DNA of 64,000 bases from Desulfobacterales bacterium (GTDB taxonomy: Bacteria; Desulfobacterota; Desulfobacteria; Desulfobacterales; UBA2245): NCBI GenBank assembly GCA_040771865.1, contig JAXGZF010000007.1, positions 1-64,000 on the forward strand. Reading direction: 5' to 3'. The notes beneath the pieces were generated by a model that did no database searches, had not been told where the DNA came from, and was given only the letters and a program-made list of their open reading frames with translations. Numbering within the stretch: the first letter of the stretch is position 1; every line of letters begins with the position of its first letter. The translations under genes were made by a program, and so were the position numbers. Of the stretch, positions 1 to 64,000 are shown in pieces.

Positions 1-1
1 G

Positions 2-205
2 TACGTGCCCGGCGACAGCCTGGTAATGATGGACACCTCGAATCTGGACGACGAGGAAACGCCCGATCCGGCCGCCACGGCCATGGAGAAGAATTTCTGG
101 CTGAGGGAGTTTCTGATCACCCGGGCACAGGGCGAGCGCAATCCGTTCGAACCCACGGAAAACATCCGGATCACGATCACGGATGAAGAGACCGAGGAGG
201 CTTGA
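2..205 (+). CDS. 3' end of an upstream gene (partial); probably the C-terminus of a large secreted cargo protein
   Basis: The frame is open from the window edge (YVPGDSLV...) to TGA at 203-205 and is followed by a terminator. The acidic tail contains FWLREFL...NPFEPTENIRITI. The cargo identity is inferred from the neighbouring export genes only. Confidence 0.6.
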   Translation, partial: YVPGDSLVMMDTSNLDDEETPDPAATAMEKNFWLREFLITRAQGERNPFEPTENIRITITDEETEEA

Positions 206-237
206 GCGGCAAACATTCCGATTGTTTGTAACGATTG

Positions 238-283
238 AAAGGGAACCCGAGTCGCTCTCGTCGGCCAGGGTTCCCTTTTCTTT
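238..283 (+). terminator. Rho-independent terminator
   Basis: Inverted repeat AAAGGGAACCC (238-248) / GGGTTCCCTTT (268-278) followed by TCTTT, about 30 nt after the stop codon. Confidence 0.7.
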
Positions 284-421
284 AACAGGGTTCTGAGGCC
301 GCCATTCAGCGTTGCACGGCTCTCTCCAACGCTCACATATGCTTGAATATGCTGCGCTTGTCGCATCGCCGCGCGCCTTGCCTGACGACCTGATTCTTGT
401 TTTTCAACACCCTGTTAAAGG
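280..421. repeat. MITE/REP-like palindromic dispersed repeat, copy 1
   Basis: 11-bp terminal inverted repeat CTTTAACAGGG (280-290) / CCCTGTTAAAG (410-420). Positions 352-421 match the reverse complement of 23164-23233 at 61/70 by hand alignment. Confidence 0.75.
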
Positions 422-549
422 TTGACAGTTCGTTTGGTTTAAACGATAAATCTAAAGGCTTGGGCATATACCGCAAGCGCCGGATCTTTGGAATCGCGGG
501 ATGCTTGTGAACCGGTTTTGCCCACCCGATCAAAACAAACGGAATCTTC

Positions 550-2547
550 ATGGCCGATTGCCAGACAAAACCAAAAATTATCTGGGATGAGCGCGGGGCA
601 AATCATGTCCGGACGGATTCCTGCACCATTGTCGGGTCGCGCGAAGAAATTTCCCTGCTTTTCGGCAACGAACCGGGAGGGAATTCGGGCGATGTCCGCT
701 TTACCAATCGGGTCATTCTCAATCCCTTTACCGCAAAGCAATTGTCGTCCGTCCTGAACGGGGTGATCCGGGATTACGAAGCCGTATTTGGCCCGCTGTC
801 GGAGACGAGTCCGCATTCGACTCAGGACGATGCGACCAGGGAGCAAAAATCATCCTTTCTTTTTCAACTGGTCAAGGAGCTGGATGTTTCCGTCGGATAC
901 GAGCGGTCTTTCAAAATCCTTGAAAGGTCTCTGCTGTCCGACCGCTTTCTGCTGGGCATCAGCAAGAAGGAAATCGAATACAAGGCCCAGGACCGGATCA
1001 TCCATGCCTGCGAGCAGATGGGAATGCCGCAAAGTCTGCTGGAGATCTTCGGCCAATGCCTGGTTGAGGCCAATTACGTCCATTTCGGTTTCGAAGATGA
1101 TGGCGCATCCTGCATTTACAAGGTTTATGTTGAATTCTGGGACCGCATCAAAGAGACGCTGAAAAACCCCCAGAATGCCGCCGGGCCCCACCTGCTGCAC
1201 CTCGGCTTCAAGTGGAACCCCTTCGAACCGGAGAAAAAAGCCATCACGCGCTATACCTGGCACCCCTGGCTCACCGAAGTGCAGATCCTCGACAGGGTAA
1301 GGGCCATAGCCGATCCCGGCAGGCACGGCCATGTCTTTGAAGCAGCGAAGGCGCTGATAAACATTGCCGCGGCGCGCATGCCCCACCAGGATGTTCTTTA
1401 CCTGGAGGTCACCGAAGCGGACAACCCCAGAAAATCGTTTGACATCAACGTATACCGGGGCGGGCTTCTGGTCGGGGAACTCTATCCCTTACTGGCCAGG
1501 CTCGGCCAGCATTATAACATTCCCTATGCCCCGTTTCACGAGCTGTACAATCAGGTCAAGACGGAAAGATTCGGCCACCTTTCAGGCGGCATCAACCGGG
1601 ACGGCAAGGACTTTTGCACCGTATATTACGGTGTGGCGCCGATCCAGGAAGATCGGACTCGCCGGACCGTCTCTACCGGCTTGGGCCGGCTCCGGCATTC
1701 GGACGATCCTTTCTCGGTCGAGAAAACCGATGCCCAGGCCGGCGTTCTTCTTGAACGGGTCAGAAACCTCGGTGTGCCGTTCGGATTCGAACGTTCCTTC
1801 AAGGTTACTCAGAACATCTTTCTCCCGGATCGCTTCCTGGCCGGCTTCGAACGCAAGGAGGTGGTACAGCGGGAACGCGTTCTGGAAATCTGCCGGAACA
1901 TCAACATGCCGGCCGATTTTCTGGAGCGCTTCGAGGAGAAATATTCTGCCGCAAACATCGTTCTTTTCGGCTTTGAAAGGAACGAAAAAGGCTTCATATA
2001 CAAGGCCTATCTCGAGTTCATTGACAAACTTCAAACAGCAGTCGATGTGAACCCGGACGACCCCGAACCTTTTGAGATGTTTACCGGCTTCAAATGGGAG
2101 GGCGACGATCCGTCGCGCAAAGTTCAGACCCGCTATACCTGCTTTCCGTCCTATGTCTTGAAAGACATGGCCGATCAGACGGCGCGGTTTTTCCTCCCGA
2201 CGACAAAGACCGAACCCGCCTCAATCGTCCACGGAATACTCGATCTGGCCTCGCACAGGGCCGGGCCGCGGGAATTTCTCTATTTCGAAGCAAACGAGGC
2301 CGGCACTGACAGATCCTCGTTTTCCATCAATCTTTACCGCGCCGGGCTGCGCATGGCGGAGGCATACCCCCTGCTGCTGGACATGACGCGTTATTACGCG
2401 ATTCCGAAGGATGCATTCCACCGGGCCTATGAGGCATCCAAAACACAGATTCTGGGCAATGTTGCCGGCGGCATCGACCGGCAGGGAAGAAATTTTCTAA
2501 CCTTTTATTACGCCCACAGGGGAAGTTCGAGAAAGGGGAAGCCCTGA
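550..2547 (+). CDS. DUF3467 domain fused to two tandem ABBA-type (LynF/TruF/PatF-like) prenyltransferase-like domains
   Basis: aa 1-85 (IIWDE...REEISLLFG...RVILNPFTAKQL...YEAVFGPL) clearly align with the ORF at 6152. An internal duplication of period about 296 aa follows (YERSFK..DRFLLG / FERSFK..DRFLAG; IYKVYVEF / IYKAYLEF; GFKW; GGI.R.G..F..YY). The prenyltransferase call rests on recalled similarity. Confidence 0.6.
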   Translation: MADCQTKPKIIWDERGANHVRTDSCTIVGSREEISLLFGNEPGGNSGDVRFTNRVILNPFTAKQLSSVLNGVIRDYEAVFGPLSETSPHSTQDDATREQKSSFLFQLVKELDVSVGYERSFKILERSLLSDRFLLGISKKEIEYKAQDRIIHACEQMGMPQSLLEIFGQCLVEANYVHFGFEDDGASCIYKVYVEFWDRIKETLKNPQNAAGPHLLHLGFKWNPFEPEKKAITRYTWHPWLTEVQILDRVRAIADPGRHGHVFEAAKALINIAAARMPHQDVLYLEVTEADNPRKSFDINVYRGGLLVGELYPLLARLGQHYNIPYAPFHELYNQVKTERFGHLSGGINRDGKDFCTVYYGVAPIQEDRTRRTVSTGLGRLRHSDDPFSVEKTDAQAGVLLERVRNLGVPFGFERSFKVTQNIFLPDRFLAGFERKEVVQRERVLEICRNINMPADFLERFEEKYSAANIVLFGFERNEKGFIYKAYLEFIDKLQTAVDVNPDDPEPFEMFTGFKWEGDDPSRKVQTRYTCFPSYVLKDMADQTARFFLPTTKTEPASIVHGILDLASHRAGPREFLYFEANEAGTDRSSFSINLYRAGLRMAEAYPLLLDMTRYYAIPKDAFHRAYEASKTQILGNVAGGIDRQGRNFLTFYYAHRGSSRKGKP

Positions 2548-2551
2548 GAAA

Positions 2552-3499
2552 ATGAACCTGACGGCGCCACCGGACGCTCAGGCCATGATCGGCGGCAGGA
2601 TCGATTTCAGCAGATACTGCGTGATTTCGATATGGTTCGGTTGCAACAACAACTGCACCATCTGCATGCTCGGAGCGGTGAAAAGCGGCCTGCCGGCGAT
2701 CAGCTACGAGGGATACCGAAAGGTCGTCATCGACATCATGCGAGACGGCCGGTTCGAGAACCTGATTCTCTCGGGGGCGGAAGTGACCACCTTTGACGAC
2801 TTGGATCGCTACGTGCGGTGCGCAGCGTCCCTGGGATGGTTCAAAAGAATCCAGATCCAGACCAACGGCAGGCGGTTGCGTGATCCGGAATATCTGGATC
2901 ATCTGATCGATTGCGGGGTGAACGAGTTTTTTGTCAGCATTCACGGGCTCGCGGAAACCCATGACGCCGTCACCCGCGTTCCGGGATCATTCGGCGAAAC
3001 CCTGGCTGGGCTGAGAAATCTTTCCGGCCGCAAGGCCAATGTCATCAGCAATACGGTTTTGACCCGGAACAATTTTTCGGAAATTCCAGGCCTGGTGCGT
3101 TTCCTCTGCGCGAAGTGCGTCAGCGAGATTCATTTATGGAACTATTTTCCCATGGAATCCACCGACAAACGGAATCTGCTGGTGCCTCTCGGGGATTTGA
3201 TGAACATAGTGCCGGAACTACGGCAGATCGTTCAGGCCGCCGGCAAGCCGCTGGTGTTGAAAAGCTTTCCCCTGTGTCTGGCCGTCGAGGCGCCGGTTTA
3301 CCTGGACAGTGTATTTCCGGTGACGGTGCTTCCGGATCTCTTCTGGAAACAGTTCGGGGAGTGCGGGTTCGGAAGGTGCGTGCACCGCGAGGCCGGCGCG
3401 TGCCGTACAAAGGAGTGCTGGGGCCTTTGCAGCGCCTATCTGGCAAAATACGGCGACGAAAAAACCCTGCTTCGGCCGATAACGCCGCCCCGATTCTAG
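2552..3499 (+). CDS. Radical SAM protein with C-terminal Cys-rich extension
   Basis: CNNNCTIC (CxxxCxxC), SGAEVT (GGEP-like), IQTNG, VSIHG...HDAVTRVPGSF; C-terminal CGFGRC...C...CWGLC..Y...YG. Confidence 0.9.
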   Translation: MNLTAPPDAQAMIGGRIDFSRYCVISIWFGCNNNCTICMLGAVKSGLPAISYEGYRKVVIDIMRDGRFENLILSGAEVTTFDDLDRYVRCAASLGWFKRIQIQTNGRRLRDPEYLDHLIDCGVNEFFVSIHGLAETHDAVTRVPGSFGETLAGLRNLSGRKANVISNTVLTRNNFSEIPGLVRFLCAKCVSEIHLWNYFPMESTDKRNLLVPLGDLMNIVPELRQIVQAAGKPLVLKSFPLCLAVEAPVYLDSVFPVTVLPDLFWKQFGECGFGRCVHREAGACRTKECWGLCSAYLAKYGDEKTLLRPITPPRF

Positions 3500-3568
3500 C
3501 AGGATCCTGATAGAAGCCGCGTTTTTCAGGCGCCGTAAGCCCGCACAAAACTGAAAGGAACCGGAGAC

Positions 3569-4429
3569 ATGCCTTCGATCGAATACGAAAGCGCCCAAGA
3601 GACATTTTACGATTTTTGCCTGTGGCCGTACCGGCCGTCCGTTCCGTATGAGAACAAGTTCAAATCGGCCAATCTGCTGTTTCATTCCTTTGAGGTCGAA
3701 GGAATGGACGACCGGGGCGTCGACATGGTGCAGGCCATTCGGAAAGAAATCGGCCATTCCCGCACGGTATGGGGAGTCAAACGCCTTGGCGAGGATATTC
3801 GGTGGGAATTCTATTTTTATGACTATCGGAGAAAGGAAAGGGAAACCTCCGTCGGCAGAATCCTGAAAACGTGCAGACCTTTTTTCGCTTGCGATATCGG
3901 GATCAACGAGAATTTTCATTATTTCATGTTCTCCATCGACGTCGATCATGACCTCGTTACCGGTTCGAAGGACCTGGACGAAATTCATCTGTATATCGGC
4001 AACCCGGGCAGCAGTGTTTCCTCCGGGATCTGCTATTCCATGAAAAAGCGGCACACGCGTCTGGAGAACTTCTACTTCTTTTTCGACGCCCGAAATCAGT
4101 GGAAGGAAATCCTGGCAAAGCTGTCCTGTTCGGTTCATTACGATGCCGCCCGGTGGAAAGCCGAGCGCATCCTCTGGCCGGAACTTCAGGACTGCAAGAT
4201 CATCGTTGTCGCCAACAAGCAGGAGAACGATGCGGTTTATTTTTCGGGCATCCATGTCGATCAGCTGATCTTTTTTCTCAAGAGAATGCACTATAACCCG
4301 GAGCTGGTGACCTTTGTAGAAACCAATCGGTTCATGCTGGACCATCTGCGCTATGACATCGGGTTCGATTACCGGATTGAGGGAAACGAGATGAAGATAT
4401 TGAAAAGCGCTTATTACGGGGTGTTCTGA
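3569..4429 (+). CDS. Hypothetical protein, aromatic-rich; possible prenyltransferase-barrel fold
   Basis: 286-aa ORF with a GGAG RBS; its stop overlaps the next start (TGATG). The fold is inferred from the strand pattern only. Confidence 0.75.
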   Translation: MPSIEYESAQETFYDFCLWPYRPSVPYENKFKSANLLFHSFEVEGMDDRGVDMVQAIRKEIGHSRTVWGVKRLGEDIRWEFYFYDYRRKERETSVGRILKTCRPFFACDIGINENFHYFMFSIDVDHDLVTGSKDLDEIHLYIGNPGSSVSSGICYSMKKRHTRLENFYFFFDARNQWKEILAKLSCSVHYDAARWKAERILWPELQDCKIIVVANKQENDAVYFSGIHVDQLIFFLKRMHYNPELVTFVETNRFMLDHLRYDIGFDYRIEGNEMKILKSAYYGVF

Positions 4430-6042
4430 TGATGCCGGAGAATGAGGAACACGTAGTTCTCGTCAATGCCGAAGGCGAGGATCTCATCGATGGCGACGGC
4501 CGAATCGCAACCCTGGAAAAGCTTGCCGCCCACCTTCAGGGCCGCCGCCACCGGGCGATTTCGGTCTTCATCTTCTCATCGCGCGGAGAGGTGATGCTGC
4601 AGAAGCGGGCCGCGCACAAATACCACAGCGCCGGCCTGTGGTCCAATACCTGCTGCACCCACCCGAGGCCCCACGAAATTCCGGCCGACGCGGCCCGGCG
4701 AAGGCTGCATGAGGAAATGGGCCTCAGTTGCCCGATCGAGGAGGTTTTCACCTTTTCCTATTCGGCGGATGTAGGCAGCGGGTTGATAGAAAATGAATTC
4801 GACCACGTTTTTTTCGGGTTTTGCGACGCCTCTCCGGCAGTCAATCCGGATGAGGCGGCTGACTGGAGATGGACGCCCATCGATGAGTTGCGTACTGAGC
4901 TGGTCGCTTCCCCCGATCAATACGCGCCCTGGTTGCGGTATTGTTTTCCGGCAGTTCGAAGCCATTACTACGAGCGCCGACCCGAGGCGACCCGCGACCC
5001 GGCAGGCGACGCAGGTCGGGACCCTGTCTTCGATTATCTCTGCGTGGATGATTTTCTTCAGGATATCGTCGCTGCCCGGTCCCTGGCCACGGCTCTCGAA
5101 CTGGGCCTCATCGACCGAATCGGCCGCCATCCCGGCGTCACCCGTGAGGATATGAGCATCGCACTGCGGATCGATGCCAGAGGCATGGCGCTGCTGATCG
5201 GCCTGCTCAAGGACAACCGGGTCATCGAAGAAAACGACGGCCTCCGGCTCACCAGGTTGTTCGAAAAGGCCATGGCCTTCCGGGATGTTCTGGAGGCCAG
5301 GATCGCTTTCGCGCATGTTGCCCTGCCGGATTTTTCCCGTCTTTTTACGCCGCTGATCGCGTCGCCCGATCAGTTTGCCCGCCATGCGAAAATTTTTGAA
5401 TTTTTCGGCTACAACCGCTGTTCCGAAAACAGCCCGACGGCCCGGGAACTGACCAGCCGCTGGATGCGGATCACCACCTCCCTGACGAAGTACGAATCCC
5501 GGGTCTGTCTGAAGCATCATGACTTTAGTCCTTATCGGCGTATAATGGACATCGGCGGAAACAGCGGTGAGTTCATGCTTCGGGTGTGCCGGAAACACCC
5601 GGATATTCACGCGACTGTTTTCGATCTTCCCCTGGTTTGCGATCTCGGAATGACCCATGTTCATCGCGAGCCGGAAGCGTCGCGGATCACGTTTGTCAAG
5701 GGCAATGCCCTGCAGGATGAATTTCCCGGCACGTACGACCTGATCTGCTTCAAATCCATGCTCCACGACTGGCCCGAAAAACAGGCGGAATATTTACTTG
5801 CCAAGGCGAGCCGTTCTCTACAGCCCGGCGGGACCCTGCTGGTTTTCGAAAGGGGCGCAATCGCGGACGAAAACCCGCCTCGGTTCTATTCCACCATCCC
5901 CCTGTGCCTGTTTTTTCGGTGTTTCCGATCTCCTGAGTGGTATGCGGGGCACTTGCGCCGGCTCGGCTTTCAGAACATCCGGATCGAGGAAATCGACATG
6001 GACATGCGGTTTTCTCTGGTAACGGGAACCGCAGCCGCATAA
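4429..6042 (+). CDS. idi: Type 1 isopentenyl-diphosphate isomerase fused to a Methyltransf_2-type SAM methyltransferase
   Basis: N-terminus: HRAISVFIF, LQKRA..KYHS.GLWSNTCCTHP, RRLHEEMG, ENEFDHVF (Nudix IDI-1). C-terminus: wHTH-like dimerisation region, MDIGGNSGE, VFDLP, KGNAL, KSMLHDWP. Confidence 0.9.
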   Translation: MMPENEEHVVLVNAEGEDLIDGDGRIATLEKLAAHLQGRRHRAISVFIFSSRGEVMLQKRAAHKYHSAGLWSNTCCTHPRPHEIPADAARRRLHEEMGLSCPIEEVFTFSYSADVGSGLIENEFDHVFFGFCDASPAVNPDEAADWRWTPIDELRTELVASPDQYAPWLRYCFPAVRSHYYERRPEATRDPAGDAGRDPVFDYLCVDDFLQDIVAARSLATALELGLIDRIGRHPGVTREDMSIALRIDARGMALLIGLLKDNRVIEENDGLRLTRLFEKAMAFRDVLEARIAFAHVALPDFSRLFTPLIASPDQFARHAKIFEFFGYNRCSENSPTARELTSRWMRITTSLTKYESRVCLKHHDFSPYRRIMDIGGNSGEFMLRVCRKHPDIHATVFDLPLVCDLGMTHVHREPEASRITFVKGNALQDEFPGTYDLICFKSMLHDWPEKQAEYLLAKASRSLQPGGTLLVFERGAIADENPPRFYSTIPLCLFFRCFRSPEWYAGHLRRLGFQNIRIEEIDMDMRFSLVTGTAAA

Positions 6043-6151
6043 AACCGCATAAAAGATTGATGTTACCGAAAAAAAAGCATATAAAGAGAACGTTTACAGC
6101 TCGTTTGGATCAACTCAAACCACTTCAAAAATCCAAAAAGGAGGAATACCC

Positions 6152-6490
6152 ATGGCAGATCAGAAAGATGAGAATGTCGATAAAACAGGGCAGGCGGCCG
6201 GCCAGCCCCGAATCGTCTGGGATGACGCCAACATGCGAAGCGTTTACTGCAATGTTTCCAATGTTGCCGGCGGTCGCGAAGAAATCGTGCTGCTTTTCGG
6301 CATGAACCAGGCCTGGCATGCGGGGCAGAAAGAGATCAAGGTCCAGCTTTCCGACCGGATCGTGATGAGTCCCTTTGCCGCCAAACGGCTGTCACTCCTT
6401 TTGAACAACGTGCTGGCGGATTATGAAAAGCGCTTCGGAAGACTGGACATTGGTGTTCCCCAGGCACCGCCATCGACCACCATCCAGTAA
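6152..6490 (+). CDS. DUF3467 family protein
   Basis: IVWDDANMRSVYCNVSNV.GGREEIVLLFG...RIVMSPFAAKRL...YEKRFGRL; strong RBS AAGGAGG. Confidence 0.85.
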   Translation: MADQKDENVDKTGQAAGQPRIVWDDANMRSVYCNVSNVAGGREEIVLLFGMNQAWHAGQKEIKVQLSDRIVMSPFAAKRLSLLLNNVLADYEKRFGRLDIGVPQAPPSTTIQ

Positions 6491-6498
6491 AATACCAG

Positions 6499-6527
6499 GG
6501 GGCTTCCGGGCCGGAAGCCCCTTCTTT
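6499..6527 (+). terminator. Intra-operon hairpin/terminator after DUF3467
   Basis: GGGGCTTCCGG (6499-6509) / CCGGAAGCCCC (6511-6521) followed by TTCTTT. Confidence 0.65.
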
Positions 6528-6574
6528 CATCGCTTCGACAAACAATATTCTGTGATTACAGGCACGGCTCGCAT

Positions 6575-8482
6575 ATGAACCAGAACACTGCAGATCGCAA
6601 CGAAACTCGTTTGCTGGAAAGTCCGGACGGATCGGCGTCGAGACCGGTATCCGACCAAGATTCTCTGTTCTGGCAACATTTTGCTCAGGCCAAGACTCCC
6701 AAGGCCTTCTGCCAGAGCTGGCTGCCCCTGCAATGCGGCATGTTGAGAAGCGTCAAGCACGCCATTGTGCTGATAGGAAACCCCGACCAAGGTCCTTACA
6801 CTCCGGTCGCGGTATGGCCGGATGCCAAACTCAGCATGAGCCACCTTGCCGGAACCGCCGAACGCTCCATCCGCGAAAGACGCGGCCTGCTGGTGGACAA
6901 AAACGGCGGCCCCCCTGCCGTCAAGGGCGCTTCCGAAACCTGCCAGATTGCCTATCCCATCGAGGTGGCCGGCAAGATTCACGGCGTGGTCGTCATGGAA
7001 GTCGAAGCGCCTTTCAAACAGGACGTCCAGGCCCTGATGCGCCAGCTCCACTGGGGCGCCGCATGGCTCGAGGTTCTCATCCGGCGCAGGGAGTCGGCCC
7101 GGAACGCGGAAGAAAGCGAACGGCTTCGCAACGTCATGGACCTGACGGTCAGCATGGTGGAGCATGATCAATTCTATCCCTCCGCCATGGCCTTGGTCAC
7201 CCGTCTGGCCACGGTGCTGGACTGCGACCGGGTCAGCCTGGGAGTGCTCAAGGGCAACCATGTCAAGGTCGCGGTGTTGAGCCACAGCGCGGATTTCAGC
7301 GAACAGACCAACCTCGCCCGGGCCATCGGTCTGGCCATGGACGAAGCCGTCGATCAGAAGGCCGCGATCAACTACCCTGCCGGACCCGAAGAGAGCCCCC
7401 TTTTCACGCGTGCCCACGCGGAACTTGAACGGCTGATGGGCTCCGGTTCGATTCTGACCATTCCTTTGGTGGAAAACGAGTGCATCATCGGCGCATTGAC
7501 CCTTGAACGCTCCGCGCAAAAGCCTTTTGACCGACAGACGGTGGAATTCTGCCAGAGCGCGGCCGGCATTCTGGCGCCTATTCTGGAGATCAAGCGGCGG
7601 GAGGATCGCTGGCTGATCCGCAAGGCGTCCGAATCCCTGTCGATACAACTGAAACGATTTCTGGGTCCGGGATATCTGATCCGAAAGCTGGTCGCCGCCG
7701 CACTGATTGTCCTGGTCGTATTTTTCGCTCTGTTCAAGGTCGATTATCGGGTAACCGCGGACAGCGCCATCGAGGGCGAAGTCAAAAGGGCGATCGCCGC
7801 CCCGTTCAACGGCTACATCAAAGAGGCGCCCATCCGGGCCGGGGACGTGATCATGAAAGGACAGGTAATCTGCCTCCTGGATGACCGGGACCTGAAGCTG
7901 GAACGTTTCAAATGGGCCACCGAACGGGAGCAGACGACCAAACAGTACCACGAAGCCATGGCCAAGCACGATCGGCCCAACATCCAGATCACGAAGGCCA
8001 AGATCGGTCAGGCCGAGGCACAGATCGATCTGCTGGATGAACAGCTTTCACGCATCAAGATGACGGCCCCCTTCGATGCGGTGGTGATCAGCGGAGATTT
8101 GAGCCAATCGCTGGGCGCCCCGGTCGAGCGGGGCCAGGTGCTCTTCGAGGTGGCCCCTCTGGACGAGTATCGCGTGATCATCGAGGTCGACGAACGGGAT
8201 ATCGCCGACATTCAGGTGGGTCAGAAAAGCGAATTGATCTTTCCCTCCATTTCCGGAGAGACCTTTCCCTTTATCGTGCGGAAAATCACGCCGGTAACCA
8301 TTTCCAGGGAGGGTCGCAACTATTTCCGCGTGGAAGGACAGCTCGAGAAGGCGACCGAGCGCCTGCGGCCCGGCATGGAAGGTGTGGGAAAAGTCACCGT
8401 GGATCGGCGGCGGCTGATCTGGGTGTGGAGCCACAAGGCAATCGACTGGGTACGCCTCAAACTGTGGCAATGGATGCCCTGA
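6575..8482 (+). CDS. GAF-domain HlyD-family membrane fusion (periplasmic adaptor) protein
   Basis: GAF-like region (CDRVSLG...AMDEAVDQ...ILTIPL...IGALTLER), one TM helix, lipoyl half-motifs (APFNGYI...GD; APFDAVVISGD...GAPVERGQVLFEVA), LRPGMEG. Confidence 0.85.
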   Translation: MNQNTADRNETRLLESPDGSASRPVSDQDSLFWQHFAQAKTPKAFCQSWLPLQCGMLRSVKHAIVLIGNPDQGPYTPVAVWPDAKLSMSHLAGTAERSIRERRGLLVDKNGGPPAVKGASETCQIAYPIEVAGKIHGVVVMEVEAPFKQDVQALMRQLHWGAAWLEVLIRRRESARNAEESERLRNVMDLTVSMVEHDQFYPSAMALVTRLATVLDCDRVSLGVLKGNHVKVAVLSHSADFSEQTNLARAIGLAMDEAVDQKAAINYPAGPEESPLFTRAHAELERLMGSGSILTIPLVENECIIGALTLERSAQKPFDRQTVEFCQSAAGILAPILEIKRREDRWLIRKASESLSIQLKRFLGPGYLIRKLVAAALIVLVVFFALFKVDYRVTADSAIEGEVKRAIAAPFNGYIKEAPIRAGDVIMKGQVICLLDDRDLKLERFKWATEREQTTKQYHEAMAKHDRPNIQITKAKIGQAEAQIDLLDEQLSRIKMTAPFDAVVISGDLSQSLGAPVERGQVLFEVAPLDEYRVIIEVDERDIADIQVGQKSELIFPSISGETFPFIVRKITPVTISREGRNYFRVEGQLEKATERLRPGMEGVGKVTVDRRRLIWVWSHKAIDWVRLKLWQWMP

Positions 8483-8526
8483 CCGGCTGATGGCGGCAAA
8501 AAGCAAAAGATGAAGACCGAACGCCC

Positions 8527-10674
8527 ATGACCGATTCCCTCTACAGCCCTTCCTGGTATCGTGTGGCAAGCCTGAAGCCACGCCTTCGGGGACATGTGCA
8601 GATTCATCGCCACCACTACCGCGGCGAACTCTGGTACGTGCTCCAGGATCACCTGTCCGGCCGCCTTCAGCGGTTTACGCCTATGGCCTATCAGCTCATC
8701 GGAATGATGGACGGCAAGCGGACCGTGCGGGAGATCTGGGAGCATGCCTGCGCCACGCTTCAAGCCGACGCGCCGACCCAGGAGGACATGATCCGCATCC
8801 TGAGCCAGCTCCACGCCGCCGATGCCCTGCAGTCGGACGTGGTTCCAGACACCGCCGAAATGCTGAAACGGTTCGAAAAGCAGCGCTACAAGAAGTGGAA
8901 GCAAAACCTGCGCAGCCCGTTGTTCATGCGGTTTCCCCTGCTCGATCCGGAACGGTTTCTGATCAGATTTCAATTCCTGGTACACCCCTTTTTCAGCTGG
9001 TGGGGACTGATCCTCTGGCTGGCGGTGGTAAGCGCGGGCGTCTTTCTGGTCGGCGTTCACTGGTCCGAGCTGACGCTGAACATGACCGACCGCATCCTCT
9101 CTCCCGGCAACCTGGTGGTCATGTGGTTGACCTTTCCTTTTCTCAAGGCCTTTCACGAATTCGCCCACGCCTTTGCCGTCAAGCTCAAAGGCGGCGAGGT
9201 GCACGAGATGGGGATCATGATGCTGGTGTTCACCCCCATCCCCTACGTGGATGCATCGTCCGCTTCCGGATTCCGGGAAAAGCGCAGCCGCGTGTTCGTG
9301 GGCGCGGCCGGACTGATGGTGGAAATCTTCATCGCGGCCCTGGCTGTTTTCGCCTGGGTCAACATGGAACCCGGCCCGGTCCGCTCCGTGGCCTACAACG
9401 TCATCTTCATCGCCGGCGTCTCATCGCTGTTCTTCAACGGCAACCCGCTGCTGCGCTATGATGCATACTACGTTCTGTCAGATGTCCTGGAAATTCCGAA
9501 TCTCGGGACCCGAGGCATCCGATACATGCTCTATCTGATCCAGCGCTACCTTCTCGGCATCAAGCAGGCCGAACCGCCCCTTTACAGCCAAGGCGAGCGC
9601 TTCTGGTTCGCTGCATATACCATTTCTTCGACCATCTACCGGCTCTTCGTCTATGCGGCCATCATCCTCTTCGTAGCCAGCAAATTTTTCTTCATCGGCG
9701 TTCTTTTCGCCTGCGTGGGAGTGGTAAACATGTTCGCCCTGCCGGCTTACAAAGCCGTCAAATTTCTATCCACTTCGCCGATGCTGGCCCGCACCCGTCC
9801 CCGGGCGGTTCTGGTGACAGGACTGATCGTCGTCCTTGGAGCGGCCATGATCGGCATCGTTCCGGTTCCCCTGGCCACCCTGACCGAAGGCGTGATGTGG
9901 CTGCCGGAAGAAACTTTCGTACGTGCCGGAACTGATGGGTTCGTAGAACGCATCCTCGCCGAGCCGGGCAAACCGGTGAAACGCGGTGACCCGCTGGTCG
10001 AATGCTCCGACCCGCTGCTGCCGGCCCAGATCCGTCTCCTGGAGGCTCAGAAGCGCGAGATGGAAGTAGTCTACGATACGCATTTGATTTCCGACAAGGT
10101 CAAGGCCGAAATTGCCAGAGAAGAAATCGAACACATTGCCGTCAAGCTCGAAGATGCCCGGGAAAGACTGGGTGATCTGACGATCCACAGCAGCACGGAC
10201 GGAATCTTCATTCTGCCGATGGCCGACGATCTGCCGTCCTCGTTTGTCCAGCGCGGCCGGTTGATCGGCTATGTGGTGAGCCGTTCCACGGTGTCCGCCC
10301 GGGTCGTGGTTTCCCAGGCAGATGTGGATCTGGTGCGGCAGCGAACCCGTCAGGTCAGCGTGCGGCTGCCGGAGCAGCTGTCGAAAATCCTGCCGGCGGA
10401 GCTGCAGCGTGAGGTTCCGGCGGCCACGGATCAGCTCCCGGGCATGGTTCTGAGCCAGGAAGGCGGGGGCAAGATCGCGACCGACCCCCGCGAGGGTTTC
10501 GGCAACAAGGCGTTTCAGAAAATCTTTCTTTTCGACATCACCCTCCCCTCCCATGCGGGTATCTATCATGTCGGCGGAAGGGTGCATGTCCGGTTTGATC
10601 ACGGAATGGAGCCGATCGGTTTTCGATGGTACAGGGGGTTGCGGCAGCTGTTCCTGAAGAGGTTCAATGTATAG
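8527..10674 (+). CDS. M50 (site-2) metallopeptidase with N-terminal PqqD-like domain and C-terminal HlyD-like domain
   Basis: HEFAH (HExxH), FNGNPLLRYDAYY, several TM helices; N-terminal MDGKRTVREIW...ILSQL; C-terminal lipoyl/coiled-coil adaptor pattern. Confidence 0.85.
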   Translation: MTDSLYSPSWYRVASLKPRLRGHVQIHRHHYRGELWYVLQDHLSGRLQRFTPMAYQLIGMMDGKRTVREIWEHACATLQADAPTQEDMIRILSQLHAADALQSDVVPDTAEMLKRFEKQRYKKWKQNLRSPLFMRFPLLDPERFLIRFQFLVHPFFSWWGLILWLAVVSAGVFLVGVHWSELTLNMTDRILSPGNLVVMWLTFPFLKAFHEFAHAFAVKLKGGEVHEMGIMMLVFTPIPYVDASSASGFREKRSRVFVGAAGLMVEIFIAALAVFAWVNMEPGPVRSVAYNVIFIAGVSSLFFNGNPLLRYDAYYVLSDVLEIPNLGTRGIRYMLYLIQRYLLGIKQAEPPLYSQGERFWFAAYTISSTIYRLFVYAAIILFVASKFFFIGVLFACVGVVNMFALPAYKAVKFLSTSPMLARTRPRAVLVTGLIVVLGAAMIGIVPVPLATLTEGVMWLPEETFVRAGTDGFVERILAEPGKPVKRGDPLVECSDPLLPAQIRLLEAQKREMEVVYDTHLISDKVKAEIAREEIEHIAVKLEDARERLGDLTIHSSTDGIFILPMADDLPSSFVQRGRLIGYVVSRSTVSARVVVSQADVDLVRQRTRQVSVRLPEQLSKILPAELQREVPAATDQLPGMVLSQEGGGKIATDPREGFGNKAFQKIFLFDITLPSHAGIYHVGGRVHVRFDHGMEPIGFRWYRGLRQLFLKRFNV

Positions 10675-12664
10675 AGACATGACCCATCCGTGGGGGTTGG
10701 ACGGCGTTTATCCCGAACGGGAGGAACGTCGCAGCTCCGGAAAGGTTCACGGCCGTTCGACCGGTCTGGAAGGCTTTCGCGCCCGCCGGCGGCGGCCTAG
10801 TCCTAAAAGCGGCCAATGGATCGTTGAGGCCGTCAAGACAGGCCAATCCACACTGAGCGATGCGACCGACGAGGAAATTCTCGAGGCGGCCCGCCAGTTG
10901 CGACCTCTGCTGAAAAAGCAGGGACTGACGCAGGAACTGGTGGGCCGGGCCTTCGGGCTGGTACGCGAAGCCTCCTGGCGGCACTTGCACATGGCGCATT
11001 TCGATGTCCAGTTGATCGGCGGATGGGCGCTGCTCAACGGCATGGTGGCGGAGATGGAAACCGGGGAAGGGAAAACCCTGGTCGCCTCCCTGCCGGCCTG
11101 TACCCTGGCGCTGGCCGGAGTGCCGGTGCACATTATTACGGTCAACGATTATCTGACCGCCCGCGATGCCGACTGGATGTCTCCTCTGTACAAGGCACTA
11201 GGGCTGACTGTGGGGACCATTGTTCACGGCAAGGACCCGGCAGCCCGGAAGGAAGCCTATCGCTGCGATATCACCTACTGCACCAACAAGGAGGTGGCTT
11301 TCGATTATCTGAGAGACCGGCTTGTGCTTTCGGACCGTCCCAGTCAGCTGCGTCTTTCGGTGGAGCGGTTGTATGGCGAGACGTCGCGCCTCTCCAGGCT
11401 GGTGATGCGCGGGCTTCACTTCGCCATCGTGGATGAGGCCGACAGCGTGCTGATTGACGAGGCCCGGACCCCTCTGATCATTTCCAGCCAGTCCGACAGC
11501 CTTTACGGCGAGAATGTCTACCGGCTGGCCATGGAGCTGGCCGGATCACTGGTCGATGGAAAGGATTTTCTGGTTTCCGAAACCGATCGCATGGTGGAGC
11601 TGACGCCGGCGGGCCGGCTCAAAATCGATGGCACAGATTGGGCCGAAGCCAGCCCCAACATCAATGAACAGCAGAAGGAGCAGCTCGTCCGTCAGAGCCT
11701 GACCGCATTGCATCTGTTCAAGCGGGACAAGCAGTACCTCGTCAAGGACGGCAAGGTTCAGATCGTCGACGAGTATACCGGACGTCTGATGGCGGACCGT
11801 TCCTGGGAGATGGGGCTTCACCAGCTCATCGAGGTCAAGGAGGGATGCGAGGTGACCCTGCCCAAGCAGACCCTGGCGCGCATCAGTTATCAGCGGTTTT
11901 TCAGCCGATACCTGGGTCTTGCCGGCATGACCGGAACCGCTCGGGAAGTGGCCGGTGAGCTCTGGTCGGTCTATCGTATGCCAGTGATCTCCATCCAGAC
12001 CAACCGACCTGTCCGGCGCCGGTATCTGCCCGACCGGATCCATGCCTCGTCGGATGAAAAATGGAGAGCTGTGGTGCAGACTATTTCACGGGAGCATGCC
12101 GAGGGCCGGCCGGTGCTCGTGGGAACCCGGTCCGTCGAAGCCTCCGAGCATCTGAGCGGCCTTCTGGAACAGGAAAATCTGCCCCACAAGGTGCTCAATG
12201 CCCGGCAGGACAAGGAGGAAGCGGAAATCATCGCCATGGCCGGAAATGTGGGACGGATCACCGTGGCCACCAACATGGCCGGACGGGGGACGGATATCCG
12301 CCTGAGCGAGGGTGTTACGGACCTGGGCGGGCTCTTTGTCATCGCCACCGAACGCCATGAAGCCCAGCGGATTGATCGACAGCTCTTCGGCCGCTGCGGC
12401 CGGCAGGGAGATCCCGGCGCCTGCGTCGCCATGGTTTCTCTCGATGACGAGCTGGCCACCGTGCATGCCAAGGGAGTGCCCAGGTGGATCGGTATCCTGG
12501 CGGCCAAAACCGGCATCGAATTCCTGTCGAGATGGGCGGGCGCCCTGGTATTCTGGTACGCACAACAATCGGCGCAGCGCCAGTACGCGCGCATACGTCG
12601 CAACCTGCTGAAAATGGATGACCGGATCGGCGAGTCCCTCGCCTTTTCGGGTCGACCCGAGTGA
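10667..12664 (+). CDS. Secondary SecA-like (SecA_DEAD) ATPase, lacking the canonical C-terminal wing/scaffold
   Basis: EMETGEGKT, TVNDYL..RD, FDYLRD, IVDEADSVLIDEARTPLIIS, GMTGTA, VATNMAGRGTDI, RIDRQLFGRCGRQGDPG; only 665 aa. Confidence 0.9.
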   Translation: MYRDMTHPWGLDGVYPEREERRSSGKVHGRSTGLEGFRARRRRPSPKSGQWIVEAVKTGQSTLSDATDEEILEAARQLRPLLKKQGLTQELVGRAFGLVREASWRHLHMAHFDVQLIGGWALLNGMVAEMETGEGKTLVASLPACTLALAGVPVHIITVNDYLTARDADWMSPLYKALGLTVGTIVHGKDPAARKEAYRCDITYCTNKEVAFDYLRDRLVLSDRPSQLRLSVERLYGETSRLSRLVMRGLHFAIVDEADSVLIDEARTPLIISSQSDSLYGENVYRLAMELAGSLVDGKDFLVSETDRMVELTPAGRLKIDGTDWAEASPNINEQQKEQLVRQSLTALHLFKRDKQYLVKDGKVQIVDEYTGRLMADRSWEMGLHQLIEVKEGCEVTLPKQTLARISYQRFFSRYLGLAGMTGTAREVAGELWSVYRMPVISIQTNRPVRRRYLPDRIHASSDEKWRAVVQTISREHAEGRPVLVGTRSVEASEHLSGLLEQENLPHKVLNARQDKEEAEIIAMAGNVGRITVATNMAGRGTDIRLSEGVTDLGGLFVIATERHEAQRIDRQLFGRCGRQGDPGACVAMVSLDDELATVHAKGVPRWIGILAAKTGIEFLSRWAGALVFWYAQQSAQRQYARIRRNLLKMDDRIGESLAFSGRPE

Positions 12665-12673
12665 CGGAGTTAA

Positions 12674-13510
12674 ATGATGTTCAAGCGCATGACAACCCTA
12701 TTACAAGCCGCGATTTTCCTGTTGATGCTTCTTGGCGGGGCCGCCGGATTTGCGTCAGCCGACAGTTCCGAGCCCGAGTTCGACGGGCTCATCGAACCAT
12801 ACCGGGTGGCGGAAGTGGGCAGTGAGGTGCCCGGCATCCTCGACAGCGTCAAGGTCGAACGCGGCGACATGGTCAAAGCGGGCCAGGTGGTGGCGACGCT
12901 GCGCTCGGGCGTCGAGGCGGCCAATCTGGAGCTGGCCAAAGCCCGGGCGGAAATGGATGCCAATGTCCAGTTGAAGCGTTCGGCTCTGGAATTTGCGAAA
13001 AGAAACAGCCAGCGCATGAAAGAACTGTATGATGCCAAGGCCCTGGCCTTTCAAAAATGGGACGAGGTGGAAACCCAGCGGATCATGGCTGAAAAGGAAC
13101 TGACGGTTGCCCTGGAACAGAAACAGCTCTTCGAGCTGGAACACCGACAGGCCGATGAACTGCTTAGACGCAAGACGATTCAGAGCCCGTTAACAGGCGT
13201 GGTTATGGAGCGCTACCTTTTCAAGGGGGAGTATGTTGAAAACAATCCGATCCTCAAGATCGCTCAGATCAATCCGTTAAACGTAGAAGTGGTGATGCCG
13301 GTTTCACAGATCGGCAGAATCAAAATCGGCACAAAAGCCACGGTAAAGCCCGAAGACCCCTTGGGCGGGACGCGTCAGGCGGTCGTCACCATCGTGGACA
13401 AGGTGATGGACGCGGCCAGCGGCACCTTCGGAGTGCGTCTGGAAATCCCCAATCCAATGCATGAAATTCCGCCAGGCTTGAAATGCAGGGTGCTTTTCCA
13501 AAAACCCTGA
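12674..13510 (+). CDS. Efflux RND/HlyD-family periplasmic adaptor subunit
   Basis: N-terminal signal peptide, VERGDMVKAGQVVA, coiled coil, IQSPLTGVV, DAASGTFGVRL...PGL. Confidence 0.9.
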   Translation: MMFKRMTTLLQAAIFLLMLLGGAAGFASADSSEPEFDGLIEPYRVAEVGSEVPGILDSVKVERGDMVKAGQVVATLRSGVEAANLELAKARAEMDANVQLKRSALEFAKRNSQRMKELYDAKALAFQKWDEVETQRIMAEKELTVALEQKQLFELEHRQADELLRRKTIQSPLTGVVMERYLFKGEYVENNPILKIAQINPLNVEVVMPVSQIGRIKIGTKATVKPEDPLGGTRQAVVTIVDKVMDAASGTFGVRLEIPNPMHEIPPGLKCRVLFQKP

Positions 13511-13586
13511 TTCCACCCTGCCCCGGTCCTCCGGCGCCTGGAGGAAAATTGATCATTATGAAGCCATCAAGCAGAGGAAATCGAAA

Positions 13587-14918
13587 ATGAGCCCTAAAAC
13601 AGCCCTTATGCTGATCATCACCGCTGTTTGGCTGCCCCTGATCGTTCCACCTCAGGAGGCTGCGGCCACGGAGACGCATGAGCCACAAATCTACACCCTG
13701 GAAGCAACCATCGCCGAAGCTCTGAAAAACAACTGGGACCTCAAGGCCCTGGAAGAAAAATTAACCCAGGCCCAGGAGGTGAAAAAACAGGCCAGAGCTG
13801 ATTTCCTGCCCCGTTTAAAGACCAGTTACTCCTATACCGGACTCGATGAGCCCTCCAATTACGAATCGAGCTATGGCGGAAACATCGCCGTCAGCTCCAG
13901 AGAGAGTTTCCAGTGGCGCAGCACCGTAACACAGCCGATTTTTGCGGGATTCGGTCTGATCAGCGCCTATCGACTCGCCGAACTGGGCATCGACCAGTCT
14001 GAAATGCAAATCGAGTTGAACAAGCTGGATCTCGCCCTGAAGGTCAAGGAAGCCTATTTCGGTGTGCTGGTCATGGATAAAACCGTCGAGGTGGCCCTGA
14101 AAGAAGTCGAATCTCTCGCCTCCAATGCCGAGGTGACCCGAAGCTACTACAATGCCGGGGTGGTGCCGGTCAACGATCTGCTCAAGGCGGAGATGGAGCT
14201 TGCCGACGCCCAGCAAAAACTGGTCCAGGCCCGAAACCAGGCGGCTCTGGCCCGCTCTGCCCTCAACATCATCCTGGCCCGCCCGGTCAACGCGGCGGTC
14301 GATCTCGAGGATATCCTGGTGTATACCACCGAGACGGCTGTCTTCGAAGACAGCATCGGTATTGCCCTGAAAAACCGGCCGGAAATCCGGCTCATCGACA
14401 TCGATCTTCAGCGCGCCGAGCAGAAGATCAGGCTAACCAGGCGCGGATACTATCCGGAGGTCAACCTGGCGTATGACTACATCAAAGAGGGTGACTCGGC
14501 CGACGTGTCCGGAAGCCTATATCATGACGAAAAACGGTGGCAACTCGCGGTGGCCGCTTCCTGGACCTTGTGGGAATGGGGTAAAACCCACTTTGCCGTA
14601 AGGCAGGAAGAAAGCGCTCGTGAAGAGCTCATCAAGACCCGCAAGGCCATTGAAGACAACGTTCGGCTGGATGTGCGGGAAGCCTTGCTGTACATTTCAA
14701 CCGCCGAACAGAACATCCCCACCACCGAGAAGGCCGTGTTGCAGGGTGAGGAGAACCTGAGAGTCACCCAGGAAGGCTACCGTGCCCAGGTCAATACCGT
14801 CTCCGACGTGTTGGATGCCCAAGCCTTGCTGACCCAGGCCAGAGTCAACTATTACAAGGCCATGTACACGCACAGCCTGGCCAAAGCCCAGCTGTCGCGG
14901 GCCATGGGAACCTATTGA
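13587..14918 (+). CDS. TolC-family outer membrane channel
   Basis: Signal peptide, YTLEATIAEALKNN, ARADFLPRL, QPIFAG, ALKNRPEI, YYPEVNL, DVLDAQ; duplicated OEP pattern. Confidence 0.9.
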   Translation: MSPKTALMLIITAVWLPLIVPPQEAAATETHEPQIYTLEATIAEALKNNWDLKALEEKLTQAQEVKKQARADFLPRLKTSYSYTGLDEPSNYESSYGGNIAVSSRESFQWRSTVTQPIFAGFGLISAYRLAELGIDQSEMQIELNKLDLALKVKEAYFGVLVMDKTVEVALKEVESLASNAEVTRSYYNAGVVPVNDLLKAEMELADAQQKLVQARNQAALARSALNIILARPVNAAVDLEDILVYTTETAVFEDSIGIALKNRPEIRLIDIDLQRAEQKIRLTRRGYYPEVNLAYDYIKEGDSADVSGSLYHDEKRWQLAVAASWTLWEWGKTHFAVRQEESAREELIKTRKAIEDNVRLDVREALLYISTAEQNIPTTEKAVLQGEENLRVTQEGYRAQVNTVSDVLDAQALLTQARVNYYKAMYTHSLAKAQLSRAMGTY

Positions 14919-15208
14919 ACAAGAGGTGTTGCAGTGAGCATGATCCGGTTCAGCCTTCAGGGGCTGAATTGAAATGATTCCGCCGATATCCTGATTTCGC
15001 CCCGTCAGATGAAGCCTGGAGCGTCAGTTTTATCTCATCACGAACGCCTGTTTCCTGTCCAAGGCCCCCCAAACAAACAACCTGTATGAAGCTATAAAGA
15101 CGATGGAACCAAATCCTTGACAGGATGGTCTCGGCTATGGTTAATTTTGCTTCATGTCCAAAGCCCAGATCGCCTGCAACCAGCGCGGAAGGACGAATTG
15201 AAATTCGA

Positions 15209-16456
15209 ATGACCGTTGCACACGAACAAGAGGAACCCTTGAAAAACAACATCCCCTTGAATGAACTCCAATCCCGCTGGCAGCGATGCCGCACTCTGCT
15301 TTGCCAATGCATGCCCGATGCCGGGGGCCTTCTGGTCTTCTCGCGGCTGAACATATACTATTTTACCGGAACCTTCGGAAACGGCATCCTCTGGCTGCCG
15401 ACGGAAGGCCGGCCGATCTTTTTCTGCCGCAAGGCTCTGGAGCGGGCCAGACTGGAATCCCCGCTGGAAATAATTCTGCCTTTCCGGTCGTATGCCGACA
15501 TTCTGAAAACCTTTCAGGGCAAGGGCGCTCCTATGCCGCCGATTGTCGCCGCCGAAATGAACGGACTTTCATGGGCACTGGGAGAAGCGCTGACCAAACA
15601 GTTCTCAAACCACCGGTTTGTTCCCGTGGACGGCGTCATCGCCAAGGTACGTTCAAGAAAATCCGAATGGGAGCTCGAAAAAATGCGTTACGCCGGAAGC
15701 CGTCACGCAAAATGTCTGCAAGAGCTCCTTCCGAAGGTCCTGAAGGTCAACATGACGGAAAGGCAGGTGGGACTGGCCCTCTGGCGAATTCTTCTCGAAG
15801 AGGGGCATCAGGGGCTTCTGCGGATGGAAAACTACGGGGAAGAGGTTTTTTTCGGACATATCTCCGCCGGAGACAGCGGCAACTACCCCAGTGTTTTCAA
15901 CGGACCCCTGGGGCTGAGAGGTGAGCATCCGGCGGTTCCTCACATGGGCTCGAGTGCAAAAATCTGGAAAAAGGAAGAGCCCCTGGCATGCGACGTCGGA
16001 TTCATGTTTGAAGGATATCAGACCGACAAGACCCAAATTTACTGGTCGGGGAATGCGGAAAGCATTCCAGCAAAAGTCCGCGCGGCGCATGACTTCTGCA
16101 TCGAGATACAGGAATGGGTCCGCGCCAATCTTAAACCTGGCGCCCTGCCGAGCGAGCTGGCCGCTCATTGTTTCACTCAGGCAAAATCAGAAGGATGGTC
16201 CGAGGGGTTTATGGCCCTTGGAGACAACAAGGTACGGTTTATCGGCCATGGAATCGGTCTTGCGATTGACGAATACCCCGTTCTGACAAAGGGTTTTGAC
16301 GAACCTCTCGAAGAGGGAGGGGTCATGGCCGTCGAACCCAAAATCGGCATACCGGGCCTTGGCATGGTCGGCGTTGAAAACACCTTCGAAATTACGCAAA
16401 ACGGCGGCAGAAGCCTGACCGGCGAAGCCTACGACATCATCTGCATTCCCGGATAG
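15209..16456 (+). CDS. M24 family (Xaa-Pro) peptidase
   Basis: Creatinase-like N-terminus, RSRKSEWE, DVGF..EGYQTDKT, FIGHGIGL, VMAVEPK, VGVENT. The start is ATG 15209 or TTG 15239 (GAGGA RBS). Confidence 0.85.
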   Translation: MTVAHEQEEPLKNNIPLNELQSRWQRCRTLLCQCMPDAGGLLVFSRLNIYYFTGTFGNGILWLPTEGRPIFFCRKALERARLESPLEIILPFRSYADILKTFQGKGAPMPPIVAAEMNGLSWALGEALTKQFSNHRFVPVDGVIAKVRSRKSEWELEKMRYAGSRHAKCLQELLPKVLKVNMTERQVGLALWRILLEEGHQGLLRMENYGEEVFFGHISAGDSGNYPSVFNGPLGLRGEHPAVPHMGSSAKIWKKEEPLACDVGFMFEGYQTDKTQIYWSGNAESIPAKVRAAHDFCIEIQEWVRANLKPGALPSELAAHCFTQAKSEGWSEGFMALGDNKVRFIGHGIGLAIDEYPVLTKGFDEPLEEGGVMAVEPKIGIPGLGMVGVENTFEITQNGGRSLTGEAYDIICIPG

Positions 16457-16892
16457 GATGGGTCAAACATAATTTTTTTTCGTCTTCGCTGAACTCCGCT
16501 GCTGAGACGCCTGCCCATCTATGCCTGGTTCACCAAGCGGAACGCAGCGGGAATGCAAACACATCAAATTCACATGGCGGAAAGAATTCCGAACTCTGGA
16601 ACCGGCTGCTGTTCCGGGATTATCTGATTGAGCACCCGGATGTCGCCGGGGAATACCGGGCTTTGAAATTCAATTTGGCAAGTCGTTATCCAGGTGATAG
16701 AATCGCTTACACAAGAGGCAAAACAGAATTCATAACGCATCTGACCCGAACGGCCAAAGCGTATTATGATGCAGGATCTCGGCACGTCACTCAGTAGCGG
16801 TGGAAACCTGTTCTCAGGATGAAAAATCAAGGGCTGGTTTCGCTGTTCGAATCGCAGAAATACACTGAATCAAAATCAGGAAGGAGAAAGCC

Positions 16893-17720
16893 ATGCAGGA
16901 ATGGATACCCAAAGATCTGATCGCCAAGCTCTGGGAATTGCTCACGGTATTCGGACTTAAAATCATCGCCGCCATCGTCATATTTATTGTCGGGCGATGG
17001 GTGGCGAAATTCCTTTGCAGTATGACCAGAAAACTAATGACCAGGGGCAATGTAGATGCGACCCTGGTGTCCTTTGTCGGCAACCTCATTTACGTCGCCC
17101 TGCTGGCATTTGTCATCATCGCGGCACTGGGGCAGCTAGGGATTCAGACCACCTCGTTTATCGCCATTCTGGGCGCCGCCGGTCTGGCTGTCGGTCTGGC
17201 GCTGCAGGGATCTCTGGCCAACTTTGCCGCGGGCGTGCTGATGATCATCTTCCGGCCCTTCAAGGTGGGGGATTTCATTGAAGGCGGCGGCGTTGCCGGC
17301 ACGGTCGAGGAAATTCAAATCTTCACCACCCAGCTCATGACGCCGGACAACAAAACCATTATCATTCCCAACGCAAAGATGACGGAAGGAAACATCACCA
17401 ATTATTCAAGCAAGGGAACCCGGCGGGTCGATCTGACTTTCGGCATCGGGTACGGCGACGACATCGACAGGGCCAGAAACCTCATCAGCGATGAACTGTC
17501 AAAAGATCAGCGGATTCTCGCGGATCCGGCCCCCCAGATCGTGGTTACGGAGCTGGCTGAGAGCAGCGTGAATTTCGCAGTCCGGCCGTGGGTGATTTCC
17601 GCGGATTACTGGGGCGTGTACAGTGATCTGACCGAAAACATCAAAAAGCGTTTCGACGTCGAGGGAATCACGATTCCGTTTCCCCAGAGAGATATTCATG
17701 TGTACGAGCACAAGTCATAA
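16893..17720 (+). CDS. mscS: Small-conductance mechanosensitive channel
   Basis: LGAAGLAVGLALQGSLANFAAG, RPFKVGDFI, IIIPN, IPFPQRD. Confidence 0.95.
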   Translation: MQEWIPKDLIAKLWELLTVFGLKIIAAIVIFIVGRWVAKFLCSMTRKLMTRGNVDATLVSFVGNLIYVALLAFVIIAALGQLGIQTTSFIAILGAAGLAVGLALQGSLANFAAGVLMIIFRPFKVGDFIEGGGVAGTVEEIQIFTTQLMTPDNKTIIIPNAKMTEGNITNYSSKGTRRVDLTFGIGYGDDIDRARNLISDELSKDQRILADPAPQIVVTELAESSVNFAVRPWVISADYWGVYSDLTENIKKRFDVEGITIPFPQRDIHVYEHKS

Positions 17721-17819
17721 TGCAGGCCCGTAAACGGCACCCAGACAACCCCGGCGACGGAAATCCGATCATCGAGCCTTATTTTTTCGAGCGCCTACTG
17801 CCAGGGCATCACAATGGAT

Positions 17820-18692
17820 TCAAAATCCGCTGATCCAGGAACCGGCAATCACAGCCGCGGTCATCGCGCCGCAAACCGCCTGATATGCCGGGTTCCGGGC
17901 ATATCGCCCCCATAGAGCGTTCAGAACGCCAAGCCCTATTCCCGCGAGAAAACCCCAGAAATGCGCCATAATGTCTGTAAAGGGGCCGGAACCGAGCATT
18001 CCCAGAAGGGCGAGGCCTCCTCCAAGGGACAGCCAGGCGCCGGCACGTTTGGTATGCCGCCTGAATTTATCATGGAACTGGTATCCGGTCAGAATGCCGA
18101 TAGAGCCGAAAACGGCCGTGGAAGCGCCGATGGAGACATGACCGGTTTGATGCATCATCGCGTTGATCAGGTTTCCGGCGGCTCCGGAAATCAGAATCAT
18201 CAGACAGCCGGCACCCCATCCGAAGAGGCTGCAGATCGCGGTCCCAAACAGGGCGATTCCGATGACATTGCCCGCCAAATGCGCGATATCCGCATGCAGC
18301 AACAGGGCCGTCACTGCTCTGTAATACTCGCCGCTCACGATTCTGGATGCCGATGACCCGTATGCATCCAAATAGATGCGGCCATCGCCTCCCCGAACGA
18401 TAAAGGTGTGGACGGCGGCCAGTCCCGCCGCCGCCCAGACGCCCGCAAATGTCTTCCGAAATTCAGGAATATACGCTTCGTTCTGAGGCGATTCCGGATT
18501 TTCCGAAATATAGGCCGAAACGGCTTTCGAGGCTCTTTCCAGATCCTCGTCATCTACCTGAATGCTCCATCCCGACTCCGTTTTCTCCAGGCGGTAATGA
18601 ATTCGGGATGCGGCAAGAACCGCGACATAAATATTCGCCTGCACCCCTTTCAGCCCCTGAAACAGCGTCATCATGGAATAGATCCTCGTCAT
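17820..18692 (-). CDS. Rhomboid family intramembrane serine protease
   Basis: YYRAVTALLLHAD..HLAGN, SIGASTAVFG (GxS), DIMAHFWG (catalytic His). Confidence 0.9.
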   Translation of the reverse strand: MTRIYSMMTLFQGLKGVQANIYVAVLAASRIHYRLEKTESGWSIQVDDEDLERASKAVSAYISENPESPQNEAYIPEFRKTFAGVWAAAGLAAVHTFIVRGGDGRIYLDAYGSSASRIVSGEYYRAVTALLLHADIAHLAGNVIGIALFGTAICSLFGWGAGCLMILISGAAGNLINAMMHQTGHVSIGASTAVFGSIGILTGYQFHDKFRRHTKRAGAWLSLGGGLALLGMLGSGPFTDIMAHFWGFLAGIGLGVLNALWGRYARNPAYQAVCGAMTAAVIAGSWISGF

Positions 18693-19048
18693 GCGGGTTG
18701 GCGTCCGGCCTTCAAATGAGCCTCAGGCTCCCTCATCGCGCTGATTCATGAGATAACACGACCCCCGATATACCCGCAACCGATATTCGTCGCGTTTGCA
18801 CGTATCTGTAACGCGGCAAAAAAATCCAGCCCGCCATTTTATTCCGGCCTTTTAAAAACCTGGCAGCGACTTCTACCGCTTTTCCGCGGATTCAGGATAA
18901 ACAATGGCTTTCAATAACCTGATATTTATTGTAGCATAACATGTTCGATTTTGTGAGATGCCTTATCAGTTCTCGATCCATGCACTGTTGATTGAGCGGC
19001 TGACGGTTTTATTAATGAAACAGTGCGGAATCAGAGAAAGGTTTTACA

Positions 19049-19321
19049 ATGAATATTTACGTCGGCAATCTTGCCTTTACGGTAACTGAAGAAGAGTTAA
19101 AAACCCTGTTTTCGGAATTCGGTGAAATTGAAAGCGTCAAGGTGATTACGGACAGGTATACCGGACAGAATAAAGGCTTCGGTTTTGTTGAAATGCCGAG
19201 CAATTCGGAAGCGGACAAGGCGATCAAGGCATTGAATGGAAAGTTCATCAACGGCAGGAATATCAAGGTGAATCCTGCCGATTCGGGCGGAAAACGCCAG
19301 AAAACCAAAAAAAGATACTAG
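19049..19321 (+). CDS. RRM RNA-binding protein
   Basis: RNP2 IYVGNL and RNP1 KGFGFVEM. Confidence 0.95.
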   Translation: MNIYVGNLAFTVTEEELKTLFSEFGEIESVKVITDRYTGQNKGFGFVEMPSNSEADKAIKALNGKFINGRNIKVNPADSGGKRQKTKKRY

Positions 19322-19450
19322 ACGGTCAAATGCCTGCGAACTTCCCGAGACATTGACAGCCTGAAAAAACCGGCCGCCATTCGTAGTAGTTTCAATCAAT
19401 TTTCCGTAAACGGCGGCCTTTTTTAAAATTAACAGCATCTGCAAAAGCCT

Positions 19451-20278
19451 GTGAATTTCCCTTCAAACCGACATTCAGACAAAAAATGGCGCATGCGGCT
19501 GCATGAAGTCATATTTGAGGCCGACACACCAGCCGGAAAAGCTTTTGATATTGTCCTGATCTGGGCAATCCTTTTAAGCGTTGCCGCCGTCATGCTGGAA
19601 AGCGTTCACAGCATTCGAAATCTTTATGGCGATGCGCTTTACGCCATTGAATGGTTCTTCACCGTCCTTTTTACCATCGAATACATCCTCCGGCTGATCA
19701 GCGTGAAACGGCCGACCCGATATGCCGCCAGCTTCTTTGGAATTATCGACCTGCTGGCGATCTTGCCGACCTATGCCAGCATTCTGGTGCCCGGCAGTCA
19801 GTCCCTGCTGACGATCCGCATCCTGCGCCTGCTTCGAATCTTCAGGGTTTTCAAACTCACTGCATATCTGAACGAAGCAAAAGCACTCACCAGCGCCTTA
19901 CGGGCCAGCCGGCGGAAAATCGGCGTTTTTCTTTCGGCCGTTTTAAGCATTGCGGTAATAATCGGGGCATGCATGTACGTCATCGAGGGGGAAAAGAACG
20001 GGTTCACCGACATACCGACCAGTATATACTGGGCTATCGTAACGCTGACCACAGTCGGATATGGAGACCTGTCACCCCAAACCCCTCTGGGGAAAACTCT
20101 TGCGTCGGTTTTAATGATTATAGGCTACGCCATTATCGCAGTTCCAACGGGAATCGTTTCGGTCGAGCTTTCCAAAACCTCCTCAAAATCGGTATCCACT
20201 CAGGCATGTCCGCAATGCGGGGCCGAAGGCCACGATGCCGATGCGCAAAACTGCAAGTACTGCGGCGCTCACCTGTAG
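19451..20278 (+). CDS. Voltage-gated potassium channel (ion transporter)
   Basis: S4 helix RILRLLRIFRVFK, filter TTVGYGD, C-terminal CPQC...CKYCG zinc ribbon. Confidence 0.92.
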   Translation: MNFPSNRHSDKKWRMRLHEVIFEADTPAGKAFDIVLIWAILLSVAAVMLESVHSIRNLYGDALYAIEWFFTVLFTIEYILRLISVKRPTRYAASFFGIIDLLAILPTYASILVPGSQSLLTIRILRLLRIFRVFKLTAYLNEAKALTSALRASRRKIGVFLSAVLSIAVIIGACMYVIEGEKNGFTDIPTSIYWAIVTLTTVGYGDLSPQTPLGKTLASVLMIIGYAIIAVPTGIVSVELSKTSSKSVSTQACPQCGAEGHDADAQNCKYCGAHL

Positions 20279-20445
20279 CGGCTTCGGAAAAAGTCAGGAT
20301 TTCGAAGGACATCTTGTTCCAGTCGATATACCCTTTTCCGTCATGTCACGAAACAGGTCTCGGAGGTCCGCATGCTTTTATCTCTTGCCGACAGCGCCTG
20401 AATCGTATAAATTAACAGAAATTTTCCTCACCGGTTTCAGTAAAT

Positions 20446-22443
20446 ATGCCGCAATCAACTTATTATCTGATCGCCGAACAGCACCCAAAACCACCCGAGA
20501 ATCTGCCCGAGGTACTCAAGGAACTGTCGGAAAAGCATCAGCTTGATTCCTATAACTGCCGTCAGCGCCTGACCGGTCAGGGTCTGTCCCTTCTGACTCA
20601 AGGAGAGCGGGAAAGGCTGGAAGAAATTTCCCGTATTCTCAAGGGCGCCGGGTATCCCCACTGGCTGGTAGCACCCACCAATCCAAAATTCGAACCCGAC
20701 CGAATGCTGAACCTGCAGATCAGCGAAGAGCGGATCGTCTTCGGCAGCCGGAACCGGGAGGTCGTTTTTGACAGGGGAGCAACCATCCTGGCGGTTCTGG
20801 CCGAGATGTCCGGAGAACTGGCTGAAAAAAACTTAAGGCAGCTGCTGTCCAGTAGGGCCTATCGAGGGGTGGATAACATCCGTCCTCTGAATGAAAACGA
20901 CATTCGAAAAACCATACTGGAAGGCAAACCGGTTCTCGACCTTTATCTGCTCGACAGCCGGCTCCATATCCGGAATGCCGTACGGATTTTTCCAGGAAGG
21001 TTCGATCCCAAAGGCCTTGGAGAACGGGCTGCGGTCGTCGGCAGACAGAATCTGGAAACCATTCTCAAGCTGGCGGAGGAGTATGCCGGAACGTTTAAAA
21101 TGTTCACCGATTTCGGGCTGGTCAACCTGCCCGGCTGCTCACTGAACCGGGACGATCCGGACAATGCTGAGATGCAGCGAAAGAACCTGATCAGCCTGAC
21201 CCGTTACGGCTGGCTGATGGCGGATGTGCTGAGAGCCGGGCCGATGATTCCGCAACGCCGGGAAAATGAAAATCTGAGCAGTGCCGTTGCGGCGGCCCTG
21301 CTGATGCAGAATCCGGCCCTGGCCGCAGATGAAGCCATCGCACAGGTTCTGCCCGCGGCAGGCGGAATTGCCGACGAGATCGAAGCGGCGGCTGAAAAAG
21401 GCAGGAAAACCGGCGGCGCATATCCTGACAGAGCCGATCCGGGACTGCCTCCCCCGCCACCAGCTCAGACCTTATCGCCGTGGAGCCGGCCGGGTTTGTG
21501 GATGATTGCGGCAGGCGCCTTCATTTTTCTGGGAATGGGCTTGCTGCAAAACGCAGACAGAAAGGCGATTCTGGACAAGGCGGCATATCATGCCTTTGCG
21601 TCCGGCGCCATTCCCGTTCTCATCGCCGTCCTGTCCCTCTGGTACGGTTTTTATCTGCTTCGAATGAAACGGAAGATAGAAAATACGCCGACCAGCAGAA
21701 TTCGTTCCGTTGCCATGGGAATGGTCGAGGTAAAAGGAAAGGCGATTCGCAAATACGCCCTGGTTTCCCCCATGACGCAGACCCCCTGCGTTTTTTACCG
21801 CCTGACTCGATACCGCCGGGACAAGAACAACCGTTGGGCGGTCAGCAGCGCACGCAGCAGCGACAACGTTCCTTTTTTACTGGATGACGGAACCGGCCGA
21901 ATTGAAATCAATCCGGCCGGATGCCGGATCGCAGCCGGAACAAAACAGGAGGGCATACCCGGGCAGGTGGGGCTGATGCGGCTTCAGATGAATAACCACA
22001 GCGATGAGAAATGGGTCGAGGAAATCATCGTTGAGGGAACCCTGCTCTATGTTCTGGGCTATGCCTCGGCAAAGCCGCCCGAAGGCCCGAGTTTCAGCGA
22101 GAAGAAAATCGAGGCCCTGCGGGAGTTGAAACGAAATCCAAAACATCTGAACCAGTTTGATGCCGACGCCGACGGCAAGATCAGTGAAGACGAATGGGAT
22201 GCGGCCCGGGCCGCGGTCGAGGAAAGCGTGATGCATGAAATGCTCGAAAACCATCAGCAGCGAAAGAAGCAGGAAGAGCATATCGTCATCGGCAGGGAAA
22301 AAGGCTTTCCGCTGATCATTGCCGAAACCCATTCGGAAGAACGCCTGACCGCCCGGTATCTTTACAGCAGCATTCCGCTGTTTCTGATCGCCATTTCGGC
22401 CGCCGGCTGGGCGATCTACGCTTTACTGACGTATTTTCAATGA
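20446..22443 (+). CDS. Membrane protein with GIDE-like domain and an EF-hand
   Basis: TM pair, then KRKIENTPTSRIRSVAMGMVEVKG...PFLLDDGTG (GIDE-like), DADADGKISEDE (EF-hand loop), C-terminal TM; directly upstream of lemA. Confidence 0.75.
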   Translation: MPQSTYYLIAEQHPKPPENLPEVLKELSEKHQLDSYNCRQRLTGQGLSLLTQGERERLEEISRILKGAGYPHWLVAPTNPKFEPDRMLNLQISEERIVFGSRNREVVFDRGATILAVLAEMSGELAEKNLRQLLSSRAYRGVDNIRPLNENDIRKTILEGKPVLDLYLLDSRLHIRNAVRIFPGRFDPKGLGERAAVVGRQNLETILKLAEEYAGTFKMFTDFGLVNLPGCSLNRDDPDNAEMQRKNLISLTRYGWLMADVLRAGPMIPQRRENENLSSAVAAALLMQNPALAADEAIAQVLPAAGGIADEIEAAAEKGRKTGGAYPDRADPGLPPPPPAQTLSPWSRPGLWMIAAGAFIFLGMGLLQNADRKAILDKAAYHAFASGAIPVLIAVLSLWYGFYLLRMKRKIENTPTSRIRSVAMGMVEVKGKAIRKYALVSPMTQTPCVFYRLTRYRRDKNNRWAVSSARSSDNVPFLLDDGTGRIEINPAGCRIAAGTKQEGIPGQVGLMRLQMNNHSDEKWVEEIIVEGTLLYVLGYASAKPPEGPSFSEKKIEALRELKRNPKHLNQFDADADGKISEDEWDAARAAVEESVMHEMLENHQQRKKQEEHIVIGREKGFPLIIAETHSEERLTARYLYSSIPLFLIAISAAGWAIYALLTYFQ

Positions 22444-22518
22444 GACAGGACGGCACCGTAAAAAGTTACGGAGCGATCACGGCTTTTTGAAAAGCAACCG
22501 ACTGCGAGGAGAAAACAC

Positions 22519-23094
22519 ATGACTGCCTGGATCACGCTTGGAATTATTCTGCTGATACTGCTTGCACTGATTTTTTACATCATCGTCATCTACAACGGGT
22601 TCATCGCGCTTAAAAACAACATCGATCAGAATTGGGGCAACATCGACGTCCTGCTCAAGCAGCGTTTCGATGAACTGCCGAAACTCATCAAGGTCTGCGA
22701 AGGATACATGCAGCACGAGCAGAAAACCCTGGAAGCCGTTGTCAAGGCTCGTTCCATGGTCAACTCTGCGCGCAGCGACGAGCAGAGAATGCGGGCACAG
22801 AACGCGCTGACCGACACGTTGAAATCCCTGTTCATGGTTGTGGAACGCTATCCGGACCTCAAGGCGGATGCCGCTTTCAGGCAGCTCGGCAACCGGATCA
22901 GTGAAATCGAAGACCAGATCGCCGACCGCCGCGAGCTCTTCAATGCATCGGTCACCATCTACAACACCCGGCTCGAACAATTTCCGGATGTGCTGGTCGC
23001 CAGGGCCTTCAACTTCGACCGTCGCACCCTCTGGGAAATCGAACCGGAACATCGCCGGGATGTTGAGGTCAGTTTCGAGCACAGCATAAAGTGA
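22519..23094 (+). CDS. lemA: LemA family protein
   Basis: N-terminal TM, YNGF...NIDVLLKQRFD.LPKL, ERYPDLKAD, IADRRELFN, FPD.LVA. Confidence 0.95.
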   Translation: MTAWITLGIILLILLALIFYIIVIYNGFIALKNNIDQNWGNIDVLLKQRFDELPKLIKVCEGYMQHEQKTLEAVVKARSMVNSARSDEQRMRAQNALTDTLKSLFMVVERYPDLKADAAFRQLGNRISEIEDQIADRRELFNASVTIYNTRLEQFPDVLVARAFNFDRRTLWEIEPEHRRDVEVSFEHSIK

Positions 23095-23163
23095 TCCCAT
23101 CGCGAGCTTCCGGCGGCAACGACAGGAAGAATAAAGAAGATGGCTTGGATTAAGCTATTCCAG

Positions 23164-23233
23164 CCTTTAACAGGCTGTTGAAAAATAAGCATCGGGTCGT
23201 CAGGCAAAGTGCACGGCGATCCGGCAAGCGCAG
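23164..23233. repeat. Dispersed repeat, copy 2 (partial, inverted relative to copy 1)
   Basis: The reverse complement matches 352-421 at 61/70. Confidence 0.75.
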
Positions 23234-23281
23234 TAAGTCCTGAAGCCCGAGAGCGCAGCAAGGGTCCAGAAAGAGAAATTC

Positions 23282-24268
23282 ATGAATCAGCAGGATCTGA
23301 GCAGAAAAATCAAAAAACTGGAAGATGATTTGGAATTTTTTCAAGGTGAAAGCAGCCGATTGAAAACGGAATTTGTGATGGAAACCAGCCCATCCAAACG
23401 GTTCATGATCAATAATGATAGCAAAAAAGCCGAATTTAATATCCGTGCTATCACGGAAACACTGGGTATCCTTAAAGGCAAGATAAGAGAATCGGAGGAG
23501 GAAGAGATGGACGGCCGAAAATCAATTAAGATCTTTATTAGCCATGCAGAAGCTGATGCGCAAATTGCAGAATTGCTTGTTAATCTTCTCCTGTCTTCGC
23601 TATCCGTGGTCGATGATGAAATCCGTTGTACGTCAGTTTCGGGTCATCAGTTGCCTTTTGGAAATATATCTCAGATATTAAAAGATGACCTCCGACTAAG
23701 TCCAATAATAACCGCCTTAATAACAGAAACCAGCTTGGCTTCAAAGTGGATGATGTTTGAACTTGGTGCCGCGTGGGCTCTCAATAAAACAGTAATTCCA
23801 ATTATCGCACCGAACCTTACTCACAAAGATCTGCCTGGACCTTTGGGCGCTGACTCCTGCATTCAGATCTGTAATCCTGATGCTCCCAGCAGAATCAGAG
23901 ATGCATTGAAACAAATATCACTTGAACTGAAAGTCGAAGAAAAGACTGGGGGAAAGTCGCAATCTAATCTCGATAGATTCTTGTCAGGATGCCATGCAAA
24001 CTCAAAACAGAACAGATCCTCGGATCAAGGGCATGCAAATCTCGTACACCAATTAATTAATATTATTAAAAAAATGAGGGGGTTGGGAACTAAACCTACA
24101 CCACGGAAAATCGCCAAAAAGTTGGACGTTGATCCTGAAATAGTTTTGGCACATTTGAGGCGCATGCATGACGATCTGCTTGTAACCTATTTCACATCAG
24201 AAGGGTTTAGCATGGATAGCGAGCTTATATTGGGAGAAAAAAGCTTCAGTACAGATTTTCTCGAATAA
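23282..24268 (+). CDS. TIR-domain protein with N-terminal helical region and C-terminal winged-HTH-like region
   Basis: KIFISHAEAD, SLASKWMMFELGAAWAL (catalytic Glu position); C-terminal PTPRKIAKKLDVDPEIVLAHL; visibly more AT-rich than its flanks. Confidence 0.85.
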   Translation: MNQQDLSRKIKKLEDDLEFFQGESSRLKTEFVMETSPSKRFMINNDSKKAEFNIRAITETLGILKGKIRESEEEEMDGRKSIKIFISHAEADAQIAELLVNLLLSSLSVVDDEIRCTSVSGHQLPFGNISQILKDDLRLSPIITALITETSLASKWMMFELGAAWALNKTVIPIIAPNLTHKDLPGPLGADSCIQICNPDAPSRIRDALKQISLELKVEEKTGGKSQSNLDRFLSGCHANSKQNRSSDQGHANLVHQLINIIKKMRGLGTKPTPRKIAKKLDVDPEIVLAHLRRMHDDLLVTYFTSEGFSMDSELILGEKSFSTDFLE

Positions 24269-24430
24269 TCAGGAAGGTGAACAAAACCACAATAAAGAGA
24301 ATGTCAGACCAAGTTCTCTGGCGCGCTTTCGGCAACCTGTGAGAGCCGTTATGTCGCCTAAACATAGAAGAAAATAATTGAATAGAATCCACACAGGGCG
24401 ATGAAGATGCCTCGATAGAAAACAGCACTC

Positions 24431-25678
24431 ATGACCTCATCACAACCCAGTAACCCCGCATCAACGTCTTCTGCCATGGGCGCCTATCGCAAGTTGCCGG
24501 GAGGCATCTGGGCGCTTGGATTCGTCTCGATGTTCATGGACGTCTCATCCGAGCTGGTTCACAGCCTTCTGCCGATATTCATGGCCTCGGTGCTCGGCGC
24601 CTCAATGGTCACGGTCGGAATCATCGAAGGTTTTGCCGAGGGTGCGGCCGCCATCACGAAGGTGTTTTCGGGCGCAATCAGCGATTATTTCAGAAAGCGC
24701 AAACTTCTCACCGTGACCGGTTACGCGCTGGGCGCCATGACCAAGCCGGTGTTTCCTCTTGCGACAACGATTGAGTGGGTATTCGGAGCACGCTTTGTCG
24801 ATCGCATCGGCAAAGGCATTCGAGGCGCGCCGCGTGACGCGCTGGTCGCCGATATCGCACCGCCGCAGCTTCGGGGCGCGGCCTACGGTTTGCGCCAGTC
24901 GCTCGATTCGGTCGGAGCCTTTGTCGGGCCGCTGCTCGCCATCGTTTTCATGATCCGGCTTTCGAACGACATCAAAGCCGTGTTGTGGGTCGGGGTCATA
25001 CCGGCATTCCTTGCCGTGTTGCTGCTGATCGTAGCGGTGCGCGAACCCGAGTCCCCGGCACATGCCGCCGGTCCCGGAAATCACCTGACTCCGGCTGATG
25101 CCAGACGTCTGTCCCTTCGGTACTGGCTTGTCGTCGCGCTTGGAGCCGTCTTTACCCTCGCTCGTTTCAGCGAGGCGTTTCTGATTCTCCGCGCCCGGGA
25201 TGTCGGGCTTGCCGTCGGCTACGTACCCGCAATCATGATTGTGATGAATCTTGTCTATTCCATATTTGCGTACCCGGCGGGCGCGGCAGCCGACCGCCTT
25301 TCGGCGCGAACGCTTCTGCTGTTCGGCCTCGGAATACTGGTCCTCTCCGACCTTGTGCTGGCAACAGCCGCATCTCCCTGGCCCGCATTTCTGGGGGCCG
25401 CATTCTGGGGCCTGCACATGGCCTTCACCCAGGGATTGCTCTCGAAACTGGTTGCCGATACCGCGCCTGACGATCTTCGCGGTACGGCCTTCGGGATTTT
25501 TAATCTGGTCAGCGGCGGCGCGCTGCTGCTGGCAAGCGTTATTGCAGGGTCATTGTGGAGCGCGTTCGGCGCCTCGGCTACGTTTATGGCCGGCGCATCG
25601 TTCGCGGCTCTCGCGGCAACGGGGCTGCTCTTTTACCGGCCCAGAGCGCAGGCCTCCGGACACAGAGCAGGCACTTGA
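24431..25678 (+). CDS. MFS transporter
   Basis: About 12 TM helices, GAISDYFRKRK (motif A-like), DRIGKGIRGAPRDALVAD. Confidence 0.92.
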   Translation: MTSSQPSNPASTSSAMGAYRKLPGGIWALGFVSMFMDVSSELVHSLLPIFMASVLGASMVTVGIIEGFAEGAAAITKVFSGAISDYFRKRKLLTVTGYALGAMTKPVFPLATTIEWVFGARFVDRIGKGIRGAPRDALVADIAPPQLRGAAYGLRQSLDSVGAFVGPLLAIVFMIRLSNDIKAVLWVGVIPAFLAVLLLIVAVREPESPAHAAGPGNHLTPADARRLSLRYWLVVALGAVFTLARFSEAFLILRARDVGLAVGYVPAIMIVMNLVYSIFAYPAGAAADRLSARTLLLFGLGILVLSDLVLATAASPWPAFLGAAFWGLHMAFTQGLLSKLVADTAPDDLRGTAFGIFNLVSGGALLLASVIAGSLWSAFGASATFMAGASFAALAATGLLFYRPRAQASGHRAGT

Positions 25679-25705
25679 TCAAGGCCGCGCGGCAAGGCGT
25701 TTCAC

Positions 25706-26743
25706 TCAGTCATCTTCTCCGGCCTTTTCTAAAATACTCGAGTAAATTGCCGTTCCGATAAACGCCAAGCCCAGTGAGCCGGTCATCCACTCCGGAAGTA
25801 CAACCCGGTAGAGTTTAACCATCATCATGATGCCCAGCGCCATAATGGCCCAGTGTGCGCCGTGCTCAAGATAACGATACTTTGCCAGCGTCCCTGTTCG
25901 CAAGAGGTACAAGGTGAGCGAGCGGACCCAGACAGCGCCGGCCCCCAGACCGGCAATAATCAGCAGCACGCTCGACGTAATGGCAAATGCGCCGATCACG
26001 CCATCAAAGCTGAAGCTGGCGTCCAGCACTTCCAGGTACATAAAGGATGAAAATGCGGCCCAGCCGGTTTTTTGCGTAATTACATGCCTGTCCTTTTCAA
26101 ACATCGAGCCGAACAGTTCCAGACCCACATGCAGCGCTATGCCCAGCACGCTCGCAACCAGTACCGTCGACCGGTATGCGCGATCCACCGTCAAAAAGAG
26201 CACAATAGCCGTCAGCATCATGATAAACACCTTAAGGTGTTCGAATCGCCCGGCCATTGACATGCTCTTTTCCAGTCCGCTGATCCAGTGCGTATGTTTT
26301 TCGCGGTCCATGAAATAACTCATGCCGATCATCACCAGGAACGCACCGCCGAACGCATCAATCATGGGCGACGCGCGGTGCAGCACTTCGCCATATTTTT
26401 CCGGCTCGTTCAAGGCGAGCTGCATGACTTCCGTAAAGCTGATTTCAGCCGCCAGCATCACAATCAAAACGGGTAAAATAAACCGCACCACAAACACGGC
26501 GATAAAGATGCCGACGGTCAAAAAGATTGTTTGCCACAGCGGCGACATATCCGCCAGGACCTTGCTGTTGACTACGGCGTTATCGAAGCTGAATGTCACC
26601 TCAAGGACCACTAAAATTAAAAACAGCCACAAACCGGCGATACCGTCACAGTAGCCAACAATGCCTGCCAGGGCTATCGTCAACAGCGTAGAGAACCAAA
26701 AGATTCGGAGAGGATGATGGGGATGTGAAATGTTATTCAACAT
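25706..26743 (-). CDS. DUF475 / TerC-like integral membrane protein
   Basis: LEVTFSFDNAVVN, LEVLDASFSFDGVIGAFA, YLEHGAHWAI; start set at ATG 26743. Confidence 0.88.
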   Translation of the reverse strand: MLNNISHPHHPLRIFWFSTLLTIALAGIVGYCDGIAGLWLFLILVVLEVTFSFDNAVVNSKVLADMSPLWQTIFLTVGIFIAVFVVRFILPVLIVMLAAEISFTEVMQLALNEPEKYGEVLHRASPMIDAFGGAFLVMIGMSYFMDREKHTHWISGLEKSMSMAGRFEHLKVFIMMLTAIVLFLTVDRAYRSTVLVASVLGIALHVGLELFGSMFEKDRHVITQKTGWAAFSSFMYLEVLDASFSFDGVIGAFAITSSVLLIIAGLGAGAVWVRSLTLYLLRTGTLAKYRYLEHGAHWAIMALGIMMMVKLYRVVLPEWMTGSLGLAFIGTAIYSSILEKAGEDD

Positions 26744-27311
26744 AATTCTGTAACCATCTATGCGCTTGCGGGTTTTCATGGCAGATCTGCAACCGTGTGA
26801 ACCCTTCGATGGAAAGAAGCTGCCGAACGTTCATACGTTCCCCCATCTTTTTGATGGGATGATACCATGTTCACTGATTCTATTCATACCGCCCTTCCTG
26901 GGGCCGATAATAGTACAGGGGAACGCCCCCGCAAGTCAATGGAAAATGAGCGCAATGATGTTGGACAGCTGCCGGCATGTCCTTGACCATCAAAACAACT
27001 TGAACGATTTCCTGTTTCCGCTATCTGAAAGTGACGCCGATTACGAAAACGATCCGGATAGAATATTTCAAAAAGGCGGCCGGAAAACCCGTGCAAATCC
27101 CCGGGGTCTTTTCTGTTACGGATGTTCAGGTGAGTTGTACAAGTCAATAACCTTTCGGACAGTCTGTCCTTTCGGGTGCCGGGACCTCACCCAGCAACCT
27201 CTCCAAAGGATTCGGCGCGAATTCGAATCCGTTGGCAAAAACCTGACTGGTAAAAAATGCGGATTTAACGGGTTGATGAAAAACCGGTTTCCATGTAAAA
27301 GAGTTTTCATT

Positions 27312-27848
27312 ATGGAAAATGTATCCGAAGCAAAATCCGGCATCGAGCAGGCGGCCGAAGACCTCTTCAATTTCGCCGTGGACCGTGAAGACGTCAAGGT
27401 CCTGATGGCCAACCTTCATAAGGCAGCAGACATCCGGCGCAACTCAGTTGAGTACGAGCTGCAGATCCTGAAAATCATCAGCGTGGGATGGGCCATATCC
27501 TTCTACCTGGACAACCGCCCGGAAAAGGATCGGCTCGCCGCTTGCTACTGGCGGGCGATTGAGGCGTTTTCGAAGAACCTGTCCGAAACATCCGGGCTGA
27601 TCGTCGGCCATCCGATTGATTATTTCCAGATTCTCAAGGAACGCCTGGCAACGTATGTGAATTCCCTTCAACAAGAACCTGAGGCGCCGGAGCCGGCGGT
27701 TGTCATCGGCCCCGAATTTGCGCTCGCCTGCGGTAATCGGGATGACGTCTTCACGGTAATGACCGGGTCCAGAATGTTCATCTCCGCCATAGGCAGCGTG
27801 AAGCAGTACCTTGAGGCCCTCGGGTTGAAACAGGCCGGCGTTCAGTAG
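27312..27848 (+). CDS. Hypothetical protein
   Basis: The 3' half of ORF 26760-27848 looks protein-like (MENVSEAK...); the 5' extension looks non-coding. Confidence 0.65.
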   Translation: MENVSEAKSGIEQAAEDLFNFAVDREDVKVLMANLHKAADIRRNSVEYELQILKIISVGWAISFYLDNRPEKDRLAACYWRAIEAFSKNLSETSGLIVGHPIDYFQILKERLATYVNSLQQEPEAPEPAVVIGPEFALACGNRDDVFTVMTGSRMFISAIGSVKQYLEALGLKQAGVQ

Positions 27849-27891
27849 CGGCAGCACCGCGGTTCGACCGCCGTACTTCAACCTGGCCGTT

Positions 27892-28449
27892 TTACTCCCA
27901 GCCTGTCCCGTTGTGACGGTACAACCGGATTCGGCCGGTTAAAATCACCGTTATCACCCGCTGCAGATTCGCGCGATCATCGTAGGGTTCAATCACGGGC
28001 TTGAAATATACGCTGCCCCATTTGTTGACCAGCCCCGTCGGTTTAAAGGAAAACCGCCTGGGATTGCCGGTGAAAGTCACCGCGCTGCTGATCGGATCAC
28101 CGTTCGGACTCGTTGCAGAGACATAACCGTATCCGATGCCGGAATATTCCTGCGGAATCGAAACGGACTTAACGCACGGATCTCCTTCATCCAGACCGTT
28201 GCCGGAGACGTCTTGATAGATGGCGTACCCGTTGTTTCCCGTATCAAAGCAGATCATGTAATCGCATCTTTCGGAGATGGCCCGCATCCTGGCCACCTGC
28301 ATGTCTGAAAACAGATTTCTGGCCGCAGCGTTGACCCGATAGGTGACCATCCAGTACCGGTACGAAGGTATTGCGAAAACTGCGATTATGCCTAAAATCC
28401 CAAGAACGACCCAAATTTCCACCATGGAAAATCCCGTCTCTTTTTTCAT
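27892..28449 (-). CDS. GspH/FimT family pseudopilin
   Basis: Class III signal MKKETG|FSMVE plus a hydrophobic helix; AARNLFSDMQVARMRAI; F.PTG motif; AGGTG RBS. Confidence 0.88.
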   Translation of the reverse strand: MKKETGFSMVEIWVVLGILGIIAVFAIPSYRYWMVTYRVNAAARNLFSDMQVARMRAISERCDYMICFDTGNNGYAIYQDVSGNGLDEGDPCVKSVSIPQEYSGIGYGYVSATSPNGDPISSAVTFTGNPRRFSFKPTGLVNKWGSVYFKPVIEPYDDRANLQRVITVILTGRIRLYRHNGTGWE

Positions 28450-28648
28450 TATTTCACCTGTTTTCAATAGCTTGAATAAACATGAAAGCCGGTTCCGTAA
28501 AATGAACGCGCAATGGGTTTTCGTGCGGACGGGGGTCCTTTTTGCAACAGGAAACGCATCGCCGTTGTCACGCAACGCAATCCGGCAACACCCATCAGTT
28601 ACGGGAAGATCTTTTGAAATTCAGTGCTGTTCTGGCAAGTAATAACGA

Positions 28649-28719
28649 GCTGTTGAAAATCGGCGTCTAAGGCCGCCGGGAGCGTTGCGCGGCTATCGCC
28701 GATTTCTTGTTTCAACAGC
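28649..28719. repeat. Dispersed repeat, copy 3 (short hairpin form)
   Basis: GCTGTTGAAA / TTTCAACAGC ends; the core TCTAAGGCCGCCGGGAGCGTTGCGCGGCT resembles 292-321 (TCTGAGGCCGCCATTCAGCGTTGCACGGCT). Confidence 0.6.
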
Positions 28720-28875
28720 CTGGCTGGCAGGGAAGGAGCTTCCTGCATCTTTTCATGATGCATCAGGCATAGCATTTTCATAAAATGATTGCCAGTTTTT
28801 TGCGAAAAGAATGCGAAAAATATTTTACAGGGAGGGGCCGAAAATTCCGGTCAGGGTCAATACAATCTCCCCGAC

Positions 28876-29688
28876 TTATCCATTCCGCAGGTATTTAACC
28901 GCGTTTTGAAAAATCCGTATGCCGGCGGTCGGTTCGGAAGCAAGGTCCCTGGGTTGCTGCCGCCTTTTCTGAAGGGTCCAGTCCGGATGGTTGGTCCAGT
29001 TGTTGTAAGCCTCCGGATGGGGCATCAGTCCGAAAACGCGCCCTGTCGAATCGCAGATGCCGGCGATATCGCGAATCGATCCGTTGGGATTGAACGGAAA
29101 TTCGCCTTGAGCCGGCGAGCCATCTTTCGAAGCATAGCGCAGCACCACCTGGTTGTTTTTTTCCAGCCGGTCCAGCACCAGATGATCCGCGTAAAATTTT
29201 CCTTCGCCATGCCGGATCGGCAGTTCAAAGGAATCCAGGCCCCGGGTAAAAATGCACGGGGTGCCGGCATAGACTTTCAGCCGGACCCAGTCGTTTCTGA
29301 AATTGCCGCAGTCATTGTTCACCAGAGCGACGGAGCGGGTTTGATAGTCATGGTCGAATCCGGGCAGCAGGCCGAGATTGACAAGGGTCTGAAATCCGTT
29401 GCAGATTCCCAGCACCAGATTCCCTTTTTCGATAAATTCCAGAATATCCCCGCCGATATTGGTTTTCAGGCGAACGGCCTGAATCACTCCGGCCCCATGA
29501 TCGTCGCCCCAGCTGAAGCCGCCGCCGAACACGAGAATTCGAAAATCAGCCAGCCGCGCCTTGCGATCGATCAGGTCGTTGATATGTACCCGGATAGCGG
29601 AAGCACCGGCCAGTTCCAGGGCATAAGCGGTTTCATGATCGCAATTCAGTCCGTATCCCGTCAGAACCAGGGCACTAATCTTGCTCAT
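28876..29688 (-). CDS. purQ: FGAM synthase glutaminase subunit PurQ
   Basis: GYGLNCD.ET, GGGFSWGD, LGICNGFQ, GLMPHPE. Confidence 0.95.
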   Translation of the reverse strand: MSKISALVLTGYGLNCDHETAYALELAGASAIRVHINDLIDRKARLADFRILVFGGGFSWGDDHGAGVIQAVRLKTNIGGDILEFIEKGNLVLGICNGFQTLVNLGLLPGFDHDYQTRSVALVNNDCGNFRNDWVRLKVYAGTPCIFTRGLDSFELPIRHGEGKFYADHLVLDRLEKNNQVVLRYASKDGSPAQGEFPFNPNGSIRDIAGICDSTGRVFGLMPHPEAYNNWTNHPDWTLQKRRQQPRDLASEPTAGIRIFQNAVKYLRNG

Positions 29689-32681
29689 ATCAGATCTCCA
29701 AAGGGGCGTTTCCAGGCTGCTTTCAGATCATCGACCGCAACCCTGAAAAGAACCTGCCGGTTCAGTCCGCAAATCTCCAGATCGGCTTTTTCGGTAACCT
29801 GACCGATGCGCGCGCAGGGAAGGCCTTCAAACAGCTTCTCAAAAGCTTCAGCGGACTCGGGAGGAATCGTCACGATAAGCCGGCCCGCAGATTCGGAAAA
29901 CAGGATCCTGTCCTCCCGGTTCACGCCCTCCACCGGAACCCGGCTCAAGTCGGCGGCAATGCCCAGGTTGCCTCCCATGGCCGTCATGGCAAGGTGTACA
30001 CCCAGCCCGCCCCGGTAAACCCCGTGAATCGAGGCAACAAGCTGTTTTTCAACGGCCAGATTCAACGCACGGTAAAGCCGCTTGAAGGGCTCGGGAAATA
30101 CCTGCGGCACACGGGCGCCCAGGTAGCCCAGATGCTCGTAGTACTCGGAAGCGCCGAGCTCATCGCGGGTGATGCCCAGAATATAGACCCGGTCGCCGAC
30201 CGCCTTGCAATCCATGGTCACGCACAGGGAAATATCCTCAATCACCCCTGTGGCCGAAAACTGAAGCGTCGGAGGCGCGGAAACCTTGTGCGTCTCTCCG
30301 TACCGGCCTTCCAGATAACCGTCCACGTACATGCTGTCTTTGCCGGAGAGCAGTGGAATGCCGTAATCCAGGCAAAGGTCTCGAAGCGCGTTGCAGGAAC
30401 GGACCAGCTGGGCGGCTTTGAATTTCCCGTCCGGATTTTCCGTGGGGTGGTACTGTATATTAGGCCAGCAGAAATTATCCACCCCTCCGATGTGCTTCAA
30501 ACTGCCGCCGACGGCGATCAGGCGGCGAACAGCCTCGTCGATGGTGCAGCTGGTCATGTGATAGGCGTCTATTGCCGAATAGGCGGGAAGCAGCGCCTGA
30601 GAAAATGCAAGGCCTTTCATGGAATCCAGAACGGGCCGTATGACCGCGGCATCGCTGTTGCAATCCCGGTCAACGCCCACAAGAGGTTTAATGACGCTGG
30701 TACCCTGCACCTCATGGTCGTACTGACGGATGATCCACTCCCTGGAGCATATATTGGGACGAGCCATCATATCGCACAGCAGCGCGGCATAATCGACGGG
30801 CGCTTTCAAGGCCGGCTCGACCAGTCCGCGCATCGCGGGCGGCAGCCAGTGGGCCTCGAACTCCCACTGGGGAAAGCCGGCTGTAACCAGGTCCAGATTC
30901 ACATAAGCGCAGGTCTTCCCCTCGTAGGTGATATGAAGCTTTCCGGAATTCGTATACCGGCCGATCACCGTGCTTTCCACGGCATGTTTTCGAGACAGTT
31001 CCATGAACCGGTCCAGATCTTTTGCATCCACGGCCACCGTCATGCGTTCCTGGGACTCGGAAATCCAGATCTCCCACTGATCCAGGCCCTCGTATTTGAG
31101 AGGAACCTTTTCAAGCGAAATCTCGCACCCGTTGCTGAAACGCGCGGACTCTCCGATGGACGACGAAAGCCCGCCGCCGCCGTTATCCGTGATGAAACGG
31201 ATCAGCCCCTCGTCCCTGGCCTCGATGAGAAAATCGTGCATCTTCTTCTGAGTGTAAGGGTCACCGATCTGAACATGACCGGCCGGCGTGTGTTCCGAAA
31301 ACACCTCCGAGGAGGCGGTCACGCCGTGAATGCCGTCCTTGCCCACCCGGCCGCCGCACATGATCACCAGCTGGCCGGGCTCGGTCCGCTTCTGCTCGGC
31401 CGGTTTTCCCTTCACAAAGGCCGGCATGATGCCCAGGGCGGTGACAAAAACCAGGCATTTCCCCATGTACCCGGAATGGAAATACACCTGCCCGAAGGGT
31501 GTAGGAATTCCGCTTTTATTGCCTCCGTCCCGGACCCCCTCGATCACGCCGTCCAGCAGGCGGCGGGGGTGCAGTCTGGGCTTGAGCGGCCCGTCGTAAT
31601 CGCGCAGTCCGGTGCAGAACCCATAGCTTCCCATGATGAGTTTCGATCCCAGACCGGTTCCCATCGGATCGCGGTACACACCGACAATGCCCGTGATGGC
31701 ACCGCCGTAGGCCTCCATGTTGGAGGGGGAATTATGGGTCTCTCCGGTGATCACGTAGTAATGCCCCTCGTCAAAACGGCCGGCACCGGCATTGTCCCAG
31801 AGAACGGAAACGACCCAGTCTTTTTTTTGCTGAAGCGCCAGGGTCGGTTCCTTGATGCAGGTCTTGAAGAGATTGTCCGCCACCTCGGTGTGGCCGGTTT
31901 CCAGATCCCTGTAATAAAACCGCCCCTGAAAGGTGTTGTGGTTGCAATGATCGCTTCTGGCCTGGGAGATGTATTCGAGTTCCACATCGGTGGGATCACC
32001 GAGCCCCACCTTTTTCCGCTCGGCCAGAACCTTCGGATCGAGAAAATAGGCCCGTATGACGGGAATGTCGTTTGGGTTCAGGGCCAGATTTCTTTCGTCG
32101 CTGATCTTCTGTAAAATTTCGTTGGTGGCAATCGGCAGAGAGGCGATCGTGGGCCGGTGATTCAGGACCACCCTGGGCAGGATAATGCCGACGCCGTTTC
32201 GAGGGTCCCAGGTGTTTCTGGAGAATATCTTCCACTGCTGAATAATGTCGTTGGCCAGAAGCGACCCCGCGATCTTCTCCATGGCCTTCAGGTCCAGCTC
32301 TTTTCCTTTCAGACAATAGCGTTTGGAAGTATAGACGGCTTCATCCGGCGCCAGACGGATGCCCAGAATGTCTTCAATGGCCTCCCGGGCCGTTGCGCCC
32401 GCGTTATCCTTGACTCCGGGCCGCAAACCGATCCAGATCACCCAGTCGGAATCCACCGGCAGTGGGTCATAGGAAGATATCTGCGTGACGGGATTGGTAA
32501 AAACCTCGCGGCGAATGACCTCCAGCTGATCGAAAGACAGGGACGCATCGATGGTCACCACGCGAATGGTCCGCACCTCCGACAATTCGATGCCGAAATA
32601 GGCTTTCGCCTTTTGCCGAACGCTCTGTCCCTCGGCATCATGCAGATCCGGTTTTATCGTAATCTCAAGTCTGTACGGCAT
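29685..32681 (-). CDS. purL: FGAM synthase PurL with N-terminal PurS-like region
   Basis: SDHCNH, ETHNSPS, GKDGIHG, QIGDP, SESQERM, QYDHEVQ, SGKDS, LFSESAGR. Confidence 0.95.
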   Translation of the reverse strand: MPYRLEITIKPDLHDAEGQSVRQKAKAYFGIELSEVRTIRVVTIDASLSFDQLEVIRREVFTNPVTQISSYDPLPVDSDWVIWIGLRPGVKDNAGATAREAIEDILGIRLAPDEAVYTSKRYCLKGKELDLKAMEKIAGSLLANDIIQQWKIFSRNTWDPRNGVGIILPRVVLNHRPTIASLPIATNEILQKISDERNLALNPNDIPVIRAYFLDPKVLAERKKVGLGDPTDVELEYISQARSDHCNHNTFQGRFYYRDLETGHTEVADNLFKTCIKEPTLALQQKKDWVVSVLWDNAGAGRFDEGHYYVITGETHNSPSNMEAYGGAITGIVGVYRDPMGTGLGSKLIMGSYGFCTGLRDYDGPLKPRLHPRRLLDGVIEGVRDGGNKSGIPTPFGQVYFHSGYMGKCLVFVTALGIMPAFVKGKPAEQKRTEPGQLVIMCGGRVGKDGIHGVTASSEVFSEHTPAGHVQIGDPYTQKKMHDFLIEARDEGLIRFITDNGGGGLSSSIGESARFSNGCEISLEKVPLKYEGLDQWEIWISESQERMTVAVDAKDLDRFMELSRKHAVESTVIGRYTNSGKLHITYEGKTCAYVNLDLVTAGFPQWEFEAHWLPPAMRGLVEPALKAPVDYAALLCDMMARPNICSREWIIRQYDHEVQGTSVIKPLVGVDRDCNSDAAVIRPVLDSMKGLAFSQALLPAYSAIDAYHMTSCTIDEAVRRLIAVGGSLKHIGGVDNFCWPNIQYHPTENPDGKFKAAQLVRSCNALRDLCLDYGIPLLSGKDSMYVDGYLEGRYGETHKVSAPPTLQFSATGVIEDISLCVTMDCKAVGDRVYILGITRDELGASEYYEHLGYLGARVPQVFPEPFKRLYRALNLAVEKQLVASIHGVYRGGLGVHLAMTAMGGNLGIAADLSRVPVEGVNREDRILFSESAGRLIVTIPPESAEAFEKLFEGLPCARIGQVTEKADLEICGLNRQVLFRVAVDDLKAAWKRPFGDLI

Positions 32682-32732
32682 GGCATCTCACAAACCCAAT
32701 CCGGCAGCGGCGCCCATAAAAAGCCCTGGCTG

Positions 32733-33803
32733 CTACCAGTTAAAAACCAGGCGGGCAATATCATTGTACATCACATAAACCATCAGCAAAATCAACAGGG
32801 CAATGCCGATCTGCTGCGCTATTTCTCTTGCCCGCATATTGACCGGACGGCCGGTGACCGCTTCGACCAGGAAGAAAAGCATATGACCGCCGTCAAGGAC
32901 GGGAACGGGTAGAAAATTCAGCACCCCCAAGTTGACGCTGAGCAGCGCGATAAAAAACATCAGATTGGCAAAGCCCTGCCTGGCATGCTCTCCGGCCATC
33001 TCGGCGATCATGATCGGCCCCCCGATGGTCTTGGAAGACAGGGTGCCCTGTACGATCTTGACGATGCTCAACAGGGTCAGTTTGGTAATCTGGTATGTCT
33101 GAACCAGGCTTTCGGATAAGGCCTGAACAGGATTCAGATCCCGGGAGAATGTGTCGCCGGAGGCCCCGATTCCGATCACATAGCGCTCAACATCTTCTCC
33201 GAAAAGATTTTTCGTTGTCTGAATTTCCGGCGTTACCGTCAGGTCCAGCGTTTTGTCGCCTCTTTGAATCCTGAGATTCAGCGGCTTTCCCTGGCTTTCG
33301 GTAATCAGTCTGGCCATCTGCTCCCAGCTTTGAATCTCGTTGTCGTCGATGACCGTAACCAGGTCGCCCTTGCTGATGCCGGACCGGTCCGCAGGACTGT
33401 CTTTCAGGACCTCGCCGATCGAGGGCTTCACCACGAAGGATCCGTAGATCAGAAAAAGAAAGAAGAACAGGACAACGGCCAGCAGGAAATTAAACAGCGG
33501 ACCGGCAGCCACAATCCCCATGCGCTTTAAAACATGCTTGTGGGTAAAAGAGAGCTGCAGGTTTTCGGGTGTAATCGGCGCGTCGGGCTCCTCACCCACC
33601 ATCTTGACGTATCCGCCCAGCGGAATCGCGGAAACCCGGTAGTCGGTAATACCGATCTTTTTCCCGAAAATTTTGGGCCCGAACCCTAAGGAAAAACGCT
33701 CCACCCCCACGCCGAAAAGTCTGGCGAAAAGAAAATGGCCCAACTCGTGGACAAAAATCAGAACACCCAACACAATGATAAATGCAAAGATACTGGTACC
33801 CAT
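32733..33803 (-). CDS. rseP: RIP metalloprotease RseP
   Basis: HELGH, PLGGYVKM, PDZ domain, NFLPVPVLDGG. Confidence 0.95.
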   Translation of the reverse strand: MGTSIFAFIIVLGVLIFVHELGHFLFARLFGVGVERFSLGFGPKIFGKKIGITDYRVSAIPLGGYVKMVGEEPDAPITPENLQLSFTHKHVLKRMGIVAAGPLFNFLLAVVLFFFLFLIYGSFVVKPSIGEVLKDSPADRSGISKGDLVTVIDDNEIQSWEQMARLITESQGKPLNLRIQRGDKTLDLTVTPEIQTTKNLFGEDVERYVIGIGASGDTFSRDLNPVQALSESLVQTYQITKLTLLSIVKIVQGTLSSKTIGGPIMIAEMAGEHARQGFANLMFFIALLSVNLGVLNFLPVPVLDGGHMLFFLVEAVTGRPVNMRAREIAQQIGIALLILLMVYVMYNDIARLVFNW

Positions 33804-33809
33804 AATTGT

Positions 33810-34991
33810 TTACCGTTTTTCACCGGACTTAGGCGGTTTTGCTTCAAGTATGATGCTTTGAGCCTGATTTCTGGCCCATGCATCCGCATGCAGGATATCG
33901 GAAAGCTCCGGCTGCGGGACCACCGAATGATCCGACAGGGTCCGGCGGATCACGGCGGCGATATCGCAGAATCCGATGCGCTCATTCAAAAACGCCTCCA
34001 CGGCCGTCTCATTGGCGGCATTTAAAACCGCCGGCAGCGTTCCGCCCATATCGCAGGCTTCAAAGGCAAGCTTCAGGCAGGGAAATTTTTCCAGATTCGG
34101 CGATTGAAAGGTCAACACCATGCCGGCAAGGTCCGGCAAGGGCATGCCCACCGGAAGACGCCGGGGATAGGACAGCGCATAGGCAATGGCGGCCGTCATA
34201 TCCGGAACGCCCATCTGGGCGATCATCGATCCGTCCCGATAAGAAACCATGGAGTGCACAATGCTCTGCGGATGAATCACCACCTTGATCCGGTTCCGGG
34301 GTATGGCAAACAGGTGTCTGGCCTCGATAACCTCCAGGCCCTTGTTCATCATGGTCGCCGAATCGATGGAAATTTTTTTACCCATCCGCCAGGTCGGATG
34401 ATTCAGGGCATCGGCTACCGTAACATCCTTAAAGGTTTCCAGAGGCCGATTCAGAAAAGGCCCTCCCGAAGCGGTCAGGTGAATTCCGCTCAGATCCTTG
34501 CGCCGATGGCCTTTGAGGCATTGAAAAATCGCGCTGTGCTCGCTGTCTATCGGAAGGATTCGAACACCTTTTTCCGCTGCACGCCGCATCACGATCTCTC
34601 CGGCCATCACCAGAGTTTCTTTGTTGGCAAGGGCGATATCCTTTCCGGCTTCAATGGCGGTCAGCGTCGGTATCAGCCCGGCAGCCCCGACCATGGCGCC
34701 GACCACCATGTCCACCGGCTCGCATACGACGGCCGCACGGTACCCTGCCTCACCGAAGAGAATTTTGACGCGGCTTTCAGGAACCAGTTTTCGAAGTTTT
34801 TCGGCGCCCTGCGCGTCATAGGTCACCGCGACCTGCGGATCATAAACCTGAATCTGGCGGGCCAGAAGCTGCAGGTTGTGTGCGGCGGCCAGAGCCGTCA
34901 CCAAGAATTGATCACGAAACCTGTCGACAATTTTCAGCGTCTTGCAGCCGATCGTGCCGGTGGAGCCCAGTATGGCCAGGTATTTTTTCAT
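33810..34991 (-). CDS. dxr: 1-deoxy-D-xylulose-5-phosphate reductoisomerase
   Basis: ILGSTGTIG, LANKE, PIDSEH, LTASGGPF, NAANE; start at ATG 34991. Confidence 0.97.
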   Translation of the reverse strand: MKKYLAILGSTGTIGCKTLKIVDRFRDQFLVTALAAAHNLQLLARQIQVYDPQVAVTYDAQGAEKLRKLVPESRVKILFGEAGYRAAVVCEPVDMVVGAMVGAAGLIPTLTAIEAGKDIALANKETLVMAGEIVMRRAAEKGVRILPIDSEHSAIFQCLKGHRRKDLSGIHLTASGGPFLNRPLETFKDVTVADALNHPTWRMGKKISIDSATMMNKGLEVIEARHLFAIPRNRIKVVIHPQSIVHSMVSYRDGSMIAQMGVPDMTAAIAYALSYPRRLPVGMPLPDLAGMVLTFQSPNLEKFPCLKLAFEACDMGGTLPAVLNAANETAVEAFLNERIGFCDIAAVIRRTLSDHSVVPQPELSDILHADAWARNQAQSIILEAKPPKSGEKR

Positions 34992-35004
34992 CAGCAGCCG
35001 GTTT

Positions 35005-35814
35005 TCATCCTGCAAGGGATTGAAGCATATAAGCCGCGGCAGCAGCAAAAAGCAGCGCATCGATCCGGTCCAGAAGTCCGCCGTGGCCCGGCAGAAGCCT
35101 TCCGGAATCCTTGACTCCAGCGGTGCGCTTGAGAACGGACTCAAAAAGGTCCCCCACTTGTCCGGCAATTCCGATGCACAGTATACCCGCGAGCGCCGCG
35201 TCCCATGCCAGATCCGGCAGAAGCAGAACCTTGAAAACGCTGCCGATGGCCAGGTTGGCGCCAAATCCGCCTGCAGCGCCCTCGACCGTCTTGTTAGGAC
35301 TGACGGACGGGCACAGTTTGCGCCGGCCCCAGCGGGTGCCCGCGTAAAATGCGCCGACATCGCCGGCAAACACCACAGCCAGCAGGAAAAATAGCCAGTA
35401 AATCCCCCGAGGATGATTGCGCATCAACACCAGAAAGGACAAAAAAAGGCCGACATAAAACACTCCGGCAAGCTGCTTCATCGCCTGAGGCACGACGGCA
35501 ACGTGAGATCGAAAAACAAGGACGGCAACAAAACCCGTACCGATGAAATTCAGGGCCAGAGCGCCGATCACCCATTGCAGAACATTGCTCCAGGCCGCCG
35601 CGATCAGCACAAGACCGCCCGCAACTCCCCAGATGCGTATCAAAAGGCTCGGCGCCGGTTCCGAAGACGGGAAGACCATGCGGTAATATTCAAAAAGGGA
35701 GAAAATATAAACGAGGGCGATCAATACGGCGAACAGCAGCGGATCTGTCTCAAGTATCAGCCATATCAGAAGGGGAAGTGCGACAAGGCTCGTTATCCAG
35801 CGTTGCATGTGCAT
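35005..35814 (-). CDS. cdsA: Phosphatidate cytidylyltransferase
   Basis: SPNKTVEG, GDLFESVLKR..GVKDSG..LPGHGGLLDRID. Confidence 0.95.
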   Translation of the reverse strand: MHMQRWITSLVALPLLIWLILETDPLLFAVLIALVYIFSLFEYYRMVFPSSEPAPSLLIRIWGVAGGLVLIAAAWSNVLQWVIGALALNFIGTGFVAVLVFRSHVAVVPQAMKQLAGVFYVGLFLSFLVLMRNHPRGIYWLFFLLAVVFAGDVGAFYAGTRWGRRKLCPSVSPNKTVEGAAGGFGANLAIGSVFKVLLLPDLAWDAALAGILCIGIAGQVGDLFESVLKRTAGVKDSGRLLPGHGGLLDRIDALLFAAAAAYMLQSLAG

Positions 35815-35888
35815 GGTAAAACCGCCATTCTGCATCATTGGATGCGAAAATTGGTGAACACCCGAAACAAAATCAGATCGAACGGCGG

Positions 35889-36632
35889 CTATACCTTTCC
35901 GAACCTGCGTTCCCGGTGTTGAAAATCCTTGAGTATGGAAACGAACTCGGCTGCGCCGAAATCCGGCCACAGCGTGTCCGTTACCACGATTTCCGAGTAG
36001 GCCATCTGCCACAACAGAAAATTGCTGATCCGCATCTCGCCGCTGGTTCGAATCATCAGGTCCGGATCAGGAATACCCCGCGTATACAGGTGATCGTGAA
36101 CGATCTCGGAAGAGATCTCCTCGGGAAGAAGCTTTCCCTCCCTGACCTCCCGGGCGATTTCCTGAACCGCCTTCACGATTTCAGACCGCCCCCCGTAGCT
36201 CAGGGCCAGATTCAGCAGCATGCCCGTGCAGTGTTCGGTGGCGCGTGCAACGTCCCTGAGCGTATCTTGAATCTCATTCGGCAGCCGCTCCACCTGACCG
36301 ATGGCATTGAGTCGAATGTTATTGGAGAGCATTTCCTGCTTTTCGCTGGCCAGAAACTTTTTCAAAAGGTTCATCAACGCCGTGACTTCGGATTTCGGAC
36401 GCTGCCAGTTTTCAGTTGAAAACGCGTAGAGCGTCAAAACCGGAATACCGATCCTGCGGCAGGTACGCACGATTTCCCGAACCACGTCCGCCCCTTTTTC
36501 ATGGCCTCGGATCCGGTTGAGAAGGCGTTTTTTCGCCCAGCGGCCGTTTCCATCCATGATAACGGCCACATGGCGGGGCAGTTTGTCGGGCTCAAGATCC
36601 CTGAAATCCGATGGCGTCGCCTTAGAATTCAA
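35889..36632 (-). CDS. uppS: Undecaprenyl diphosphate synthase
   Basis: [38 protein letters not shown]; probable TTG start overlapping frr. Confidence 0.95.
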
Positions 36633-37179
36633 GAATCTCTTTCTCTTTGCGTTTATAGATGTCGTCGATCTTCCTGATGTGTTCGTCGGTGATTTTCTGA
36701 ACCTGTTCCTGGGCCTTGAAAGCCTCGTCTTCGGCCACATCGCCGTCTTTTTTGAGGCCTTTGATCAATTCGTTGCAGTCCCGCCGGACATTCCGGACAG
36801 CCACCTTGTATTCCTCGCAGGTCTTGTTCACCACCTTGACCAGTTCCTTGCGGCGCTCCTGCGTGAGCGGCGGAATGGCGATGCGGATAATCTTGCCGTC
36901 GTTGGCCGGAGTCAGCCCCAGATCGGATTTCAGGACAGCCTTTTCAATCTCCTTGATTGCCGAGGCGTCCCATGGCTGAACCGTGATCAACCGGCTTTCA
37001 GGCACCGACAGCGATGCGACCTGATTCAGGGGCGTCGGCGTTCCGTAATAATCCACCCGAATGCCGTCCAGAAGCGAAAGCGAGGCTCTTCCGGTGCGGA
37101 CCCTTTTCAGCTCGTTGTTCAGTGCATCGATGCTTTTTGCCATTTTGTCTCTGGCTTCCTGATAGATCGATTCAATCAT
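36622..37179 (-). CDS. frr: Ribosome recycling factor
   Basis: [28 protein letters not shown]. Confidence 0.97.
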
Positions 37180-37219
37180 GGCTTTTTCCCGTCAATTAGG
37201 AATTGTGTCAACAAACGAC

Positions 37220-37945
37220 TCATTCATCGGCATGAACAAGCCGGGTTCCGACCAACTGACCGCAAACCGCTTTTCGAATATTGCCTTTGGGCTTGAGGTT
37301 CAATACCGCCACTGGAAGCTGATTGTCCATCGCCAAAGATATGGCCGTCATGTCCATCACGTTTAAACGGCGCTCCAGCGCCTCGCGATAGGTAATTTTC
37401 CGGATAAACACGGCATCGGAGTTTTTCATTGGATCCGAGTCGTAAATGCCGTCGACCTTTGTGGCCTTCAGAAGGATCTCCGCCCGGACTTCCTGGGCTC
37501 GAAGCACCGCCGCCGTGTCGGTTGTGAAATACGGGTTGCCGGTGCCGGCGGCAAAAATCACCACCCGTCCTTTTTCCAGGTGCCGAACGGCTCTACGCAG
37601 AATAAAAGGCTCTGCCACCGCGTGCATGGCAATGGCCGACTGAACACGGGTGGGAATGCCCTTCCCTTCTAGGGCGGCCTGAAGCGCAAGGCTGTTGATC
37701 ACCGTGGCCAGCATTCCCATATGATCGGCCGGAACCCGTTCCATGCCAAAGGAAGCGGCGGCAATACCCCTGAAGATATTGCCGCCGCCAACTACGAGCG
37801 CTATCTGAGTTCCCAGCTCGACAACGGATTCCACCTCATCGGCGACATACCGGATCATGTCCGCGCTGATCCCGGAACTCTGGTCCCCCATAAGGGCTTC
37901 GCCGCTGAGCTTCAGCAGAATCCTTGCATACCGGGAAGTGTCCAC
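37220..37945 (-). CDS. pyrH: UMP kinase
   Basis: [26 protein letters not shown]. Confidence 0.97.
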
Positions 37946-37948
37946 GGA

Positions 37949-38545
37949 TCACTCTCCGATCTGAAACCGGACAAACCGCTTGATGACAATGTTTTCCCCG
38001 GTTTTGCCGATCACCTCATTGAGAATGTCGCTGATGGTTACATTGGGATCCCGCACATAGGGCTGGGTCAGCAGGCAGCTGTCCTTGAAGAATTTGGCCA
38101 GCTTCCCCTCAGCGATCTTTTCCGCCATGTTGGCCGGTTTGCCCATTTCCAGAACCTGGGCCCGGTAGATTTCCATTTCCCGGTTGATGAGTTCCGGAGA
38201 AATGTCTTCCTTGGCAATTCCCAGCGGATTGGAGGCCGCAATGTGCATGGCGATGTTTTTGACAAATTCCTTGAAATCATCCGTCTTGGCCACAAAATCG
38301 GTCTCGCAGTTGACCTCCACCAGGACGCCGATCTTGCCGCCCATATGAATATACGATTGAATCACGCCCTGACTCATGGATCTTCCAGCCCGCTTCTGGG
38401 CGGTGGCCAAGCCTTTCTTTCTCAGAAAATCCACGGCCTTTTCCATGTCGCCATCGCTCTGCGCCAGCGCCTGCTTGCAATCCATCATGCCCGCTCCGGT
38501 TTTTTCCCGAAGATCTTTAACCATTCCTGCACTGATCGTCGCCAT
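37949..38545 (-). CDS. tsf: Elongation factor Ts (short form)
   Basis: VKDLREKTGAGMMDCK, EVNCETDFVA. Confidence 0.97.
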   Translation of the reverse strand: MATISAGMVKDLREKTGAGMMDCKQALAQSDGDMEKAVDFLRKKGLATAQKRAGRSMSQGVIQSYIHMGGKIGVLVEVNCETDFVAKTDDFKEFVKNIAMHIAASNPLGIAKEDISPELINREMEIYRAQVLEMGKPANMAEKIAEGKLAKFFKDSCLLTQPYVRDPNVTISDILNEVIGKTGENIVIKRFVRFQIGE

Positions 38546-38559
38546 ACCTTATCTCCTGT

Positions 38560-39447
38560 TTATTCTTCCGCGATGCTTTCCGAGGGTTCAGCCGCCTGAT
38601 CCTGTGCTGCGGCATCGGCACTGGTTCTGCGAATAATTTCAACAACCGGTCCTTGCGAACCATCGGCAATCACCTTTCTTTCACCGGGCCTGAGGTCTTC
38701 GTGCCCTGCGGCCGCCGTCTCATCCTCCTGGGCCTTGTCGCGTTCGGCCTGCTGTTTCTCGGCCAGAAGCTCTCTTCCCTCGATGCAGGCGTCGGCAATT
38801 CTTGAGGTAATCAACCGGATGGCCCGGATGGCGTCATCGTTTCCGGGAATCGGGTAATCGACCTCATCGGGGTCACAGTTGGTATCCACGACCGCAACGA
38901 TGGGAATGTTCAAACGGCGTCCCTCGCGAACGGCAATCGCCTCGTTTTTCGGATCAATGACAAACAGGGCGCCGGGAAGGTTGTTCATCGGGCGGATGCC
39001 CCCCAGGTTCGCGTCCAGCTTCAACCTTTCCTTTTCCAGTTTCAGGCGTTCCTTCTTGGGGAAAAGATTGATGGAGCCGTCGATCTGAATATTATTGAGA
39101 TAGTTGAGACGGTCGATACTCTTTTTGATCGTCTGGAAATTGGTCAGCATACCGCCCAGCCACCGGTTGTGCACATAGTGCATCTCGCACCGGTTGGCCT
39201 CTTCGTAGATGGCATCTTGGGCCTGCTTCTTGGTGCCGACAAACAGAACGGATTTTCCGTTTGCCACGGTATCCACCACAAAATCATACACCGTCTTGAA
39301 CATGCGGACGGTCTTTTGAAGATCGATGATGTAGATGCCGTTTCTCGCCCCGAATATATAGGGCTTCATCTTGGGATTCCAGCGTTTGGTCTGATGACCG
39401 AAATGAACTCCCGCCTCAAGGAGTTCCTTCATCGTGAGGTAGGCCAT
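38560..39447 (-). CDS. rpsB: 30S ribosomal protein S2
   Basis: [35 protein letters not shown]. Confidence 0.98.
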
Positions 39448-39461
39448 TTTTTTCTCCTTTT

Positions 39462-39545
39462 CTTAGGTTTTTTCCTCCGCCTTCTTCTCCCCTGCTTCCG
39501 ACTTTAAAAAAAGCACCTGAAAGCAGGTCCGAAGACGTGCGTTAT
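39462..39545 (-). promoter_or_regulatory. Probable rpsB leader (t44/S2 autoregulatory RNA)
   Basis: Directly 5' of rpsB; the minus strand reads ACGCACGTCTTCGGACCTGCTTTCAGGTGC...GTCGGAAGCAGGGGAGAAGAAGGCGGAGAAAAAACC with complementary arms. The family call rests on position and recalled shape. Confidence 0.5.
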
Positions 39546-39562
39546 ATCTAAATTTGCTTTTT

Positions 39563-40504
39563 TTAGCAGATCGTTTTTCGATCCGCAAGATTTTTTTCAA
39601 AATCCGCTGCAGAGAAGGTTTTGACCATTTCCAGAATCCGGTCATGTCCGCCGTAGTCTTTGATGAAACGGACGCCTTCGTATCGCCCGGACCGGCATGC
39701 CAGGTTTTCAACGGTCTCCCTCTGGTCCCAGCCGATTTCCATGAGCAGCACGCCGCCCGGCTTCATGTACCGGTGCGCCTGCGAGATGATGATTGAGACG
39801 GCATCAAGTCCGTCCGGACCGCCATCGAGCGCTCCTGCGGGCTCGTATTGAAAGATTTCTGGCGCCAGGGTCTGAATAATGTGCGTCGGTATATACGGCG
39901 GGTTAGACACAATCATATCGAACTGTTCAAGCGGCCTGAACGGTTCAAACCATCTGCCGCAAAGAAAAGAGACCGAGTCTTCCAGCCCGTGTCTCCGCGC
40001 GTTTTCCGCAGCCACGGCCAAAGCGGCCATGCTGGCGTCCGAGGCAAACAGGCGCTCTCCAGAGAGTTCCGATGCCAGTGCCAGAATGATGGCCCCTGAA
40101 CCGGTTCCAAGGTCCAGAATATTACGCGGCCCGGCTGATTTCCGGACGCCGAGAATTTCGAGAGCCCTCTCCACCAGGCATTCGGTTTCAGGTCGCGGAA
40201 TCAGAACGTCCCCGCTCACCCGAAGATTCAGGGACCAGAAACTCTTTTCACCGATAATGTAAGCCACCGGCTCCCGGCGCAGCCTTCGCTGAACCAGTGC
40301 ATCGAAGCGCCGCAGCTCGTCAGCGGAAAGGATTTGATCATGGCGCAGATACAGATCGATCCGCTCCATGTTCATTATATGAGACAGCAGTATTTCCGCC
40401 GAGGCAGTGGGATTTTCGATCTGGTGGGATTTAAAATACGAAGACGCCCATTTCAGCAGTTCAAGGATGGTCCGCCGTTCGGTGTGATTTTGCCGGTTCC
40501 GCAT
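39563..40504 (-). CDS. prmC: Release factor glutamine methyltransferase
   Basis: [29 protein letters not shown]. Confidence 0.96.
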
Positions 40505-41558
40505 TCTGCAACGCCTGACTTTGATAGAAGGTGATCAGCTCATCGATGATGGCATCGATATCCCCCTGCAAAATGCTCTCCAGCCTGTAAAGGGTCAACC
40601 CGATGCGATGATCGGTTACGCGGCCCTGGGGAAAATTATAGGTACGGATCCGCCCGCTTCGATCGCCCGTGCCGACCTGGATTTTGCGTTCCTGAGACCG
40701 CTTCTCCTGCTGTTCCTGAACCATATGATCCAGAAGCCGCGAACGCAGAACTTTCATCGCCTTGACCCGGTTTTTGATCTGCGATTTTTCATCCTGGCAG
40801 GTCACCACCAGACCGGTGGGCAGATGGGTGATGCGCACCGCCGAATCCGTGGTGTTCACATGCTGCCCGCCGGGTCCTGTCGAACGGTACACATCCACCT
40901 TGAGCTCGCCCGGGTCGATGTGAAGTTCGATCTCCTCGGCCTCAGGCAGAACGGCTACCGTTACCGCAGAGGTATGAATCCGGCCCTGGGTTTCTGTCGT
41001 TGGGACACGCTGAACCCGGTGAATGCCGCTTTCATACTTCAAACGGCTGTAAACCCCGCGGCCCTGGACCATCGCGATCACTTCCTTGACCCCCCCCACG
41101 CCGGCTGGATGGAGGCTCATGATCTCAACCTTCCAGCCCCTGTTTTCCGCATACCGGCTGTACATCTTAAACAGATCGGCAGCAAAGAGGCCTGCTTCAT
41201 CTCCGCCGGTTCCGGCACGGATTTCCAGAAGCACGTTTTTCTCGTCATTCGGATCTCTGGGCATGAGGAGCTTTCTCAGCTGGACTTCGAGATCCTTCTT
41301 TTTCCGAGTCAAGGCTTCCACTTCCGTACGCGCCAGATTTTTGATGGCCGGATCTGAATCATCAAGCAGCTGGGCGCTGTCATCCAGGTCCCGAAGGATC
41401 TGCTGATAGGCGCGAAAGGTCTCAACCACAGGGCTGAGTTCGGAATGTTCCCGAACGCACTTCTGGTAGACTTCCCGATTCTGAACGGTTTCGGGATTGC
41501 TCAACCGCCGTTCGAGTTCGAGAAACCGTTCTTCAACTCCCTTGAGTCTACCAAACAT
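40461..41558 (-). CDS. prfA: Peptide chain release factor 1
   Basis: [21 protein letters not shown] (PxT), GPGGQ, RTYNFPQ. Confidence 0.98.
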
Positions 41559-41666
41559 GTTTGCTTATCTTCCACCCCCGCCGCCTGACGTCAGAATATA
41601 CCGTGCCTGAGGACAGGCCCTGCCCCATTTTTCAGACCGTATTGGCTGCGGGAAATAACCCGGCAA

Positions 41667-41888
41667 TTATTTTTCGGCCTGAGCGTTGTTGAATTTTTCA
41701 TATTTGCGACGGAACCGCTCGATGCGGCCCGCCGTATCGATGAGCTTCTGCTTTCCGGTAAAAAAAGGATGGCAACTGGAACAAATTTCCACGCTGATAT
41801 CCGCCTTGGTGGAACCCACCTTGAGTTCATTGCCGCAGGCGCAACGAATCGTTGCCTCGTAACATTCCGGATGAATATCTTTTTTCAT
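41667..41888 (-). CDS. rpmE: 50S ribosomal protein L31 (Zn-binding type)
   Basis: [29 protein letters not shown]. Confidence 0.97.
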
Positions 41889-41906
41889 TTTTTGATCGCT
41901 CCTGTT

Positions 41907-43154
41907 TTATGCATTCATGGAATTCAAAAAGTCTTTATTGTTTTTTGTCCCGCTGATCTTTTCAAGCAAAAATTCTAAACTGTCAACCGGATTTAATGTG
42001 GCGAGCAGTTTTCGAAGAATCCAGACCCGGTTCAATGTCTCGGAATTCAGAAGCAGCTCTTCTTTGCGCGTGCCGGATTTCTTGATGTCAATGGCCGGAA
42101 AAATGCGCTTGTCGGCAAGCCTGCGATCCAGATGAATCTCCATATTTCCCGTTCCCTTGAATTCTTCAAAAATAACCTCATCCATCCGGCTTCCGGTGTC
42201 CACAAGGGCTGTGGCGATAATCGTCAGACTCCCGCCGTCCTCGATATTCCGGGCCGCTCCGAAAAATCGTTTGGGTCGCTGCAATGCGTTGGAGTCCACA
42301 CCTCCGGAAAGAATCTTTCCGCTGGGGGGCATCACCGAGTTGTAAGCCCGGGCCAGACGGGTAATGCTGTCCAGAAGAATAATCACGTTCTTTTTGTGTT
42401 CAACCAGCCGTTTGGCTTTTTCGATCACCATCTCGGCCACCTGAACATGCCGCTCGGCAGGTTCATCAAAAGTCGAACTGATCACCTCTCCCCGGACTGA
42501 ACGTTCCATGTCCGTCACTTCCTCCGGCCTCTCATCGATCAGCAGCACAAAAAGCATCGCATCCTTGTGATTGATCGAAATGCTGTTGGCAATCTGCTGC
42601 AGGAGCATGGTCTTGCCGGAGCGGGGCGGTGAAACGATCAGTCCTCGCTGCCCGAATCCGATGGGGGTCAGCAGGTCCATGATGCGCGTGGAATAATTTT
42701 CAGGATCATGTTCCAGCTGGATTTTTACCTGGGGATAAAGCGGCGTGAGATTGTCGAAAAGAATCTTTTCCCGCGCGACCTCGGGATCCTCATAATTGAC
42801 GGCCTCGACTTTAAGCAGCGCGAAATATCGCTCCGTCTCTTTGGGCTGACGGATCTGACCAGAGACCGTATCGCCGGTTCTCAGGTTAAACCGGCGTATC
42901 TGCGAGGGGGACACGTAAATATCATCGGGCCCAGGAAGATAATTATAATCGGGGGCTCTGAGGAATCCAAACCCGTCCGGCAATATTTCCAGGGTGCCCT
43001 CCCCGTAAATCATGCCGTCCTTTTCCATCTGGGCTTGAAGCAAAGCGAAAATCAGCTCCTGTTTGCGCATGCCCGCAGCACCATCGATCTGGAACTGCCT
43101 GGCCAGGCGCGTCAGTTCGCTGATCTTTTTTTCTTTGAGTTCGACGATATTCAT
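41907..43154 (-). CDS. rho: Transcription termination factor Rho
   Basis: [39 protein letters not shown]. Confidence 0.98.
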
Positions 43155-43565
43155 TCCAAACTTACCCTTCCAACCAATTTATTTTATTCCCTGACGGCCT
43201 TCAAACGGCCGCATTTAATTCAGACCTGAAGGTCGCCCCTGCAGGCTCATTGCGGAAAGCACCGAAATAATCAAAAAAGCCCGCCAATGCACAAACTGAT
43301 CGTCCCGGCAACCTTGACGTGAACACCGGGATGGAGAACCACCGAAGTTTATATATCTAAGACCCCGCTTGTCACAAAATTCAACTATTGCGCACCCTGA
43401 CCGGTAATCTTCGGATATGACTCTGATTCGATTTTCTGGGAAAATGCGTGCATGTGATTTACACAAGGAGAGTCAAAACAGATGCCCCTCCGGCAGGCGG
43501 GTGTTGAGCCTTTATTGATTCCTTTAACCAGTTGAGGTGCTTATACGATGAGCATTTTACGCCTG

Positions 43566-44198
43566 TCAAGCGCTTTCGGTTGTTTTTGTTTTTTTTTGAC
43601 AAAACTTTTTATACATTTCATCCACGGCCCGGATCAAATCCTCGATCGAGCCGTTGTTTTCAATTAAAAACATGGCCTTACGGCGCTTCTGGGCATCCGG
43701 CATCTGAGTGTCTGCCAAGGCCCGGGCCTGATCAAGGGAGATATGGTCCCGGGCCGCCAGCCGCTGAAGCTGGGCCTCGGACGAAACGCTGACAACGATG
43801 ACCCCGTCGAACCGGCTCTCCAGCCCCAGCTCAAACAGCAGAGGAACCTCAACAACGATCATTTCCTTTCCCGCCGCCTCGGCCTGTACCATACGCGCCT
43901 GCATGAGCCGGATGATTTCCGGATGAACAATGCCGTTTAAAACACTTCTGGCGCTCTCGTCCGAAACGATCTTCCGGCGAAGCCGTCCTCGGTCCAGCGT
44001 GCCGTCAGCGCAAGTCACGGATTTGCCGAAATATGCGATAATATTTCGATAGGCGTAAGAACCTGGGGCAACCACCTCGCGGGCCAGTTCGTCGCAGTCG
44101 ATCACAGCGGCCCCCAGCTCCCTGAACCGTTTGCATACCAGACTCTTGCCAGAGCCGGCGCCGCCCGTGACTGCAATCCTGATTGCGGAATCGTTCAT
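43566..44198 (-). CDS. coaE: Dephospho-CoA kinase
   Basis: AVTGGAGSGKS, LDRGRL, VHPEI, EVPLLFE; the start is 44198 or 44210. Confidence 0.94.
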   Translation of the reverse strand: MNDSAIRIAVTGGAGSGKSLVCKRFRELGAAVIDCDELAREVVAPGSYAYRNIIAYFGKSVTCADGTLDRGRLRRKIVSDESARSVLNGIVHPEIIRLMQARMVQAEAAGKEMIVVEVPLLFELGLESRFDGVIVVSVSSEAQLQRLAARDHISLDQARALADTQMPDAQKRRKAMFLIENNGSIEDLIRAVDEMYKKFCQKKTKTTESA

Positions 44199-44362
44199 CA
44201 ATCTAACCATCCCTTTATTATATATTATGGAACCGCGCCGTTTCAGAGGACCTGAGGATAATAACGGCCCATATTTTCCGAGCCGTTCATGGACGCACGA
44301 TCGGGAAAATGATATAGTGAACCCTGACTTGCGTGTCAAGGCGATAAAAACACGGAGATTCG

Positions 44363-45739
44363 ATGCATCCGTTTTTTTCAGAAATTCTGCCGGCGGAGTC
44401 CGGCATCTATATTGTCGGCGGATCGGTTCGGGATCTGCTGCTCGGCCGATGCCCCGTGGACTGTGATATCGTCGTTGATGGCGATCCCATGATCCTTGCC
44501 CGAAAACTTGCCACCAAAACTTCAGGTCATGTCGTCCAGATCGGCGCGCCTGGAAAGCGAATCACCCGGGTGACGGCCGGAAGCGCGGTCTTCGAAATCG
44601 CACCGGTCGCCGGGCAAAACATCGAGGCCGATCTGCTCAGAAGAGACTTCACCATCAATGCCTTGGCCTATGAAACGTCCTCCAATCAAATTATCGATCC
44701 GACGGAAGGGCGAAAGGATCTGGCTGAAAAAACCGTGCGCATGGTCAGCGAACACGCGTTTATGGAAGATCCGGTCCGGCTGATTCGGACATTTCGCATT
44801 GCGGCGGTCCTGAATTTTAAGATCGATCCCCAAACCCTGAATGCGGTCAAAAGTCATGCAAAACGGATGATCGCATCTCCCGGAGAACGCATTCGACCGG
44901 AACTGCTCAAAATTCTTGAAACTGCAAATTCCTGTCCTTACCTGCTTCAGATGGCCGACACCGGCCTGCTGCAGACGGTTTTCCCCGAGATGGAACCCAT
45001 GATGGAATGCAGCCAGAACCATCGACACATCCATAACGTCTTCCATCACACCATAGATGCGTATCGCAAGCTGGAGGACCTTTTCAACCATCCCGAATCT
45101 CTGATCCCGCCGGAACTGATTGATACGGCCCTTCAGCAGGTTGACCGGCCCCTGCTCAAACTCGCCATTCTGCTTCATGACATTGGAAAGCCCTGTACGC
45201 GGACGGTGGACTCGAAAGGAACGATTCATTTTTACGGCCACGAAAAGGCCGGCTCCGTTCTGTTCAAAAAAATCGCCCGAAGATTAACCCTCTCCAATAA
45301 AGAGGCCGATTACATCAACCGGATCATTGAAAATCACCTTCGTCCCCTGCACCTGTTTACCGCCTCCCGGCGTCAGCCGCTTTCCCGGCGCAGCCGGGTG
45401 CGGTTTTTCATGAGATGTAAGGACCTCTGTCCGGCCCTTCTGGTCCATGCGGTGGCCGATTCCCGCGCAAAAACCATTCCGGACGCCTCCCGGCCCTTCG
45501 CTGAGTTTGCCGCCGGACTGTTGAATGATTTTTTCCTTCAATTCATGCCTGAATCCGAGAAACCGCCCCTGATTACCGGCCGCGACCTGATTCAGGAACT
45601 GGGTCTGACACCCTCGCCCTTGTTTAAAAAGATTCTGCTCGCCGTCGAAGAAGCGCGGCTGGTTCAAAGAAGCCTGACCCGCGAACAGGCCATGCAGGTG
45701 GCCAAAAACCTGTCAAACGGGATCTCCGAGCCATATTGA
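44363..45739 (+). CDS. Class II tRNA nucleotidyltransferase with HD domain (possibly CC-adding)
   Basis: VGGSVRDLLLG..PVDCD, DLLRRDFTINAL, EDPVRLIR, LLHDIGK. Confidence 0.88.
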   Translation: MHPFFSEILPAESGIYIVGGSVRDLLLGRCPVDCDIVVDGDPMILARKLATKTSGHVVQIGAPGKRITRVTAGSAVFEIAPVAGQNIEADLLRRDFTINALAYETSSNQIIDPTEGRKDLAEKTVRMVSEHAFMEDPVRLIRTFRIAAVLNFKIDPQTLNAVKSHAKRMIASPGERIRPELLKILETANSCPYLLQMADTGLLQTVFPEMEPMMECSQNHRHIHNVFHHTIDAYRKLEDLFNHPESLIPPELIDTALQQVDRPLLKLAILLHDIGKPCTRTVDSKGTIHFYGHEKAGSVLFKKIARRLTLSNKEADYINRIIENHLRPLHLFTASRRQPLSRRSRVRFFMRCKDLCPALLVHAVADSRAKTIPDASRPFAEFAAGLLNDFFLQFMPESEKPPLITGRDLIQELGLTPSPLFKKILLAVEEARLVQRSLTREQAMQVAKNLSNGISEPY

Positions 45740-45915
45740 CAACCTGTGGGAATTATTCTAAAGAGGCCTTGATGCCGCGTTCAACCCGGCAAATCTTCAA
45801 ATCAATTCGAAGACGGGTCATGCGGGTATCGCAATTCACCGTCAGGGACCGTGTTTTGCATCATTCGGCACACCATCTTTGAAGGCATTTGAAATCACAG
45901 AAAGGAAAACGGCAG

Positions 45916-46590
45916 ATGAACATCCTGTTTTTCGGCCCCAACGGCAGCGGCAAGGGAACCCAGGGCGCTATTCTGAAGGACAAATACAGCATTCCCCACA
46001 TCGAATCCGGCGCCATTTTCCGTGAAAATATCGTGAACGGCACCGCCTTGGGCGCCAGCGCCAAACAATTCATCGACCGCGGCGAACTGGTCCCCGACAG
46101 CATCACGATTCCCATGATTCTCGACCGGCTTCAGGAAAATGACTGCAAAAAGGGATGGCTTCTGGACGGTTTTCCAAGAAATCGAAACCAGGCAATCGAG
46201 CTTCACAAGGCTCTGATTCAAGCAGGCATCAGAATCGACATCGTGGTGGAGATTTTCCTGGACCGGGAAATCGCCAAAAACCGGATCATGGGAAGAAGAT
46301 TGTGCGTCAACGACGCCAATCATCCGAACAACATCTTCATAGACGCCATCAAGCCGGCCGGTGACAAATGCCGGGTATGCGGCGGAAACCTGAAAACACG
46401 TTCGGACGATCAGGATGAATCGGCCATCAACAAACGCCATGACATCTATTACGACGCCAAAGAGGGAACGCTTGCGGCCGCCTGTTATTTTAAGGACATC
46501 GCGCAGAAGGACGGAGGCATTCAATACATCACGCTTGACGGCCGACCCGGCGTCAAGGAGGTGACTGAAAACCTGATCGCCCGGTTATGA
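45916..46590 (+). CDS. adk: Adenylate kinase
   Basis: FGPNGSGKGTQ, GELVPD, WLLDGFPRN, R.DD. Confidence 0.96.
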   Translation: MNILFFGPNGSGKGTQGAILKDKYSIPHIESGAIFRENIVNGTALGASAKQFIDRGELVPDSITIPMILDRLQENDCKKGWLLDGFPRNRNQAIELHKALIQAGIRIDIVVEIFLDREIAKNRIMGRRLCVNDANHPNNIFIDAIKPAGDKCRVCGGNLKTRSDDQDESAINKRHDIYYDAKEGTLAAACYFKDIAQKDGGIQYITLDGRPGVKEVTENLIARL

Positions 46591-46840
46591 TTCCGGAATT
46601 TTTGAATAAATTATGGACGGGATTTCTGGGTTCCAGTTCCCTTCGCGCTCAGATTTCTTCGGGACAGGTCAATTGGCAATACCGTTGAACACCGAATTGC
46701 CGAAACCAAATTATTTGCTTGCAAAACCTTGATTTCTTGTTTATAAAATTTGAATCTATTGATTTGAATTCGAGATTGAATACCCATTGGAAATATTCAA
46801 ATCCGCAGTATTTTCAATGGAATGAAAGGGGCGAAGATTA

Positions 46841-47047
46841 TTGAAGGCGATTGAAGTCAGAGTGTATGATAACGACCTTGAAAAGGCCATGCGGATTTTG
46901 AAAAAGAAAATTCAAAACGACGGGCTGTTTAAGCGGCTGAAGCTTAAAAAAAGCTATGAAAAACCGAGCGAATTCAAACGCAGAAAACAGCGCGAGGCCT
47001 TGAGAAGACAAAGAATTGCCGCTTCAAGACGGTACCGAATGCGATAA
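46841..47047 (+). CDS. rpsU: 30S ribosomal protein S21
   Basis: EKAMRILKKK...YEKPSE.KRRK; TTG start. Confidence 0.93.
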   Translation: MKAIEVRVYDNDLEKAMRILKKKIQNDGLFKRLKLKKSYEKPSEFKRRKQREALRRQRIAASRRYRMR

Positions 47048-47068
47048 GGATTCAACAATCCAGCCATC

Positions 47069-47100
47069 AACCCGGCAATTGAGATATTGCCGGGTTTTTT
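47069..47100 (+). terminator. Rho-independent terminator after rpsU
   Basis: AACCCGGCAAT-6 nt-ATTGCCGGGTT followed by a T run. Confidence 0.85.
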
Positions 47101-47106
47101 ATATCC

Positions 47107-48393
47107 ATGCAAAGCGCTTACGAAACCTGTTTGAACAAGCTGTTCGGTTTAAGAAGGTTCGGCATCAAACCGGGACTTGCCAGAATCCGTGAAATGCTCG
47201 CGCATATCGGAAACCCCCAGCAGGCGTTCTCCTGCATCCATGTGGCCGGCACCAACGGCAAAGGCTCGATCGCCTCGGCCCTGGCCCGAATCCTTTACGA
47301 GGCCGGATACAGGGTCGGCCTGTACACCTCTCCGCACCTGATCCGCTTCAACGAGCGGATTCAAGTCAACGGAGAACCGGTATCCGACGACACGGTTCTT
47401 GAAGCCTTCAGAGCGGTTTCCGGCAGTGCGCCGCCGCAGGCCACCTTTTTCGAATACGCAACGGCCATGGCCTTTTACGTCTTCTCGCAAAGCCGCGTTC
47501 AATGGGCCGTCGTTGAAACCGGCCTCGGAGGGCGGCTGGATGCCACCAACATTCTGTCTCCGGCGCTCTGCATCATCTCCAACATCGCCATGGAACATCA
47601 GGCCTATCTGGGGCGAACCATTTCACAGATCGCCTCGGAAAAAGCCGGCATCATCAAGGCGCGCACCACCGTGATCACCGGCGCCAGACAGGCGGCGGCG
47701 ATCCGCGTCATGGAAAATGCAGCCGCCGAAAAATCCGCGCCGTTTTACCGGTTCGGCCGCGACTTCCGGGTCAGAAGAAAAAATGGCGGCCGCTTTACCT
47801 ATCTGGGCATTCAAACCGTCTGGCCGGACATGCAAACCTCACTGATCGGAGAGCATCAGGTGGACAATGCTGCGGTTACTCTGGCCGCCTGCGAGGTTCT
47901 GACCCTGAACGGCACCGGACTGGACATCACGTGCATTCGAAAGGGCCTTTCCGAAAACATCTGGCCCGGGCGCCTGGAAATGGTTTCGAACCGGCCGATG
48001 GTGATCCTGGACGGGGCCCACAATCTGTCGGCTTCCAGAAAACTGGCCCGGTATCTGTCCACCGCTCAGGCCGGAAAAAACATCACCCTGGTCATCGGCA
48101 TTCTGAACGACAAGCCTTATGCGGCCATGCTCCGCAACCTGCTTCCCCTGTGCCGCAAGGTCATTCTCACCCGGCCGGTCATCGACCGGGCACTGGATAC
48201 TGAAAAACTGCATCAGGTTGTCAGGAATTATCCGGTTGAGGCGTCCGTCATTCCGGATGTGGCCAAGGCCGTGCAAACCGCGATCAGTACCGCCGAATTA
48301 TCGGACGTCGTATGCATCGCCGGGTCGCTTTACGTGGTGGGAGAAGCCAGGGCTTATTTTCTGGGCTGCCGGGATCGCATTCGGCCGGTATGA
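47107..48393 (+). CDS. folC: Folylpolyglutamate synthase/dihydrofolate synthase
   Basis: HVAGTNGKGS, YTSPHL, ETGLGGRLDATN, WPGRLE, LDGAHN. Confidence 0.96.
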   Translation: MQSAYETCLNKLFGLRRFGIKPGLARIREMLAHIGNPQQAFSCIHVAGTNGKGSIASALARILYEAGYRVGLYTSPHLIRFNERIQVNGEPVSDDTVLEAFRAVSGSAPPQATFFEYATAMAFYVFSQSRVQWAVVETGLGGRLDATNILSPALCIISNIAMEHQAYLGRTISQIASEKAGIIKARTTVITGARQAAAIRVMENAAAEKSAPFYRFGRDFRVRRKNGGRFTYLGIQTVWPDMQTSLIGEHQVDNAAVTLAACEVLTLNGTGLDITCIRKGLSENIWPGRLEMVSNRPMVILDGAHNLSASRKLARYLSTAQAGKNITLVIGILNDKPYAAMLRNLLPLCRKVILTRPVIDRALDTEKLHQVVRNYPVEASVIPDVAKAVQTAISTAELSDVVCIAGSLYVVGEARAYFLGCRDRIRPV

Positions 48394-48396
48394 ATT

Positions 48397-49692
48397 TCAA
48401 TCGATGTCTTCGGTAAGCGTCTCGCCGATCGCGAAGGTCAGATGCCTGAGATCGGCTTCATCGATGACGTAGGGCGGCATCACATAAATCAGCTTTCCAA
48501 ACGGCCGGATCCAGACCCCTTTTTCCACAAAGCGCTTCTGAATCTTTGCCATGTTCACCGGCCGGGTCCGCTCCACGACGCCGATGCCCCCCAGCACGCG
48601 AACATCCAATACCCCAGGCAGTTTCGCACAGGGCGCCAGTTCCGAGCTCAGCTGCGCTTCGATGCGCCGGATGCGATCCTCCCAAGGCGTGGACAGCAGC
48701 AGCTCAATGCTGGCCACCGCCACCGCGCACGCCAGGGGATTCGCCATAAAGGTCGGGCCGTGCATCAATTCGGGATTTTCCCCGGATGAAATACCCTCGC
48801 TGACCCTTTCGGTCGCCAGCACGGCGGCCAGGGTCATGTAGCCGCCGGTGAGCGCTTTTCCAACGCACATGATATCCGGGCATACGCCCGCATGCCCGCA
48901 GGCGAATATGGCGCCGGTCCGCCCGAAACCGGTGGCGATCTCATCTAAAATCAGCAGTACATCATACCGGTCGCAGAGCTCGCGGACCCGGCGCAGGTAC
49001 TGCGGGTGGTAAAACCGCATGCCGCCCGCCCCCTGAACAACGGGTTCCAGAACAGCCGCGGCAATCTCCCCGTGATGTGTCGAAATAATGCGCTCGAAGC
49101 TTTCAATGTCCTTTTCATCCCATGGATCATGAAACCGGCAGGCCGGCGCATCGGCAAAATAATGCTGCTGCAATACCTTGCCAAACATGCTGTGCATGCC
49201 GGTGACGGGGTCACAAACGGCCATGGCGCCGAAGGTGTCCCCATGATACCCGCAGCGGATAGTTAGAAGCCTGTGTTTTTCAGGTCTGCCCGTCGCATGC
49301 CAGTACTGAACGGCCATCTTGATGGCCACTTCGACGGCCACGGATCCGGAATCGCAGAAAAAGACCTTCTGCAGGGCCGAAGGCGTCAGGTCGACCAGAA
49401 GGGAAGCCAGGGCGATTGACGGCTCATGAGTCAACCCGCCGAACATGACATGGGCCATCCGCTCGATCTGACGGCATGCGGCCGCATTTAAGCGGGGATG
49501 ATTGTACCCGTGAATAACGGACCACCAGGAGGCCATGCCGTCGATGAGCTGCCGCCCGTCGGCAAGAGTGAGGCGCACCCCGTTTGCGCCCGTGACCGGA
49601 TACACCGGAAGCGGATGGTTCATCGAGGTATAGGGGTGCCAGATGTGCTGGCGGTCGAAGTTCAGAAGACGGCTTTCAAAAGTTGTATTCAT
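48397..49692 (-). CDS. bioA: Adenosylmethionine-8-amino-7-oxononanoate transaminase
   Basis: [45 protein letters not shown]. Confidence 0.97.
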
Positions 49693-49703
49693 ATTTTCGG
49701 CGT

Positions 49704-50423
49704 TTATCCTTGATCCGGCGTTGTGAGCTGGTGAACGATCTGCCGGCAATATTCAGGCGGGTTTGAAAAATCATCGATCCTGTAAATCACGCCGCTGACC
49801 CGGATTCCTGAAAATTTCTCCACAGCCTCGATGTTTTCCCGAACCATATCGTTGGGCGTCGGGCTTTGAGATGCATCCACAAACACGATTGCCGGGGTTC
49901 TGATTCCGTGCTGTTGCAAAATCTTCAGAGACAAGAGGGTATGGTTGATGGTCCCCAGTCCTGCCCGGGCCACCAGAACCGGTCTGGCGTCGGTAGCGGC
50001 CACGATATCGATCATCAGGACGGTCTCGGTAATTGGAACCATCAGGCCGCCAGCGGCCTCGATCACGACCGGCGCATATTCCAGGCGCTTTCCGGCCAGA
50101 AAGGCTTGCGGCAGGCCGATATCGATGGATTGCTGCGCGTTTCTCGCGGCAAAGAACGGCGCCTTGGGTTCTGAAAAGCAATAGAGGACCGATTCAGCCG
50201 GATCCCCGCCGCGCAGGGCATCGACATGAGAATAGACAAACCGCGCATCGCTGTCCGCATCATACGGGGTCTCGCAACCGGTCTGAAAAGGCTTCAGATA
50301 AAACGGCCGCAATCCCTGATCATAGAAATGCCGCATCAGCAGCAGCGACACCACGCTCTTTCCCACGCCGGTATCGGTGCCGATCACAAAAAAATCATCA
50401 ACCTGATTTCTCGATCTCTCCAT
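49704..50423 (-). CDS. bioD: Dethiobiotin synthase
   Basis: [28 protein letters not shown]. Confidence 0.95.
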
Positions 50424-51552
50424 ATACCCTCTTTATTGTTTCAACAAAGAAGTTGACGTCCTGCTCGGTATGCTCGGCGCACAGACCAATGCGCAAAATG
50501 GCCCGGTTGAGCGGAACGGTCGGAAACCTTGCGGGAAAGGCGAAAATCCCGTTTTCCATCAGTCTGCGCGAAACCTCGACCGCCCTGTCCTCCGGGCCGA
50601 TCTGAAGTGCCAGAATATGCGCATCGCCCTGCACGGAAAAACCTTCGCGCACAAGGCTCTCCTTCATCAGCCGGCCCGCGTCGAACAATTGTCGTCTTCT
50701 GTCGTCGGCCTGCTCGATCATTTCCAGAAGATCCAGCGCGGTTGCCGCATGCGCCGGGGGCAGGGACGTGGTGTAGATCAAAGGAGAGGCGAAATTCAGC
50801 AGATATTCTTTCAGATAGCCGGGCAACAGGACAAAGGCCCCGAAAAGCCCCAGGGCCTTGCCGAAGGTTCCCACCGCCGCATCGGCCGCAGGCCTTGCGA
50901 TCCCCTTCCCTTTTTCTCCGATGGCGCCGAAAGCATGGGCCTCGTCAACGATGCAGAAAAATCCGAAGCGTTTCTTCAGCTCGCAGCAGGCGCCAACGTC
51001 GAGCAGATCTCCGTCCATGCTGAACAGGGACTCGGTGACCACTGCCGCCTGATCCAGGCCGAGAGCTTCCAGCCGCTTTTTCAGATGATCCATGGAACCG
51101 TGCCGGTATCCGTAAAAATCGGCACCGCTGGCAGCAATGCCCTTCACGCTGCTGGCGTGAATATGCTTGTCGAATATGATCCGGTCCCCAGGCTGAAACA
51201 GCGTGGATAAAACCCCGTAGTTGGTCTGATATCCGCTGGGGAAAAATACCGCGTCCTCATAGCCGAAATACCGGGCATATTCGCGTTCGGCCCGGCCGAT
51301 CAGGGAATAATTGGCCGAAACCAGCCGGGAGGAGGAAGACGAGGCTCCGTATTTCATGACGTTTCGGGCAAGGGACCTTCGCAGCTGGAGGGAGGTGCTC
51401 AGGCTCAGGTAGTCGTTGGAAGAAAAATTCAGTACCTTCCGGTCGCCGAGAAACACGTACCGGCCTTCCCTGCGGGTTATCTGCGGGGGGTTGCGGTACA
51501 GGCCTGCCTGGCGCTGGCTCGTCAGCTGGCGGGCGAACCGTTTTTCAAACAT
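50398..51552 (-). CDS. bioF: 8-amino-7-oxononanoate synthase
   Basis: NFSSNDYL, SRLVS, FSMDGD, VDEAHAFG, GTFGKALG. Confidence 0.94.
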   Translation of the reverse strand: MFEKRFARQLTSQRQAGLYRNPPQITRREGRYVFLGDRKVLNFSSNDYLSLSTSLQLRRSLARNVMKYGASSSSSRLVSANYSLIGRAEREYARYFGYEDAVFFPSGYQTNYGVLSTLFQPGDRIIFDKHIHASSVKGIAASGADFYGYRHGSMDHLKKRLEALGLDQAAVVTESLFSMDGDLLDVGACCELKKRFGFFCIVDEAHAFGAIGEKGKGIARPAADAAVGTFGKALGLFGAFVLLPGYLKEYLLNFASPLIYTTSLPPAHAATALDLLEMIEQADDRRRQLFDAGRLMKESLVREGFSVQGDAHILALQIGPEDRAVEVSRRLMENGIFAFPARFPTVPLNRAILRIGLCAEHTEQDVNFFVETIKRVYGEIEKSG

Positions 51553-51974
51553 GAAAAAACCTCCTGGTAATGATATTTCAGTATTTCTTCCCGAAAGGCC
51601 CGATCATACGGAACCACGGCAAAAATGCATTCCGCTTCCAGCAAACGCCGACCGTTTTGTTCGGCAGAAAGCGCACAGGTAAAAGCGCTCTCGCTCCGAC
51701 CCGTCAGATTCCCATGAATCAGCAAAGACCCGTTCAACACGTCCGTTCGGGGCAGGACGCATCGGTTGACTTTCAACAAAAAGGCGTGTCTCTCAAATGC
51801 GCACAGATACCGGACATGCAGTGCGCCCAGTTGCGCCATGGCCTCGAGGCCCAGAAAAACCGGCGCGTTGGAAAAAGCCCGAATGCCTTCAATGGCGCCG
51901 GCATCAACCCGAAGTAACCGGTCAACCAGCAGAAAGCGCTTCAATCCCGTTCGAATCGTCATGTCCATCTGCAT
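51522..51974 (-). CDS. Hotdog-fold (FabZ-like) dehydratase subunit retaining the Glu half of the active site
   Basis: RFLLVDR and LEAMAQ as in FabZ; no HFP motif. Confidence 0.7.
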   Translation of the reverse strand: MQMDMTIRTGLKRFLLVDRLLRVDAGAIEGIRAFSNAPVFLGLEAMAQLGALHVRYLCAFERHAFLLKVNRCVLPRTDVLNGSLLIHGNLTGRSESAFTCALSAEQNGRRLLEAECIFAVVPYDRAFREEILKYHYQEVFSCLKNGSPAS

Positions 51975-53164
51975 ATCAACAGCGCGGCGTTCTGACCGCC
52001 GAATCCGAAGTTTTCGATCATCATGGTTTGCGGCGCATCCTGAATCGGGTTTCGAACCCAATTGACCCCCGAATGGCAGGGCGATTTCAGGTTTCGGACC
52101 GGCGGAAGCCAGCCCTCCTGCATGCAGAAAAGACAGACCGCCGTTTCCAGTGCCCCGCAGGCGGCTGAAAGATGCCCGAACCAGGACTTCAGGGCGATCA
52201 CCTTTGGCCTCGCTCCATAAACGCGATCGATCAGACCGGCCTCCATCTCGTCGTTGAGCCGGGTACCGGTGCCATGGGCCGACACCGCATCCACCTGATC
52301 CGGCGTCACACCGGCCTCCTTCAAGGCAGCGCGCACCGCCGCCTCAGCCTGTATGCCATCCGGATGCGGAGCGGTCATATTGTATCCGTCCATTGAATTC
52401 CCGTATCCGCACACCTCGCCCAGAATTGTTGCGCCTCTTTTCCGGGCATGTTCCAGGGATTCGAGCAGCAGAAACGCCCCGCCTTCTCCGGGCACAAATC
52501 CTTCCCGCCGGCAATCAAAGGGCGCGTAGGCGGTTTCCGGATTTGCGTTTGCCGTCAAAAGCGCGCCGGCTTTCCGGTAAGCCAGAATTCCGCCGGCGCT
52601 CAGGCGCGAATCTCCGCCTCCGGCAAAAGCCATGTCCAGATAACCGTTCCGGATCCTGCGGAACGCCTCGCCGATGGCCTGAAGCGATGCGCTGCAGGCG
52701 GTACTGATCGTGAGGTTTTCCCCGTGAATGCCGGCCAGGGAGGCCAGAACGCAGGAAGGGGTATTGGGCAGAAACCTGAGAATCCAGAGCGCCTGAAGCG
52801 CGTCCTCGTCGATCCTTCCGGAGCTGATTTCCGGACATTCCCCGCCGATATCCAGATTGGGACCGGTTCCGACAAACAGACCCGCCTGATCCAGCATGGC
52901 CGAATCCAGACCGGAATTTCGAACGGCTTCCATGGCCGCGGCCACGCAGAACTGGGCGCCCCGGCTCAGATAGCGGATATTCTTGAACCGGCCGAGAAAT
53001 TGCCGGACATCAAAGTCGCGAACCGGGCATGCCAGGACCCTCTCATCGACTAGGCTGGGCACAAGGTTGACCCGGTCATTTCTCAGATGATTTATGATCC
53101 GTTCGGGCTCGTGACCCAAAGACGAGATCACTCCGACCGAGGTGATGACGACGCTTCGGGACAT
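51959..53164 (-). CDS. Beta-ketoacyl-ACP synthase (FabF/FabB-like)
   Basis: STACSAS, FVPGEGG, AHGTGT, KSWFGH, NFGFGGQNA (Cys-His-His triad). Confidence 0.93.
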   Translation of the reverse strand: MSRSVVITSVGVISSLGHEPERIINHLRNDRVNLVPSLVDERVLACPVRDFDVRQFLGRFKNIRYLSRGAQFCVAAAMEAVRNSGLDSAMLDQAGLFVGTGPNLDIGGECPEISSGRIDEDALQALWILRFLPNTPSCVLASLAGIHGENLTISTACSASLQAIGEAFRRIRNGYLDMAFAGGGDSRLSAGGILAYRKAGALLTANANPETAYAPFDCRREGFVPGEGGAFLLLESLEHARKRGATILGEVCGYGNSMDGYNMTAPHPDGIQAEAAVRAALKEAGVTPDQVDAVSAHGTGTRLNDEMEAGLIDRVYGARPKVIALKSWFGHLSAACGALETAVCLFCMQEGWLPPVRNLKSPCHSGVNWVRNPIQDAPQTMMIENFGFGGQNAALLICRWT

Positions 53165-53253
53165 CTGGACAGAATGCCGCCTTTCCTTTGAACGGGTTTC
53201 TGGTTTGCTTTCTTTGAATGTGATTGACAAACCGGTCGACAGATGTCGGGCTG

Positions 53254-53883
53254 TCAGATTTTCCAATAGATTTCAGATACTTTCTTACGATCCACAGCCG
53301 GCGGGTTTTCGTCTGCAAAGCCCACCGAAGCAAAGCACCGAATCTGAATTTCCTCAAGGCCCAGAATCTTTCCGGCATCCGGCATAAAAACCAGCGGGGC
53401 CGTCAGAATGCACGTGCCCAGCCCTAGGGACTGGGCCTTCAGAATAAAGCCTTTCAGCGAAAGTCCGGTTGAAATGTCCATGTCCGCGGCGCTGCGGTCG
53501 TCTTTTTCAATGAGTCCGGCCTCGACCAGGCTGTCGGCAAAACCCGCATGCGGCGCCACGCCCACGGCAAAAAGCGCCGGGGCTTCAAACATGAAATCCG
53601 CAAACCGCCAGTAGACCTTGATCCGCGTTTTCAGACGCTTTGACAGGCCCCTTTCTTCCCAAACCGTCAGCAATCTTTGAAGCCGGTCGGCCATGGCCTG
53701 CTCAAGCGCGTCCCGCATCGAAGCCGAAACAATCCGGACAAAACGCACCGGCTGACTGTTGGAAGGCGAAGGCGCCATGGCCGCGCAGGCGATCATCTCC
53801 TCGATCCAGGCCTCGGGCGGCATATCGGGCCGATATTTTCGAATGCTTCTTCTCTGGCGGACCAGCTGATCCAGGGAAACCAT
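53254..53883 (-). CDS. Nitroreductase-family flavoprotein
   Basis: RRSIRKY, APSPSNSQP, AQSLGLGTC. Confidence 0.9.
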   Translation of the reverse strand: MVSLDQLVRQRRSIRKYRPDMPPEAWIEEMIACAAMAPSPSNSQPVRFVRIVSASMRDALEQAMADRLQRLLTVWEERGLSKRLKTRIKVYWRFADFMFEAPALFAVGVAPHAGFADSLVEAGLIEKDDRSAADMDISTGLSLKGFILKAQSLGLGTCILTAPLVFMPDAGKILGLEEIQIRCFASVGFADENPPAVDRKKVSEIYWKI

Positions 53884-53887
53884 CGCG

Positions 53888-54253
53888 TCACCGGGTCTGA
53901 TATGCTACAAAACCGGCCAGGTCCTTGACCTTGAGCACCGGTCCGGAATCCAGGTCCGACAGTATTTCCTGGACCCGGTCCGGCGTTAAAAACGGAAACC
54001 TTTCCATCAGGCAGGGTGCCTTTGCCTGCCCCTTATCCTCGGCCTCGATCAGATACGGCCGCAGGTTTCTCAAAAAAATATCGTTTTCGCTCACCTTGAT
54101 GTTGAAAACGGCATTCAGCGATACGGCGATCTCCAGCATATCGATGGATTCGACGTTCAGATCGCGGATCAGATACGTTTCCGACTCGATGTCGGATGCA
54201 TCGACGTCCAGAATGTCGGCAAGCACCGCATTGATCTTTTCCAAAACGCCCAT
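53888..54253 (-). CDS. Acyl carrier protein (extended, 121 aa)
   Basis: Acidic; DLNVESIDMLEI phosphopantetheine site; C-terminal KVKDLAGFV. Confidence 0.85.
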   Translation of the reverse strand: MGVLEKINAVLADILDVDASDIESETYLIRDLNVESIDMLEIAVSLNAVFNIKVSENDIFLRNLRPYLIEAEDKGQAKAPCLMERFPFLTPDRVQEILSDLDSGPVLKVKDLAGFVAYQTR

Positions 54254-54270
54254 GTCTCACCTCGCATAAA

Positions 54271-55014
54271 TCATTTGCCGGCCGTCAGGCCGCCGTCCAT
54301 GACGATCTGGGTTGCATTGAATCCCCGGGCGACGTCGGACAGAAAGAAAACAACGCTTCGGGCAACCTCTGTTTCAGTCAGCGCCCTTTGAATCGGAACC
54401 CTGTCCAGCGCCTCTTTTCGGCGGCTTTGCAGATACCTTCGACCCCGGCCCGCGTCGATGTACCCGGGCCTGAGGGTCAGCGTCGTAATCCCCCGGCCTC
54501 CCAGTTCCAGCCCCAGGTTCCGGTAAAGGGCCTCGGAAGCCAGTTTGGCGGCCGCATAAAATCCCTGACCGGCGTTCGCTCTTTCCGCCGCCGCCGATGA
54601 GATGAAAATCAGCCGGCCGCTTCTTTTTCTCAGAAAGACTTGGGCGGCGCGTTTGAGCATCTCCGCCCGGCTGGAAATATTTCGCAGAAAATAGGGTCGA
54701 AATTCTTCTTCCTCAACCGAGGCGACCAGACCTTCCAGATCTCCCTGGGCCAGATCCACCAGAAAGTCCAGGTCTTCCCTTAAATGCGCGAACAGCAGAT
54801 CCGTGGACACGGCGTCGGCAAAATCAAAGCGGACCGCCTCCCATCGACCGGGAAAAGGTTCCAGCGCCTTTTCGATCCGCTCCCTTCCGGCCCCGGTTCG
54901 AAAGGTTAATATTGGGTACAGCGCCTCTTGAATCATCTCCTTTGCCAGACAGATGCCAAGATCGCAGCTTCCCCCGACAATCAGGGCCCTTTGTCCCGAA
55001 AATGTCAGCTGCAT
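54271..55014 (-). CDS. SDR ketoreductase (FabG-like)
   Basis: ALIVGGSCDLG, FISS, YAAAK, PGYID, MDGG. Confidence 0.88.
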   Translation of the reverse strand: MQLTFSGQRALIVGGSCDLGICLAKEMIQEALYPILTFRTGAGRERIEKALEPFPGRWEAVRFDFADAVSTDLLFAHLREDLDFLVDLAQGDLEGLVASVEEEEFRPYFLRNISSRAEMLKRAAQVFLRKRSGRLIFISSAAAERANAGQGFYAAAKLASEALYRNLGLELGGRGITTLTLRPGYIDAGRGRRYLQSRRKEALDRVPIQRALTETEVARSVVFFLSDVARGFNATQIVMDGGLTAGK

Positions 55015-55310
55015 GCCCTTAAGATTCCTGTCGCCAGCGCCTGGCTGCCGTCACTCAGTTCGCACCGGAGCACTTCCGTAGATCCATGAATGCTGTATGG
55101 GTAAGACCCGGGCGCCACAAACCTTCTGAACCTGAATTTTTCCGCCGCCTTCGGCCGCGGCATGCCATGCTGCCTGAGAACCTCCAGAAAGGCGTGCAGA
55201 ATCAGGCTGCCCGGAACCACGGGTTTTCCCGGAAAATGGTCCTGATAGATCGGATCAGCCGGGTCAAAAAAGAACCGGCCTTCCAGGTGAATGGATGCTT
55301 CAGGCTCCAT
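55005..55310 (-). CDS. Hotdog-fold dehydratase subunit retaining the His half of the active site
   Basis: DHFPGKPVVPGSLILHAF (His where FabZ has Glu), FRFRRFVAPG. Confidence 0.78.
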   Translation of the reverse strand: MEPEASIHLEGRFFFDPADPIYQDHFPGKPVVPGSLILHAFLEVLRQHGMPRPKAAEKFRFRRFVAPGSYPYSIHGSTEVLRCELSDGSQALATGILRACS

Positions 55311-56289
55311 CGCGGGTCAGCCCCATCTGCCGGATCATGTCGGTGTCCTGTTCGGGTTTCCGGCCCGCCGTGGTCAGGTAGTTTCCCAGCATCAGCCCGT
55401 TGGCGCCGGCCATGAACACCCAGGACTGGTAATCCTGAAGGGTGACCTCCCGGCCCCCGCAGATGGTGATGTCTTTCCCGGGGTTGACGAACCGGAAAAG
55501 GGCGATGGACTTCAAAGCCTCGAACGGTTCCATCAGGGGTCTGTCTCCAAGGCGGGTGCCGGGAATCGGATTGAGAAAGTTCAGCGGAATACAGTCCACA
55601 TCCAGTTCTTTGAGGGTAAAGGCCAGTTCCACCCGCTGGTCCCAGGACTCGCCCAGACCCAGAATCCCGCCGGAGCACACCTTGAGGCCCCCGGCCCTGG
55701 CCAGTTTGACGCACTGGATATCCTCCTCGTATGCATGGGTGGTGCAGATCCGGTCGAAATAGCTTCGGGCCGTCTCCAGGTTGTGATGGTAGGTGGTCAC
55801 CCCGTTTTCGACCAGCTTTCTGGCCATCGGCAGGGTCAGCATGCCCAGGGACCCGCAGATTTCAAGCCCGGTCTGCTCCCGAATCGCCCGGGCCGACCGG
55901 CATACCCGGTCCATCTCCTGGTCGTTGAGCATGTAACCGCTGGTGACCATCGAAAATTTCCGCGCGCCCGCCGCGTGCATTTCAAGGGCATAACGGAGAA
56001 TCTCTTCTTCGCTTAAAAACGGATAGACGCCGACCCCGGTGTTATGATGGGAGGACTGGGCGCAGAACGCGCAATCCTGGGAACATCGGCCCGACTTGGC
56101 GTTGATGATCGCGCAGGTGAAAACCCGGTCTTTTTTAAATTGCCTGCGGATCCTGTCCGCGCACACGATCAGATCAATCGCGTCCTTTCCGGAAAGTTCG
56201 GCCAGCTGACAGGCTTCCTGATAAGATACGCTGCCGGTTGGATCTTTCAACAGCCTTTCAGTTATGCTAAGTACCCATGAATGAAACAT
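55300..56289 (-). CDS. bioB: Biotin synthase
   Basis: NAKSGRCSQDCAFCAQS, YHHNLET, CSGGILGLGE, GNYLTT. Confidence 0.97.
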   Translation of the reverse strand: MFHSWVLSITERLLKDPTGSVSYQEACQLAELSGKDAIDLIVCADRIRRQFKKDRVFTCAIINAKSGRCSQDCAFCAQSSHHNTGVGVYPFLSEEEILRYALEMHAAGARKFSMVTSGYMLNDQEMDRVCRSARAIREQTGLEICGSLGMLTLPMARKLVENGVTTYHHNLETARSYFDRICTTHAYEEDIQCVKLARAGGLKVCSGGILGLGESWDQRVELAFTLKELDVDCIPLNFLNPIPGTRLGDRPLMEPFEALKSIALFRFVNPGKDITICGGREVTLQDYQSWVFMAGANGLMLGNYLTTAGRKPEQDTDMIRQMGLTRDGA

Positions 56290-56379
56290 GATCTCTCCTT
56301 CATTGAAAGACCTTCGCACCTGCGGGACAGCGACGGAATTTCAGGTACGCAAAGGGCAAATGAACCAGATTGCCCCTAA

Positions 56380-56413
56380 ATTGTCAACCTGTTTTTGCTT
56401 TATGGTTTACAAT
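56380..56413. promoter_or_regulatory. BirA operator
   Basis: ATTGTCAACC-N14-GGTTTACAAT between divergent bioB and birA, matching the TTGTAAACC-N14/15-GGTTTACAA pattern. Confidence 0.88.
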
Positions 56414-56439
56414 AGGATGGGTTTGCCGGAGCTTTCGAT

Positions 56440-57417
56440 ATGACCACTAAGGATAAAGTTTTGATTTACCTGAAAGAAAATGATGGGAAATGGGTCTCGG
56501 GCGAGCTGTTGAGCGGCCGGCTTCAAATCAGCAGGGCCGCAATCAGCAAGCAGGTACGCAAATTAAAGGAAGACGGGTATCGAATCGAAACATCCACCAA
56601 GAAAGGATACCGGCTACAGGAGCGCCGGGATCTGCTGCTGCCTCAGGAAATTCAGGAAGGCCTGGGCACCCGGATTTTCGGGAAAAAGCAGCTGGTCTGT
56701 CTGAAAGAAACCGATTCGACCAATATGCAGGCCAAGATTCTGGCCGCAGCTCATGCGCCCGAGGGAACCCTGGTAATGGCCGAGACTCAGACCCTGGGAC
56801 GGGGAAGGAAGCAAAGAGACTGGTTCGCTCCGGCCGAAGACGGGATCTATGCATCGCTGATTTTACGACCGGTCATCGCGCCGGACCAGGCTTCGTGCAT
56901 CACGCTGACAACGGCCGTGGCCGTCGCCGAAGCCCTGATATCCGTCACCGGTCTGGCCGTTCAGATCAAATGGCCCAACGACATTCTGATCCACGGAAAA
57001 AAAGCGGCCGGCATTCTCACCGAGATCAGCACGGAAATGGATACGATCGATCATGTCATCGTGGGGCTGGGCATCAACGTCAATACGGCAAAGAACACAT
57101 TTCCCGCAGAACTCCGGGATAAGGCCACCTCGATCTTCATCGAAACCGGCCGCCGGTTTTCCAGAACCGAAATTCTGAAAGCCTGCCTGGAGCATTTCGA
57201 GCGTGATTACCGGCTGCTGCAAAAGACGGGGTTTGCTGAAATCCTCAACCGGTGGAAGGCGCTGAGCAACCTGATCGGAAAGCGCATCGTGATTCAAACG
57301 ATCAAGGATAAATACGCCGGCCGCGTGACGGACATCGATTCGGACGGGGCCCTGCTTCTGAAAGATTCACAGGGAACAATTCACCGAATCGTCTCGGGAG
57401 ATCTTTCGTTTGTGTGA
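56440..57417 (+). CDS. birA: Bifunctional biotin ligase/repressor
   Basis: N-terminal HTH (SGELLS..LQISRAAISK), DSTN, QTLGRGR, KWPND, K.AGIL. Confidence 0.96.
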   Translation: MTTKDKVLIYLKENDGKWVSGELLSGRLQISRAAISKQVRKLKEDGYRIETSTKKGYRLQERRDLLLPQEIQEGLGTRIFGKKQLVCLKETDSTNMQAKILAAAHAPEGTLVMAETQTLGRGRKQRDWFAPAEDGIYASLILRPVIAPDQASCITLTTAVAVAEALISVTGLAVQIKWPNDILIHGKKAAGILTEISTEMDTIDHVIVGLGINVNTAKNTFPAELRDKATSIFIETGRRFSRTEILKACLEHFERDYRLLQKTGFAEILNRWKALSNLIGKRIVIQTIKDKYAGRVTDIDSDGALLLKDSQGTIHRIVSGDLSFV

Positions 57418-57424
57418 CAGAGGC

Positions 57425-58390
57425 TCAGACGGTGATTTTCCAGCACCGGTGAATCATTTTCTTCTTGCTGACGTAATCCTCCGGAATGGTGGCCGAGGTA
57501 ATTTCCTTGGCCTCGGCTATTTTCAAACCGTCAAAACGCGGGACAAAGCGCTGATGGTTGGTCGAAAAAAAGATCACGGCGCCGTCTCTCATCACCTTCA
57601 GAACAGCTTTCAGCAGCGCGGGGTGATCCCTCAGAATGTCGAAATCCTGATTCCGAACCCGGGTGGTGGAATAAGACGGAGGATCTACAACGGACAGGTC
57701 AAAGGTCTGATTCCAGCGCTCCGCCTTGGCCAGAAAATCCATGGAATGGGAATGAACCAGTTTGTTTCCTTTCTCGGGAATCTGGTTCAACTCCATGTTT
57801 TCCCGCATCCAGCGGATCGCAGTTTCGGACCGGTCGACCGAAACCGTCGAGCGCGCCCCGCCTTTGGCCGCGTAGCAGGTGAAGGACCCGGTGTAGCAGT
57901 AAAGATTCAGAAAATCCTTTCCTTCGGCCAGTTCCCGGACCATCTGCCGGGTGTTTCGGTGGTCGGAGAAAAGCCCGGTATCGATGTAGTCGCAGAGATT
58001 GACGTAAAACCTCAGATCCCTTTCGGATACGATCATCCTGTGACCGGTGGCATCGAGCCGTTCGTAGCGGTCCTCGTCCTGTTTGCCCGCGCGCCGGACT
58101 TTCAGGTGAATATTTTCGGCGGGAAGTTCAAAAGCAGACGCAATGGCCTGGCCCATCATGGGCAGCCATTCGGGCGTGGATTGAAGCCGGGCGTATTCGG
58201 CAATGACCAGATGGCCGGCGTACCAGTCGACAACGGCCCGAATCTCGGGAATGTCCCAGTCGTAAAGCCGGAATACCTCGATGTTCTGCCGGGCAAAACG
58301 CTTTCGAAGGTGATGATAACGTTTGAGTGCCCGGTTTGCCAGCATCTCGGCCTGTTCCCGGTATTTTGCCGGCTGTTTTAAGTCCTCCAT
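57425..58390 (-). CDS. SAM-dependent rRNA methyltransferase (RlmK/RlmI-like)
   Basis: FRLYDWDIPE, YIDTGLFSDHR, FLNLYCYTGSF, VDPPSYS, FSTN, IHRCW; resembles the C-terminal half of RlmKL. Confidence 0.82.
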   Translation of the reverse strand: MEDLKQPAKYREQAEMLANRALKRYHHLRKRFARQNIEVFRLYDWDIPEIRAVVDWYAGHLVIAEYARLQSTPEWLPMMGQAIASAFELPAENIHLKVRRAGKQDEDRYERLDATGHRMIVSERDLRFYVNLCDYIDTGLFSDHRNTRQMVRELAEGKDFLNLYCYTGSFTCYAAKGGARSTVSVDRSETAIRWMRENMELNQIPEKGNKLVHSHSMDFLAKAERWNQTFDLSVVDPPSYSTTRVRNQDFDILRDHPALLKAVLKVMRDGAVIFFSTNHQRFVPRFDGLKIAEAKEITSATIPEDYVSKKKMIHRCWKITV

Positions 58391-58437
58391 TTACATCAAG
58401 CTCCTGTCGGCCTCAAAGATAGGGCAATTCATCTTCA

Positions 58438-60690
58438 TTAACGCCCCCAGCGACGTCCATCGGTCGGAACAGGCGACTCTCTCCCGCCCTGTCCCGCCGG
58501 ATCATCCATGCGCTCCGATCTCGACCGTTCAGGCTGCGCGGATCTGGACGGAGCTACACGCTCCGGTCTTGACGCTTCAGGCTGCGACGGCCTGACAGGC
58601 GCCATCCGCTCCGATCTCGGTTGCACGGGCTGCGCGGGCCTCGCAGGTTCCACACGTTCCGGTCTTACCTGCTGGGTCTGCGCCGGTCTGGCTGGTTCAA
58701 CACGATCCGGCCTTGACGCTTCAGGCTGCGACGGCCTGACAGGCGCCATCCGCTCCGATCTCGGTTGCGCGGGCTGCGCGGGCCTGGCCGGTTCCACCCG
58801 TTCCGGTCTTACCTGCTGGGTCTGCACCGGTCTGGCTGGTTCAACACGATCCGGCCTTGACGCTTCAGGCGGCGACGGCCTGACAGGCGCCATCCGCTCC
58901 GATCTCGGTTGCACGGGTTGTACCGGCATAGCCGGTGTCACGCGCCCAGGACTCGCCTGCCGAGGCTGCGAGGGTCTGGACGGTTCAATACGCTCCGATC
59001 TCGGTTGCGCGGGTTGTGCCGGCATAGCCGGTGTCACGCGCTCAGGTCTCGGCTGTTCAGGCTGGACAGGCCTCGCCGGTTCCACACGATCCGAATCGGG
59101 CCGGATTCTCTCCGCAGACGGTCCACCGCTCCTGATCTCCCGCTGCTGAAGTTTTATTTCCGATTTCGGCCGATTCACCTCATCGGTCGGCACAATATAA
59201 TTCGTGCTCCTGGGCGGCTGGATCCTCGCCTCGCGGTTGAAACTGCCCTGCCTGATATTCTTCGCCTGTTCCTGAACCGTGGCGGCGTTCTCTCTCCTGC
59301 CGGGCTGAAACATTGTCTGATTGTGCTCGATTCGGCGAAGCACAGTGTTGTGGGGCTTTTCTCTGACCTCGACGTTGGTGAAGTTGTGCCGCTGCCTGAT
59401 CGTCGTGTAATTGTTGATCACGGTATTATTGACGACCGGCGCTCCACGGAAGTTGTTGATGATGGCGGGGCGGCTCATGTGGACCCGAACATCCCTGTAG
59501 TTGTTCACGCGGCAGAAATGATTCTGGTTAATCAGGACGGCATGGTTCGCATAAGCATAATTCCGAATACTGATATGATGCGGAATGTCCCGGCCGGTGA
59601 TGACCACCGCATGACGGCCTCCCCAGTGGCGGTGGCTGTAGTAAATCTCGTGCGGCGCCAGAGGCACCCATCCCACGTAAAGACCGCTGTAAATCCATGA
59701 AACCCTTCCCGGGCACCAGAAATAACCGATGTCGAGAAGCGGAAGGCCCACATGCAGGCTGACCACGGGCGGGGCCCAGTACCAGTAGTTCCTTGCGTAC
59801 ACCCAGTTGCCGTAATGGTGGGTGAGATATCCGAAAGGTTCGGCCGGAATCCAGCACTGATCTCCATACCAGTAGGTCCAGCGGCCCACGGTAAACGGAG
59901 ACCATCCTGCGACCACCGTGGTTGGACGCCAGAACCAGCGCGGCTGGCCCTCATAAATGACGCTTTCCCATACTCCGTTCTCCTCAAGGGCATACGCCTC
60001 GTCCCAGAGGTTGCGCGGCAGATACTCAACCGAGCGCCCTCTCACCGCGGTCTTTGACTCCCAGAAACTATCACGGGCGCTGTTCCACCGGTCCCAGTCG
60101 GGATCAACGCCGCCATCGCCCGAAGATACCTGAATCTGATCCGCCAGAATTGACGGAGCGCCCTTCGAAATCTCGTACCGGGCACTGGTTGTCCTGTGAA
60201 CGAAACTCACCTTTCCTTTCACCGCAACCACTTCGACGGAATTTTCGCCCACGTAAAAATCGAAGACCGCCCCGGAACCGGCCAGAACATACCCGAAGGG
60301 ACATGTCGCCTTGATCACCGTATCGGCGCCTTTATTATAGAAACGGGCCATACCCGAGGCCACGTCTATTTCGGAAAGGTCCGCCTCCAGAGCGATGACC
60401 TGAATCTGAGTGCTGTTTCCAACCCGAATCCAGGTTCCGTTTGGAACGATCAGCTCTCCCATCGTCCCTGTGCCTGAAAAGAGCGCATCCCCCGTCCCGA
60501 AAGGAGCGTCCCTGACCACGGCCACCCAGTCGTTCACATCGGGAACGTAACGGAGAAGGTCGCCTTCGATCTGATAAACACGGCCCACCACAACACCCGG
60601 CGCGTCCGCCGCCGAGGATGGCGGAATCGCTGCCGCAGCCGCGGCAAACAAATATGCCAGCAACCCGATCATCCATGTGGTTTTTTTCAT
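58438..60690 (-). CDS. Secreted FecR-like/DUF6600-like protein with Pro-rich repeat tail
   Basis: Signal peptide, FecR-like N-terminus, Trp/Tyr-rich region (GWSPFTVGRW...PFGYLTHHYGNW...VGWVPLAP.E), Pro/Arg/Gln tail. Confidence 0.8.
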   Translation of the reverse strand: MKKTTWMIGLLAYLFAAAAAAIPPSSAADAPGVVVGRVYQIEGDLLRYVPDVNDWVAVVRDAPFGTGDALFSGTGTMGELIVPNGTWIRVGNSTQIQVIALEADLSEIDVASGMARFYNKGADTVIKATCPFGYVLAGSGAVFDFYVGENSVEVVAVKGKVSFVHRTTSARYEISKGAPSILADQIQVSSGDGGVDPDWDRWNSARDSFWESKTAVRGRSVEYLPRNLWDEAYALEENGVWESVIYEGQPRWFWRPTTVVAGWSPFTVGRWTYWYGDQCWIPAEPFGYLTHHYGNWVYARNYWYWAPPVVSLHVGLPLLDIGYFWCPGRVSWIYSGLYVGWVPLAPHEIYYSHRHWGGRHAVVITGRDIPHHISIRNYAYANHAVLINQNHFCRVNNYRDVRVHMSRPAIINNFRGAPVVNNTVINNYTTIRQRHNFTNVEVREKPHNTVLRRIEHNQTMFQPGRRENAATVQEQAKNIRQGSFNREARIQPPRSTNYIVPTDEVNRPKSEIKLQQREIRSGGPSAERIRPDSDRVEPARPVQPEQPRPERVTPAMPAQPAQPRSERIEPSRPSQPRQASPGRVTPAMPVQPVQPRSERMAPVRPSPPEASRPDRVEPARPVQTQQVRPERVEPARPAQPAQPRSERMAPVRPSQPEASRPDRVEPARPAQTQQVRPERVEPARPAQPVQPRSERMAPVRPSQPEASRPERVAPSRSAQPERSRSERMDDPAGQGGRESPVPTDGRRWGR
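58505..59100 (-). repeat. Coding tandem repeat: about 12 x 48-bp (16-aa) units with a 144-bp higher-order period
   Basis: GACGCTTCAGGC recurs at 58571, 58715 and 58859; units RSERMAPVRPSQPEAS / RPDRVEPARPAQTQQV / RPERVEPARPAQPVQP. Confidence 0.92.
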
Positions 60691-61236
60691 CCGCGTCACC
60701 TGCTTTCTGACCGCCTGTCGTTTCGAACCACAGCGCAATTCTATTTTACGGTCTCTCTTATATGCTCGTATGGCGGTTCATGTTTTTAAGATGTGAATAT
60801 CGCCCATCTGCATTCCCGGAAAAAACCACGCGCCGCATTTCAACGCGCACAGCACAGCCTGGAATCAGACGCGGGCTGAACCCGGAATTCCGTTTCCGAT
60901 GATCCGGCACGGTTTGGGTTTTTCGGTAACAAATCATACGTTTAAATTAAGACTGCAGATAAAAAATAGCAAGAGCAGGAGAAGAAAGGAGATATCCCCC
61001 CTCATGAACGTCAAAATATTGGCAGCCATTCCTTCGACAGCGTTGTCAAGACGAAGTTTTTGACGACCACATGAAAGCAATCCAAGCCCTGATCATAAAA
61101 GAGCAGTTGAGCAAGGCCAAAGAAAAGGATCGGCAAGGATATGGCATCTCGTACAAACCTTGCGCCTGCGCATCATGGCAAAAGATATCGCATTGACAGC
61201 CTTCGCATGGTTAATTTCTGGAGAAATGAAATGAAG

Positions 61237-61252
61237 TGGCACCGATATTGCT
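61237..61252 (+). promoter_or_regulatory. Sigma-54 (-24/-12) promoter
   Basis: TGGCAC-CGATA-TTGCT, an exact TGGCAC-N5-TTGC(A/T) match about 125 nt upstream of rfbF. Confidence 0.75.
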
Positions 61253-61375
61253 GAATTAACAGTTGTTGATTTTTCTGAATGCAGCCAGCAGCAAATGCTG
61301 TGTCCAGCGTCTTTTGTTCATGCCTGACAATAAATGGGTTTGTTGACTTTCACAGAGGAGGTGAAATTAATTTTC

Positions 61376-62155
61376 ATGAAAGTCGTTATATTTGCAGGTG
61401 GTATTGGGACTCGTATTTCAGAGGAGTCTTGTCTTAAACCAAAGCCCATGATTGAAATCGGCGAAAAGCCCATCCTGTGGCACCTCATGAAAATCTTTGA
61501 AGCGCAGGGCTTCAATGATTTCATTATCTGCGTCGGCTATAAAAGTTTCATGATCAAGGAATACTTCCTTAATTATTACGTTTATAATTCGGATGTCACC
61601 GTCAATCTTCTGACAAACAGCTTCGAGGTTCACCGGTCCAACACGGAAAAATTCCGCGTCACGCTTGTGGACACAGGGGTGAAAACCCAAACTGCGGGCC
61701 GTCTAAAGCGTGCTCAACATTACATCGGCAATGAGGAATTCATGTTGACCTATGGCGACGGGCTCGCCAACGTTAACCTGAGGGAGCTGATCGCCTACCA
61801 TCATGAACACGGGAAAATCGCCACCGTCACTGCCGTTCAGCCGGCCGGACGCTTTGGCCTCCTTGGCATCGAAGATGATGCGCTTGTATCAAATTTTAAA
61901 GAAAAACCGATGGGGGACGGCGGCTGGATCAACGGCGGTTTCTTTGTTTTGAAACCGGATATATTCGACTATCTGCCGGAAAATTCCGACAGCCTTATGT
62001 GGGAGGATGACCCGCTGGAGAAACTGTCCCAAGATAATCAGTTGATGGCTTATAAACATCACGGGTTCTGGCAATGCATGGACGCCATGCGTGATAAACA
62101 AATCCTCGAACATCTCTGGAACTCTGGACTGGCAAAATGGAAGATCTGGGAATAA
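61376..62155 (+). CDS. rfbF: Glucose-1-phosphate cytidylyltransferase
   Basis: VIFAGGIGTRISEE..LKPKPM, TAGRL, TYGDG, WINGGFFV, GFWQCMD. Confidence 0.95.
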   Translation: MKVVIFAGGIGTRISEESCLKPKPMIEIGEKPILWHLMKIFEAQGFNDFIICVGYKSFMIKEYFLNYYVYNSDVTVNLLTNSFEVHRSNTEKFRVTLVDTGVKTQTAGRLKRAQHYIGNEEFMLTYGDGLANVNLRELIAYHHEHGKIATVTAVQPAGRFGLLGIEDDALVSNFKEKPMGDGGWINGGFFVLKPDIFDYLPENSDSLMWEDDPLEKLSQDNQLMAYKHHGFWQCMDAMRDKQILEHLWNSGLAKWKIWE

Positions 62156-62169
62156 CCATCGGATAGACT

Positions 62170-63261
62170 ATGTTTGAGAACATTTATCAAAAAAAGAAAG
62201 TTCTTATTACAGGGCACACAGGATTCAAAGGATCCTGGCTAGCCCTGTGGCTTTCACAAATGGGTGCAACGATTACCGGGTATTCCCTGCAACCGCCAAC
62301 CAACCCCAACCATTTTCAACTACTCGACCTCAAGATCAACTCCGTAACTGGCGATCTTCGCGATGCGGATAGGCTCAAAAAGGTCTTCAGGGAACAACAG
62401 CCGGAGATTGTATTTCATCTGGCCGCACAAGCTATTGTGAGACTTTCCTATAAAGACCCGATGGCAACCTTGACCAGCAACATCATGGGAACTGTCAATG
62501 TGCTTGAAGCGTCCCGATCCTGCAGAACGGTGCGCGCCATTGTCAATGTAACGAGCGATAAATGTTATGAAAACCATGAATGGCCCTGGGGGTACCGGGA
62601 AATCGATCCCTTGGGCGGATACGACCCATACAGCGCCTCGAAAGGTTGTGCAGAACTGGTTACAAGTTGCTGGCGCAACTCATTTTTTAATCCAAAAGAT
62701 TATGGCAACACCCACCGGACGCTTATGGTCAGCGCCCGCGCCGGCAATGTCATCGGCGGAGGCGACTGGGCGTCCGACCGTCTGATTCCGGACGTCATAC
62801 GCGCCGTCCATCGGAATCAAAAGGTCAAGATTCGCGATCCGCAGGCTACCCGCCCTTGGCAGCACGTCCTTGAACCCTTAAGCGGGTATTTACTCCTCGG
62901 CCAAAAACTTCTGGAAGGACGAAAAGAATTTTCCGAAGCCTGGAACTTCGGGCCTTCCGATGAAGAATACTTTTCGGTCAGCGAGATTGTCGATCAGATG
63001 AAAAAGGTTTGGCCAAAAATTGATTACGAAATAAATCAAACACCCGATCAGCCTCATGAAGCAGGCCTGCTCAGACTCGACTGCTCCAAAGCCCGGACAA
63101 AATTAAAATGGATGCCGGTCTGGACAGGCAGCAACGCCGTTGAGAAGACCGCTCAATGGTATAGAGCTTATTATGAATCCAACAGCATCCAAAGTATTAA
63201 AAATCTCAAGTGTTATATTGCCGATGCGCAAAGCAAACATATCGCGTGGGCTGAAACATGA
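62170..63261 (+). CDS. rfbG: CDP-glucose 4,6-dehydratase
   Basis: ITGHTGFKGSWL, TSDKCY, DPYSASK, RAGNVIGGGDW, RPWQHVLEPL. Confidence 0.96.
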   Translation: MFENIYQKKKVLITGHTGFKGSWLALWLSQMGATITGYSLQPPTNPNHFQLLDLKINSVTGDLRDADRLKKVFREQQPEIVFHLAAQAIVRLSYKDPMATLTSNIMGTVNVLEASRSCRTVRAIVNVTSDKCYENHEWPWGYREIDPLGGYDPYSASKGCAELVTSCWRNSFFNPKDYGNTHRTLMVSARAGNVIGGGDWASDRLIPDVIRAVHRNQKVKIRDPQATRPWQHVLEPLSGYLLLGQKLLEGRKEFSEAWNFGPSDEEYFSVSEIVDQMKKVWPKIDYEINQTPDQPHEAGLLRLDCSKARTKLKWMPVWTGSNAVEKTAQWYRAYYESNSIQSIKNLKCYIADAQSKHIAWAET

Positions 63262-63809
63262 AATTCACGGAAATCCAACTCAAGGGCGCCTTTGTCATCA
63301 CGCCTGATCTCCTTGAAGACGAGCGGGGTTTCTTTGCCCGCACGTTTTGCCGCCGTGAATTTGAAAAACAGGGGCTGAATCCCAATCTGGTTCAATGCAA
63401 CATCTCCTTTAACAAAGCAAAAGGAACTCTGCGCGGGATGCACTATCAAATCCATCCGTATGCCGAAGTCAAACTGGTCCGCTGCTCGGCGGGTGTAGTT
63501 TACGATGTCATAATCGACCTGCGCTTGGGATCGCCGACATTTATGCAGTGGTCGGCATTGGAGTTGTCGGCAGAAAACCACAAATTGCTTTACATTCCTG
63601 AAGGTTTCGCCCACGGGTTCCAGACACTCGCAGATAACACCGAACTGATCTATCAGCACTCCACATTTCACAGCCCAGGACACGAAAAAGGCATACGATT
63701 CGATGATCCGGCTCTGAACATTGCATGGCCGTTGCCCGTCAGCATGATTTCTCCAAAGGATCAACACTATTCTCTAATTAACTGTGCCTTCAAGGGAATG
63801 AATACATGA
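63258..63809 (+). CDS. rfbC: NDP-4-keto-6-deoxyhexose 3,5-epimerase (RmlC family)
   Basis: DERGFF, GTLRGMHYQ, DLR.GSPT, IPEGFAHGFQTL. Confidence 0.92.
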   Translation: MKFTEIQLKGAFVITPDLLEDERGFFARTFCRREFEKQGLNPNLVQCNISFNKAKGTLRGMHYQIHPYAEVKLVRCSAGVVYDVIIDLRLGSPTFMQWSALELSAENHKLLYIPEGFAHGFQTLADNTELIYQHSTFHSPGHEKGIRFDDPALNIAWPLPVSMISPKDQHYSLINCAFKGMNT

Positions 63810-64000
63810 ACTGCCGTTTCTGCGGGGGAAAATTGACCCACCAGTTTCTTGACTTGGGAACTGCGCCGCCTTCAAATGCCTATCTCAGCCATGAGGACCT
63901 GCGCAAGCCGGAGTTGCATTTCCCCCTGAGATTGCTTGTATGCCATCGCTGCTGGCTGGTGCAGACGGAAGATTACGCGCGGGCCGAAGCACTCTTTCAT
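63806..64000 (+). CDS. NDP-hexose C-methyltransferase, N-terminal Zn-binding part (runs off the window)
   Basis: Translated by hand: MNCRFCGGKLTHQFLDLGTAPPSNAYL...FPLRLLVCHRCWLVQ; ATGA overlap with the rfbC stop. Confidence 0.85.
   Translation, partial: MNCRFCGGKLTHQFLDLGTAPPSNAYLSHEDLRKPELHFPLRLLVCHRCWLVQTEDYARAEALFH

Follow-up and report, generated by a model that had tools for sequence, protein, structure and literature searches.

During the activation of RTX toxins, the HlyC acyltransferase acts together with HlyB-HlyD-TolC, the RTX cargo being lipidated in the cytoplasm before it is exported. In Campylobacter fetus, SapCDEF forms the S-layer type I secretion operon, in which SapC corresponds to the family PF07277.

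Prenylation of polypeptides is carried out in bacteria by the cyanobactin F-family and related peptide-acting ABBA enzymes (PagF, LimF, KgpF, DciF, PirF; FunA), which use DMAPP or GPP to prenylate Tyr, Trp, His or Arg residues in ribosomal peptides (PMC13290415). As far as the accessible part of that article goes, the three classes of peptide and protein prenyltransferases it treats include no system such as the one presented here. A preprint on giant proteins of Chlorochromatium (10.64898/2026.03.19.712371) links SapC, TolC and HlyD to giant cargo; in the accessible part of its text the terms 'prenyl' and 'radical SAM' each have 0 occurrences, and the enzyme cassette is not mentioned. Our literature searches found no published description of either the cassette or the exporter module.

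The locus considered here lies at the start of a window of 64,000 nucleotides from the genome of a Desulfobacterales bacterium (G000). By analogy, its proposed logic is like that of the HlyC system: RTX-repeat cargo would be lipidated and then exported via a HlyD-type adaptor and TolC. The lipid, however, would be an isoprenoid and not an acyl chain, and the locus has neither a HlyC-like gene nor an ABC transporter, a SecA-like ATPase and an M50-HlyD fusion taking the place of the ABC protein. With the peptide-acting ABBA enzymes it shares the PT-barrel fold, these enzymes being among the best structural matches of two of its proteins (A and C below), but it lacks membership of their sequence families as well as cyanobactin precursor or protease genes. 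Moreover, the two or three barrels found here are accompanied by a methyltransferase as well as a radical SAM enzyme, and their presumed substrate has a length of thousands of residues. As for SapCDEF, 19 of 80 cassette loci include a neighbouring SapC-family gene, frequently accompanied by TolC and a giant gene; the window itself has no SapC.

Organization of the locus

Contig C7 begins where the window does, and its start truncates the upstream gene. The ORF listing gave eleven plus-strand genes within 2-14918 and, with Pfam and NCBIfam, confirmed the eleven co-oriented genes and their domains as described in an initial annotation made from the sequence. Intergenic gaps range from -8 to 110 nt, except for the 344 nt located 3' of the tail ORF. 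The features are the following:

2..205, +, 3' end of a giant cargo gene, 67 aa, 5'-open (contig start, open frame)
293..418, no strand, copy of a dispersed intergenic repeat of about 126 bp, outside the system (blastn)
550..2547, +, A: DUF3467 followed by two predicted ABBA prenyltransferase-fold barrels, 665 aa (Pfam, AlphaFold2, Foldseek)
2552..3499, +, B: radical SAM enzyme with a Cys cluster at its C-terminus, 315 aa (PF04055)
3569..4429, +, C: third predicted ABBA-fold barrel, 286 aa (AlphaFold2, Foldseek, VIA-align)
4429..6042, +, D: type-1 IPP isomerase (IDI) fused to a Methyltransf_2 methyltransferase, 537 aa (NF002995, Pfam)
6152..6490, +, E: stand-alone DUF3467 protein, 112 aa (PF11950)
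6575..8482, +, F: GAF domain, one TM-like segment and HlyD-type periplasmic adaptor, 635 aa (Pfam/NCBIfam, motifs)
8527..10674, +, G: PqqD-like N-terminus, M50-like membrane metalloprotease and HlyD domain, 715 aa (Pfam/NCBIfam, motifs)
10667..12664, +, H: truncated SecA paralogue with NBD1, preprotein cross-linking domain and NBD2, 665 aa (Pfam)
12674..13510, +, I: small membrane-fusion/adaptor protein, 278 aa (HlyD_D23, RND_mfp)
13587..14918, +, J: TolC-family outer-membrane channel, 443 aa (OEP)

Judged from comparative genomics, the locus splits into two modules around the giant cargo gene, an exporter and an enzyme cassette, the latter being inserted here between the cargo gene and E. A 122-aa minus-strand ORF (1-366) was also considered as a gene; it has no family match and is probably no gene, the plus-strand tail being the true upstream gene. 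The repeat at 293..418 gave 87 blastn matches in the genome and none in an Rfam search; it combines a very high summed contig depth with loose ends at both flanks.

The upstream giant gene and its C-terminal tag

At 80% identity, the 67-aa tail matches the end of a 12,340-aa open frame that forms the upstream gene in a relative (G401, 91% identical). This frame contains HemolysinCabind (RTX) repeats and Calx-beta domains, which bears out the proposal that the upstream gene encodes a giant protein. The tail carries a C-terminal tag, W-x3-F...NP...I-x-I, and matches to the corresponding regular expression are confined to the C-termini of giants. On contig C8 of the same genome, three tandem giant frames of 6,782, 9,444 and at least 7,505 aa (a lower bound, since this frame leaves the contig end) share the 67-aa tail. 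The tags are present also in the cassette-free genome G142 and in loci L098 and L099; since they occur without the cassette, they would mark cargo for export and not for modification.

The exporter genes

The exporter operon begins with E (PF11950, 7.5e-22), which has an AGGAGG ribosome-binding site and, directly 3' of its stop codon, a GC-rich hairpin and a T-rich tract (6499-6521). Genes of this type also head the operon in loci that have the exporter only, and are found in one or two tandem copies upstream of it. Their products have a highly conserved core of about 80 aa and tails of 2-15 variable residues without a conserved acceptor residue. Only two DUF3467 copies exist in the genome, both at this locus; the domain is present also in Thermus, Bacteroides and Methanosarcina control genomes.

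F matches GAF and HlyD families (Pfam/NCBIfam). G has an HlyD match together with PqqD (20.3 bits) and M50 matches that are both under cut-off, and its residues 18-405 match daptide_HExxH (NF041824) at 4e-39, with 134.8 bits against a cut-off of 300. It contains an HEFAH motif at residue 210 and five TM-like segments. G thus shares with the daptide/RiPP HExxH intramembrane metalloproteases the NF041824 match, the motif and a weak PqqD at the N-terminus, but it differs from them in being fused to an HlyD periplasmic domain and in that no short precursor gene was found.

H matches SecA_DEAD (4.7e-103), PP_bind (1.3e-25) and P-loop_SecA (1.6e-56). With SecA and SecA2 it shares NBD1, the preprotein cross-linking domain, NBD2, Walker A (TGEGKT at residue 132) and DEAD (residue 256), and the genome encodes a further SecA homologue on contig C5 that is 43% identical to H. 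All SecA/SecA2 equivalog cut-offs were missed (best, PRK12904, 628.8 bits versus 814), and its 665 aa fall short of the 800-900 aa or so of the full-length proteins. Unlike SecA2, H has HlyD, M50 and TolC-type operon partners and not SecY2 or Asp proteins. Of the last two products, I matches HlyD_D23 (3.9e-20) and RND_mfp (116.8 bits, over the 94.9-bit cut-off), and J matches OEP (1.4e-58) and, under cut-off, type_I_sec_TolC (5e-40). Several classical type I components are therefore present, namely HlyD-type proteins (F, G and I), an OEP protein (J) and, in the relative, RTX cargo; a Pfam search found no ABC_tran or ABC_membrane match in any gene of 550-14918.

The order giant RTX gene, DUF3467, GAF-HlyD, PqqD/M50/HlyD, SecA-like ATPase, adaptor was found also without the enzymes, the exporter-only loci keeping it from the giant gene and DUF3467 through F, G, H and I. 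In L098, L099, L107 and L108, giant frames of at least 2,301 aa end just 5' of E, and the exporter-only L096 has the tagged tail. The operon is conserved downstream of giant RTX genes, whose products share C-terminal tags, and it resembles a hitherto undescribed means of powering two-membrane export without an ABC transporter.

A and C are predicted ABBA-fold barrels

In A, DUF3467 (residues 7-84, Pfam) is followed by two repeats of about 270 aa that are 36% identical (E 2e-58). Each repeat is predicted by AlphaFold2 (pLDDT 84) to form five beta-hairpins with flanking helices. The best Foldseek matches of this model were PagF, FunA, PriB, DMATS, LimF, KgpF and DciF, and among its 96 matches at E<=0.001 all those listed are prenyltransferases; a sequence search of the PDB, with A as the query, found nothing of relevance. 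C matched 0 Pfam and 0 NCBIfam families but has 1,404 relatives, typically 50-65% identical, across phyla. Its model (pLDDT 93) gave FamD1, AmbP1, AmbP3, LimF and KgpF as best Foldseek matches and aligned to AuraA in VIA-align with a Z of 13.4 and an rmsd of 4.2 over 247 of 286 residues, all 50 listed entries being prenyltransferases.

In these models, the A repeats and C have the ten antiparallel strands of a PT barrel, arranged as five alpha-beta-beta-alpha units, and in both families invariant Lys, Arg, Tyr, Glu and Asp residues alternate along the predicted barrel strands. Neither A nor C matched the curated aromatic, DMATS or cyanobactin prenyltransferase families of Pfam/NCBIfam, A matching DUF3467 only, and no relationship between the two families was detectable by profile comparison. 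Taken together, the predicted structures show that the A repeats and C are ABBA prenyltransferase-fold barrels with putative transferase activity; they agree with the initial annotation, which had counted up to three prenyltransferase barrels. Barrels of the A type are often fused to DUF3467 (22 DUF3467-ABBA ORFs in the loci), and a fusion of an A-type with a C-type barrel was also seen, as was, in other organisms, one of a radical SAM enzyme with a C-type barrel.

The radical SAM enzyme and the IDI-methyltransferase

B matches PF04055 at 2e-17 (64 bits versus a 29.5-bit cut-off) and has the CxxxCxxC motif as CNNNCTIC at residues 31-38. Five Cys lie within residues 271-293, without a SPASM Pfam match at E<=0.01, and the closest NCBIfam families, maturase models included, are all far under cut-off. 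In D, residues 4-171 score 151.3 bits with NF002995, above the 127-bit cut-off, which makes this part a type-1 IDI; TIGR02150 is slightly under cut-off (101.5 versus 105.8 bits), and E. coli IDI chains and structures match residues 6-169 at 2e-23. The other part of D matches Methyltransf_2 (3e-24), and its closest solved relatives are small-molecule enzymes, e.g. DtpM, DsyB and DnrK. The content of the insertion as first annotated, with ABBA barrels, a radical SAM enzyme and an IDI fused to a methyltransferase, was thus recovered by Pfam/NCBIfam and the predicted structures. The MEP enzyme Dxr is encoded within the window, and in a tblastn search of the genome the IDI part had no second match. 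The view of the IDI as a DMAPP supply belonging to the system was not supported: its fusion to a methyltransferase, present in 2 of 80 loci and confined to this clade, is a local add-on.

Distribution of the cassette

The cassette of methyltransferase, radical SAM enzyme, A-type barrel and C-type barrel recurs in many phyla. Among 80 loci, 71 have the radical SAM enzyme, 61 the methyltransferase, 59 the A-type barrel and 42 all four. The SecA-like exporter adjoins it in 11 loci and is not adjacent in the other 69. At the level of genomes, the N-terminus of G was found in 60 of the 80 cassette genomes (51 at E<1e-100) and in 35 of 401 genomes of a phylum sample (10 at E<1e-100), a base rate that covers one phylum where the cassette genomes span many; relatives are not independent. 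Within that sample, 3 of 4 cassette genomes have it. The proposed co-occurrence of enzymes and exporter is thus seen in genomes but mostly not in gene adjacency; enzymes lying mostly away from the exporter had been named in advance as evidence against the coupling, and, read as adjacency, this is what was found. The G match was absent from 20 of the 80 cassette genomes, including all four cyanobacteria, for which the coupling to this exporter is not supported: their cassettes adjoin RTX giants, SapC or ABC-type parts, the gene order in Nostoc being RTX giant, SapC, methyltransferase, radical SAM enzyme, ABBA barrel, C.

We then looked at what surrounds the cassette. Of the 80 loci, 22 contain a stop-free frame of at least 2,000 aa, and the same holds for 19 of the 44 that are at least 15 kb long, compared with 26 of 558 windows of G000; the 58 loci without such a frame include many short contigs. 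At a threshold of 1,000 aa the excess was weak (41/80 loci versus 173/558 control windows). When 14 giants were scanned, 7 had RTX and/or DUF4347, 7 had no family and 0 were NRPS or PKS. With a TolC-like gene in 16 of the 80 loci, in addition to SapC, the cassette's neighbours are usually giant non-enzymatic genes, SapC or TolC, and its tie to giant secreted proteins across phyla, as initially proposed, was upheld by the neighbour counts and giant-frame scans. Extra tailoring genes in the 80 loci encode Trp halogenases (11), WelO5-like proteins (9) and B12-radical SAM enzymes (9). No short precursor ORF was found in the intergenic gaps of the cassette, and clustering of ORFs of at least 40 aa from the 80 loci, which very short or divergent ORFs could escape, gave DUF3467 and a 208-aa protein as the only recurrent small families. 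This agrees with the initial annotation, which had seen no short precursor.

Discussion

From the observed gene order we infer a working of both modules in which isoprenoid tailoring of the giant cargo precedes its export. This is our best reading, held tentatively, its chances being slightly less than even. The IDI half of D would raise DMAPP from MEP-derived IPP, and the barrels would move a C5-type prenyl group onto side chains of the still-unfolded cargo, with Trp, Tyr, His or Arg as candidate acceptors by analogy with the peptide-acting ABBA enzymes. Elaboration of the donor or the adduct may fall to the methyltransferase and the radical SAM enzyme, and A may be recruited to the cargo or to the exporter by its DUF3467 domain, the same module as the head of the exporter operon. 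The exporter would be a dedicated envelope-spanning route for giant RTX-type proteins, in which H would drive the unfolded cargo, G, F and I would form an inner-membrane/periplasmic conduit leading to J, and the conserved C-terminal tag would act as a sorting signal that the HExxH site of G may cleave. The net effect would be a giant surface protein lipidated or decorated ahead of export.

Several lines of evidence favour this tailoring: the three ABBA barrels with their invariant charged and aromatic strand residues; the fusion of IDI to a methyltransferase, with Dxr in the window and no second IDI match in the genome; the giant cargo, the giants and SapC/TolC neighbours near cassettes and the order kept in exporter-only loci; the recurrence of the cassette across phyla and its genome-level link to the exporter; and the DUF3467-ABBA, A-type+C, radical SAM+C and IDI-methyltransferase fusions, together with peptide-type tailoring genes elsewhere. 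It is weakened by the fold alone being no proof of transferase activity and the lack of a curated prenyltransferase match, by the counts for exporter adjacency, for genomes without G and for IDI, by tags in cassette-free genomes, by the many loci without a frame of at least 2,000 aa, and by the small-molecule kin of the methyltransferase. The overall interpretation offered initially is therefore supported as regards gene identities, giant cargo and the genome-level link, and not as regards adjacency or the generality of IDI; covalent prenylation of the cargo is putative.

The product of the cassette might instead be a free small molecule (e.g. an aromatic, an amino acid or a short non-ribosomal product that is prenylated and methylated, or a lipid), needed by the giant or exported with it and not covalently attached. 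Most characterized ABBA/DMATS enzymes among the structural matches do use small molecules, the methyltransferase is closest to natural-product enzymes, its fusion to IDI would suit a metabolic line, the Trp halogenase and WelO5-like genes that some loci contain are likewise common in small-molecule pathways, and the cassette often lies apart from the exporter. We nevertheless consider this unlikely: no scaffold-forming gene (NRPS, PKS or terpene synthase) was present in the loci examined, the A-type barrel is repeatedly fused to a module of a polypeptide exporter operon, and the genes found constantly around the cassette encode giant structural proteins and T1SS accessories.

The resemblance of G to a daptide metalloprotease with a PqqD-like N-terminus could point to a substrate of another size, a small protein or peptide that would be bound by this domain, cut at the M50 site and exported in RiPP style. 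Such a substrate could be E, its domain acting like a leader and being followed by a short C-terminal tail, or an unannotated short peptide; the strong ribosome-binding site of E and the hairpin and T-rich tract after its stop are frequent in precursor genes, one or two tandem copies precede the exporter, and the B12-radical SAM and halogenase add-ons are RiPP-like. Yet E homologues conserve their core and vary only in short tails without a common acceptor, 22 ORFs join DUF3467 to the enzyme itself, the domain also occurs in the control genomes, and clustering brought out no further recurrent small ORF family, so that we regard this as improbable. We give still less credit to the idea that the ABBA-fold proteins are no transferases and serve to bind or chaperone either the repetitive giant or an isoprenoid lipid, and that the methyltransferase and radical SAM enzyme work independently of them, e.g. 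in protein methylation. It would account for the lack of a curated family match, for the absence of IDI from 78 of 80 loci and for a conservation of family C that is unusual for a tailoring enzyme, but the invariant residues alternate on the strands, a pattern that a lined active-site lumen would be expected to show, use of DMAPP is indicated by the IDI fusion of this clade, and barrels are fused to a radical SAM enzyme.

To return to isoprenoid tailoring of the cargo, its broadest form is that many phyla prenylate giant RTX-type surface proteins covalently by a multi-barrel ABBA complex with radical SAM and methyltransferase partners, docked by DUF3467, export being ensured in Desulfobacterota and others by an undescribed SecA-like/M50-HlyD/TolC machine. 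This general statement is doubtful. If it is true, bacteria would for the first time be seen to prenylate a full-length protein of their own, the isoprenoid serving as an anchor or decoration. Protein prenylation, so far a matter of CaaX proteins in eukaryotes and of small peptides such as ComX and the cyanobactins in bacteria, would then come to include giant bacterial surface proteins. Such a system would also provide new catalysts for peptide and protein prenylation and a new class of energiser for type-I-like secretion, and would give a function to DUF3467 and to two large families without a Pfam or NCBIfam match.

Organization of the locus

The window opens contig C7 (first 64 kb) of a 2.98-Mb genome assembly in 13 contigs (G000). 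Positions 2–14918 carry eleven genes on the + strand: a 67-aa tail, open at its 5' end (2–205), followed by genes A to D, which make up the cassette, and genes E to J, which make up the exporter.

Genes downstream of the cargo tail
550–2547, +: A, DUF3467 at the N-terminus (Pfam/NCBIfam), then two barrels
2552–3499, +: B, Radical_SAM
3569–4429, +: C, third barrel, without Pfam or NCBIfam family
4429–6042, +: D, type-1 IDI (NF002995, 151 bits, cut-off 127) fused to Methyltransf_2
6152–6490, +: E, DUF3467 protein of 112 aa
6575–8482, +: F, GAF-HlyD
8527–10674, +: G, HlyD with weak PqqD and M50 matches; daptide HExxH metalloprotease at 4e-39, under the cut-off
10667–12664, +: H, SecA paralogue
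12674–13510, +: I, adaptor
13587–14918, +: J, TolC

The radical SAM protein B carries CNNNCTIC at residues 31–38 and a Cys cluster at its C-terminus. G contains five TM-like segments and the motif HEFAH (residue 210), and H has the motifs TGEGKT and DEAD; a second SecA homologue, 43% identical to H, is encoded on contig C5. The genes, domains and folds are those described in the initial annotation, whose structural reading was right. A minus-strand ORF at 1–366 had no family match in Pfam or NCBIfam and was treated as spurious.

Between the cargo gene and A lies a dispersed repeat of about 126 bp with inverted ends (293–418). It gave 87 blastn matches over the 13 contigs of the genome (73–98% identity), showed very high summed depth in metagenome contigs and was also present in RNA-library contigs; an Rfam scan of positions 150–600 gave no match. 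Elsewhere in the window, a 665-aa protein without Pfam family (20446–22443) lies beside a 328-aa TIR-domain protein (23282–24268), and the two may form a defence-type pair.

Two anaerobic-digester runs from a single study contained the DNA of this genome almost in full. Contigs from RNA libraries (two runs, same study) covered the cargo tail, E, F, G and H and none of 550–6042, a distribution in which absence proves nothing and in which cover may come from DNA contained in the libraries.

The barrels of A and C share the ABBA fold

Gene product A contains two repeats of about 270 aa that are 36% identical to each other. Its AlphaFold2 model (36-sequence alignment, pLDDT 84) shows five beta-hairpins with flanking helices per repeat, and Foldseek found 96 PDB matches at E≤0.001, those listed being prenyltransferases of the ABBA and DMATS types, with PagF, FunA, PriB, LimF, KgpF and DciF at the top. 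C has 1,404 relatives across phyla, typically at 50–65% identity. Its model (pLDDT 93) matched FamD1, AmbP1, AmbP3, LimF and KgpF in Foldseek and superposed on AuraA in VIA-align (Z 13.4, rmsd 4.2, 247 residues), with prenyltransferases as all 50 entries listed. The models and structure matches thus confirm, at the level of the fold, the suggestion of up to three prenyltransferase barrels (two in A, one in C). The two proteins are not homologues by sequence (hhalign probability 0.3%; BLASTP E 0.013, last hairpin only), and their relation is structural only. Both alignments contain invariant charged and aromatic residues that alternate along the strands, a pattern that suggests a lined lumen. 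One relative of A (P0102) has two barrels and lacks DUF3467; its source labels it as coming from Methanothrix, an archaeon.

Two modules that meet in this lineage

To describe the distribution of the cassette, we took the best 80 of 189 relatives of C, on contigs from one genome per species, and mapped the window proteins onto these loci by tblastn; 36 of the 80 measure less than 15 kb. As labelled, they come from Desulfobacterota, Methylomirabilota, Planctomycetota, cyanobacteria, Beta-, Gamma- and Alphaproteobacteria, Acidobacteriota and others. The radical SAM gene was found in 71/80 loci, the methyltransferase in 61/80, an A-type barrel in 59/80 and all four cassette genes in 42/80; the IDI part occurs in 2/80, the nearest relatives. 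The cassette was proposed to be embedded in the exporter locus, which holds only in this lineage. G was found in 11 of the 80 loci (F in 13, H in 9).

The association is nevertheless visible at the level of the genome. The N-terminus of G was detected in 60/80 cassette genomes (28/40 plus 32/40), in 51 of them at E<1e-100, and without one genome flagged as unpublished (G499, locus L084) these values are 59/79 and 50/79; the other counts that include this genome likewise rest partly on it. The comparison rate, 35/401 (10/401 under the strict threshold), comes from a single phylum, that of the window, and related genomes are non-independent. G was scored in these 401 genomes by its PqqD-M50 part; C was detected in four of them, and three of these four are among the 10 with G at E<1e-100. 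None of the four cyanobacterial cassette genomes gave a match to the G N-terminus (0/4).

The exporter has its own conserved organization. Around close orthologues of G, the order F, G, H was found in 9/9 regions and I in 7/9 (none found in L097 and L101); in L098, L099, L107 and L108, giant frames of at least 2,301 aa end immediately before E. The exporter also occurs without the enzymes. Within the cassette loci, DUF3467 is joined to one or two A-type barrels in 22 ORFs, and the longer relatives of C include A-type-plus-C and radical SAM-plus-C fusions (PF04055 in 11 of the 30 long relatives listed). These fusions indicate a physical link between the parts.

The presumed giant cargo and its C-terminal tags

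The initial annotation noted the tail of an upstream gene and favoured its product as the substrate. The tail in the window could not be extended in its own assembly. In the related genome G401 (locus L005, A protein 91% identical), the upstream gene is a 12,340-aa open frame. RTX (HemolysinCabind) and Calx-beta repeats are present in the last 2,209 residues of this frame, and the same contig has another frame, of 5,897 aa, upstream of it. On contig C8 of the genome that contains the window (minus strand, 3–72521) there are three tandem giant frames of 6,782, 9,444 and at least 7,505 aa, the last of which exits the contig end. Two of the three end in a 67-aa tail 79–84% identical to that of the window. 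From these matching tails and the frame that leaves the contig, the truncated frame of at least 7,505 aa is likely to be the body of the window's cargo tail. On contig C6 (400009–411438), a TolC-like gene adjoins a frame of at least 2,897 aa that reaches the contig end, a possible second locus for giant-protein export in this genome.

The cargo tail in the window carries W-x3-F ... NP ... I-x-I, and the matches of a relaxed regular expression for this tag were confined to the C-termini of giant frames in eight loci (L005, L008, L011, L024, L025, L040, L053, L072) and of the two C8 giants, with none in any other frame of at least 300 aa in the 3-Mb genome. Cargo proteins in L039, L070, L098, L099, L107 and L108 end in a distinct second tag class, VAG-x2-GW ...(20–30 aa)... 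RRF-x-[KR]-W. An invariant Trp is present in both classes and is a candidate acceptor. When the cargo-tail profile was run against the 401 genomes of the phylum, three were positive: G000, G243, which has the cassette, and G142, which has the exporter only, without a C match, and whose tagged tail ends directly before E. We therefore rejected the tag as a cassette-specific modification site: since cassette-free loci such as that of G142 are also tagged, the tags accompany cargo and export and not specifically the cassette. The giant RTX gene upstream is presumed to be the cargo of the exporter.

DUF3467 belongs to the exporter operon

DUF3467 lies directly before F in 6/9 of the G-orthologue regions (L095, L096, L098, L099, L107, L108), sometimes in two copies, and the window's genome has only two copies, both within this locus. 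Because it occupies this position in exporter-only loci, DUF3467 is a component of the exporter operon. The idea that it is a SecB-like chaperone gained no support from profile-profile comparison (20 DUF3467 against 4 SecB-family sequences, probability 0.6%, E 0.09) and was dropped. The DUF3467 profile gave no match to PDB sequences, E alone gave nothing relevant, and an Atlas search returned DUF3467 clusters only. A complex prediction for E with the 67-aa cargo tail scored 0.00, which gives no verdict, neither for nor against binding.

Neighbours of the cassette in other lineages

Carriers of the cassette include the complete genome of Anabaena azotica (L080) and a Nostoc strain (L025). We annotated seven diverse loci with Pfam.

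Gene content of cassette loci (MT, methyltransferase; rSAM, radical SAM)
Nostoc: RTX giant (at least 2,005 aa), SapC, MT, rSAM, ABBA, C
Nostoc, opposite strand: two ABC transporters (C39 domain in one) and HlyD
Anabaena: SapC, MT, rSAM, ABBA, C
Synechococcus: MT, rSAM, ABBA, C; then DUF3467 and a 2,967-aa RTX/M10 protein
Sulfuritalea: MT, C, rSAM, SapC, TolC, giant
Two other loci: extra WelO5-like oxygenase, Trp halogenase and B12-rSAM genes

Over the 80 loci, SapC was found in 19, a TolC-like gene in 16, an FAD-dependent Trp halogenase in 11, and a WelO5-like Fe/2OG enzyme and a B12-binding radical SAM enzyme in 9 each; the last three additions (L047, L059 and others) have a peptide-tailoring flavour. 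A family of about 208 aa without Pfam match accompanies the cassette in 16/80 loci (L076:10846–11472 and 15 others).

Stop-free frames of at least 2,000 aa, all cut by the locus end, were present in 22/80 loci and in 19/44 of those of at least 15 kb, compared with 26/558 control windows of 20.8 kb in G000, a genome itself rich in giants. For frames of at least 1,000 aa the contrast was weak (41/80 loci versus 173/558 windows). Among 14 giants scanned, seven had RTX and/or DUF4347 and seven had no family; none was an NRPS or PKS (0/14), and the reading of these neighbours as such enzymes was rejected. One giant family rich in A, G, T and V is common to 20 loci, where its start directly follows either the cassette or SapC-TolC.

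A proposed model for cargo modification and export

Our literature searches found no description of this cassette or this exporter, and nothing relevant on DUF3467 or on a fusion of an IPP methyltransferase with IDI. In the part of its text available to us, a 2026 review (PMC13290415) sorts the prenyltransferases that act on peptides and proteins into three classes and names no giant secreted substrate. A preprint on giant proteins of Chlorochromatium (2026; 10.64898/2026.03.19.712371), likewise available in part, links a giant cargo to SapC, TolC and HlyD; prenylation and radical SAM enzymes go unmentioned in that part, supplements aside.

The cassette could instead make a free metabolite, or its barrels could be non-catalytic. 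Alternatively, the substrate could be a small protein or the DUF3467 protein itself. E has an AGGAGG ribosome-binding site with an AT-rich region upstream and, directly 3' of its stop, a GC-rich hairpin with a 10-bp stem followed by a T-rich tract (6488–6530), features that would suit such a substrate; against this, E homologues have a conserved core and a short, variable tail. The hairpin looks like an attenuator, which would give more E than exporter.

Under the reading that the giant cargo is the substrate, DUF3467 would recruit the enzyme and the cassette would prenylate the cargo before export, with the IDI half of D topping up DMAPP. The window also encodes the MEP enzyme Dxr, and a tblastn search of the genome with the IDI part gave no second match. 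H would then drive the unfolded giant to TolC through a conduit of G, F and I; the C-terminal tag would act as a sorting signal, which the HExxH site of G may cut. Gene order, folds, family memberships, fusions and co-occurrence are established here, and the two-module system is real, conserved and uncharacterised. As the initial annotation proposed, prenylation of the cargo tied to its export would be the best available account of what this system does.

Follow-up and report, generated by a model that had tools for sequence, protein, structure and literature searches.

A DUF3467-linked protein with two PT barrels, encoded ahead of a SecA-like export module, is a possible prenyltransferase of exported polypeptides

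The window analysed here, a 64,000-nucleotide stretch of a Desulfobacterales genome, carries near its start an open frame for a 665-residue protein (550..2547, + strand), present as a single copy in its genome. The initial annotation had read it as a divergent two-barrel peptide or protein prenyltransferase, which raises the question of whether the protein belongs to that superfamily and, if so, what it might modify and in which company. Similarity between its two halves is far beyond chance, with residues 96–365 and 391–664 sharing 92 of 264 positions (35%) with two gaps (BLASTP, E = 8e-59). A script located ERSFK starting at E118 and E414 and RFL starting at R132 and R428, so that the claimed Glu-to-Arg spacing of 14 is present in both repeats. 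The ten short segments named as β-like for the first repeat were found at residues 117, 131, 176, 189, 216, 231, 283, 296, 342 and 355, and their counterparts in the second repeat fall within residues 413–649.

The AlphaFold2 model of the protein (pLDDT 86.4, pTM 0.79) contains two ten-stranded barrels. In barrel 1 (residues about 93–365; 826..1644, + strand) the DSSP strands span residues 116–124, 127–138, 176–183, 188–195, 214–223, 226–237, 283–289, 292–300, 340–348 and 354–360, each of the named segments lies inside one of them, and barrel 2 (residues about 387–661; 1708..2532, + strand) has ten matching strands. DSSP assigns five hairpins with intervening helices to each repeat, the arrangement described for the superfamily, in which ten antiparallel strands arise from five alpha-alpha-beta-beta repeats, according to Bonitz et al. 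2011 (PMC3227686). The initial annotation had proposed AlphaFold and Foldseek as the deciding comparison, with any other fold counting against it; both repeats came out as PT barrels. Foldseek returned 84 matches at E ≤ 0.001 and all matches listed are ABBA prenyltransferases; the structural matches listed by Foldseek and VIA-align include PagF, PirF-type, KgpF, LimF, PatF and DciF. With VIA-align, barrel 1 superposes on CymD (6os5_B) with Z = 17.0 (rmsd 3.8, 260 residues aligned) and on PagF (5tu6_A) with Z = 13.9 (rmsd 4.5, 231 aligned), and barrel 2, over model residues 387–661, on AmbP1 (5z46_B) with Z = 13.1 (rmsd 3.9, 227 aligned). By this measure barrel 1 is nearer to the small-molecule indole prenyltransferases (CymD 17.0, 5-DMATS 16.5, PriB 15.8) than to the peptide enzymes. 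The fold part of the two-barrel reading is borne out, and the predicted structure places the 665-residue protein within the ABBA (PT-barrel) prenyltransferases, in a branch of that superfamily that had no annotation before.

The relationship is far less visible in sequence. The whole protein matches no NCBIfam family and, at E ≤ 0.1, only DUF3467 in Pfam; 24 family barrels compared with prenyltransferase models gave no match at E ≤ 10; and against the PDB the single sequence reached at best E = 0.67, to an unrelated protein, and a full-length profile E = 2.6. When a barrel-only profile was searched against 177,635 PDB sequences, the first three places went to two PagF entries (E = 0.024) and one enzyme of the LynF/TruF/PatF family (E = 0.03), with PirF at E = 0.41, and these matches to peptide prenyltransferases align on E-x-S-x-K...R-F-L. 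The PagF motif cited in the initial annotation is real, since the HMMER alignment shows residues 38–79 of PagF chain 5tty with 'SLEASCKIESDKLIASRFLL'. In this alignment E118 falls on E51 and R132 on R65, and E414 and R428 are equally spaced. Glu51 and Arg65 of PagF are presumably the catalytic Glu and the diphosphate-binding Arg. Taken by itself, the PagF link falls short of significance at E = 0.024 and covers only two strands. The description "cyanobactin-F-like" thus holds in the sense of a distant relative and fails in the sense of membership, as no curated model assigns the protein to the F family.

Conservation of residues within the barrels is consistent with a prenyl diphosphate site in each. 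Across 24 diverse family barrels K122, R132, K191, Y193, K221, W222, R294, S296, F297, N300 and Y302 are invariant, and E118, S120, E195, D298, H343 and Y359 are conserved in at least 90%. Among 60 tandem homologues, 59–60 carry the barrel 1 set of E118, S120, K122, R132, K191, Y193, E195, K221, W222, Y235, R294, S296, D298, N300, Y302, H343 and Y359, and the barrel 2 equivalents are likewise present in 59–60 of the 60. Barrel 2 of the protein described here keeps E414, S416, K418, R428, K485, Y487, E489, K515, W516, Y529, R588, S590, N594, Y596 and Y653. In the AlphaFold2 model the conserved Lys, Arg and Tyr occupy alternating positions of the strands, and this alternation suggests that their side chains face the barrel interior. 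The lack of a basic diphosphate pocket had been named as an argument against the prenyltransferase reading; both barrels retain invariant Lys, Arg and Tyr residues, which the model places on the strands.

Two other readings of the barrels bear on this conservation. One or both might be non-catalytic, serving for binding, as a scaffold or as a chaperone for cargo or a lipid carrier, with the chemistry left to the third barrel and the radical SAM enzyme described below. Tandem catalytic domains frequently include one degenerate copy, PatF, which is among the structural matches (Z = 14.4), is an inactive cyanobactin prenyltransferase, and in barrel 2 the residues at 592 and 637 are Ser and Asn, whereas Asp (47 of 60) and His (50 of 60) predominate among the homologues. 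We nevertheless regard this as improbable, because both barrels retain all the charged and Tyr residues of the set, among them the Glu equivalent to PagF Glu51, in 59–60 of the 60 tandem homologues, a conservation of buried charge not expected of a mere scaffold, and because barrels 1 and 2 remain separate, conserved lineages in a FastTree phylogeny. The other reading, that the barrels perform a different diphosphate chemistry (terpene-cyclase-like, hydrolytic or a non-isoprenoid group transfer), seems more improbable still. A shared fold is no proof of function and the family is without a characterised member; against this, an isopentenyl diphosphate isomerase (IDI) is fused into the operon and, according to Bonitz et al. 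2011 (PMC3227686), no PT barrel was then known outside the prenyltransferases.

The gene at 550..2547 is the first of ten that run on the + strand from 550 to 14918 with gaps of -8 to 109 bases, and the next three encode further enzymes. The second gene (2552..3499, + strand) encodes a radical SAM enzyme (PF04055, E = 2.1e-17) with CxxxCxxC at residues 31–38 and a Cys-rich C-terminus, whose best NCBIfam match, HxsC4 (E = 6.4e-27), is far under that model's cut-off. The third (3569..4429, + strand) encodes a 286-residue PT barrel (AlphaFold2 pLDDT 92.6) that matches nothing in Pfam or NCBIfam; all of its Foldseek matches listed are ABBA prenyltransferases (AmbP1 5z44, E = 6.3e-8), and VIA-align superposes it on auraA (8y9d_A) with Z = 13.5 (rmsd 4.2, 248 aligned). 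A sequence relationship of this barrel to barrels 1 and 2 was considered and rejected, with hhalign probabilities of 0.8% and 1.1% and a BLASTP match (E = 0.013) in the last strands only, and it is accordingly treated as a separate family. The fourth gene (4429..6042, + strand) encodes a fusion of a type 1 IPP isomerase (residues 4–171; PF00293; NF002995, E = 2.2e-44, score 151.3 bits with the cut-off at 127) with a Methyltransf_2-type methyltransferase (residues about 200–537; PF00891), the closest relatives in the PDB being E. coli IDI (E = 1.9e-23) and DtpM (E = 5.2e-19). The IDI that the initial annotation had placed adjacent is thus real, although it is encoded not by the next gene but by the fourth, as the N-terminal half of its product; it lends the independent support claimed for it within its own lineage but not beyond, as IDI occurs in 2 of 66 related loci.

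Such a set of enzymes could also belong to a small-molecule pathway, in which the three barrels together with IDI, the methyltransferase and the radical SAM protein make a prenylated and methylated aromatic or indole-type metabolite, and the exporter and giant genes described below are only co-regulated or export the product. The top structural scores, to indole and other aromatic small-molecule prenyltransferases and for the third barrel to auraA, speak for this, as do a methyltransferase of the natural-product Methyltransf_2 class whose nearest solved relatives, DtpM and DnrK, act on small molecules, and a search for a precursor-like short ORF that found none. However, Z-scores are biased to larger targets, the only matches at the level of sequence are peptide prenyltransferases, and the operon holds no scaffold-forming genes (NRPS, PKS or amino-acid pathway). 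We consider a small-molecule pathway unlikely, also in view of the N-terminal domain of the protein and its genomic surroundings.

Residues 7–84 (568..801, + strand) form a DUF3467 domain (PF11950, E = 1.5e-11, score 44.6 bits with the cut-off at 25), modelled by AlphaFold2 as three strands (residues 24–29, 34–40 and 50–57) and a long helix (residues 59–80). It shares 37% identity with a free DUF3467 protein of 112 residues (6152..6490, + strand; PF11950, E = 7.5e-22), which is the first gene of an export module into which the operon runs on and which is also single copy in its genome. Fusion to DUF3467 is common across the barrel family, with at least 80 residues preceding the first barrel in 182 of 317 family proteins; why a metabolite enzyme should be joined to a component of a protein-export module is difficult to see. 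As to the domain itself, a DUF3467 profile gave no credible PDB relative (best E = 0.21, to RNase H2B), an ESM Atlas search gave nothing but unnamed clusters (0.80), and a literature search on DUF3467 returned unrelated work only; that the domain might be SecB-like is a conjecture. The idea that the free DUF3467 protein is a RiPP-like precursor was rejected, the tails past the domain being short and unconserved with nothing resembling a core.

Downstream of the free DUF3467 gene, and all on the + strand, the export module encodes a GAF-HlyD periplasmic adaptor (6575..8482), a fusion of a PqqD-like domain, an M50-type HExxH membrane protease and HlyD (8527..10674; daptide_HExxH, E = 4.1e-39, under the cut-off), a truncated SecA-like ATPase (10667..12664; SecA_DEAD, E = 4.7e-103, SecA_PP_bind and P-loop_SecA), a third HlyD-type adaptor (12674..13510) and a TolC-like outer membrane factor (OEP; 13587..14918). 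The housekeeping SecA is encoded elsewhere, on contig C5. In two metatranscriptome runs RNA contigs lay on 6109–12427 (including 6109–6598) and none on 550–6042, and these are assembled contigs, so that no silence of the enzyme genes is to be inferred.

The barrel family, unannotated throughout, comprises about 1,180 clusters at 50% identity from many phyla and one archaeal bin. It occurs chiefly in Thermodesulfobacteriota, Planctomycetota, Acidobacteriota and Pseudomonadota; only 3 of 66 loci are cyanobacterial. A family gene is usually accompanied by genes for a third-barrel protein, a methyltransferase and a radical SAM enzyme, and frequently adjoins genes for giant proteins with LEPR-XLL leaders. 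Linkage was counted in 39 related loci that are flanked on either side by 4 kb or more: 28 contain the radical SAM enzyme and third barrel and 25 the methyltransferase too, at least 3 of 4 export-module genes are present in 13, an open frame of at least 1,500 residues occurs in 20 and a LEPR-type leader in 14, and nine have neither enzyme partners nor export module. In some loci (L020, L025 and L064) the barrel gene lies inside the export module without the other enzymes. Homologues that stand alone, without export module or partners, occur in cyanobacteria and some others (L033, L034 and L038) and would suit a small-molecule enzyme; the recurrence of LEPR-type giants beside the barrel gene across distant phyla argues against it. 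Sampling 401 genomes from the phylum showed the M50-HlyD marker in 4 of 6 barrel-positive genomes and in 22 of the 395 others. Since the remaining two of the six lack the marker and only 4 of 12 genomes with an M50-HlyD match of at least 36% identity carry the barrel family, the link between barrel and export module is facultative.

A giant gene also lies upstream of the operon. The window opens with the last 67 codons and stop of an open frame (2..205, + strand, frame 2, stop at 203–205) whose 5' part is cut by the contig start, and this end aligns with the last part of a 3,260-codon frame that immediately precedes the orthologous operon at locus L003. A hairpin, GGGAACCC...GGGTTCCC, followed by a T-run (241..283, + strand), was read in the sequence, is conserved in L003 and is probably the terminator of the giant gene; its loop of more than 8 bases explains its absence from the list of the consensus scan, in which promoter and terminator counts equalled those of shuffled sequence. 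Between giant gene and operon lies a 126-bp dispersed repeat (293..418; 87 blastn hits in the genome), which is missing at the same place in L003, and the summed depth of DNA contigs is about 1,170 in bin 1–500 against 6–15 in the bins beyond. The genome encodes three LEPR-XLL giants of 9,444, 6,782 and more than 7,505 residues, all on contig C8. A complex prediction of the 665-residue protein with the first 90 residues of one of them gave an ipSAE of 0.00 in two runs without controls and carries no weight either way.

The reading that we favour, with a probability of about 0.45, is that the protein is a two-site prenyltransferase, tethered through DUF3467, whose target is a protein or peptide destined for export; the fold comes from the models, and from it and the surroundings we infer prenyl transfer, two active sites, DUF3467 docking and the nature of the acceptor. 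Behind the N-terminal DUF3467 domain, two anciently paralogous barrels in one chain would each most likely bind prenyl diphosphate centrally, with K122, R132, K191, Y193, K221, R294, Y302, Y359 and their barrel 2 equivalents as candidate ligands, and would each move the prenyl cation to a nucleophile, with E118 and E414 at the position of PagF Glu51. The protein may act together with the co-transcribed radical SAM enzyme, third barrel and IDI-methyltransferase fusion, where IDI would supply DMAPP and the methyltransferase would act on donor or product. If DUF3467 docks the enzyme on the downstream export machine or its client, the acceptor would be a polypeptide that leaves the cell, in all likelihood one of the giant proteins with a LEPR-XLL leader or the leader itself, and prenylation would precede or accompany its export. 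The likely substrate thus differs from that of the initial annotation on account of DUF3467, the third barrel and the export module.

A more specific form of this proposal, which would amount to a novel type of protein prenylation in bacteria, is doubtful, though worth stating. Soluble ABBA-type barrels, in place of CaaX-type or ComQ-type enzymes, might lipidate giant LEPR-XLL surface proteins on their hand-over to a SecA-like, ABC-less and TolC-linked exporter, the client being recognised via the exporter's DUF3467 module, and two active barrels and the third might install several prenyl groups, perhaps methylated given the IDI-methyltransferase fusion, that anchor or mature the protein.

Prenylation of an exported protein by a double-barrel enzyme is probably undescribed in bacteria of this kind. 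Literature searches on LEPR-XLL, and on ABBA prenyltransferases together with radical SAM, IDI and methyltransferase, returned unrelated work only, and the giant-protein preprints examined do not mention 'prenyl'. In the literature searched, ABBA prenyltransferases are single-barrel enzymes of secondary metabolism, a search for tandem or didomain PT barrels turned up no two-barrel enzyme among the papers listed, and in PMC3227686 'tandem' denotes the five repeats from which a single barrel is built. To a group of enzymes prized as biocatalysts for late-stage peptide lipidation, the locus adds an unannotated ABBA branch, a naturally occurring protein with two barrels and an operon that encodes three PT barrels in all. 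Gene order and a common domain tie the family to an exporter of some of the largest known bacterial proteins, and we know of no experimental work on this SecA-like/M50-HlyD/TolC machine. Should this link prove functional, it would give the first indication of prenylated giant proteins, and leader peptide and enzyme together would offer a handle on client recognition by this export route.

Among known systems, the DMATS-type indole prenyltransferases (CymD, 5-/6-DMATS, PriB, IptA, FgaPT2 and FunA) give the top structural scores (Z 15–17, 250–266 residues aligned), and the barrel of FgaPT2 is lined with Lys, Arg and Tyr, as predicted for the barrels here. Unlike the 665-residue protein, they are single barrels of 350–430 residues with small-molecule acceptors, and Pfam Trp_DMAT matches neither this protein nor the family barrels. 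Enzymes of the NphB/CloQ/AmbP1 type share the fold, AmbP1 being the best match for barrel 2 and, in Foldseek, for the third barrel, but they differ in genomic context and the protein has no match to Pfam PTase_Orf2.

The cyanobactin F family (PagF, PirF, LynF/TruF/PatF, KgpF, LimF and DciF; Z 13.5–14.4) has the same ten-stranded barrel of about 270–300 residues, is likewise without the long N-terminal extension of the fungal enzymes, and alone matches at the level of sequence, through the β1–β2 motif E-x-S-x-K-x9-R-F-L, in which Glu and Arg are equally far apart; in both a polypeptide is the probable acceptor. However, identity in the structural alignments is 9–15%, no Pfam or NCBIfam model of that family matches the protein, the ten operon genes include neither PatA/PatG-type proteases nor an E-type precursor, and two barrels share a chain with DUF3467 and have radical SAM, third-barrel and methyltransferase proteins as partners. 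RiPP clusters with radical SAM, RRE and HExxH components, such as those of the daptides, have the same combination of a PqqD-like domain with radical SAM and M50/HExxH protease functions, but no short precursor gene turned up at the present locus, its likely clients are thousands of residues long and all scores are under the curated cut-offs.

The export module resembles the secondary SecA_DEAD, type-I-secretion-like locus of Kamneva, Poudel & Ward 2015 (PMC4452313), which comprises a truncated SecA_DEAD protein, three proteins with HlyD domains, of which one also has a peptidase domain and another a sensory domain, and OEP. The window holds this set at 6152–14918, with SecA_DEAD and the three HlyD proteins at 6575–13510. 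DUF3467 and prenyltransferase-fold enzymes go unmentioned in the passages of PMC4452313 consulted, whereas here a four-gene enzyme module lies ahead of the export genes and DUF3467 is common to both.

The open reading frame at 550–2547 (+ strand) encodes a protein of 665 residues, in which a scripted check located the motifs of the initial annotation at the positions it had given, ERSFK at residues 118 and 414 and RFL at 132 and 428, together with all ten of its strand-like segments. Residues 96–365 and 391–664 align at 35% identity over 264 positions with 2 gaps (E = 8e-59), so that the tandem repeat is genuine and far above what chance would give. DUF3467 (PF11950; residues 7–84, E = 1.5e-11, above the gathering score) is the sole Pfam domain of the protein, the two repeats giving no Pfam match at E ≤ 0.1; no NCBIfam model matched the protein, and no credible match was found in the PDB sequence set with either the protein or the full-length profile as query. 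A word-indexed search gave 261 homologues at E ≤ 0.001 among 7,999 scored candidates, named, where the source gives any name, 'DUF3467 domain-containing protein' or 'hypothetical'.

The AlphaFold2 model computed from a 60-sequence alignment (A1; mean pLDDT 86.4, pTM 0.79) is of low confidence only at both chain ends (1–14 and 660–665), in the linker behind DUF3467 (84–92) and in the inter-barrel linker (364–385). Each repeat is modelled as ten strands, forming five hairpins with helices between them, and the ten segments proposed earlier match repeat 1 strand for strand. Foldseek against the PDB returned 84 matches at E ≤ 0.001; those listed are ABBA prenyltransferases throughout and include FunA, PriB, PagF, 5-/6-DMATS, CdpNPT, KgpF, LimF, PatF and DciF. 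In VIA-align, barrel 1 (model residues 92–368) aligns with CymD (Z 17.0, rmsd 3.8, 260 aligned), KgpF and PatF (Z 14.4 each), PagF (Z 13.9, rmsd 4.5, 231 aligned), LimF (Z 13.9) and DciF (Z 13.7), and barrel 2 (387–661) with AmbP1 (Z 13.1, rmsd 3.9, 227 aligned), 49 of the 50 matches listed falling on barrel 1 and the remaining one on barrel 2. Because the matches listed by both programs are ABBA prenyltransferases, the check by AlphaFold and Foldseek that had been proposed for the annotation came out in its favour, the fold found being this one and not another. On the basis of the model, a PT-barrel fold is almost certain. The top Z-scores go to indole prenyltransferases, a point in favour of the main rival explanation, in which the enzyme would belong to a small-molecule pathway.

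A link to peptide prenyltransferases emerged from a barrel-only alignment of 24 sequences (A4: both barrels of the focal protein, one barrel of its 91%-identical relative at locus L003 and 21 single-barrel ORFs of other phyla). Compared with 177,635 distinct PDB sequences, its profile ranked PagF first (two entries, E = 0.024), followed by 9vtd, a LynF/TruF/PatF-family enzyme (E = 0.03), with PirF at E = 0.41; these E-values (0.024–0.41) are not significant by themselves and carry weight only in combination with the fold. The profile alignment places 'lglErSfKllegkllkdRfll' opposite PagF 38–79 ('SLEASCKIESDKLIASRFLL'), confirming the PagF motif that the initial annotation had given, and pairs E118 with PagF E51 and R132 with PagF R65, which we take to be the catalytic base and a diphosphate ligand, respectively. 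Searches of Pfam and NCBIfam at E ≤ 10 matched none of the 24 barrels to a prenyltransferase model. At the level of sequence, the link is thin but specific.

Invariant in 24 diverse barrels are K122, R132, K191, Y193, K221, W222, R294, S296, F297, N300, Y302, G342, G347 and F355, while E118, S120, G180, E195, P239, D298, H343 and Y359 are kept in at least 90% of them. The conserved residues occupy alternating positions of strands 1, 2, 4, 5, 8, 9 and 10 in the AlphaFold2 model and therefore share one face, presumably the barrel interior. This set is retained by both barrels in 59–60 of 60 tandem homologues. The two barrels differ at H178/L472, Y176/I470 and W237/C531, plausibly acceptor-side positions, and barrel 2 of the window's clade has S592 where 47 of 60 tandem homologues have D, and N637 where 50 of 60 have H. 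From these patterns, both barrels are predicted to be probably competent, with acceptor pockets that differ.

An exhaustive profile search extended the barrel family to 1,180 clusters (50% identity) at E ≤ 0.001, with 961 remaining at a threshold of 1e-10 and 629 at 1e-30; two matched stretches are present in 18 of the 150 clusters listed. Three forms occur: DUF3467 with two barrels (678–708 aa; related loci L003–L008 and L010), DUF3467 with one barrel (∼350–440 aa; many lineages, one Methanobacteriota bin among them) and the barrel alone (∼270–300 aa; three cyanobacteria, Devosia, Endozoicomonas, Kistimonas and others). In a FastTree tree built from 153 barrel domains (every locus ORF and randomly sampled stored proteins; local SH-like support, arbitrary root), the 30 barrel-2 domains all group within a set of 39 rows (support 99) and the 30 barrel-1 domains within another of 41 rows (support 96), some single-barrel proteins lying inside each. 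Since these sets are separate and supported, the tree points to barrels 1 and 2 being old, co-diverged paralogues, and recent internal duplication is not their origin on this evidence.

From 550 to 14918 every gene lies on the + strand, with gaps of −8 to 109 bases. The focal gene is followed by genes for a radical SAM enzyme (2552–3499), a 286-aa protein of no family (3569–4429), a fusion of a type 1 IDI with a Methyltransf_2 methyltransferase (4429–6042) and a free DUF3467 protein (6152–6490), the first of an export module that continues with a GAF-HlyD protein, a PqqD-like/M50/HlyD fusion, a truncated SecA-like ATPase, a third HlyD adaptor and a TolC-like protein. A SecA_DEAD/HlyD locus is described by Kamneva et al. 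2015 (PMC4452313). The 286-aa protein was modelled from 25 homologues (pLDDT 92.6), and its listed matches are ABBA prenyltransferases throughout (Foldseek, AmbP1, E = 6.3e-8; VIA-align, auraA, Z 13.5, rmsd 4.2, 248 of 286 aligned); profile comparison with barrels 1 and 2 found no relationship. As its fold is ABBA yet the profiles are unrelated, the operon encodes PT barrels of two families, three in all. Contigs from the RNA libraries of two metatranscriptomes lie at 6109–12427, a result that shows no more than the presence of this stretch of DNA in such libraries. Inside the operon, 9 bases past the free DUF3467 stop, a perfect GC-rich palindrome with a 10-bp stem (6499–6521; GGGGCTTCCGG/CCGGAAGCCCC) may be an RNA-stability or attenuation element tuning the small-subunit level. 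A dispersed repeat of 126 bp lies at 293–418; its ends are short and inverted (AACAGGGT...ACCCTGTT), it has 87 blastn matches across the genome, is missing from the corresponding place in L003 and looks like a MITE or REP-like element. Summed DNA-contig depth is ∼1,170 in bin 1–500 versus 6–15 in the bins beyond.

Among 66 related loci, 39 are well flanked (at least 4 kb on each side). The radical SAM enzyme and third barrel are present in 28 of these, and in 25 together with the methyltransferase; at least three of four export-module genes occur in 13, and neither enzyme partners nor export module in 9. IDI is found in just 2 of the 66 (L003 and L013), so that this clue is lineage-specific: the support drawn from it by the initial annotation stands in that IDI is in the same operon, but is limited to this lineage. 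At L020, L025 and L064 the barrel gene lies within or beside the export module without the other enzymes, and SapC is present at L025, L053 and L065. Devosia loci run in the order methyltransferase, barrel, third barrel, radical SAM, SapC, LEPR giant; an export module was not found within reach of these loci. Two to four extra radical SAM genes stand within or beside the enzyme module at L009:12992–18139 and L012:3152–5568, four of them between third barrel and methyltransferase at L009; among them are methylthiotransferase-like (UPF0004) and, at L009, B12-binding types.

Giant genes recur in these loci: 20 of the 39 well-flanked ones have an open frame 1,500 aa long or longer, and 14 have a frame bearing the LEPR leader motif; as a rough yardstick, 21 frames reach 1,300 aa or more in the 2.98-Mb source genome, or ∼0.15 per 21 kb. 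At L003 a 3,260-codon open frame ends directly upstream of the operon, and the last 67 codons of such a frame lie within the first 205 bases of the window. A zinc-protease-like motif, HEIGHALGYDD, can be read from the aligned DNA (L003:9300–9783) ∼100 residues before the giant's C-terminus, the window's copy being cut off short of that position. The source genome has a single copy each of the export module and the focal gene, a second export module not being found there, and its contig C8 (3–72521, minus strand) carries three LEPR-XLL giants in a row (>7,505, 9,444 and 6,782 aa); their N-termini are near-identical (MGIARNLRRLA...MMEPLEPR(I/L)LLSAD). On contig C6 (402748–411438, +) a 2,897-codon open frame lacking an LEPR leader runs off the contig end; it starts with at least four ∼45-residue repeats (YYLA.NPDVAKAVN.G.IGSGWEHYVNWG..EGR) and possibly forms the beginning of the giant gene that ends at window 2–205, the join being unassembled. 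Giant genes lie downstream of the enzyme module at L050, L052, L053, L055 and L065–L068. A second motif, MA(Y/F)PF(R/K)SEG..GRP, is conserved at the very N-terminus of these giants, which come from Alphaproteobacteria and Kistimonas, ∼45–60 residues ahead of LEPRLLL; the aromatic residues of this motif would be candidate acceptor sites.

Across 401 sampled genomes of the phylum, several of them fragmented and related ones not independent of each other, 6 have the barrel family and 26 the M50-HlyD marker, the marker being present in 4 of the 6 barrel-positive versus 22 of the 395 other genomes. The family is found in only 4 of the 12 genomes with an M50-HlyD match at least 36% identical. The enzyme module is an accessory, and a facultative one, of the export system.

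One operon thus combines three PT barrels, an IDI, a methyltransferase and a radical SAM enzyme with an export machine, and the focal enzyme bears DUF3467, the domain of that machine's small subunit. In the proposed mechanism, IDI would supply DMAPP, and the prenyl diphosphate would be held by the Lys/Arg/Tyr set and ionised in the barrels, the prenyl group passing to a nucleophile with E118 and E414 in roles as in PagF. The DUF3467 domain would bring the enzyme to the exporter or to the exporter's client, an LEPR-XLL protein or its leader, and the two barrels, with their unlike acceptor-side residues, may serve two modification sites or attach two groups. That at least one barrel transfers a prenyl group is likely. 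A small-molecule pathway is rather improbable: the methyltransferase is similar to natural-product enzymes and no precursor gene was seen, but the fusion to DUF3467 and the giant genes nearby argue against it. The full reading, a DUF3467-bearing two-barrel prenyltransferase acting on the exporter's LEPR-XLL client, is tentative, and we assign it a probability of 0.45.

No description of such enzymes was found in the literature searched, bioRxiv supplements lying outside its scope, and a 2026 preprint on LEPRxLL giants from a phototrophic consortium names SapC and TolC among the neighbours without using the word 'prenyl'. Novel features are the tandem two-barrel form and its fusion to DUF3467, the IDI fusion, the sequence link to PagF, the size of the family and the finding that the two barrels are old paralogues; neither the fold nor the probable chemistry is new, but the architecture, family and context are. 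The likeness to cyanobactin F enzymes claimed initially holds as distant kinship and not as membership, no curated prenyltransferase model having matched, which places the focal protein outside that family as its distant relative.

Follow-up and report, generated by a model that had tools for sequence, protein, structure and literature searches.

Prenylation and methylation are reportedly combined in the linear cyanobactins by AgeMTPT, in which a methyltransferase is fused to a prenyltransferase. RTX toxins undergo lysine acylation, which is described in the literature, as are the components of the type 1 secretion system. According to PMC13290415, cyanobactin prenyltransferases, whose substrates are peptides, have their barrel in common with the ABBA enzymes despite little similarity in sequence, and in the eukaryotic CaaX pathway proteins are prenylated, cleaved and carboxymethylated in that order, as given in PMC13533914. 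In the window analyzed here, which is the whole stretch of 64,000 nucleotides from the start of contig JAXGZF010000007.1 of a Desulfobacterales bacterium (GCA_040771865.1), a gene joining an isopentenyl diphosphate (IPP) isomerase to a methyltransferase (gene D, Table 1) lies in a cassette with three prenyltransferase-like domains and beside giant repeat proteins, and on account of this setting the rare fusion probably has a part in placing and completing a lipid-like prenyl mark.

Table 1. Features of the cassette and of related genes in the window (positions in nucleotides of the window unless residues are given)
Feature	Position	Strand	Basis
Giant RTX-type gene, 3' end (last 67 codons and stop), cut by contig start	2..205	+	Alignment to giant ORF of locus L016
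Terminator-like hairpin and U-tract, 3' of giant gene	241..283	+	RNA fold
Gene A, DUF3467 and two ABBA prenyltransferase-fold domains	550..2547	+	Pfam, AF2 model, structure comparison
Gene B, radical SAM enzyme, Cys-rich C-terminus	2552..3499	+	Pfam Radical_SAM, E 2.1e-17
Gene C, 286-aa ABBA prenyltransferase-fold protein	3569..4429	+	AF2 model, Foldseek, structure comparison
Gene D, IPP isomerase, linker and methyltransferase, 537 aa, ATG start	4429..6042	+	
Gene D, type-1 IPP isomerase part	about 4438-4941	+	Pfam, NCBIfam, alignment to E. coli IDI
Gene D, linker RRPEATRDPAGDAGRDP	residues 183-199, nt 4975-5025	+	Read in same frame as both domains
Gene D, Methyltransf_2 methyltransferase part	about 5023-6039	+	Pfam, PDB sequence relatives
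Gene E, small DUF3467 protein, first of export module	6152..6490	+	Pfam DUF3467, E 7.5e-22
Gene F, GAF and HlyD-type periplasmic adaptor fusion	6575..8482	+	Pfam, NCBIfam
Gene G, PqqD-like N-terminus, M50/site-2-protease-like membrane domain and HlyD-type adaptor	8527..10674	+	Pfam, NCBIfam
Gene H, SecA-like ATPase, 665 aa, without C-terminal SecA_SW	10667..12664	+	SecA_DEAD (E 4.7e-103), SecA_PP_bind, P-loop_SecA
Gene I, short HlyD/RND-type adaptor	12674..13510	+	Pfam, NCBIfam
Gene J, TolC-family outer-membrane channel	13587..14918	+	Pfam OEP, E 1.4e-58
RseP, ordinary M50 protease	32733-33803		Housekeeping uppS-cdsA-dxr operon
dxr	33810-35369	-	In window

Judged by its sequence, the N-terminal half of gene D is an intact type-1 IPP isomerase. 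The Pfam NUDIX domain covers residues 40-169 (E 9.7e-21, over the cut-off), and NF002995, the NCBIfam equivalog model of isopentenyl-diphosphate Delta-isomerase, matches residues 4-171 with 151.3 bits, where 127 are required; TIGR02150 falls slightly below its own cut-off (101.5 bits; cut-off 105.8). The first 171 residues align over residues 3-162 of E. coli Idi (PDB 1i9a, 1nfs) with the metal and catalytic residues kept, but in gene D the isomerase is the N-terminal domain of a longer protein. In the alignment with 1i9a, H34, H41, C76, H78, Y111, E122, E124 and W168 correspond to H25, H32, C67, H69, Y104, E114, E116 and W161 of the E. coli enzyme, and all eight are conserved in 10/10 fused homologues; among them are the catalytic Cys and Glu, and the His and Glu metal ligands, of IDI-1. 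The other half carries Methyltransf_2 (PF00891) on residues 335-482 (E 3.2e-24; 85.9 bits against a gathering score of 22.3) and contains DIGGNSGE and SMLHDWPE, with G376-E381 and H446-W448 invariant in 19 sequences. The glycine-rich motif is the one that binds SAM, and the LHDW histidine is the conserved His of Methyltransf_2, a residue typical of acid-base methyl transfer to heteroatoms. The N-terminal dimerization domain PF08100 reaches E 0.017 in gene D (15.3 bits; cut-off 25.6), is present in the precomputed annotation of many of its homologues and is matched at E 1.7e-6 at one other locus (L033). A single frame holds NTCCTHP, ENE and the linker RRPEATRDPAGDAGRDP, and its start codon shares one base with the TGA stop of gene C (4427-4429). 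The preliminary description of an intact IDI-1 joined through a linker to Methyltransf_2 in one frame is therefore borne out by Pfam, NCBIfam, motifs and alignment.

The fusion is real and rare. Nine further fused protein clusters from four source collections have both Pfam domains (532-559 aa, 53-90% identical, 98-100% query coverage), a genome of the same genus encodes the fusion at 89% identity without a stop, and a second Desulfobacteraceae record encodes it at 58% identity. In addition, the junction is bridged without a difference by two RNA-library contigs (4871-5122 and 4874-5122). An assembly artefact at 4975-5025, which the preliminary description had named as a possible refutation, is ruled out by the nine other clusters, the same-genus genome and these two contigs. 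A DNA contig, possibly from the source sample, covers 4000-6500. In a further run, no single contig bridges 5007-5035; contigs do drop out, so that this absence is uninformative. A literature search turned up no description of a fusion between IDI and a methyltransferase, and the architecture is new, even if it is of a known kind, in which the isomerase is joined to a partner from a pathway that uses isoprenoids. In fact, among 24 proteins of 295-940 aa with a similar isomerase domain, 15 are not isomerase-methyltransferase fusions, and ten of those 15 join the isomerase to isoprenoid enzymes (four to a terpene synthase, three to an enzyme of the mevalonate-diphosphate decarboxylase type, and one each to a polyprenyl synthase, IspH and a squalene/phytoene synthase). 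In such fusions the isomerase is tied to a maker or user of C5 diphosphates, whereas the methyltransferase of gene D, as far as can be told, is not itself a prenyl-diphosphate user and the putative consumers, genes A and C, are separate.

The fusion had a single origin and is confined to one Desulfobacteraceae lineage; the single origin is seen on the isomerase tree and not on the methyltransferase tree. In a 144-leaf isomerase tree the ten fusions and one truncated form make up a single split (support 0.957). The methyltransferase tree distributes the fusions over three groups, joined only by nodes of weak support (0.49). Stand-alone relatives of the isomerase are at most 60% identical, two truncated forms excepted.

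The presence of dxr in the window and of IspH in the genome shows that the MEP route already supplies both C5 units, IPP and dimethylallyl diphosphate (DMAPP), as the preliminary description had stated. Its further argument, that an isomerase borne by a cluster signals DMAPP demand by a prenyltransferase, is strengthened by the adjoining genes A and C, which encode three domains with the predicted ABBA prenyltransferase fold. The fused domain of gene D is the sole type-1 isomerase match of the genome, where no type-2 isomerase scores over its cut-off, and being the only one it could also serve general metabolism. The second M50 protease of the window, RseP, is part of the housekeeping operon and unrelated to the cassette.

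Genes A and C encode three prenyltransferase-like domains, as judged from structure models, which had previously not been annotated; the fold alone is no proof of prenyl transfer. In gene A, DUF3467 (Pfam) at residues 7-84 precedes a region (residues 93-366) that in the AF2 model of residues 1-387 (pLDDT 85.1) resembles CymD, 5-DMATS, PriB and IptA (Z up to 17.0, rmsd 3.7, 256 aligned), and the second half of the gene (1711-2544) is a duplicate of this first ABBA domain (35% identity, E 8e-59). Gene C, without a Pfam or NCBIfam match, gives a model with pLDDT 93.1 and pTM 0.91, for which all PDB matches listed by Foldseek are prenyltransferases, the best being AmbP1 (E 1.5e-7); structure comparison adds VIA (Z 13.2, rmsd 4.1, 244/286 aligned) and 121 chains at Z of at least 8. 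Likewise, all the structural matches listed for the two genes are prenyltransferases, and language-model (Atlas) leads for A and C score 0.84-0.89, those for gene C being PTase_Orf2 and DUF5838. The predicted fold would be that of the ABBA/DMATS and cyanobactin F enzymes (CymD, FgaPT2, AmbP1, PagF, KgpF, LimF, DciF), from which genes A and C differ in showing no detectable sequence similarity, and gene A also in its DUF3467 and duplicated barrel. At the thresholds used, neither Pfam nor NCBIfam gave a match to PTase_Orf2, Trp_DMAT or the cyanobactin F family, profile searches against PDB sequences returned a best E of 1.1 for gene A and nothing relevant for gene C, and the profile-profile comparison of A with C was not significant (E 0.23), so that the fold common to both rests on the models. 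For the gene C family, a set of 1.84 billion proteins yields 580 representative clusters at E up to 0.001. Between genes A and C, gene B has the CxxxCxxC motif in its translation and finds its best NCBIfam match in HxsC4 (94.6 bits, well below the cut-off of 500). Natural fusions of a radical SAM enzyme with C, and of an A-like protein with C, exist.

At the level of sequence, the methyltransferase is a member of a conserved cassette widespread over many phyla. Among 80 loci collected via methyltransferase homologues, 75 have at least one other cassette gene: C occurs in 68 loci, B in 67 and A in 51. Where C is present, it lies less than 400 bp from D in 39 of the 68 loci and on the strand of D in 66. 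The cassette was seen in Desulfobacterota, cyanobacteria, Betaproteobacteria, Rokubacteria, Planctomycetota and others; public records name its key genes "hypothetical protein", "methyltransferase" or "SecA". No description of it was found in the literature on ABBA prenyltransferases, radical SAM enzymes and RiPPs, and a search for DUF3467 gave nothing related.

Downstream, genes E-J form an export module. Gene E, directly 5' of gene F in many loci, was considered as a precursor peptide, an idea dropped upon alignment of 25 homologues, in which the domain core is conserved and both ends are variable and short. Gene G matches the NCBIfam model of the daptide intramembrane metalloprotease with E 4.1e-39 and 134.8 bits, below the cut-off of 300, and in Pfam PqqD (E 7e-4), Peptidase_M50 (E 1.2e-3; 18.7 bits against 27.2) and HlyD_3; its translation contains HEFAH (HExxH). 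Since it is fused to an HlyD adaptor and travels with SecA-like export genes, this M50-like protein may act in export or processing. In gene H no SecA_SW match appears even at E up to 1, and every NCBIfam SecA and SecA2 model stays below its cut-off. With three HlyD-type proteins and one OEP protein (Pfam) next to giant RTX proteins and modification genes, the operon resembles HlyC-type RTX activation and type 1 secretion, but the scan of 11 operon proteins with Pfam and NCBIfam gave neither an ABC transporter nor an acyltransferase. Their place is taken by a SecA-like ATPase and an M50-HlyD fusion, and the modification genes suggest prenylation instead. A literature search for SecA-like, HlyD, M50 and RTX components together gave no description of the cassette, and the "SecA-like" passage in PMC3482391 concerns other proteins.

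The giant gene cut by the contig start can be aligned to the last part of a counterpart at the same-genus locus L016, a giant ORF that is at least 1922 aa long and has RTX repeats and Calx-beta domains. Its tail carries the conserved motif W-x3-F ... P-x3-I-x-I, and two paralogous tails are encoded on another contig of the same genome. The hairpin, which a simple consensus terminator scan did not return, is seen in the RNA fold of 225-300 (-27.7 kcal/mol, z -2.28) and has UUUUCUUU behind it. ORFs with at least four GGxGxD repeats occur in 21/80 loci; the available DNA of the other 59 has no RTX ORF, many of these being short contigs, and several non-RTX giants are present. In a sample of 301 genomes of the phylum, each of the four cassette-positive genomes encodes a giant RTX ORF no more than about 10 kb away, and a profile of the tail matches two of the four strongly and one of the 297 others weakly (E 1.2e-4); in four of five further cassette genomes it has no match. 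The tail Trp is invariant in 11 aligned sequences, but its role as a universal prenyl acceptor is weakened by those four genomes and by two Anabaena giants that lack it, in which the motif lies about 290 and about 50 residues from the end, respectively. Small ORFs 3' of the Anabaena cassette are wrong-frame readings of a giant gene. In a complex prediction run without controls, residues 1-387 of gene A and the 67-residue tail scored 0.00 against a mark of 0.32, a result that says nothing on binding either way. A literature search combining tryptophan prenylation, RTX proteins and type I secretion found no paper.

Based on these observations, we hypothesize, with a probability of about one half, that gene D serves the A-D cassette as an accessory enzyme with two activities, in which the isomerase would feed the prenyltransferases and the methyltransferase would act on the acceptor or product. 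From fold and context, the isomerase half would turn MEP-derived IPP into DMAPP, to be consumed alongside by the three ABBA-fold domains of A and C. The cassette's own Methyltransf_2 enzyme, found in every version of the cassette, would most likely transfer its methyl group to the acceptor of the prenyl group or to the product of prenylation, the sequence leaving a choice between O, N, S and C as the receiving atom; the prenyl donor is probably not its target. The isomerase gene would have been joined once, in the Desulfobacteraceae lineage, to the front of an existing methyltransferase gene. The weakest step, possible but rather doubtful, is that the acceptor would most likely be the conserved C-terminal region of the adjoining giant RTX-type proteins, then exported by the SecA-like/M50-HlyD/HlyD/TolC module. 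A fuller scheme of bacterial protein lipidation, in which DUF3467-tethered ABBA enzymes prenylate the giant adhesin-like RTX tail, the radical SAM enzyme and the methyltransferase finish the mark, the M50-type protein trims, the SecA-like and HlyD/TolC proteins export and the fusion supplies DMAPP, seems to us unlikely as a whole. The prenylate-cleave-methylate order proposed at first is a conjecture, and its parallels are analogies. Like AgeMTPT, the cassette would bring prenylation and methylation into one pathway with one partner fused, but the methyltransferase of gene D is joined to the isomerase that makes the donor and not to the prenyltransferase. As for CaaX processing, the cassette has the three types of enzyme, with its proteins of the prenyltransferase fold, its metalloprotease-like membrane protein and its methyltransferase, whereas no Cys occurs in the last 67 residues of the window's giant protein or its two paralogues, and so no CaaX box, the enzyme families are unrelated, and cleavage and carboxyl methylation would be conjectural. 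Nor was a cyanobactin protease or precursor gene seen in the operon with Pfam and NCBIfam.

The acceptor might instead be a small diffusible metabolite of the indole or phenol type, pumped out through HlyD/TolC, with the giant RTX genes close by through a shared exporter or linkage. Among the best structural matches of A and C are many enzymes of free tryptophan or small aromatics (CymD, DMATS, AmbP1, CloQ, NphB), no short precursor-peptide gene is seen in the operon, and the nearest solved relatives of the methyltransferase (DtpM 8rdm, DsyB 7wdw, DnrK, ASMT 4a6d and SibL 4qvg; E 2.6e-19 to 2.3e-14) are all small-molecule enzymes. None of these is fused to an isomerase, and as they methylate N, S, O or C atoms, DtpM being an amide N-methyltransferase, the family does not fix the target of gene D. 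We nevertheless consider a metabolite acceptor unlikely, given that DUF3467 is common to gene A and protein E of the export module, that the exporter includes a SecA-like ATPase, which has a preprotein cross-linking domain, and a protease-like protein, which has a PqqD-like domain for peptide recognition, and that cyanobacterial loci keep the four modification genes next to giant proteins even though export genes are missing within 10 kb.

Methylation of the prenyl donor, one of three options offered in the preliminary description and the least likely of them, would convert IPP or DMAPP into C6 or C7 diphosphates, the isomerase handing over its product and the ABBA proteins transferring the methylated prenyl group. 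The fusion does bring the two active sites near each other, and SAM-dependent methyltransferases of IPP, GPP and FPP exist, according to PMC10881772. However, no prenyl-diphosphate methyltransferase is named among the best 60 of the 73 PDB sequence matches of gene D, and in 78 of the 80 loci the methyltransferase has no isomerase within 10 kb, which, together with its being a Methyltransf_2 enzyme, makes this option improbable; the same count implies that DMAPP supply is not limiting in general. The domain also has the LHDW histidine, typical of methyl transfer to heteroatoms. The part of the preliminary description that is supported is the DMAPP demand of a prenyltransferase.

We give equally little credence to a fusion without meaning for the pathway, in which a housekeeping isomerase was joined to a neighboring gene and both halves work independently. 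That gene D holds the only isomerase of the genome would fit, and the link can be lost, one relative retaining only a C-terminal remnant of the isomerase and another being broken after the linker. Yet the fusion and its length (537 aa in 6/10) were kept even as identity between the methyltransferase halves fell to 51-58%, the isomerase halves are still 69-90% identical, a level that no full-length stand-alone isomerase reaches (at most 60%), and the fused gene always lies within the cassette, adjoining the prenyltransferase-fold genes. Very improbable is that A and C are ABBA-fold binding or scaffold proteins that no longer transfer prenyl groups, with the Nudix-fold half acting on another diphosphate: their lack of sequence-level matches to known prenyltransferases, and the presence among their structural matches of PatF, a reportedly inactive cyanobactin ABBA protein, are outweighed by an isomerase over its equivalog cut-off with every catalytic residue present and by many invariant Lys, Arg, Tyr and Glu residues of A and C on predicted barrel strands.

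The fusion acts as a Rosetta stone, tying an isoprenoid-donor enzyme to an unannotated cassette, and it was this link that led to the three unrecognized prenyltransferase-fold domains. If the lipidation scheme were true, the cassette would be a bacterial counterpart of prenylate-cleave-methylate processing, and if the giant secreted proteins are prenylated, bacteria would have a protein lipidation of a new kind, along with a type-1-like exporter powered by a SecA relative. If a small molecule is made instead, the cassette would represent a new, widespread prenylated natural-product pathway. In either case, its very divergent new ABBA enzymes would be candidate biocatalysts.

The isopentenyl-diphosphate isomerase and the methyltransferase encoded by gene D occupy a single open reading frame of 537 residues, in which Pfam places a NUDIX domain (residues 40-169) and a Methyltransf_2 domain (residues 335-482). 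Residues 4-171 match the NCBIfam isopentenyl-diphosphate Delta-isomerase equivalog NF002995 (score 151.3 bits, cut-off 127), and H34, H41, C76, H78, Y111, E122, E124 and W168 align to H25, H32, C67, H69, Y104, E114, E116 and W161 of the E. coli enzyme (PDB 1i9a), which include the catalytic and metal-binding residues of that isomerase. The preliminary description of an intact isomerase joined through a linker to Methyltransf_2 is confirmed. At the junction, for which it had proposed a check in reads, contigs from two RNA libraries (4871-5122 and 4874-5122) cross with zero differences. One DNA contig, possibly of the source sample, spans 4000-6500. The fusion is real. In the two metatranscriptome libraries the contigs on 4000-6500 cover the linker region only (4871-5122), except for a 56-base piece from library X6 at 6275-6330 with 5 differences; RNA stability, DNA carry-over or chance may account for this pattern.

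Features of the window, with the occurrence of cassette and export genes among 80 methyltransferase loci (tblastn, window's proteins as queries)
Feature	Position	Strand	Description	Loci (of 80)
3' end of giant gene	2-202	+	last 67 residues; window starts inside gene	
Gene A	550-2547	+	DUF3467 domain	51
Gene B	2552-3499	+	radical SAM	67
Gene C	3569-4429	+		68
Gene D	4429-6042	+	isomerase and Methyltransf_2 fusion	
Linker of gene D	4975-5025	+	residues 183-199; segment named in the preliminary description	
Export module (genes E-J)	6152-14918	+		
Gene E		+	small DUF3467 protein	37
Gene F		+	GAF-HlyD protein	24
Gene G		+	PqqD-like/M50-like/HlyD protein, HEFAH motif	24
Gene H		+	SecA-like ATPase without SecA_SW domain	25
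Gene I		+	short HlyD protein	25
Gene J		+	TolC	
Palindrome between E and F	6499-6521		perfect, 10 bp, GC-rich, 3-base loop	
665-aa protein	20446-22443		no Pfam match	
TIR-domain protein	23282-24268			

A protein search likewise bore out the fusion, returning, among the matches listed from 5.8 billion clustered proteins, nine further clusters with both Pfam domains (532-559 aa, 53-90% identity, 98-100% query coverage). Among 41 genomes of the order, sampled at one per family with the same genus added, a full-length match to gene D is found only in its own genome and in the same-genus genome G001. The latter has its fusion intact and also carries, about 42 kb upstream of it, a short fragment 80% identical to isomerase residues 37-91 inside a 119-aa open frame (G001:C10:31173-31337), possibly a gene remnant. 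A similar isomerase domain occurs in 24 proteins of 295-940 aa, nine of which are the IDI and Methyltransf_2 fusion, while 10 of the remaining 15 join the isomerase to isoprenoid enzymes; fusion to partners in isoprenoid-using pathways is a known theme, and the architecture with Methyltransf_2 is new. Fused isomerase domains share 69-90% identity with each other and at most 60% with full-length stand-alone isomerases, and in a tree of 144 isomerase leaves the fusions, including one form broken after the linker, make up one split (support 0.957). Both results indicate that the fusion arose once, upstream of a methyltransferase gene that was already part of the cassette of genes A to D.

The methyltransferase half is part of a conserved cassette: of 80 loci taken through this domain from species-representative genomes, 75 hold at least one further cassette gene. 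By tblastn, the remaining five (L055, L059, L060, L075 and L095) show no other cassette gene; in four of these the contig is short or stops close to the methyltransferase gene. The labels of the loci include Desulfobacterota, Nostoc, Anabaena, Oxalobacteraceae and other Burkholderiales, Geobacter, Rokubacteria, Planctomycetota and Acidobacteriota, among others. Of 301 genomes sampled evenly across the phylum, 4 have gene C. Stand-alone relatives of the methyltransferase half number more than 1000 (about 350 aa, 50-63% identity). Individual loci carry additional genes: two radical SAM genes between A and B in a Geobacter-labelled locus (L062:4699-7346), one with a UPF0004 (methylthiotransferase-type) N-terminus; a SapC-family gene upstream of the methyltransferase in Anabaena (L033:9126-9926); and a small AAA/STAND-like NTPase gene between export and modification genes in Herminiimonas (L030:9279-9956).

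No Pfam or NCBIfam family matches gene C, and gene A has no such match except its DUF3467 domain. Nothing significant was obtained at the sequence level with profiles against PDB sequences or between the A and C profiles. The predicted structures of both proteins have a prenyltransferase fold. The AlphaFold model of C (43 homologues, pLDDT 93.1) retrieves with Foldseek, among the PDB matches listed, prenyltransferases only: AmbP1 as the best (E 1.5e-7), together with FamD1, AmbP3, KgpF, DciF, LimF, CloQ, EpzP, NphB, PirF and CymD, at TM-scores between 0.34 and 0.52. A second structure aligner gave Z 13.2 (rmsd 4.1 over 244 residues) and 121 chains with Z of at least 8, and a language-model search offered PTase_Orf2 and DUF5838 as leads (scores 0.84-0.89). 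In the model of A (residues 1-387, 29 homologues, pLDDT 85.1), residues 93-366 match CymD, 5-DMATS, PriB, IptA and others (Z up to 17.0, rmsd 3.7, 256 residues), and the second half of the protein repeats this first domain (35% identity, E 8e-59). C is naturally fused to the radical SAM enzyme in 4 of 13 long family members looked at and to an A-like domain in four cases read by eye, which shows that A, B and C act jointly. The last ~180 residues of a giant repeat protein (P0345, 3798 aa) correspond to a gene-C-type ABBA protein over its C-terminal two-thirds; this is either a true cargo-enzyme fusion or a gene-calling or assembly artefact.

The central proposal of the preliminary description, that the isomerase signals DMAPP demand by a prenyltransferase, is supported by these predicted folds. 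The stop codon of C overlaps the start of D, and on a plain reading the isomerase half would supply DMAPP locally to the ABBA-fold enzymes. It is the sole type-1 isomerase match in its own genome, where IspH occurs once and no type-2 isomerase reaches the cut-off; dxr lies within the window as had been stated, in a uppS-cdsA-dxr-rseP operon. Methylation of the prenyl donor, also put forward earlier, is unlikely, since 78 of the 80 loci have the methyltransferase without an isomerase within 10 kb (the exceptions, L016 and L017, are both labelled Desulfobacteraceae) and the best 60 of 73 PDB sequence matches include none named as a prenyl-diphosphate methyltransferase, a family for which PMC10881772 provides background. 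Neither the SAM motif nor the HDW histidine varies. The best solved relatives transfer methyl groups to N, S, O or C atoms of small molecules, so that the methylated atom cannot be named.

The export module downstream, which accompanies the cassette in about 24-25 of the 80 loci, resembles a type 1 secretion system, but no ABC transporter is found among the proteins of the operon. Since A and E share a DUF3467 domain, enzyme A may dock at the site of E, on cargo or machine. The palindrome between E and F, terminator-like on the minus strand, could be an attenuator or a processing site within the operon. The 665-aa protein and the TIR-domain protein further along are unrelated to the fusion.

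Giant RTX-type proteins are encoded beside the cassette. A terminator-like hairpin follows the giant gene at the window start, and the open frame at the same-genus locus extends over at least 1922 aa and encodes RTX repeats, Calx-beta domains and an HExxH motif. Elsewhere in the own genome, contig C8 holds two more giant frames, 9444 and 6782 aa long (about 23300-52000 and 52170-72500; L096-L099, L103, L104), the tails of which are almost identical to that of the window's giant. Their final ~325 residues share 68-70% identity with the cassette-adjacent giant of the same-genus genome, and a metzincin-like HEIGHALGY motif lies ~100 residues ahead of the tail. In 21 of the 80 loci an ORF contains four or more GGxGxD repeats, and other loci have giants without this motif, such as a DUF4347 protein in Anabaena; in the phylum sample, each of the four genomes with the cassette has a giant RTX frame within about 10 kb. 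Eleven tails (Desulfobacterota, Nostoc, Burkholderiales) share W-x3-F ... P-x3-[IVF]-x-[IVL] with invariant W, F and P, and seven others have a basic-aromatic end motif with Trp terminal or near-terminal. The tail profile matches strongly in two of the four cassette genomes and weakly in one of the 297 others of the phylum sample. The tail Trp as acceptor is weakened by both Anabaena giants, where the motif lacks Trp and lies about 290 residues (cassette-adjacent giant) or about 50 residues (other giant) from the end; four other cassette genomes with no tail-profile match also count against it.

No description of the cassette was found in the literature searched. The fusion exposes a cassette that is unannotated in public records.
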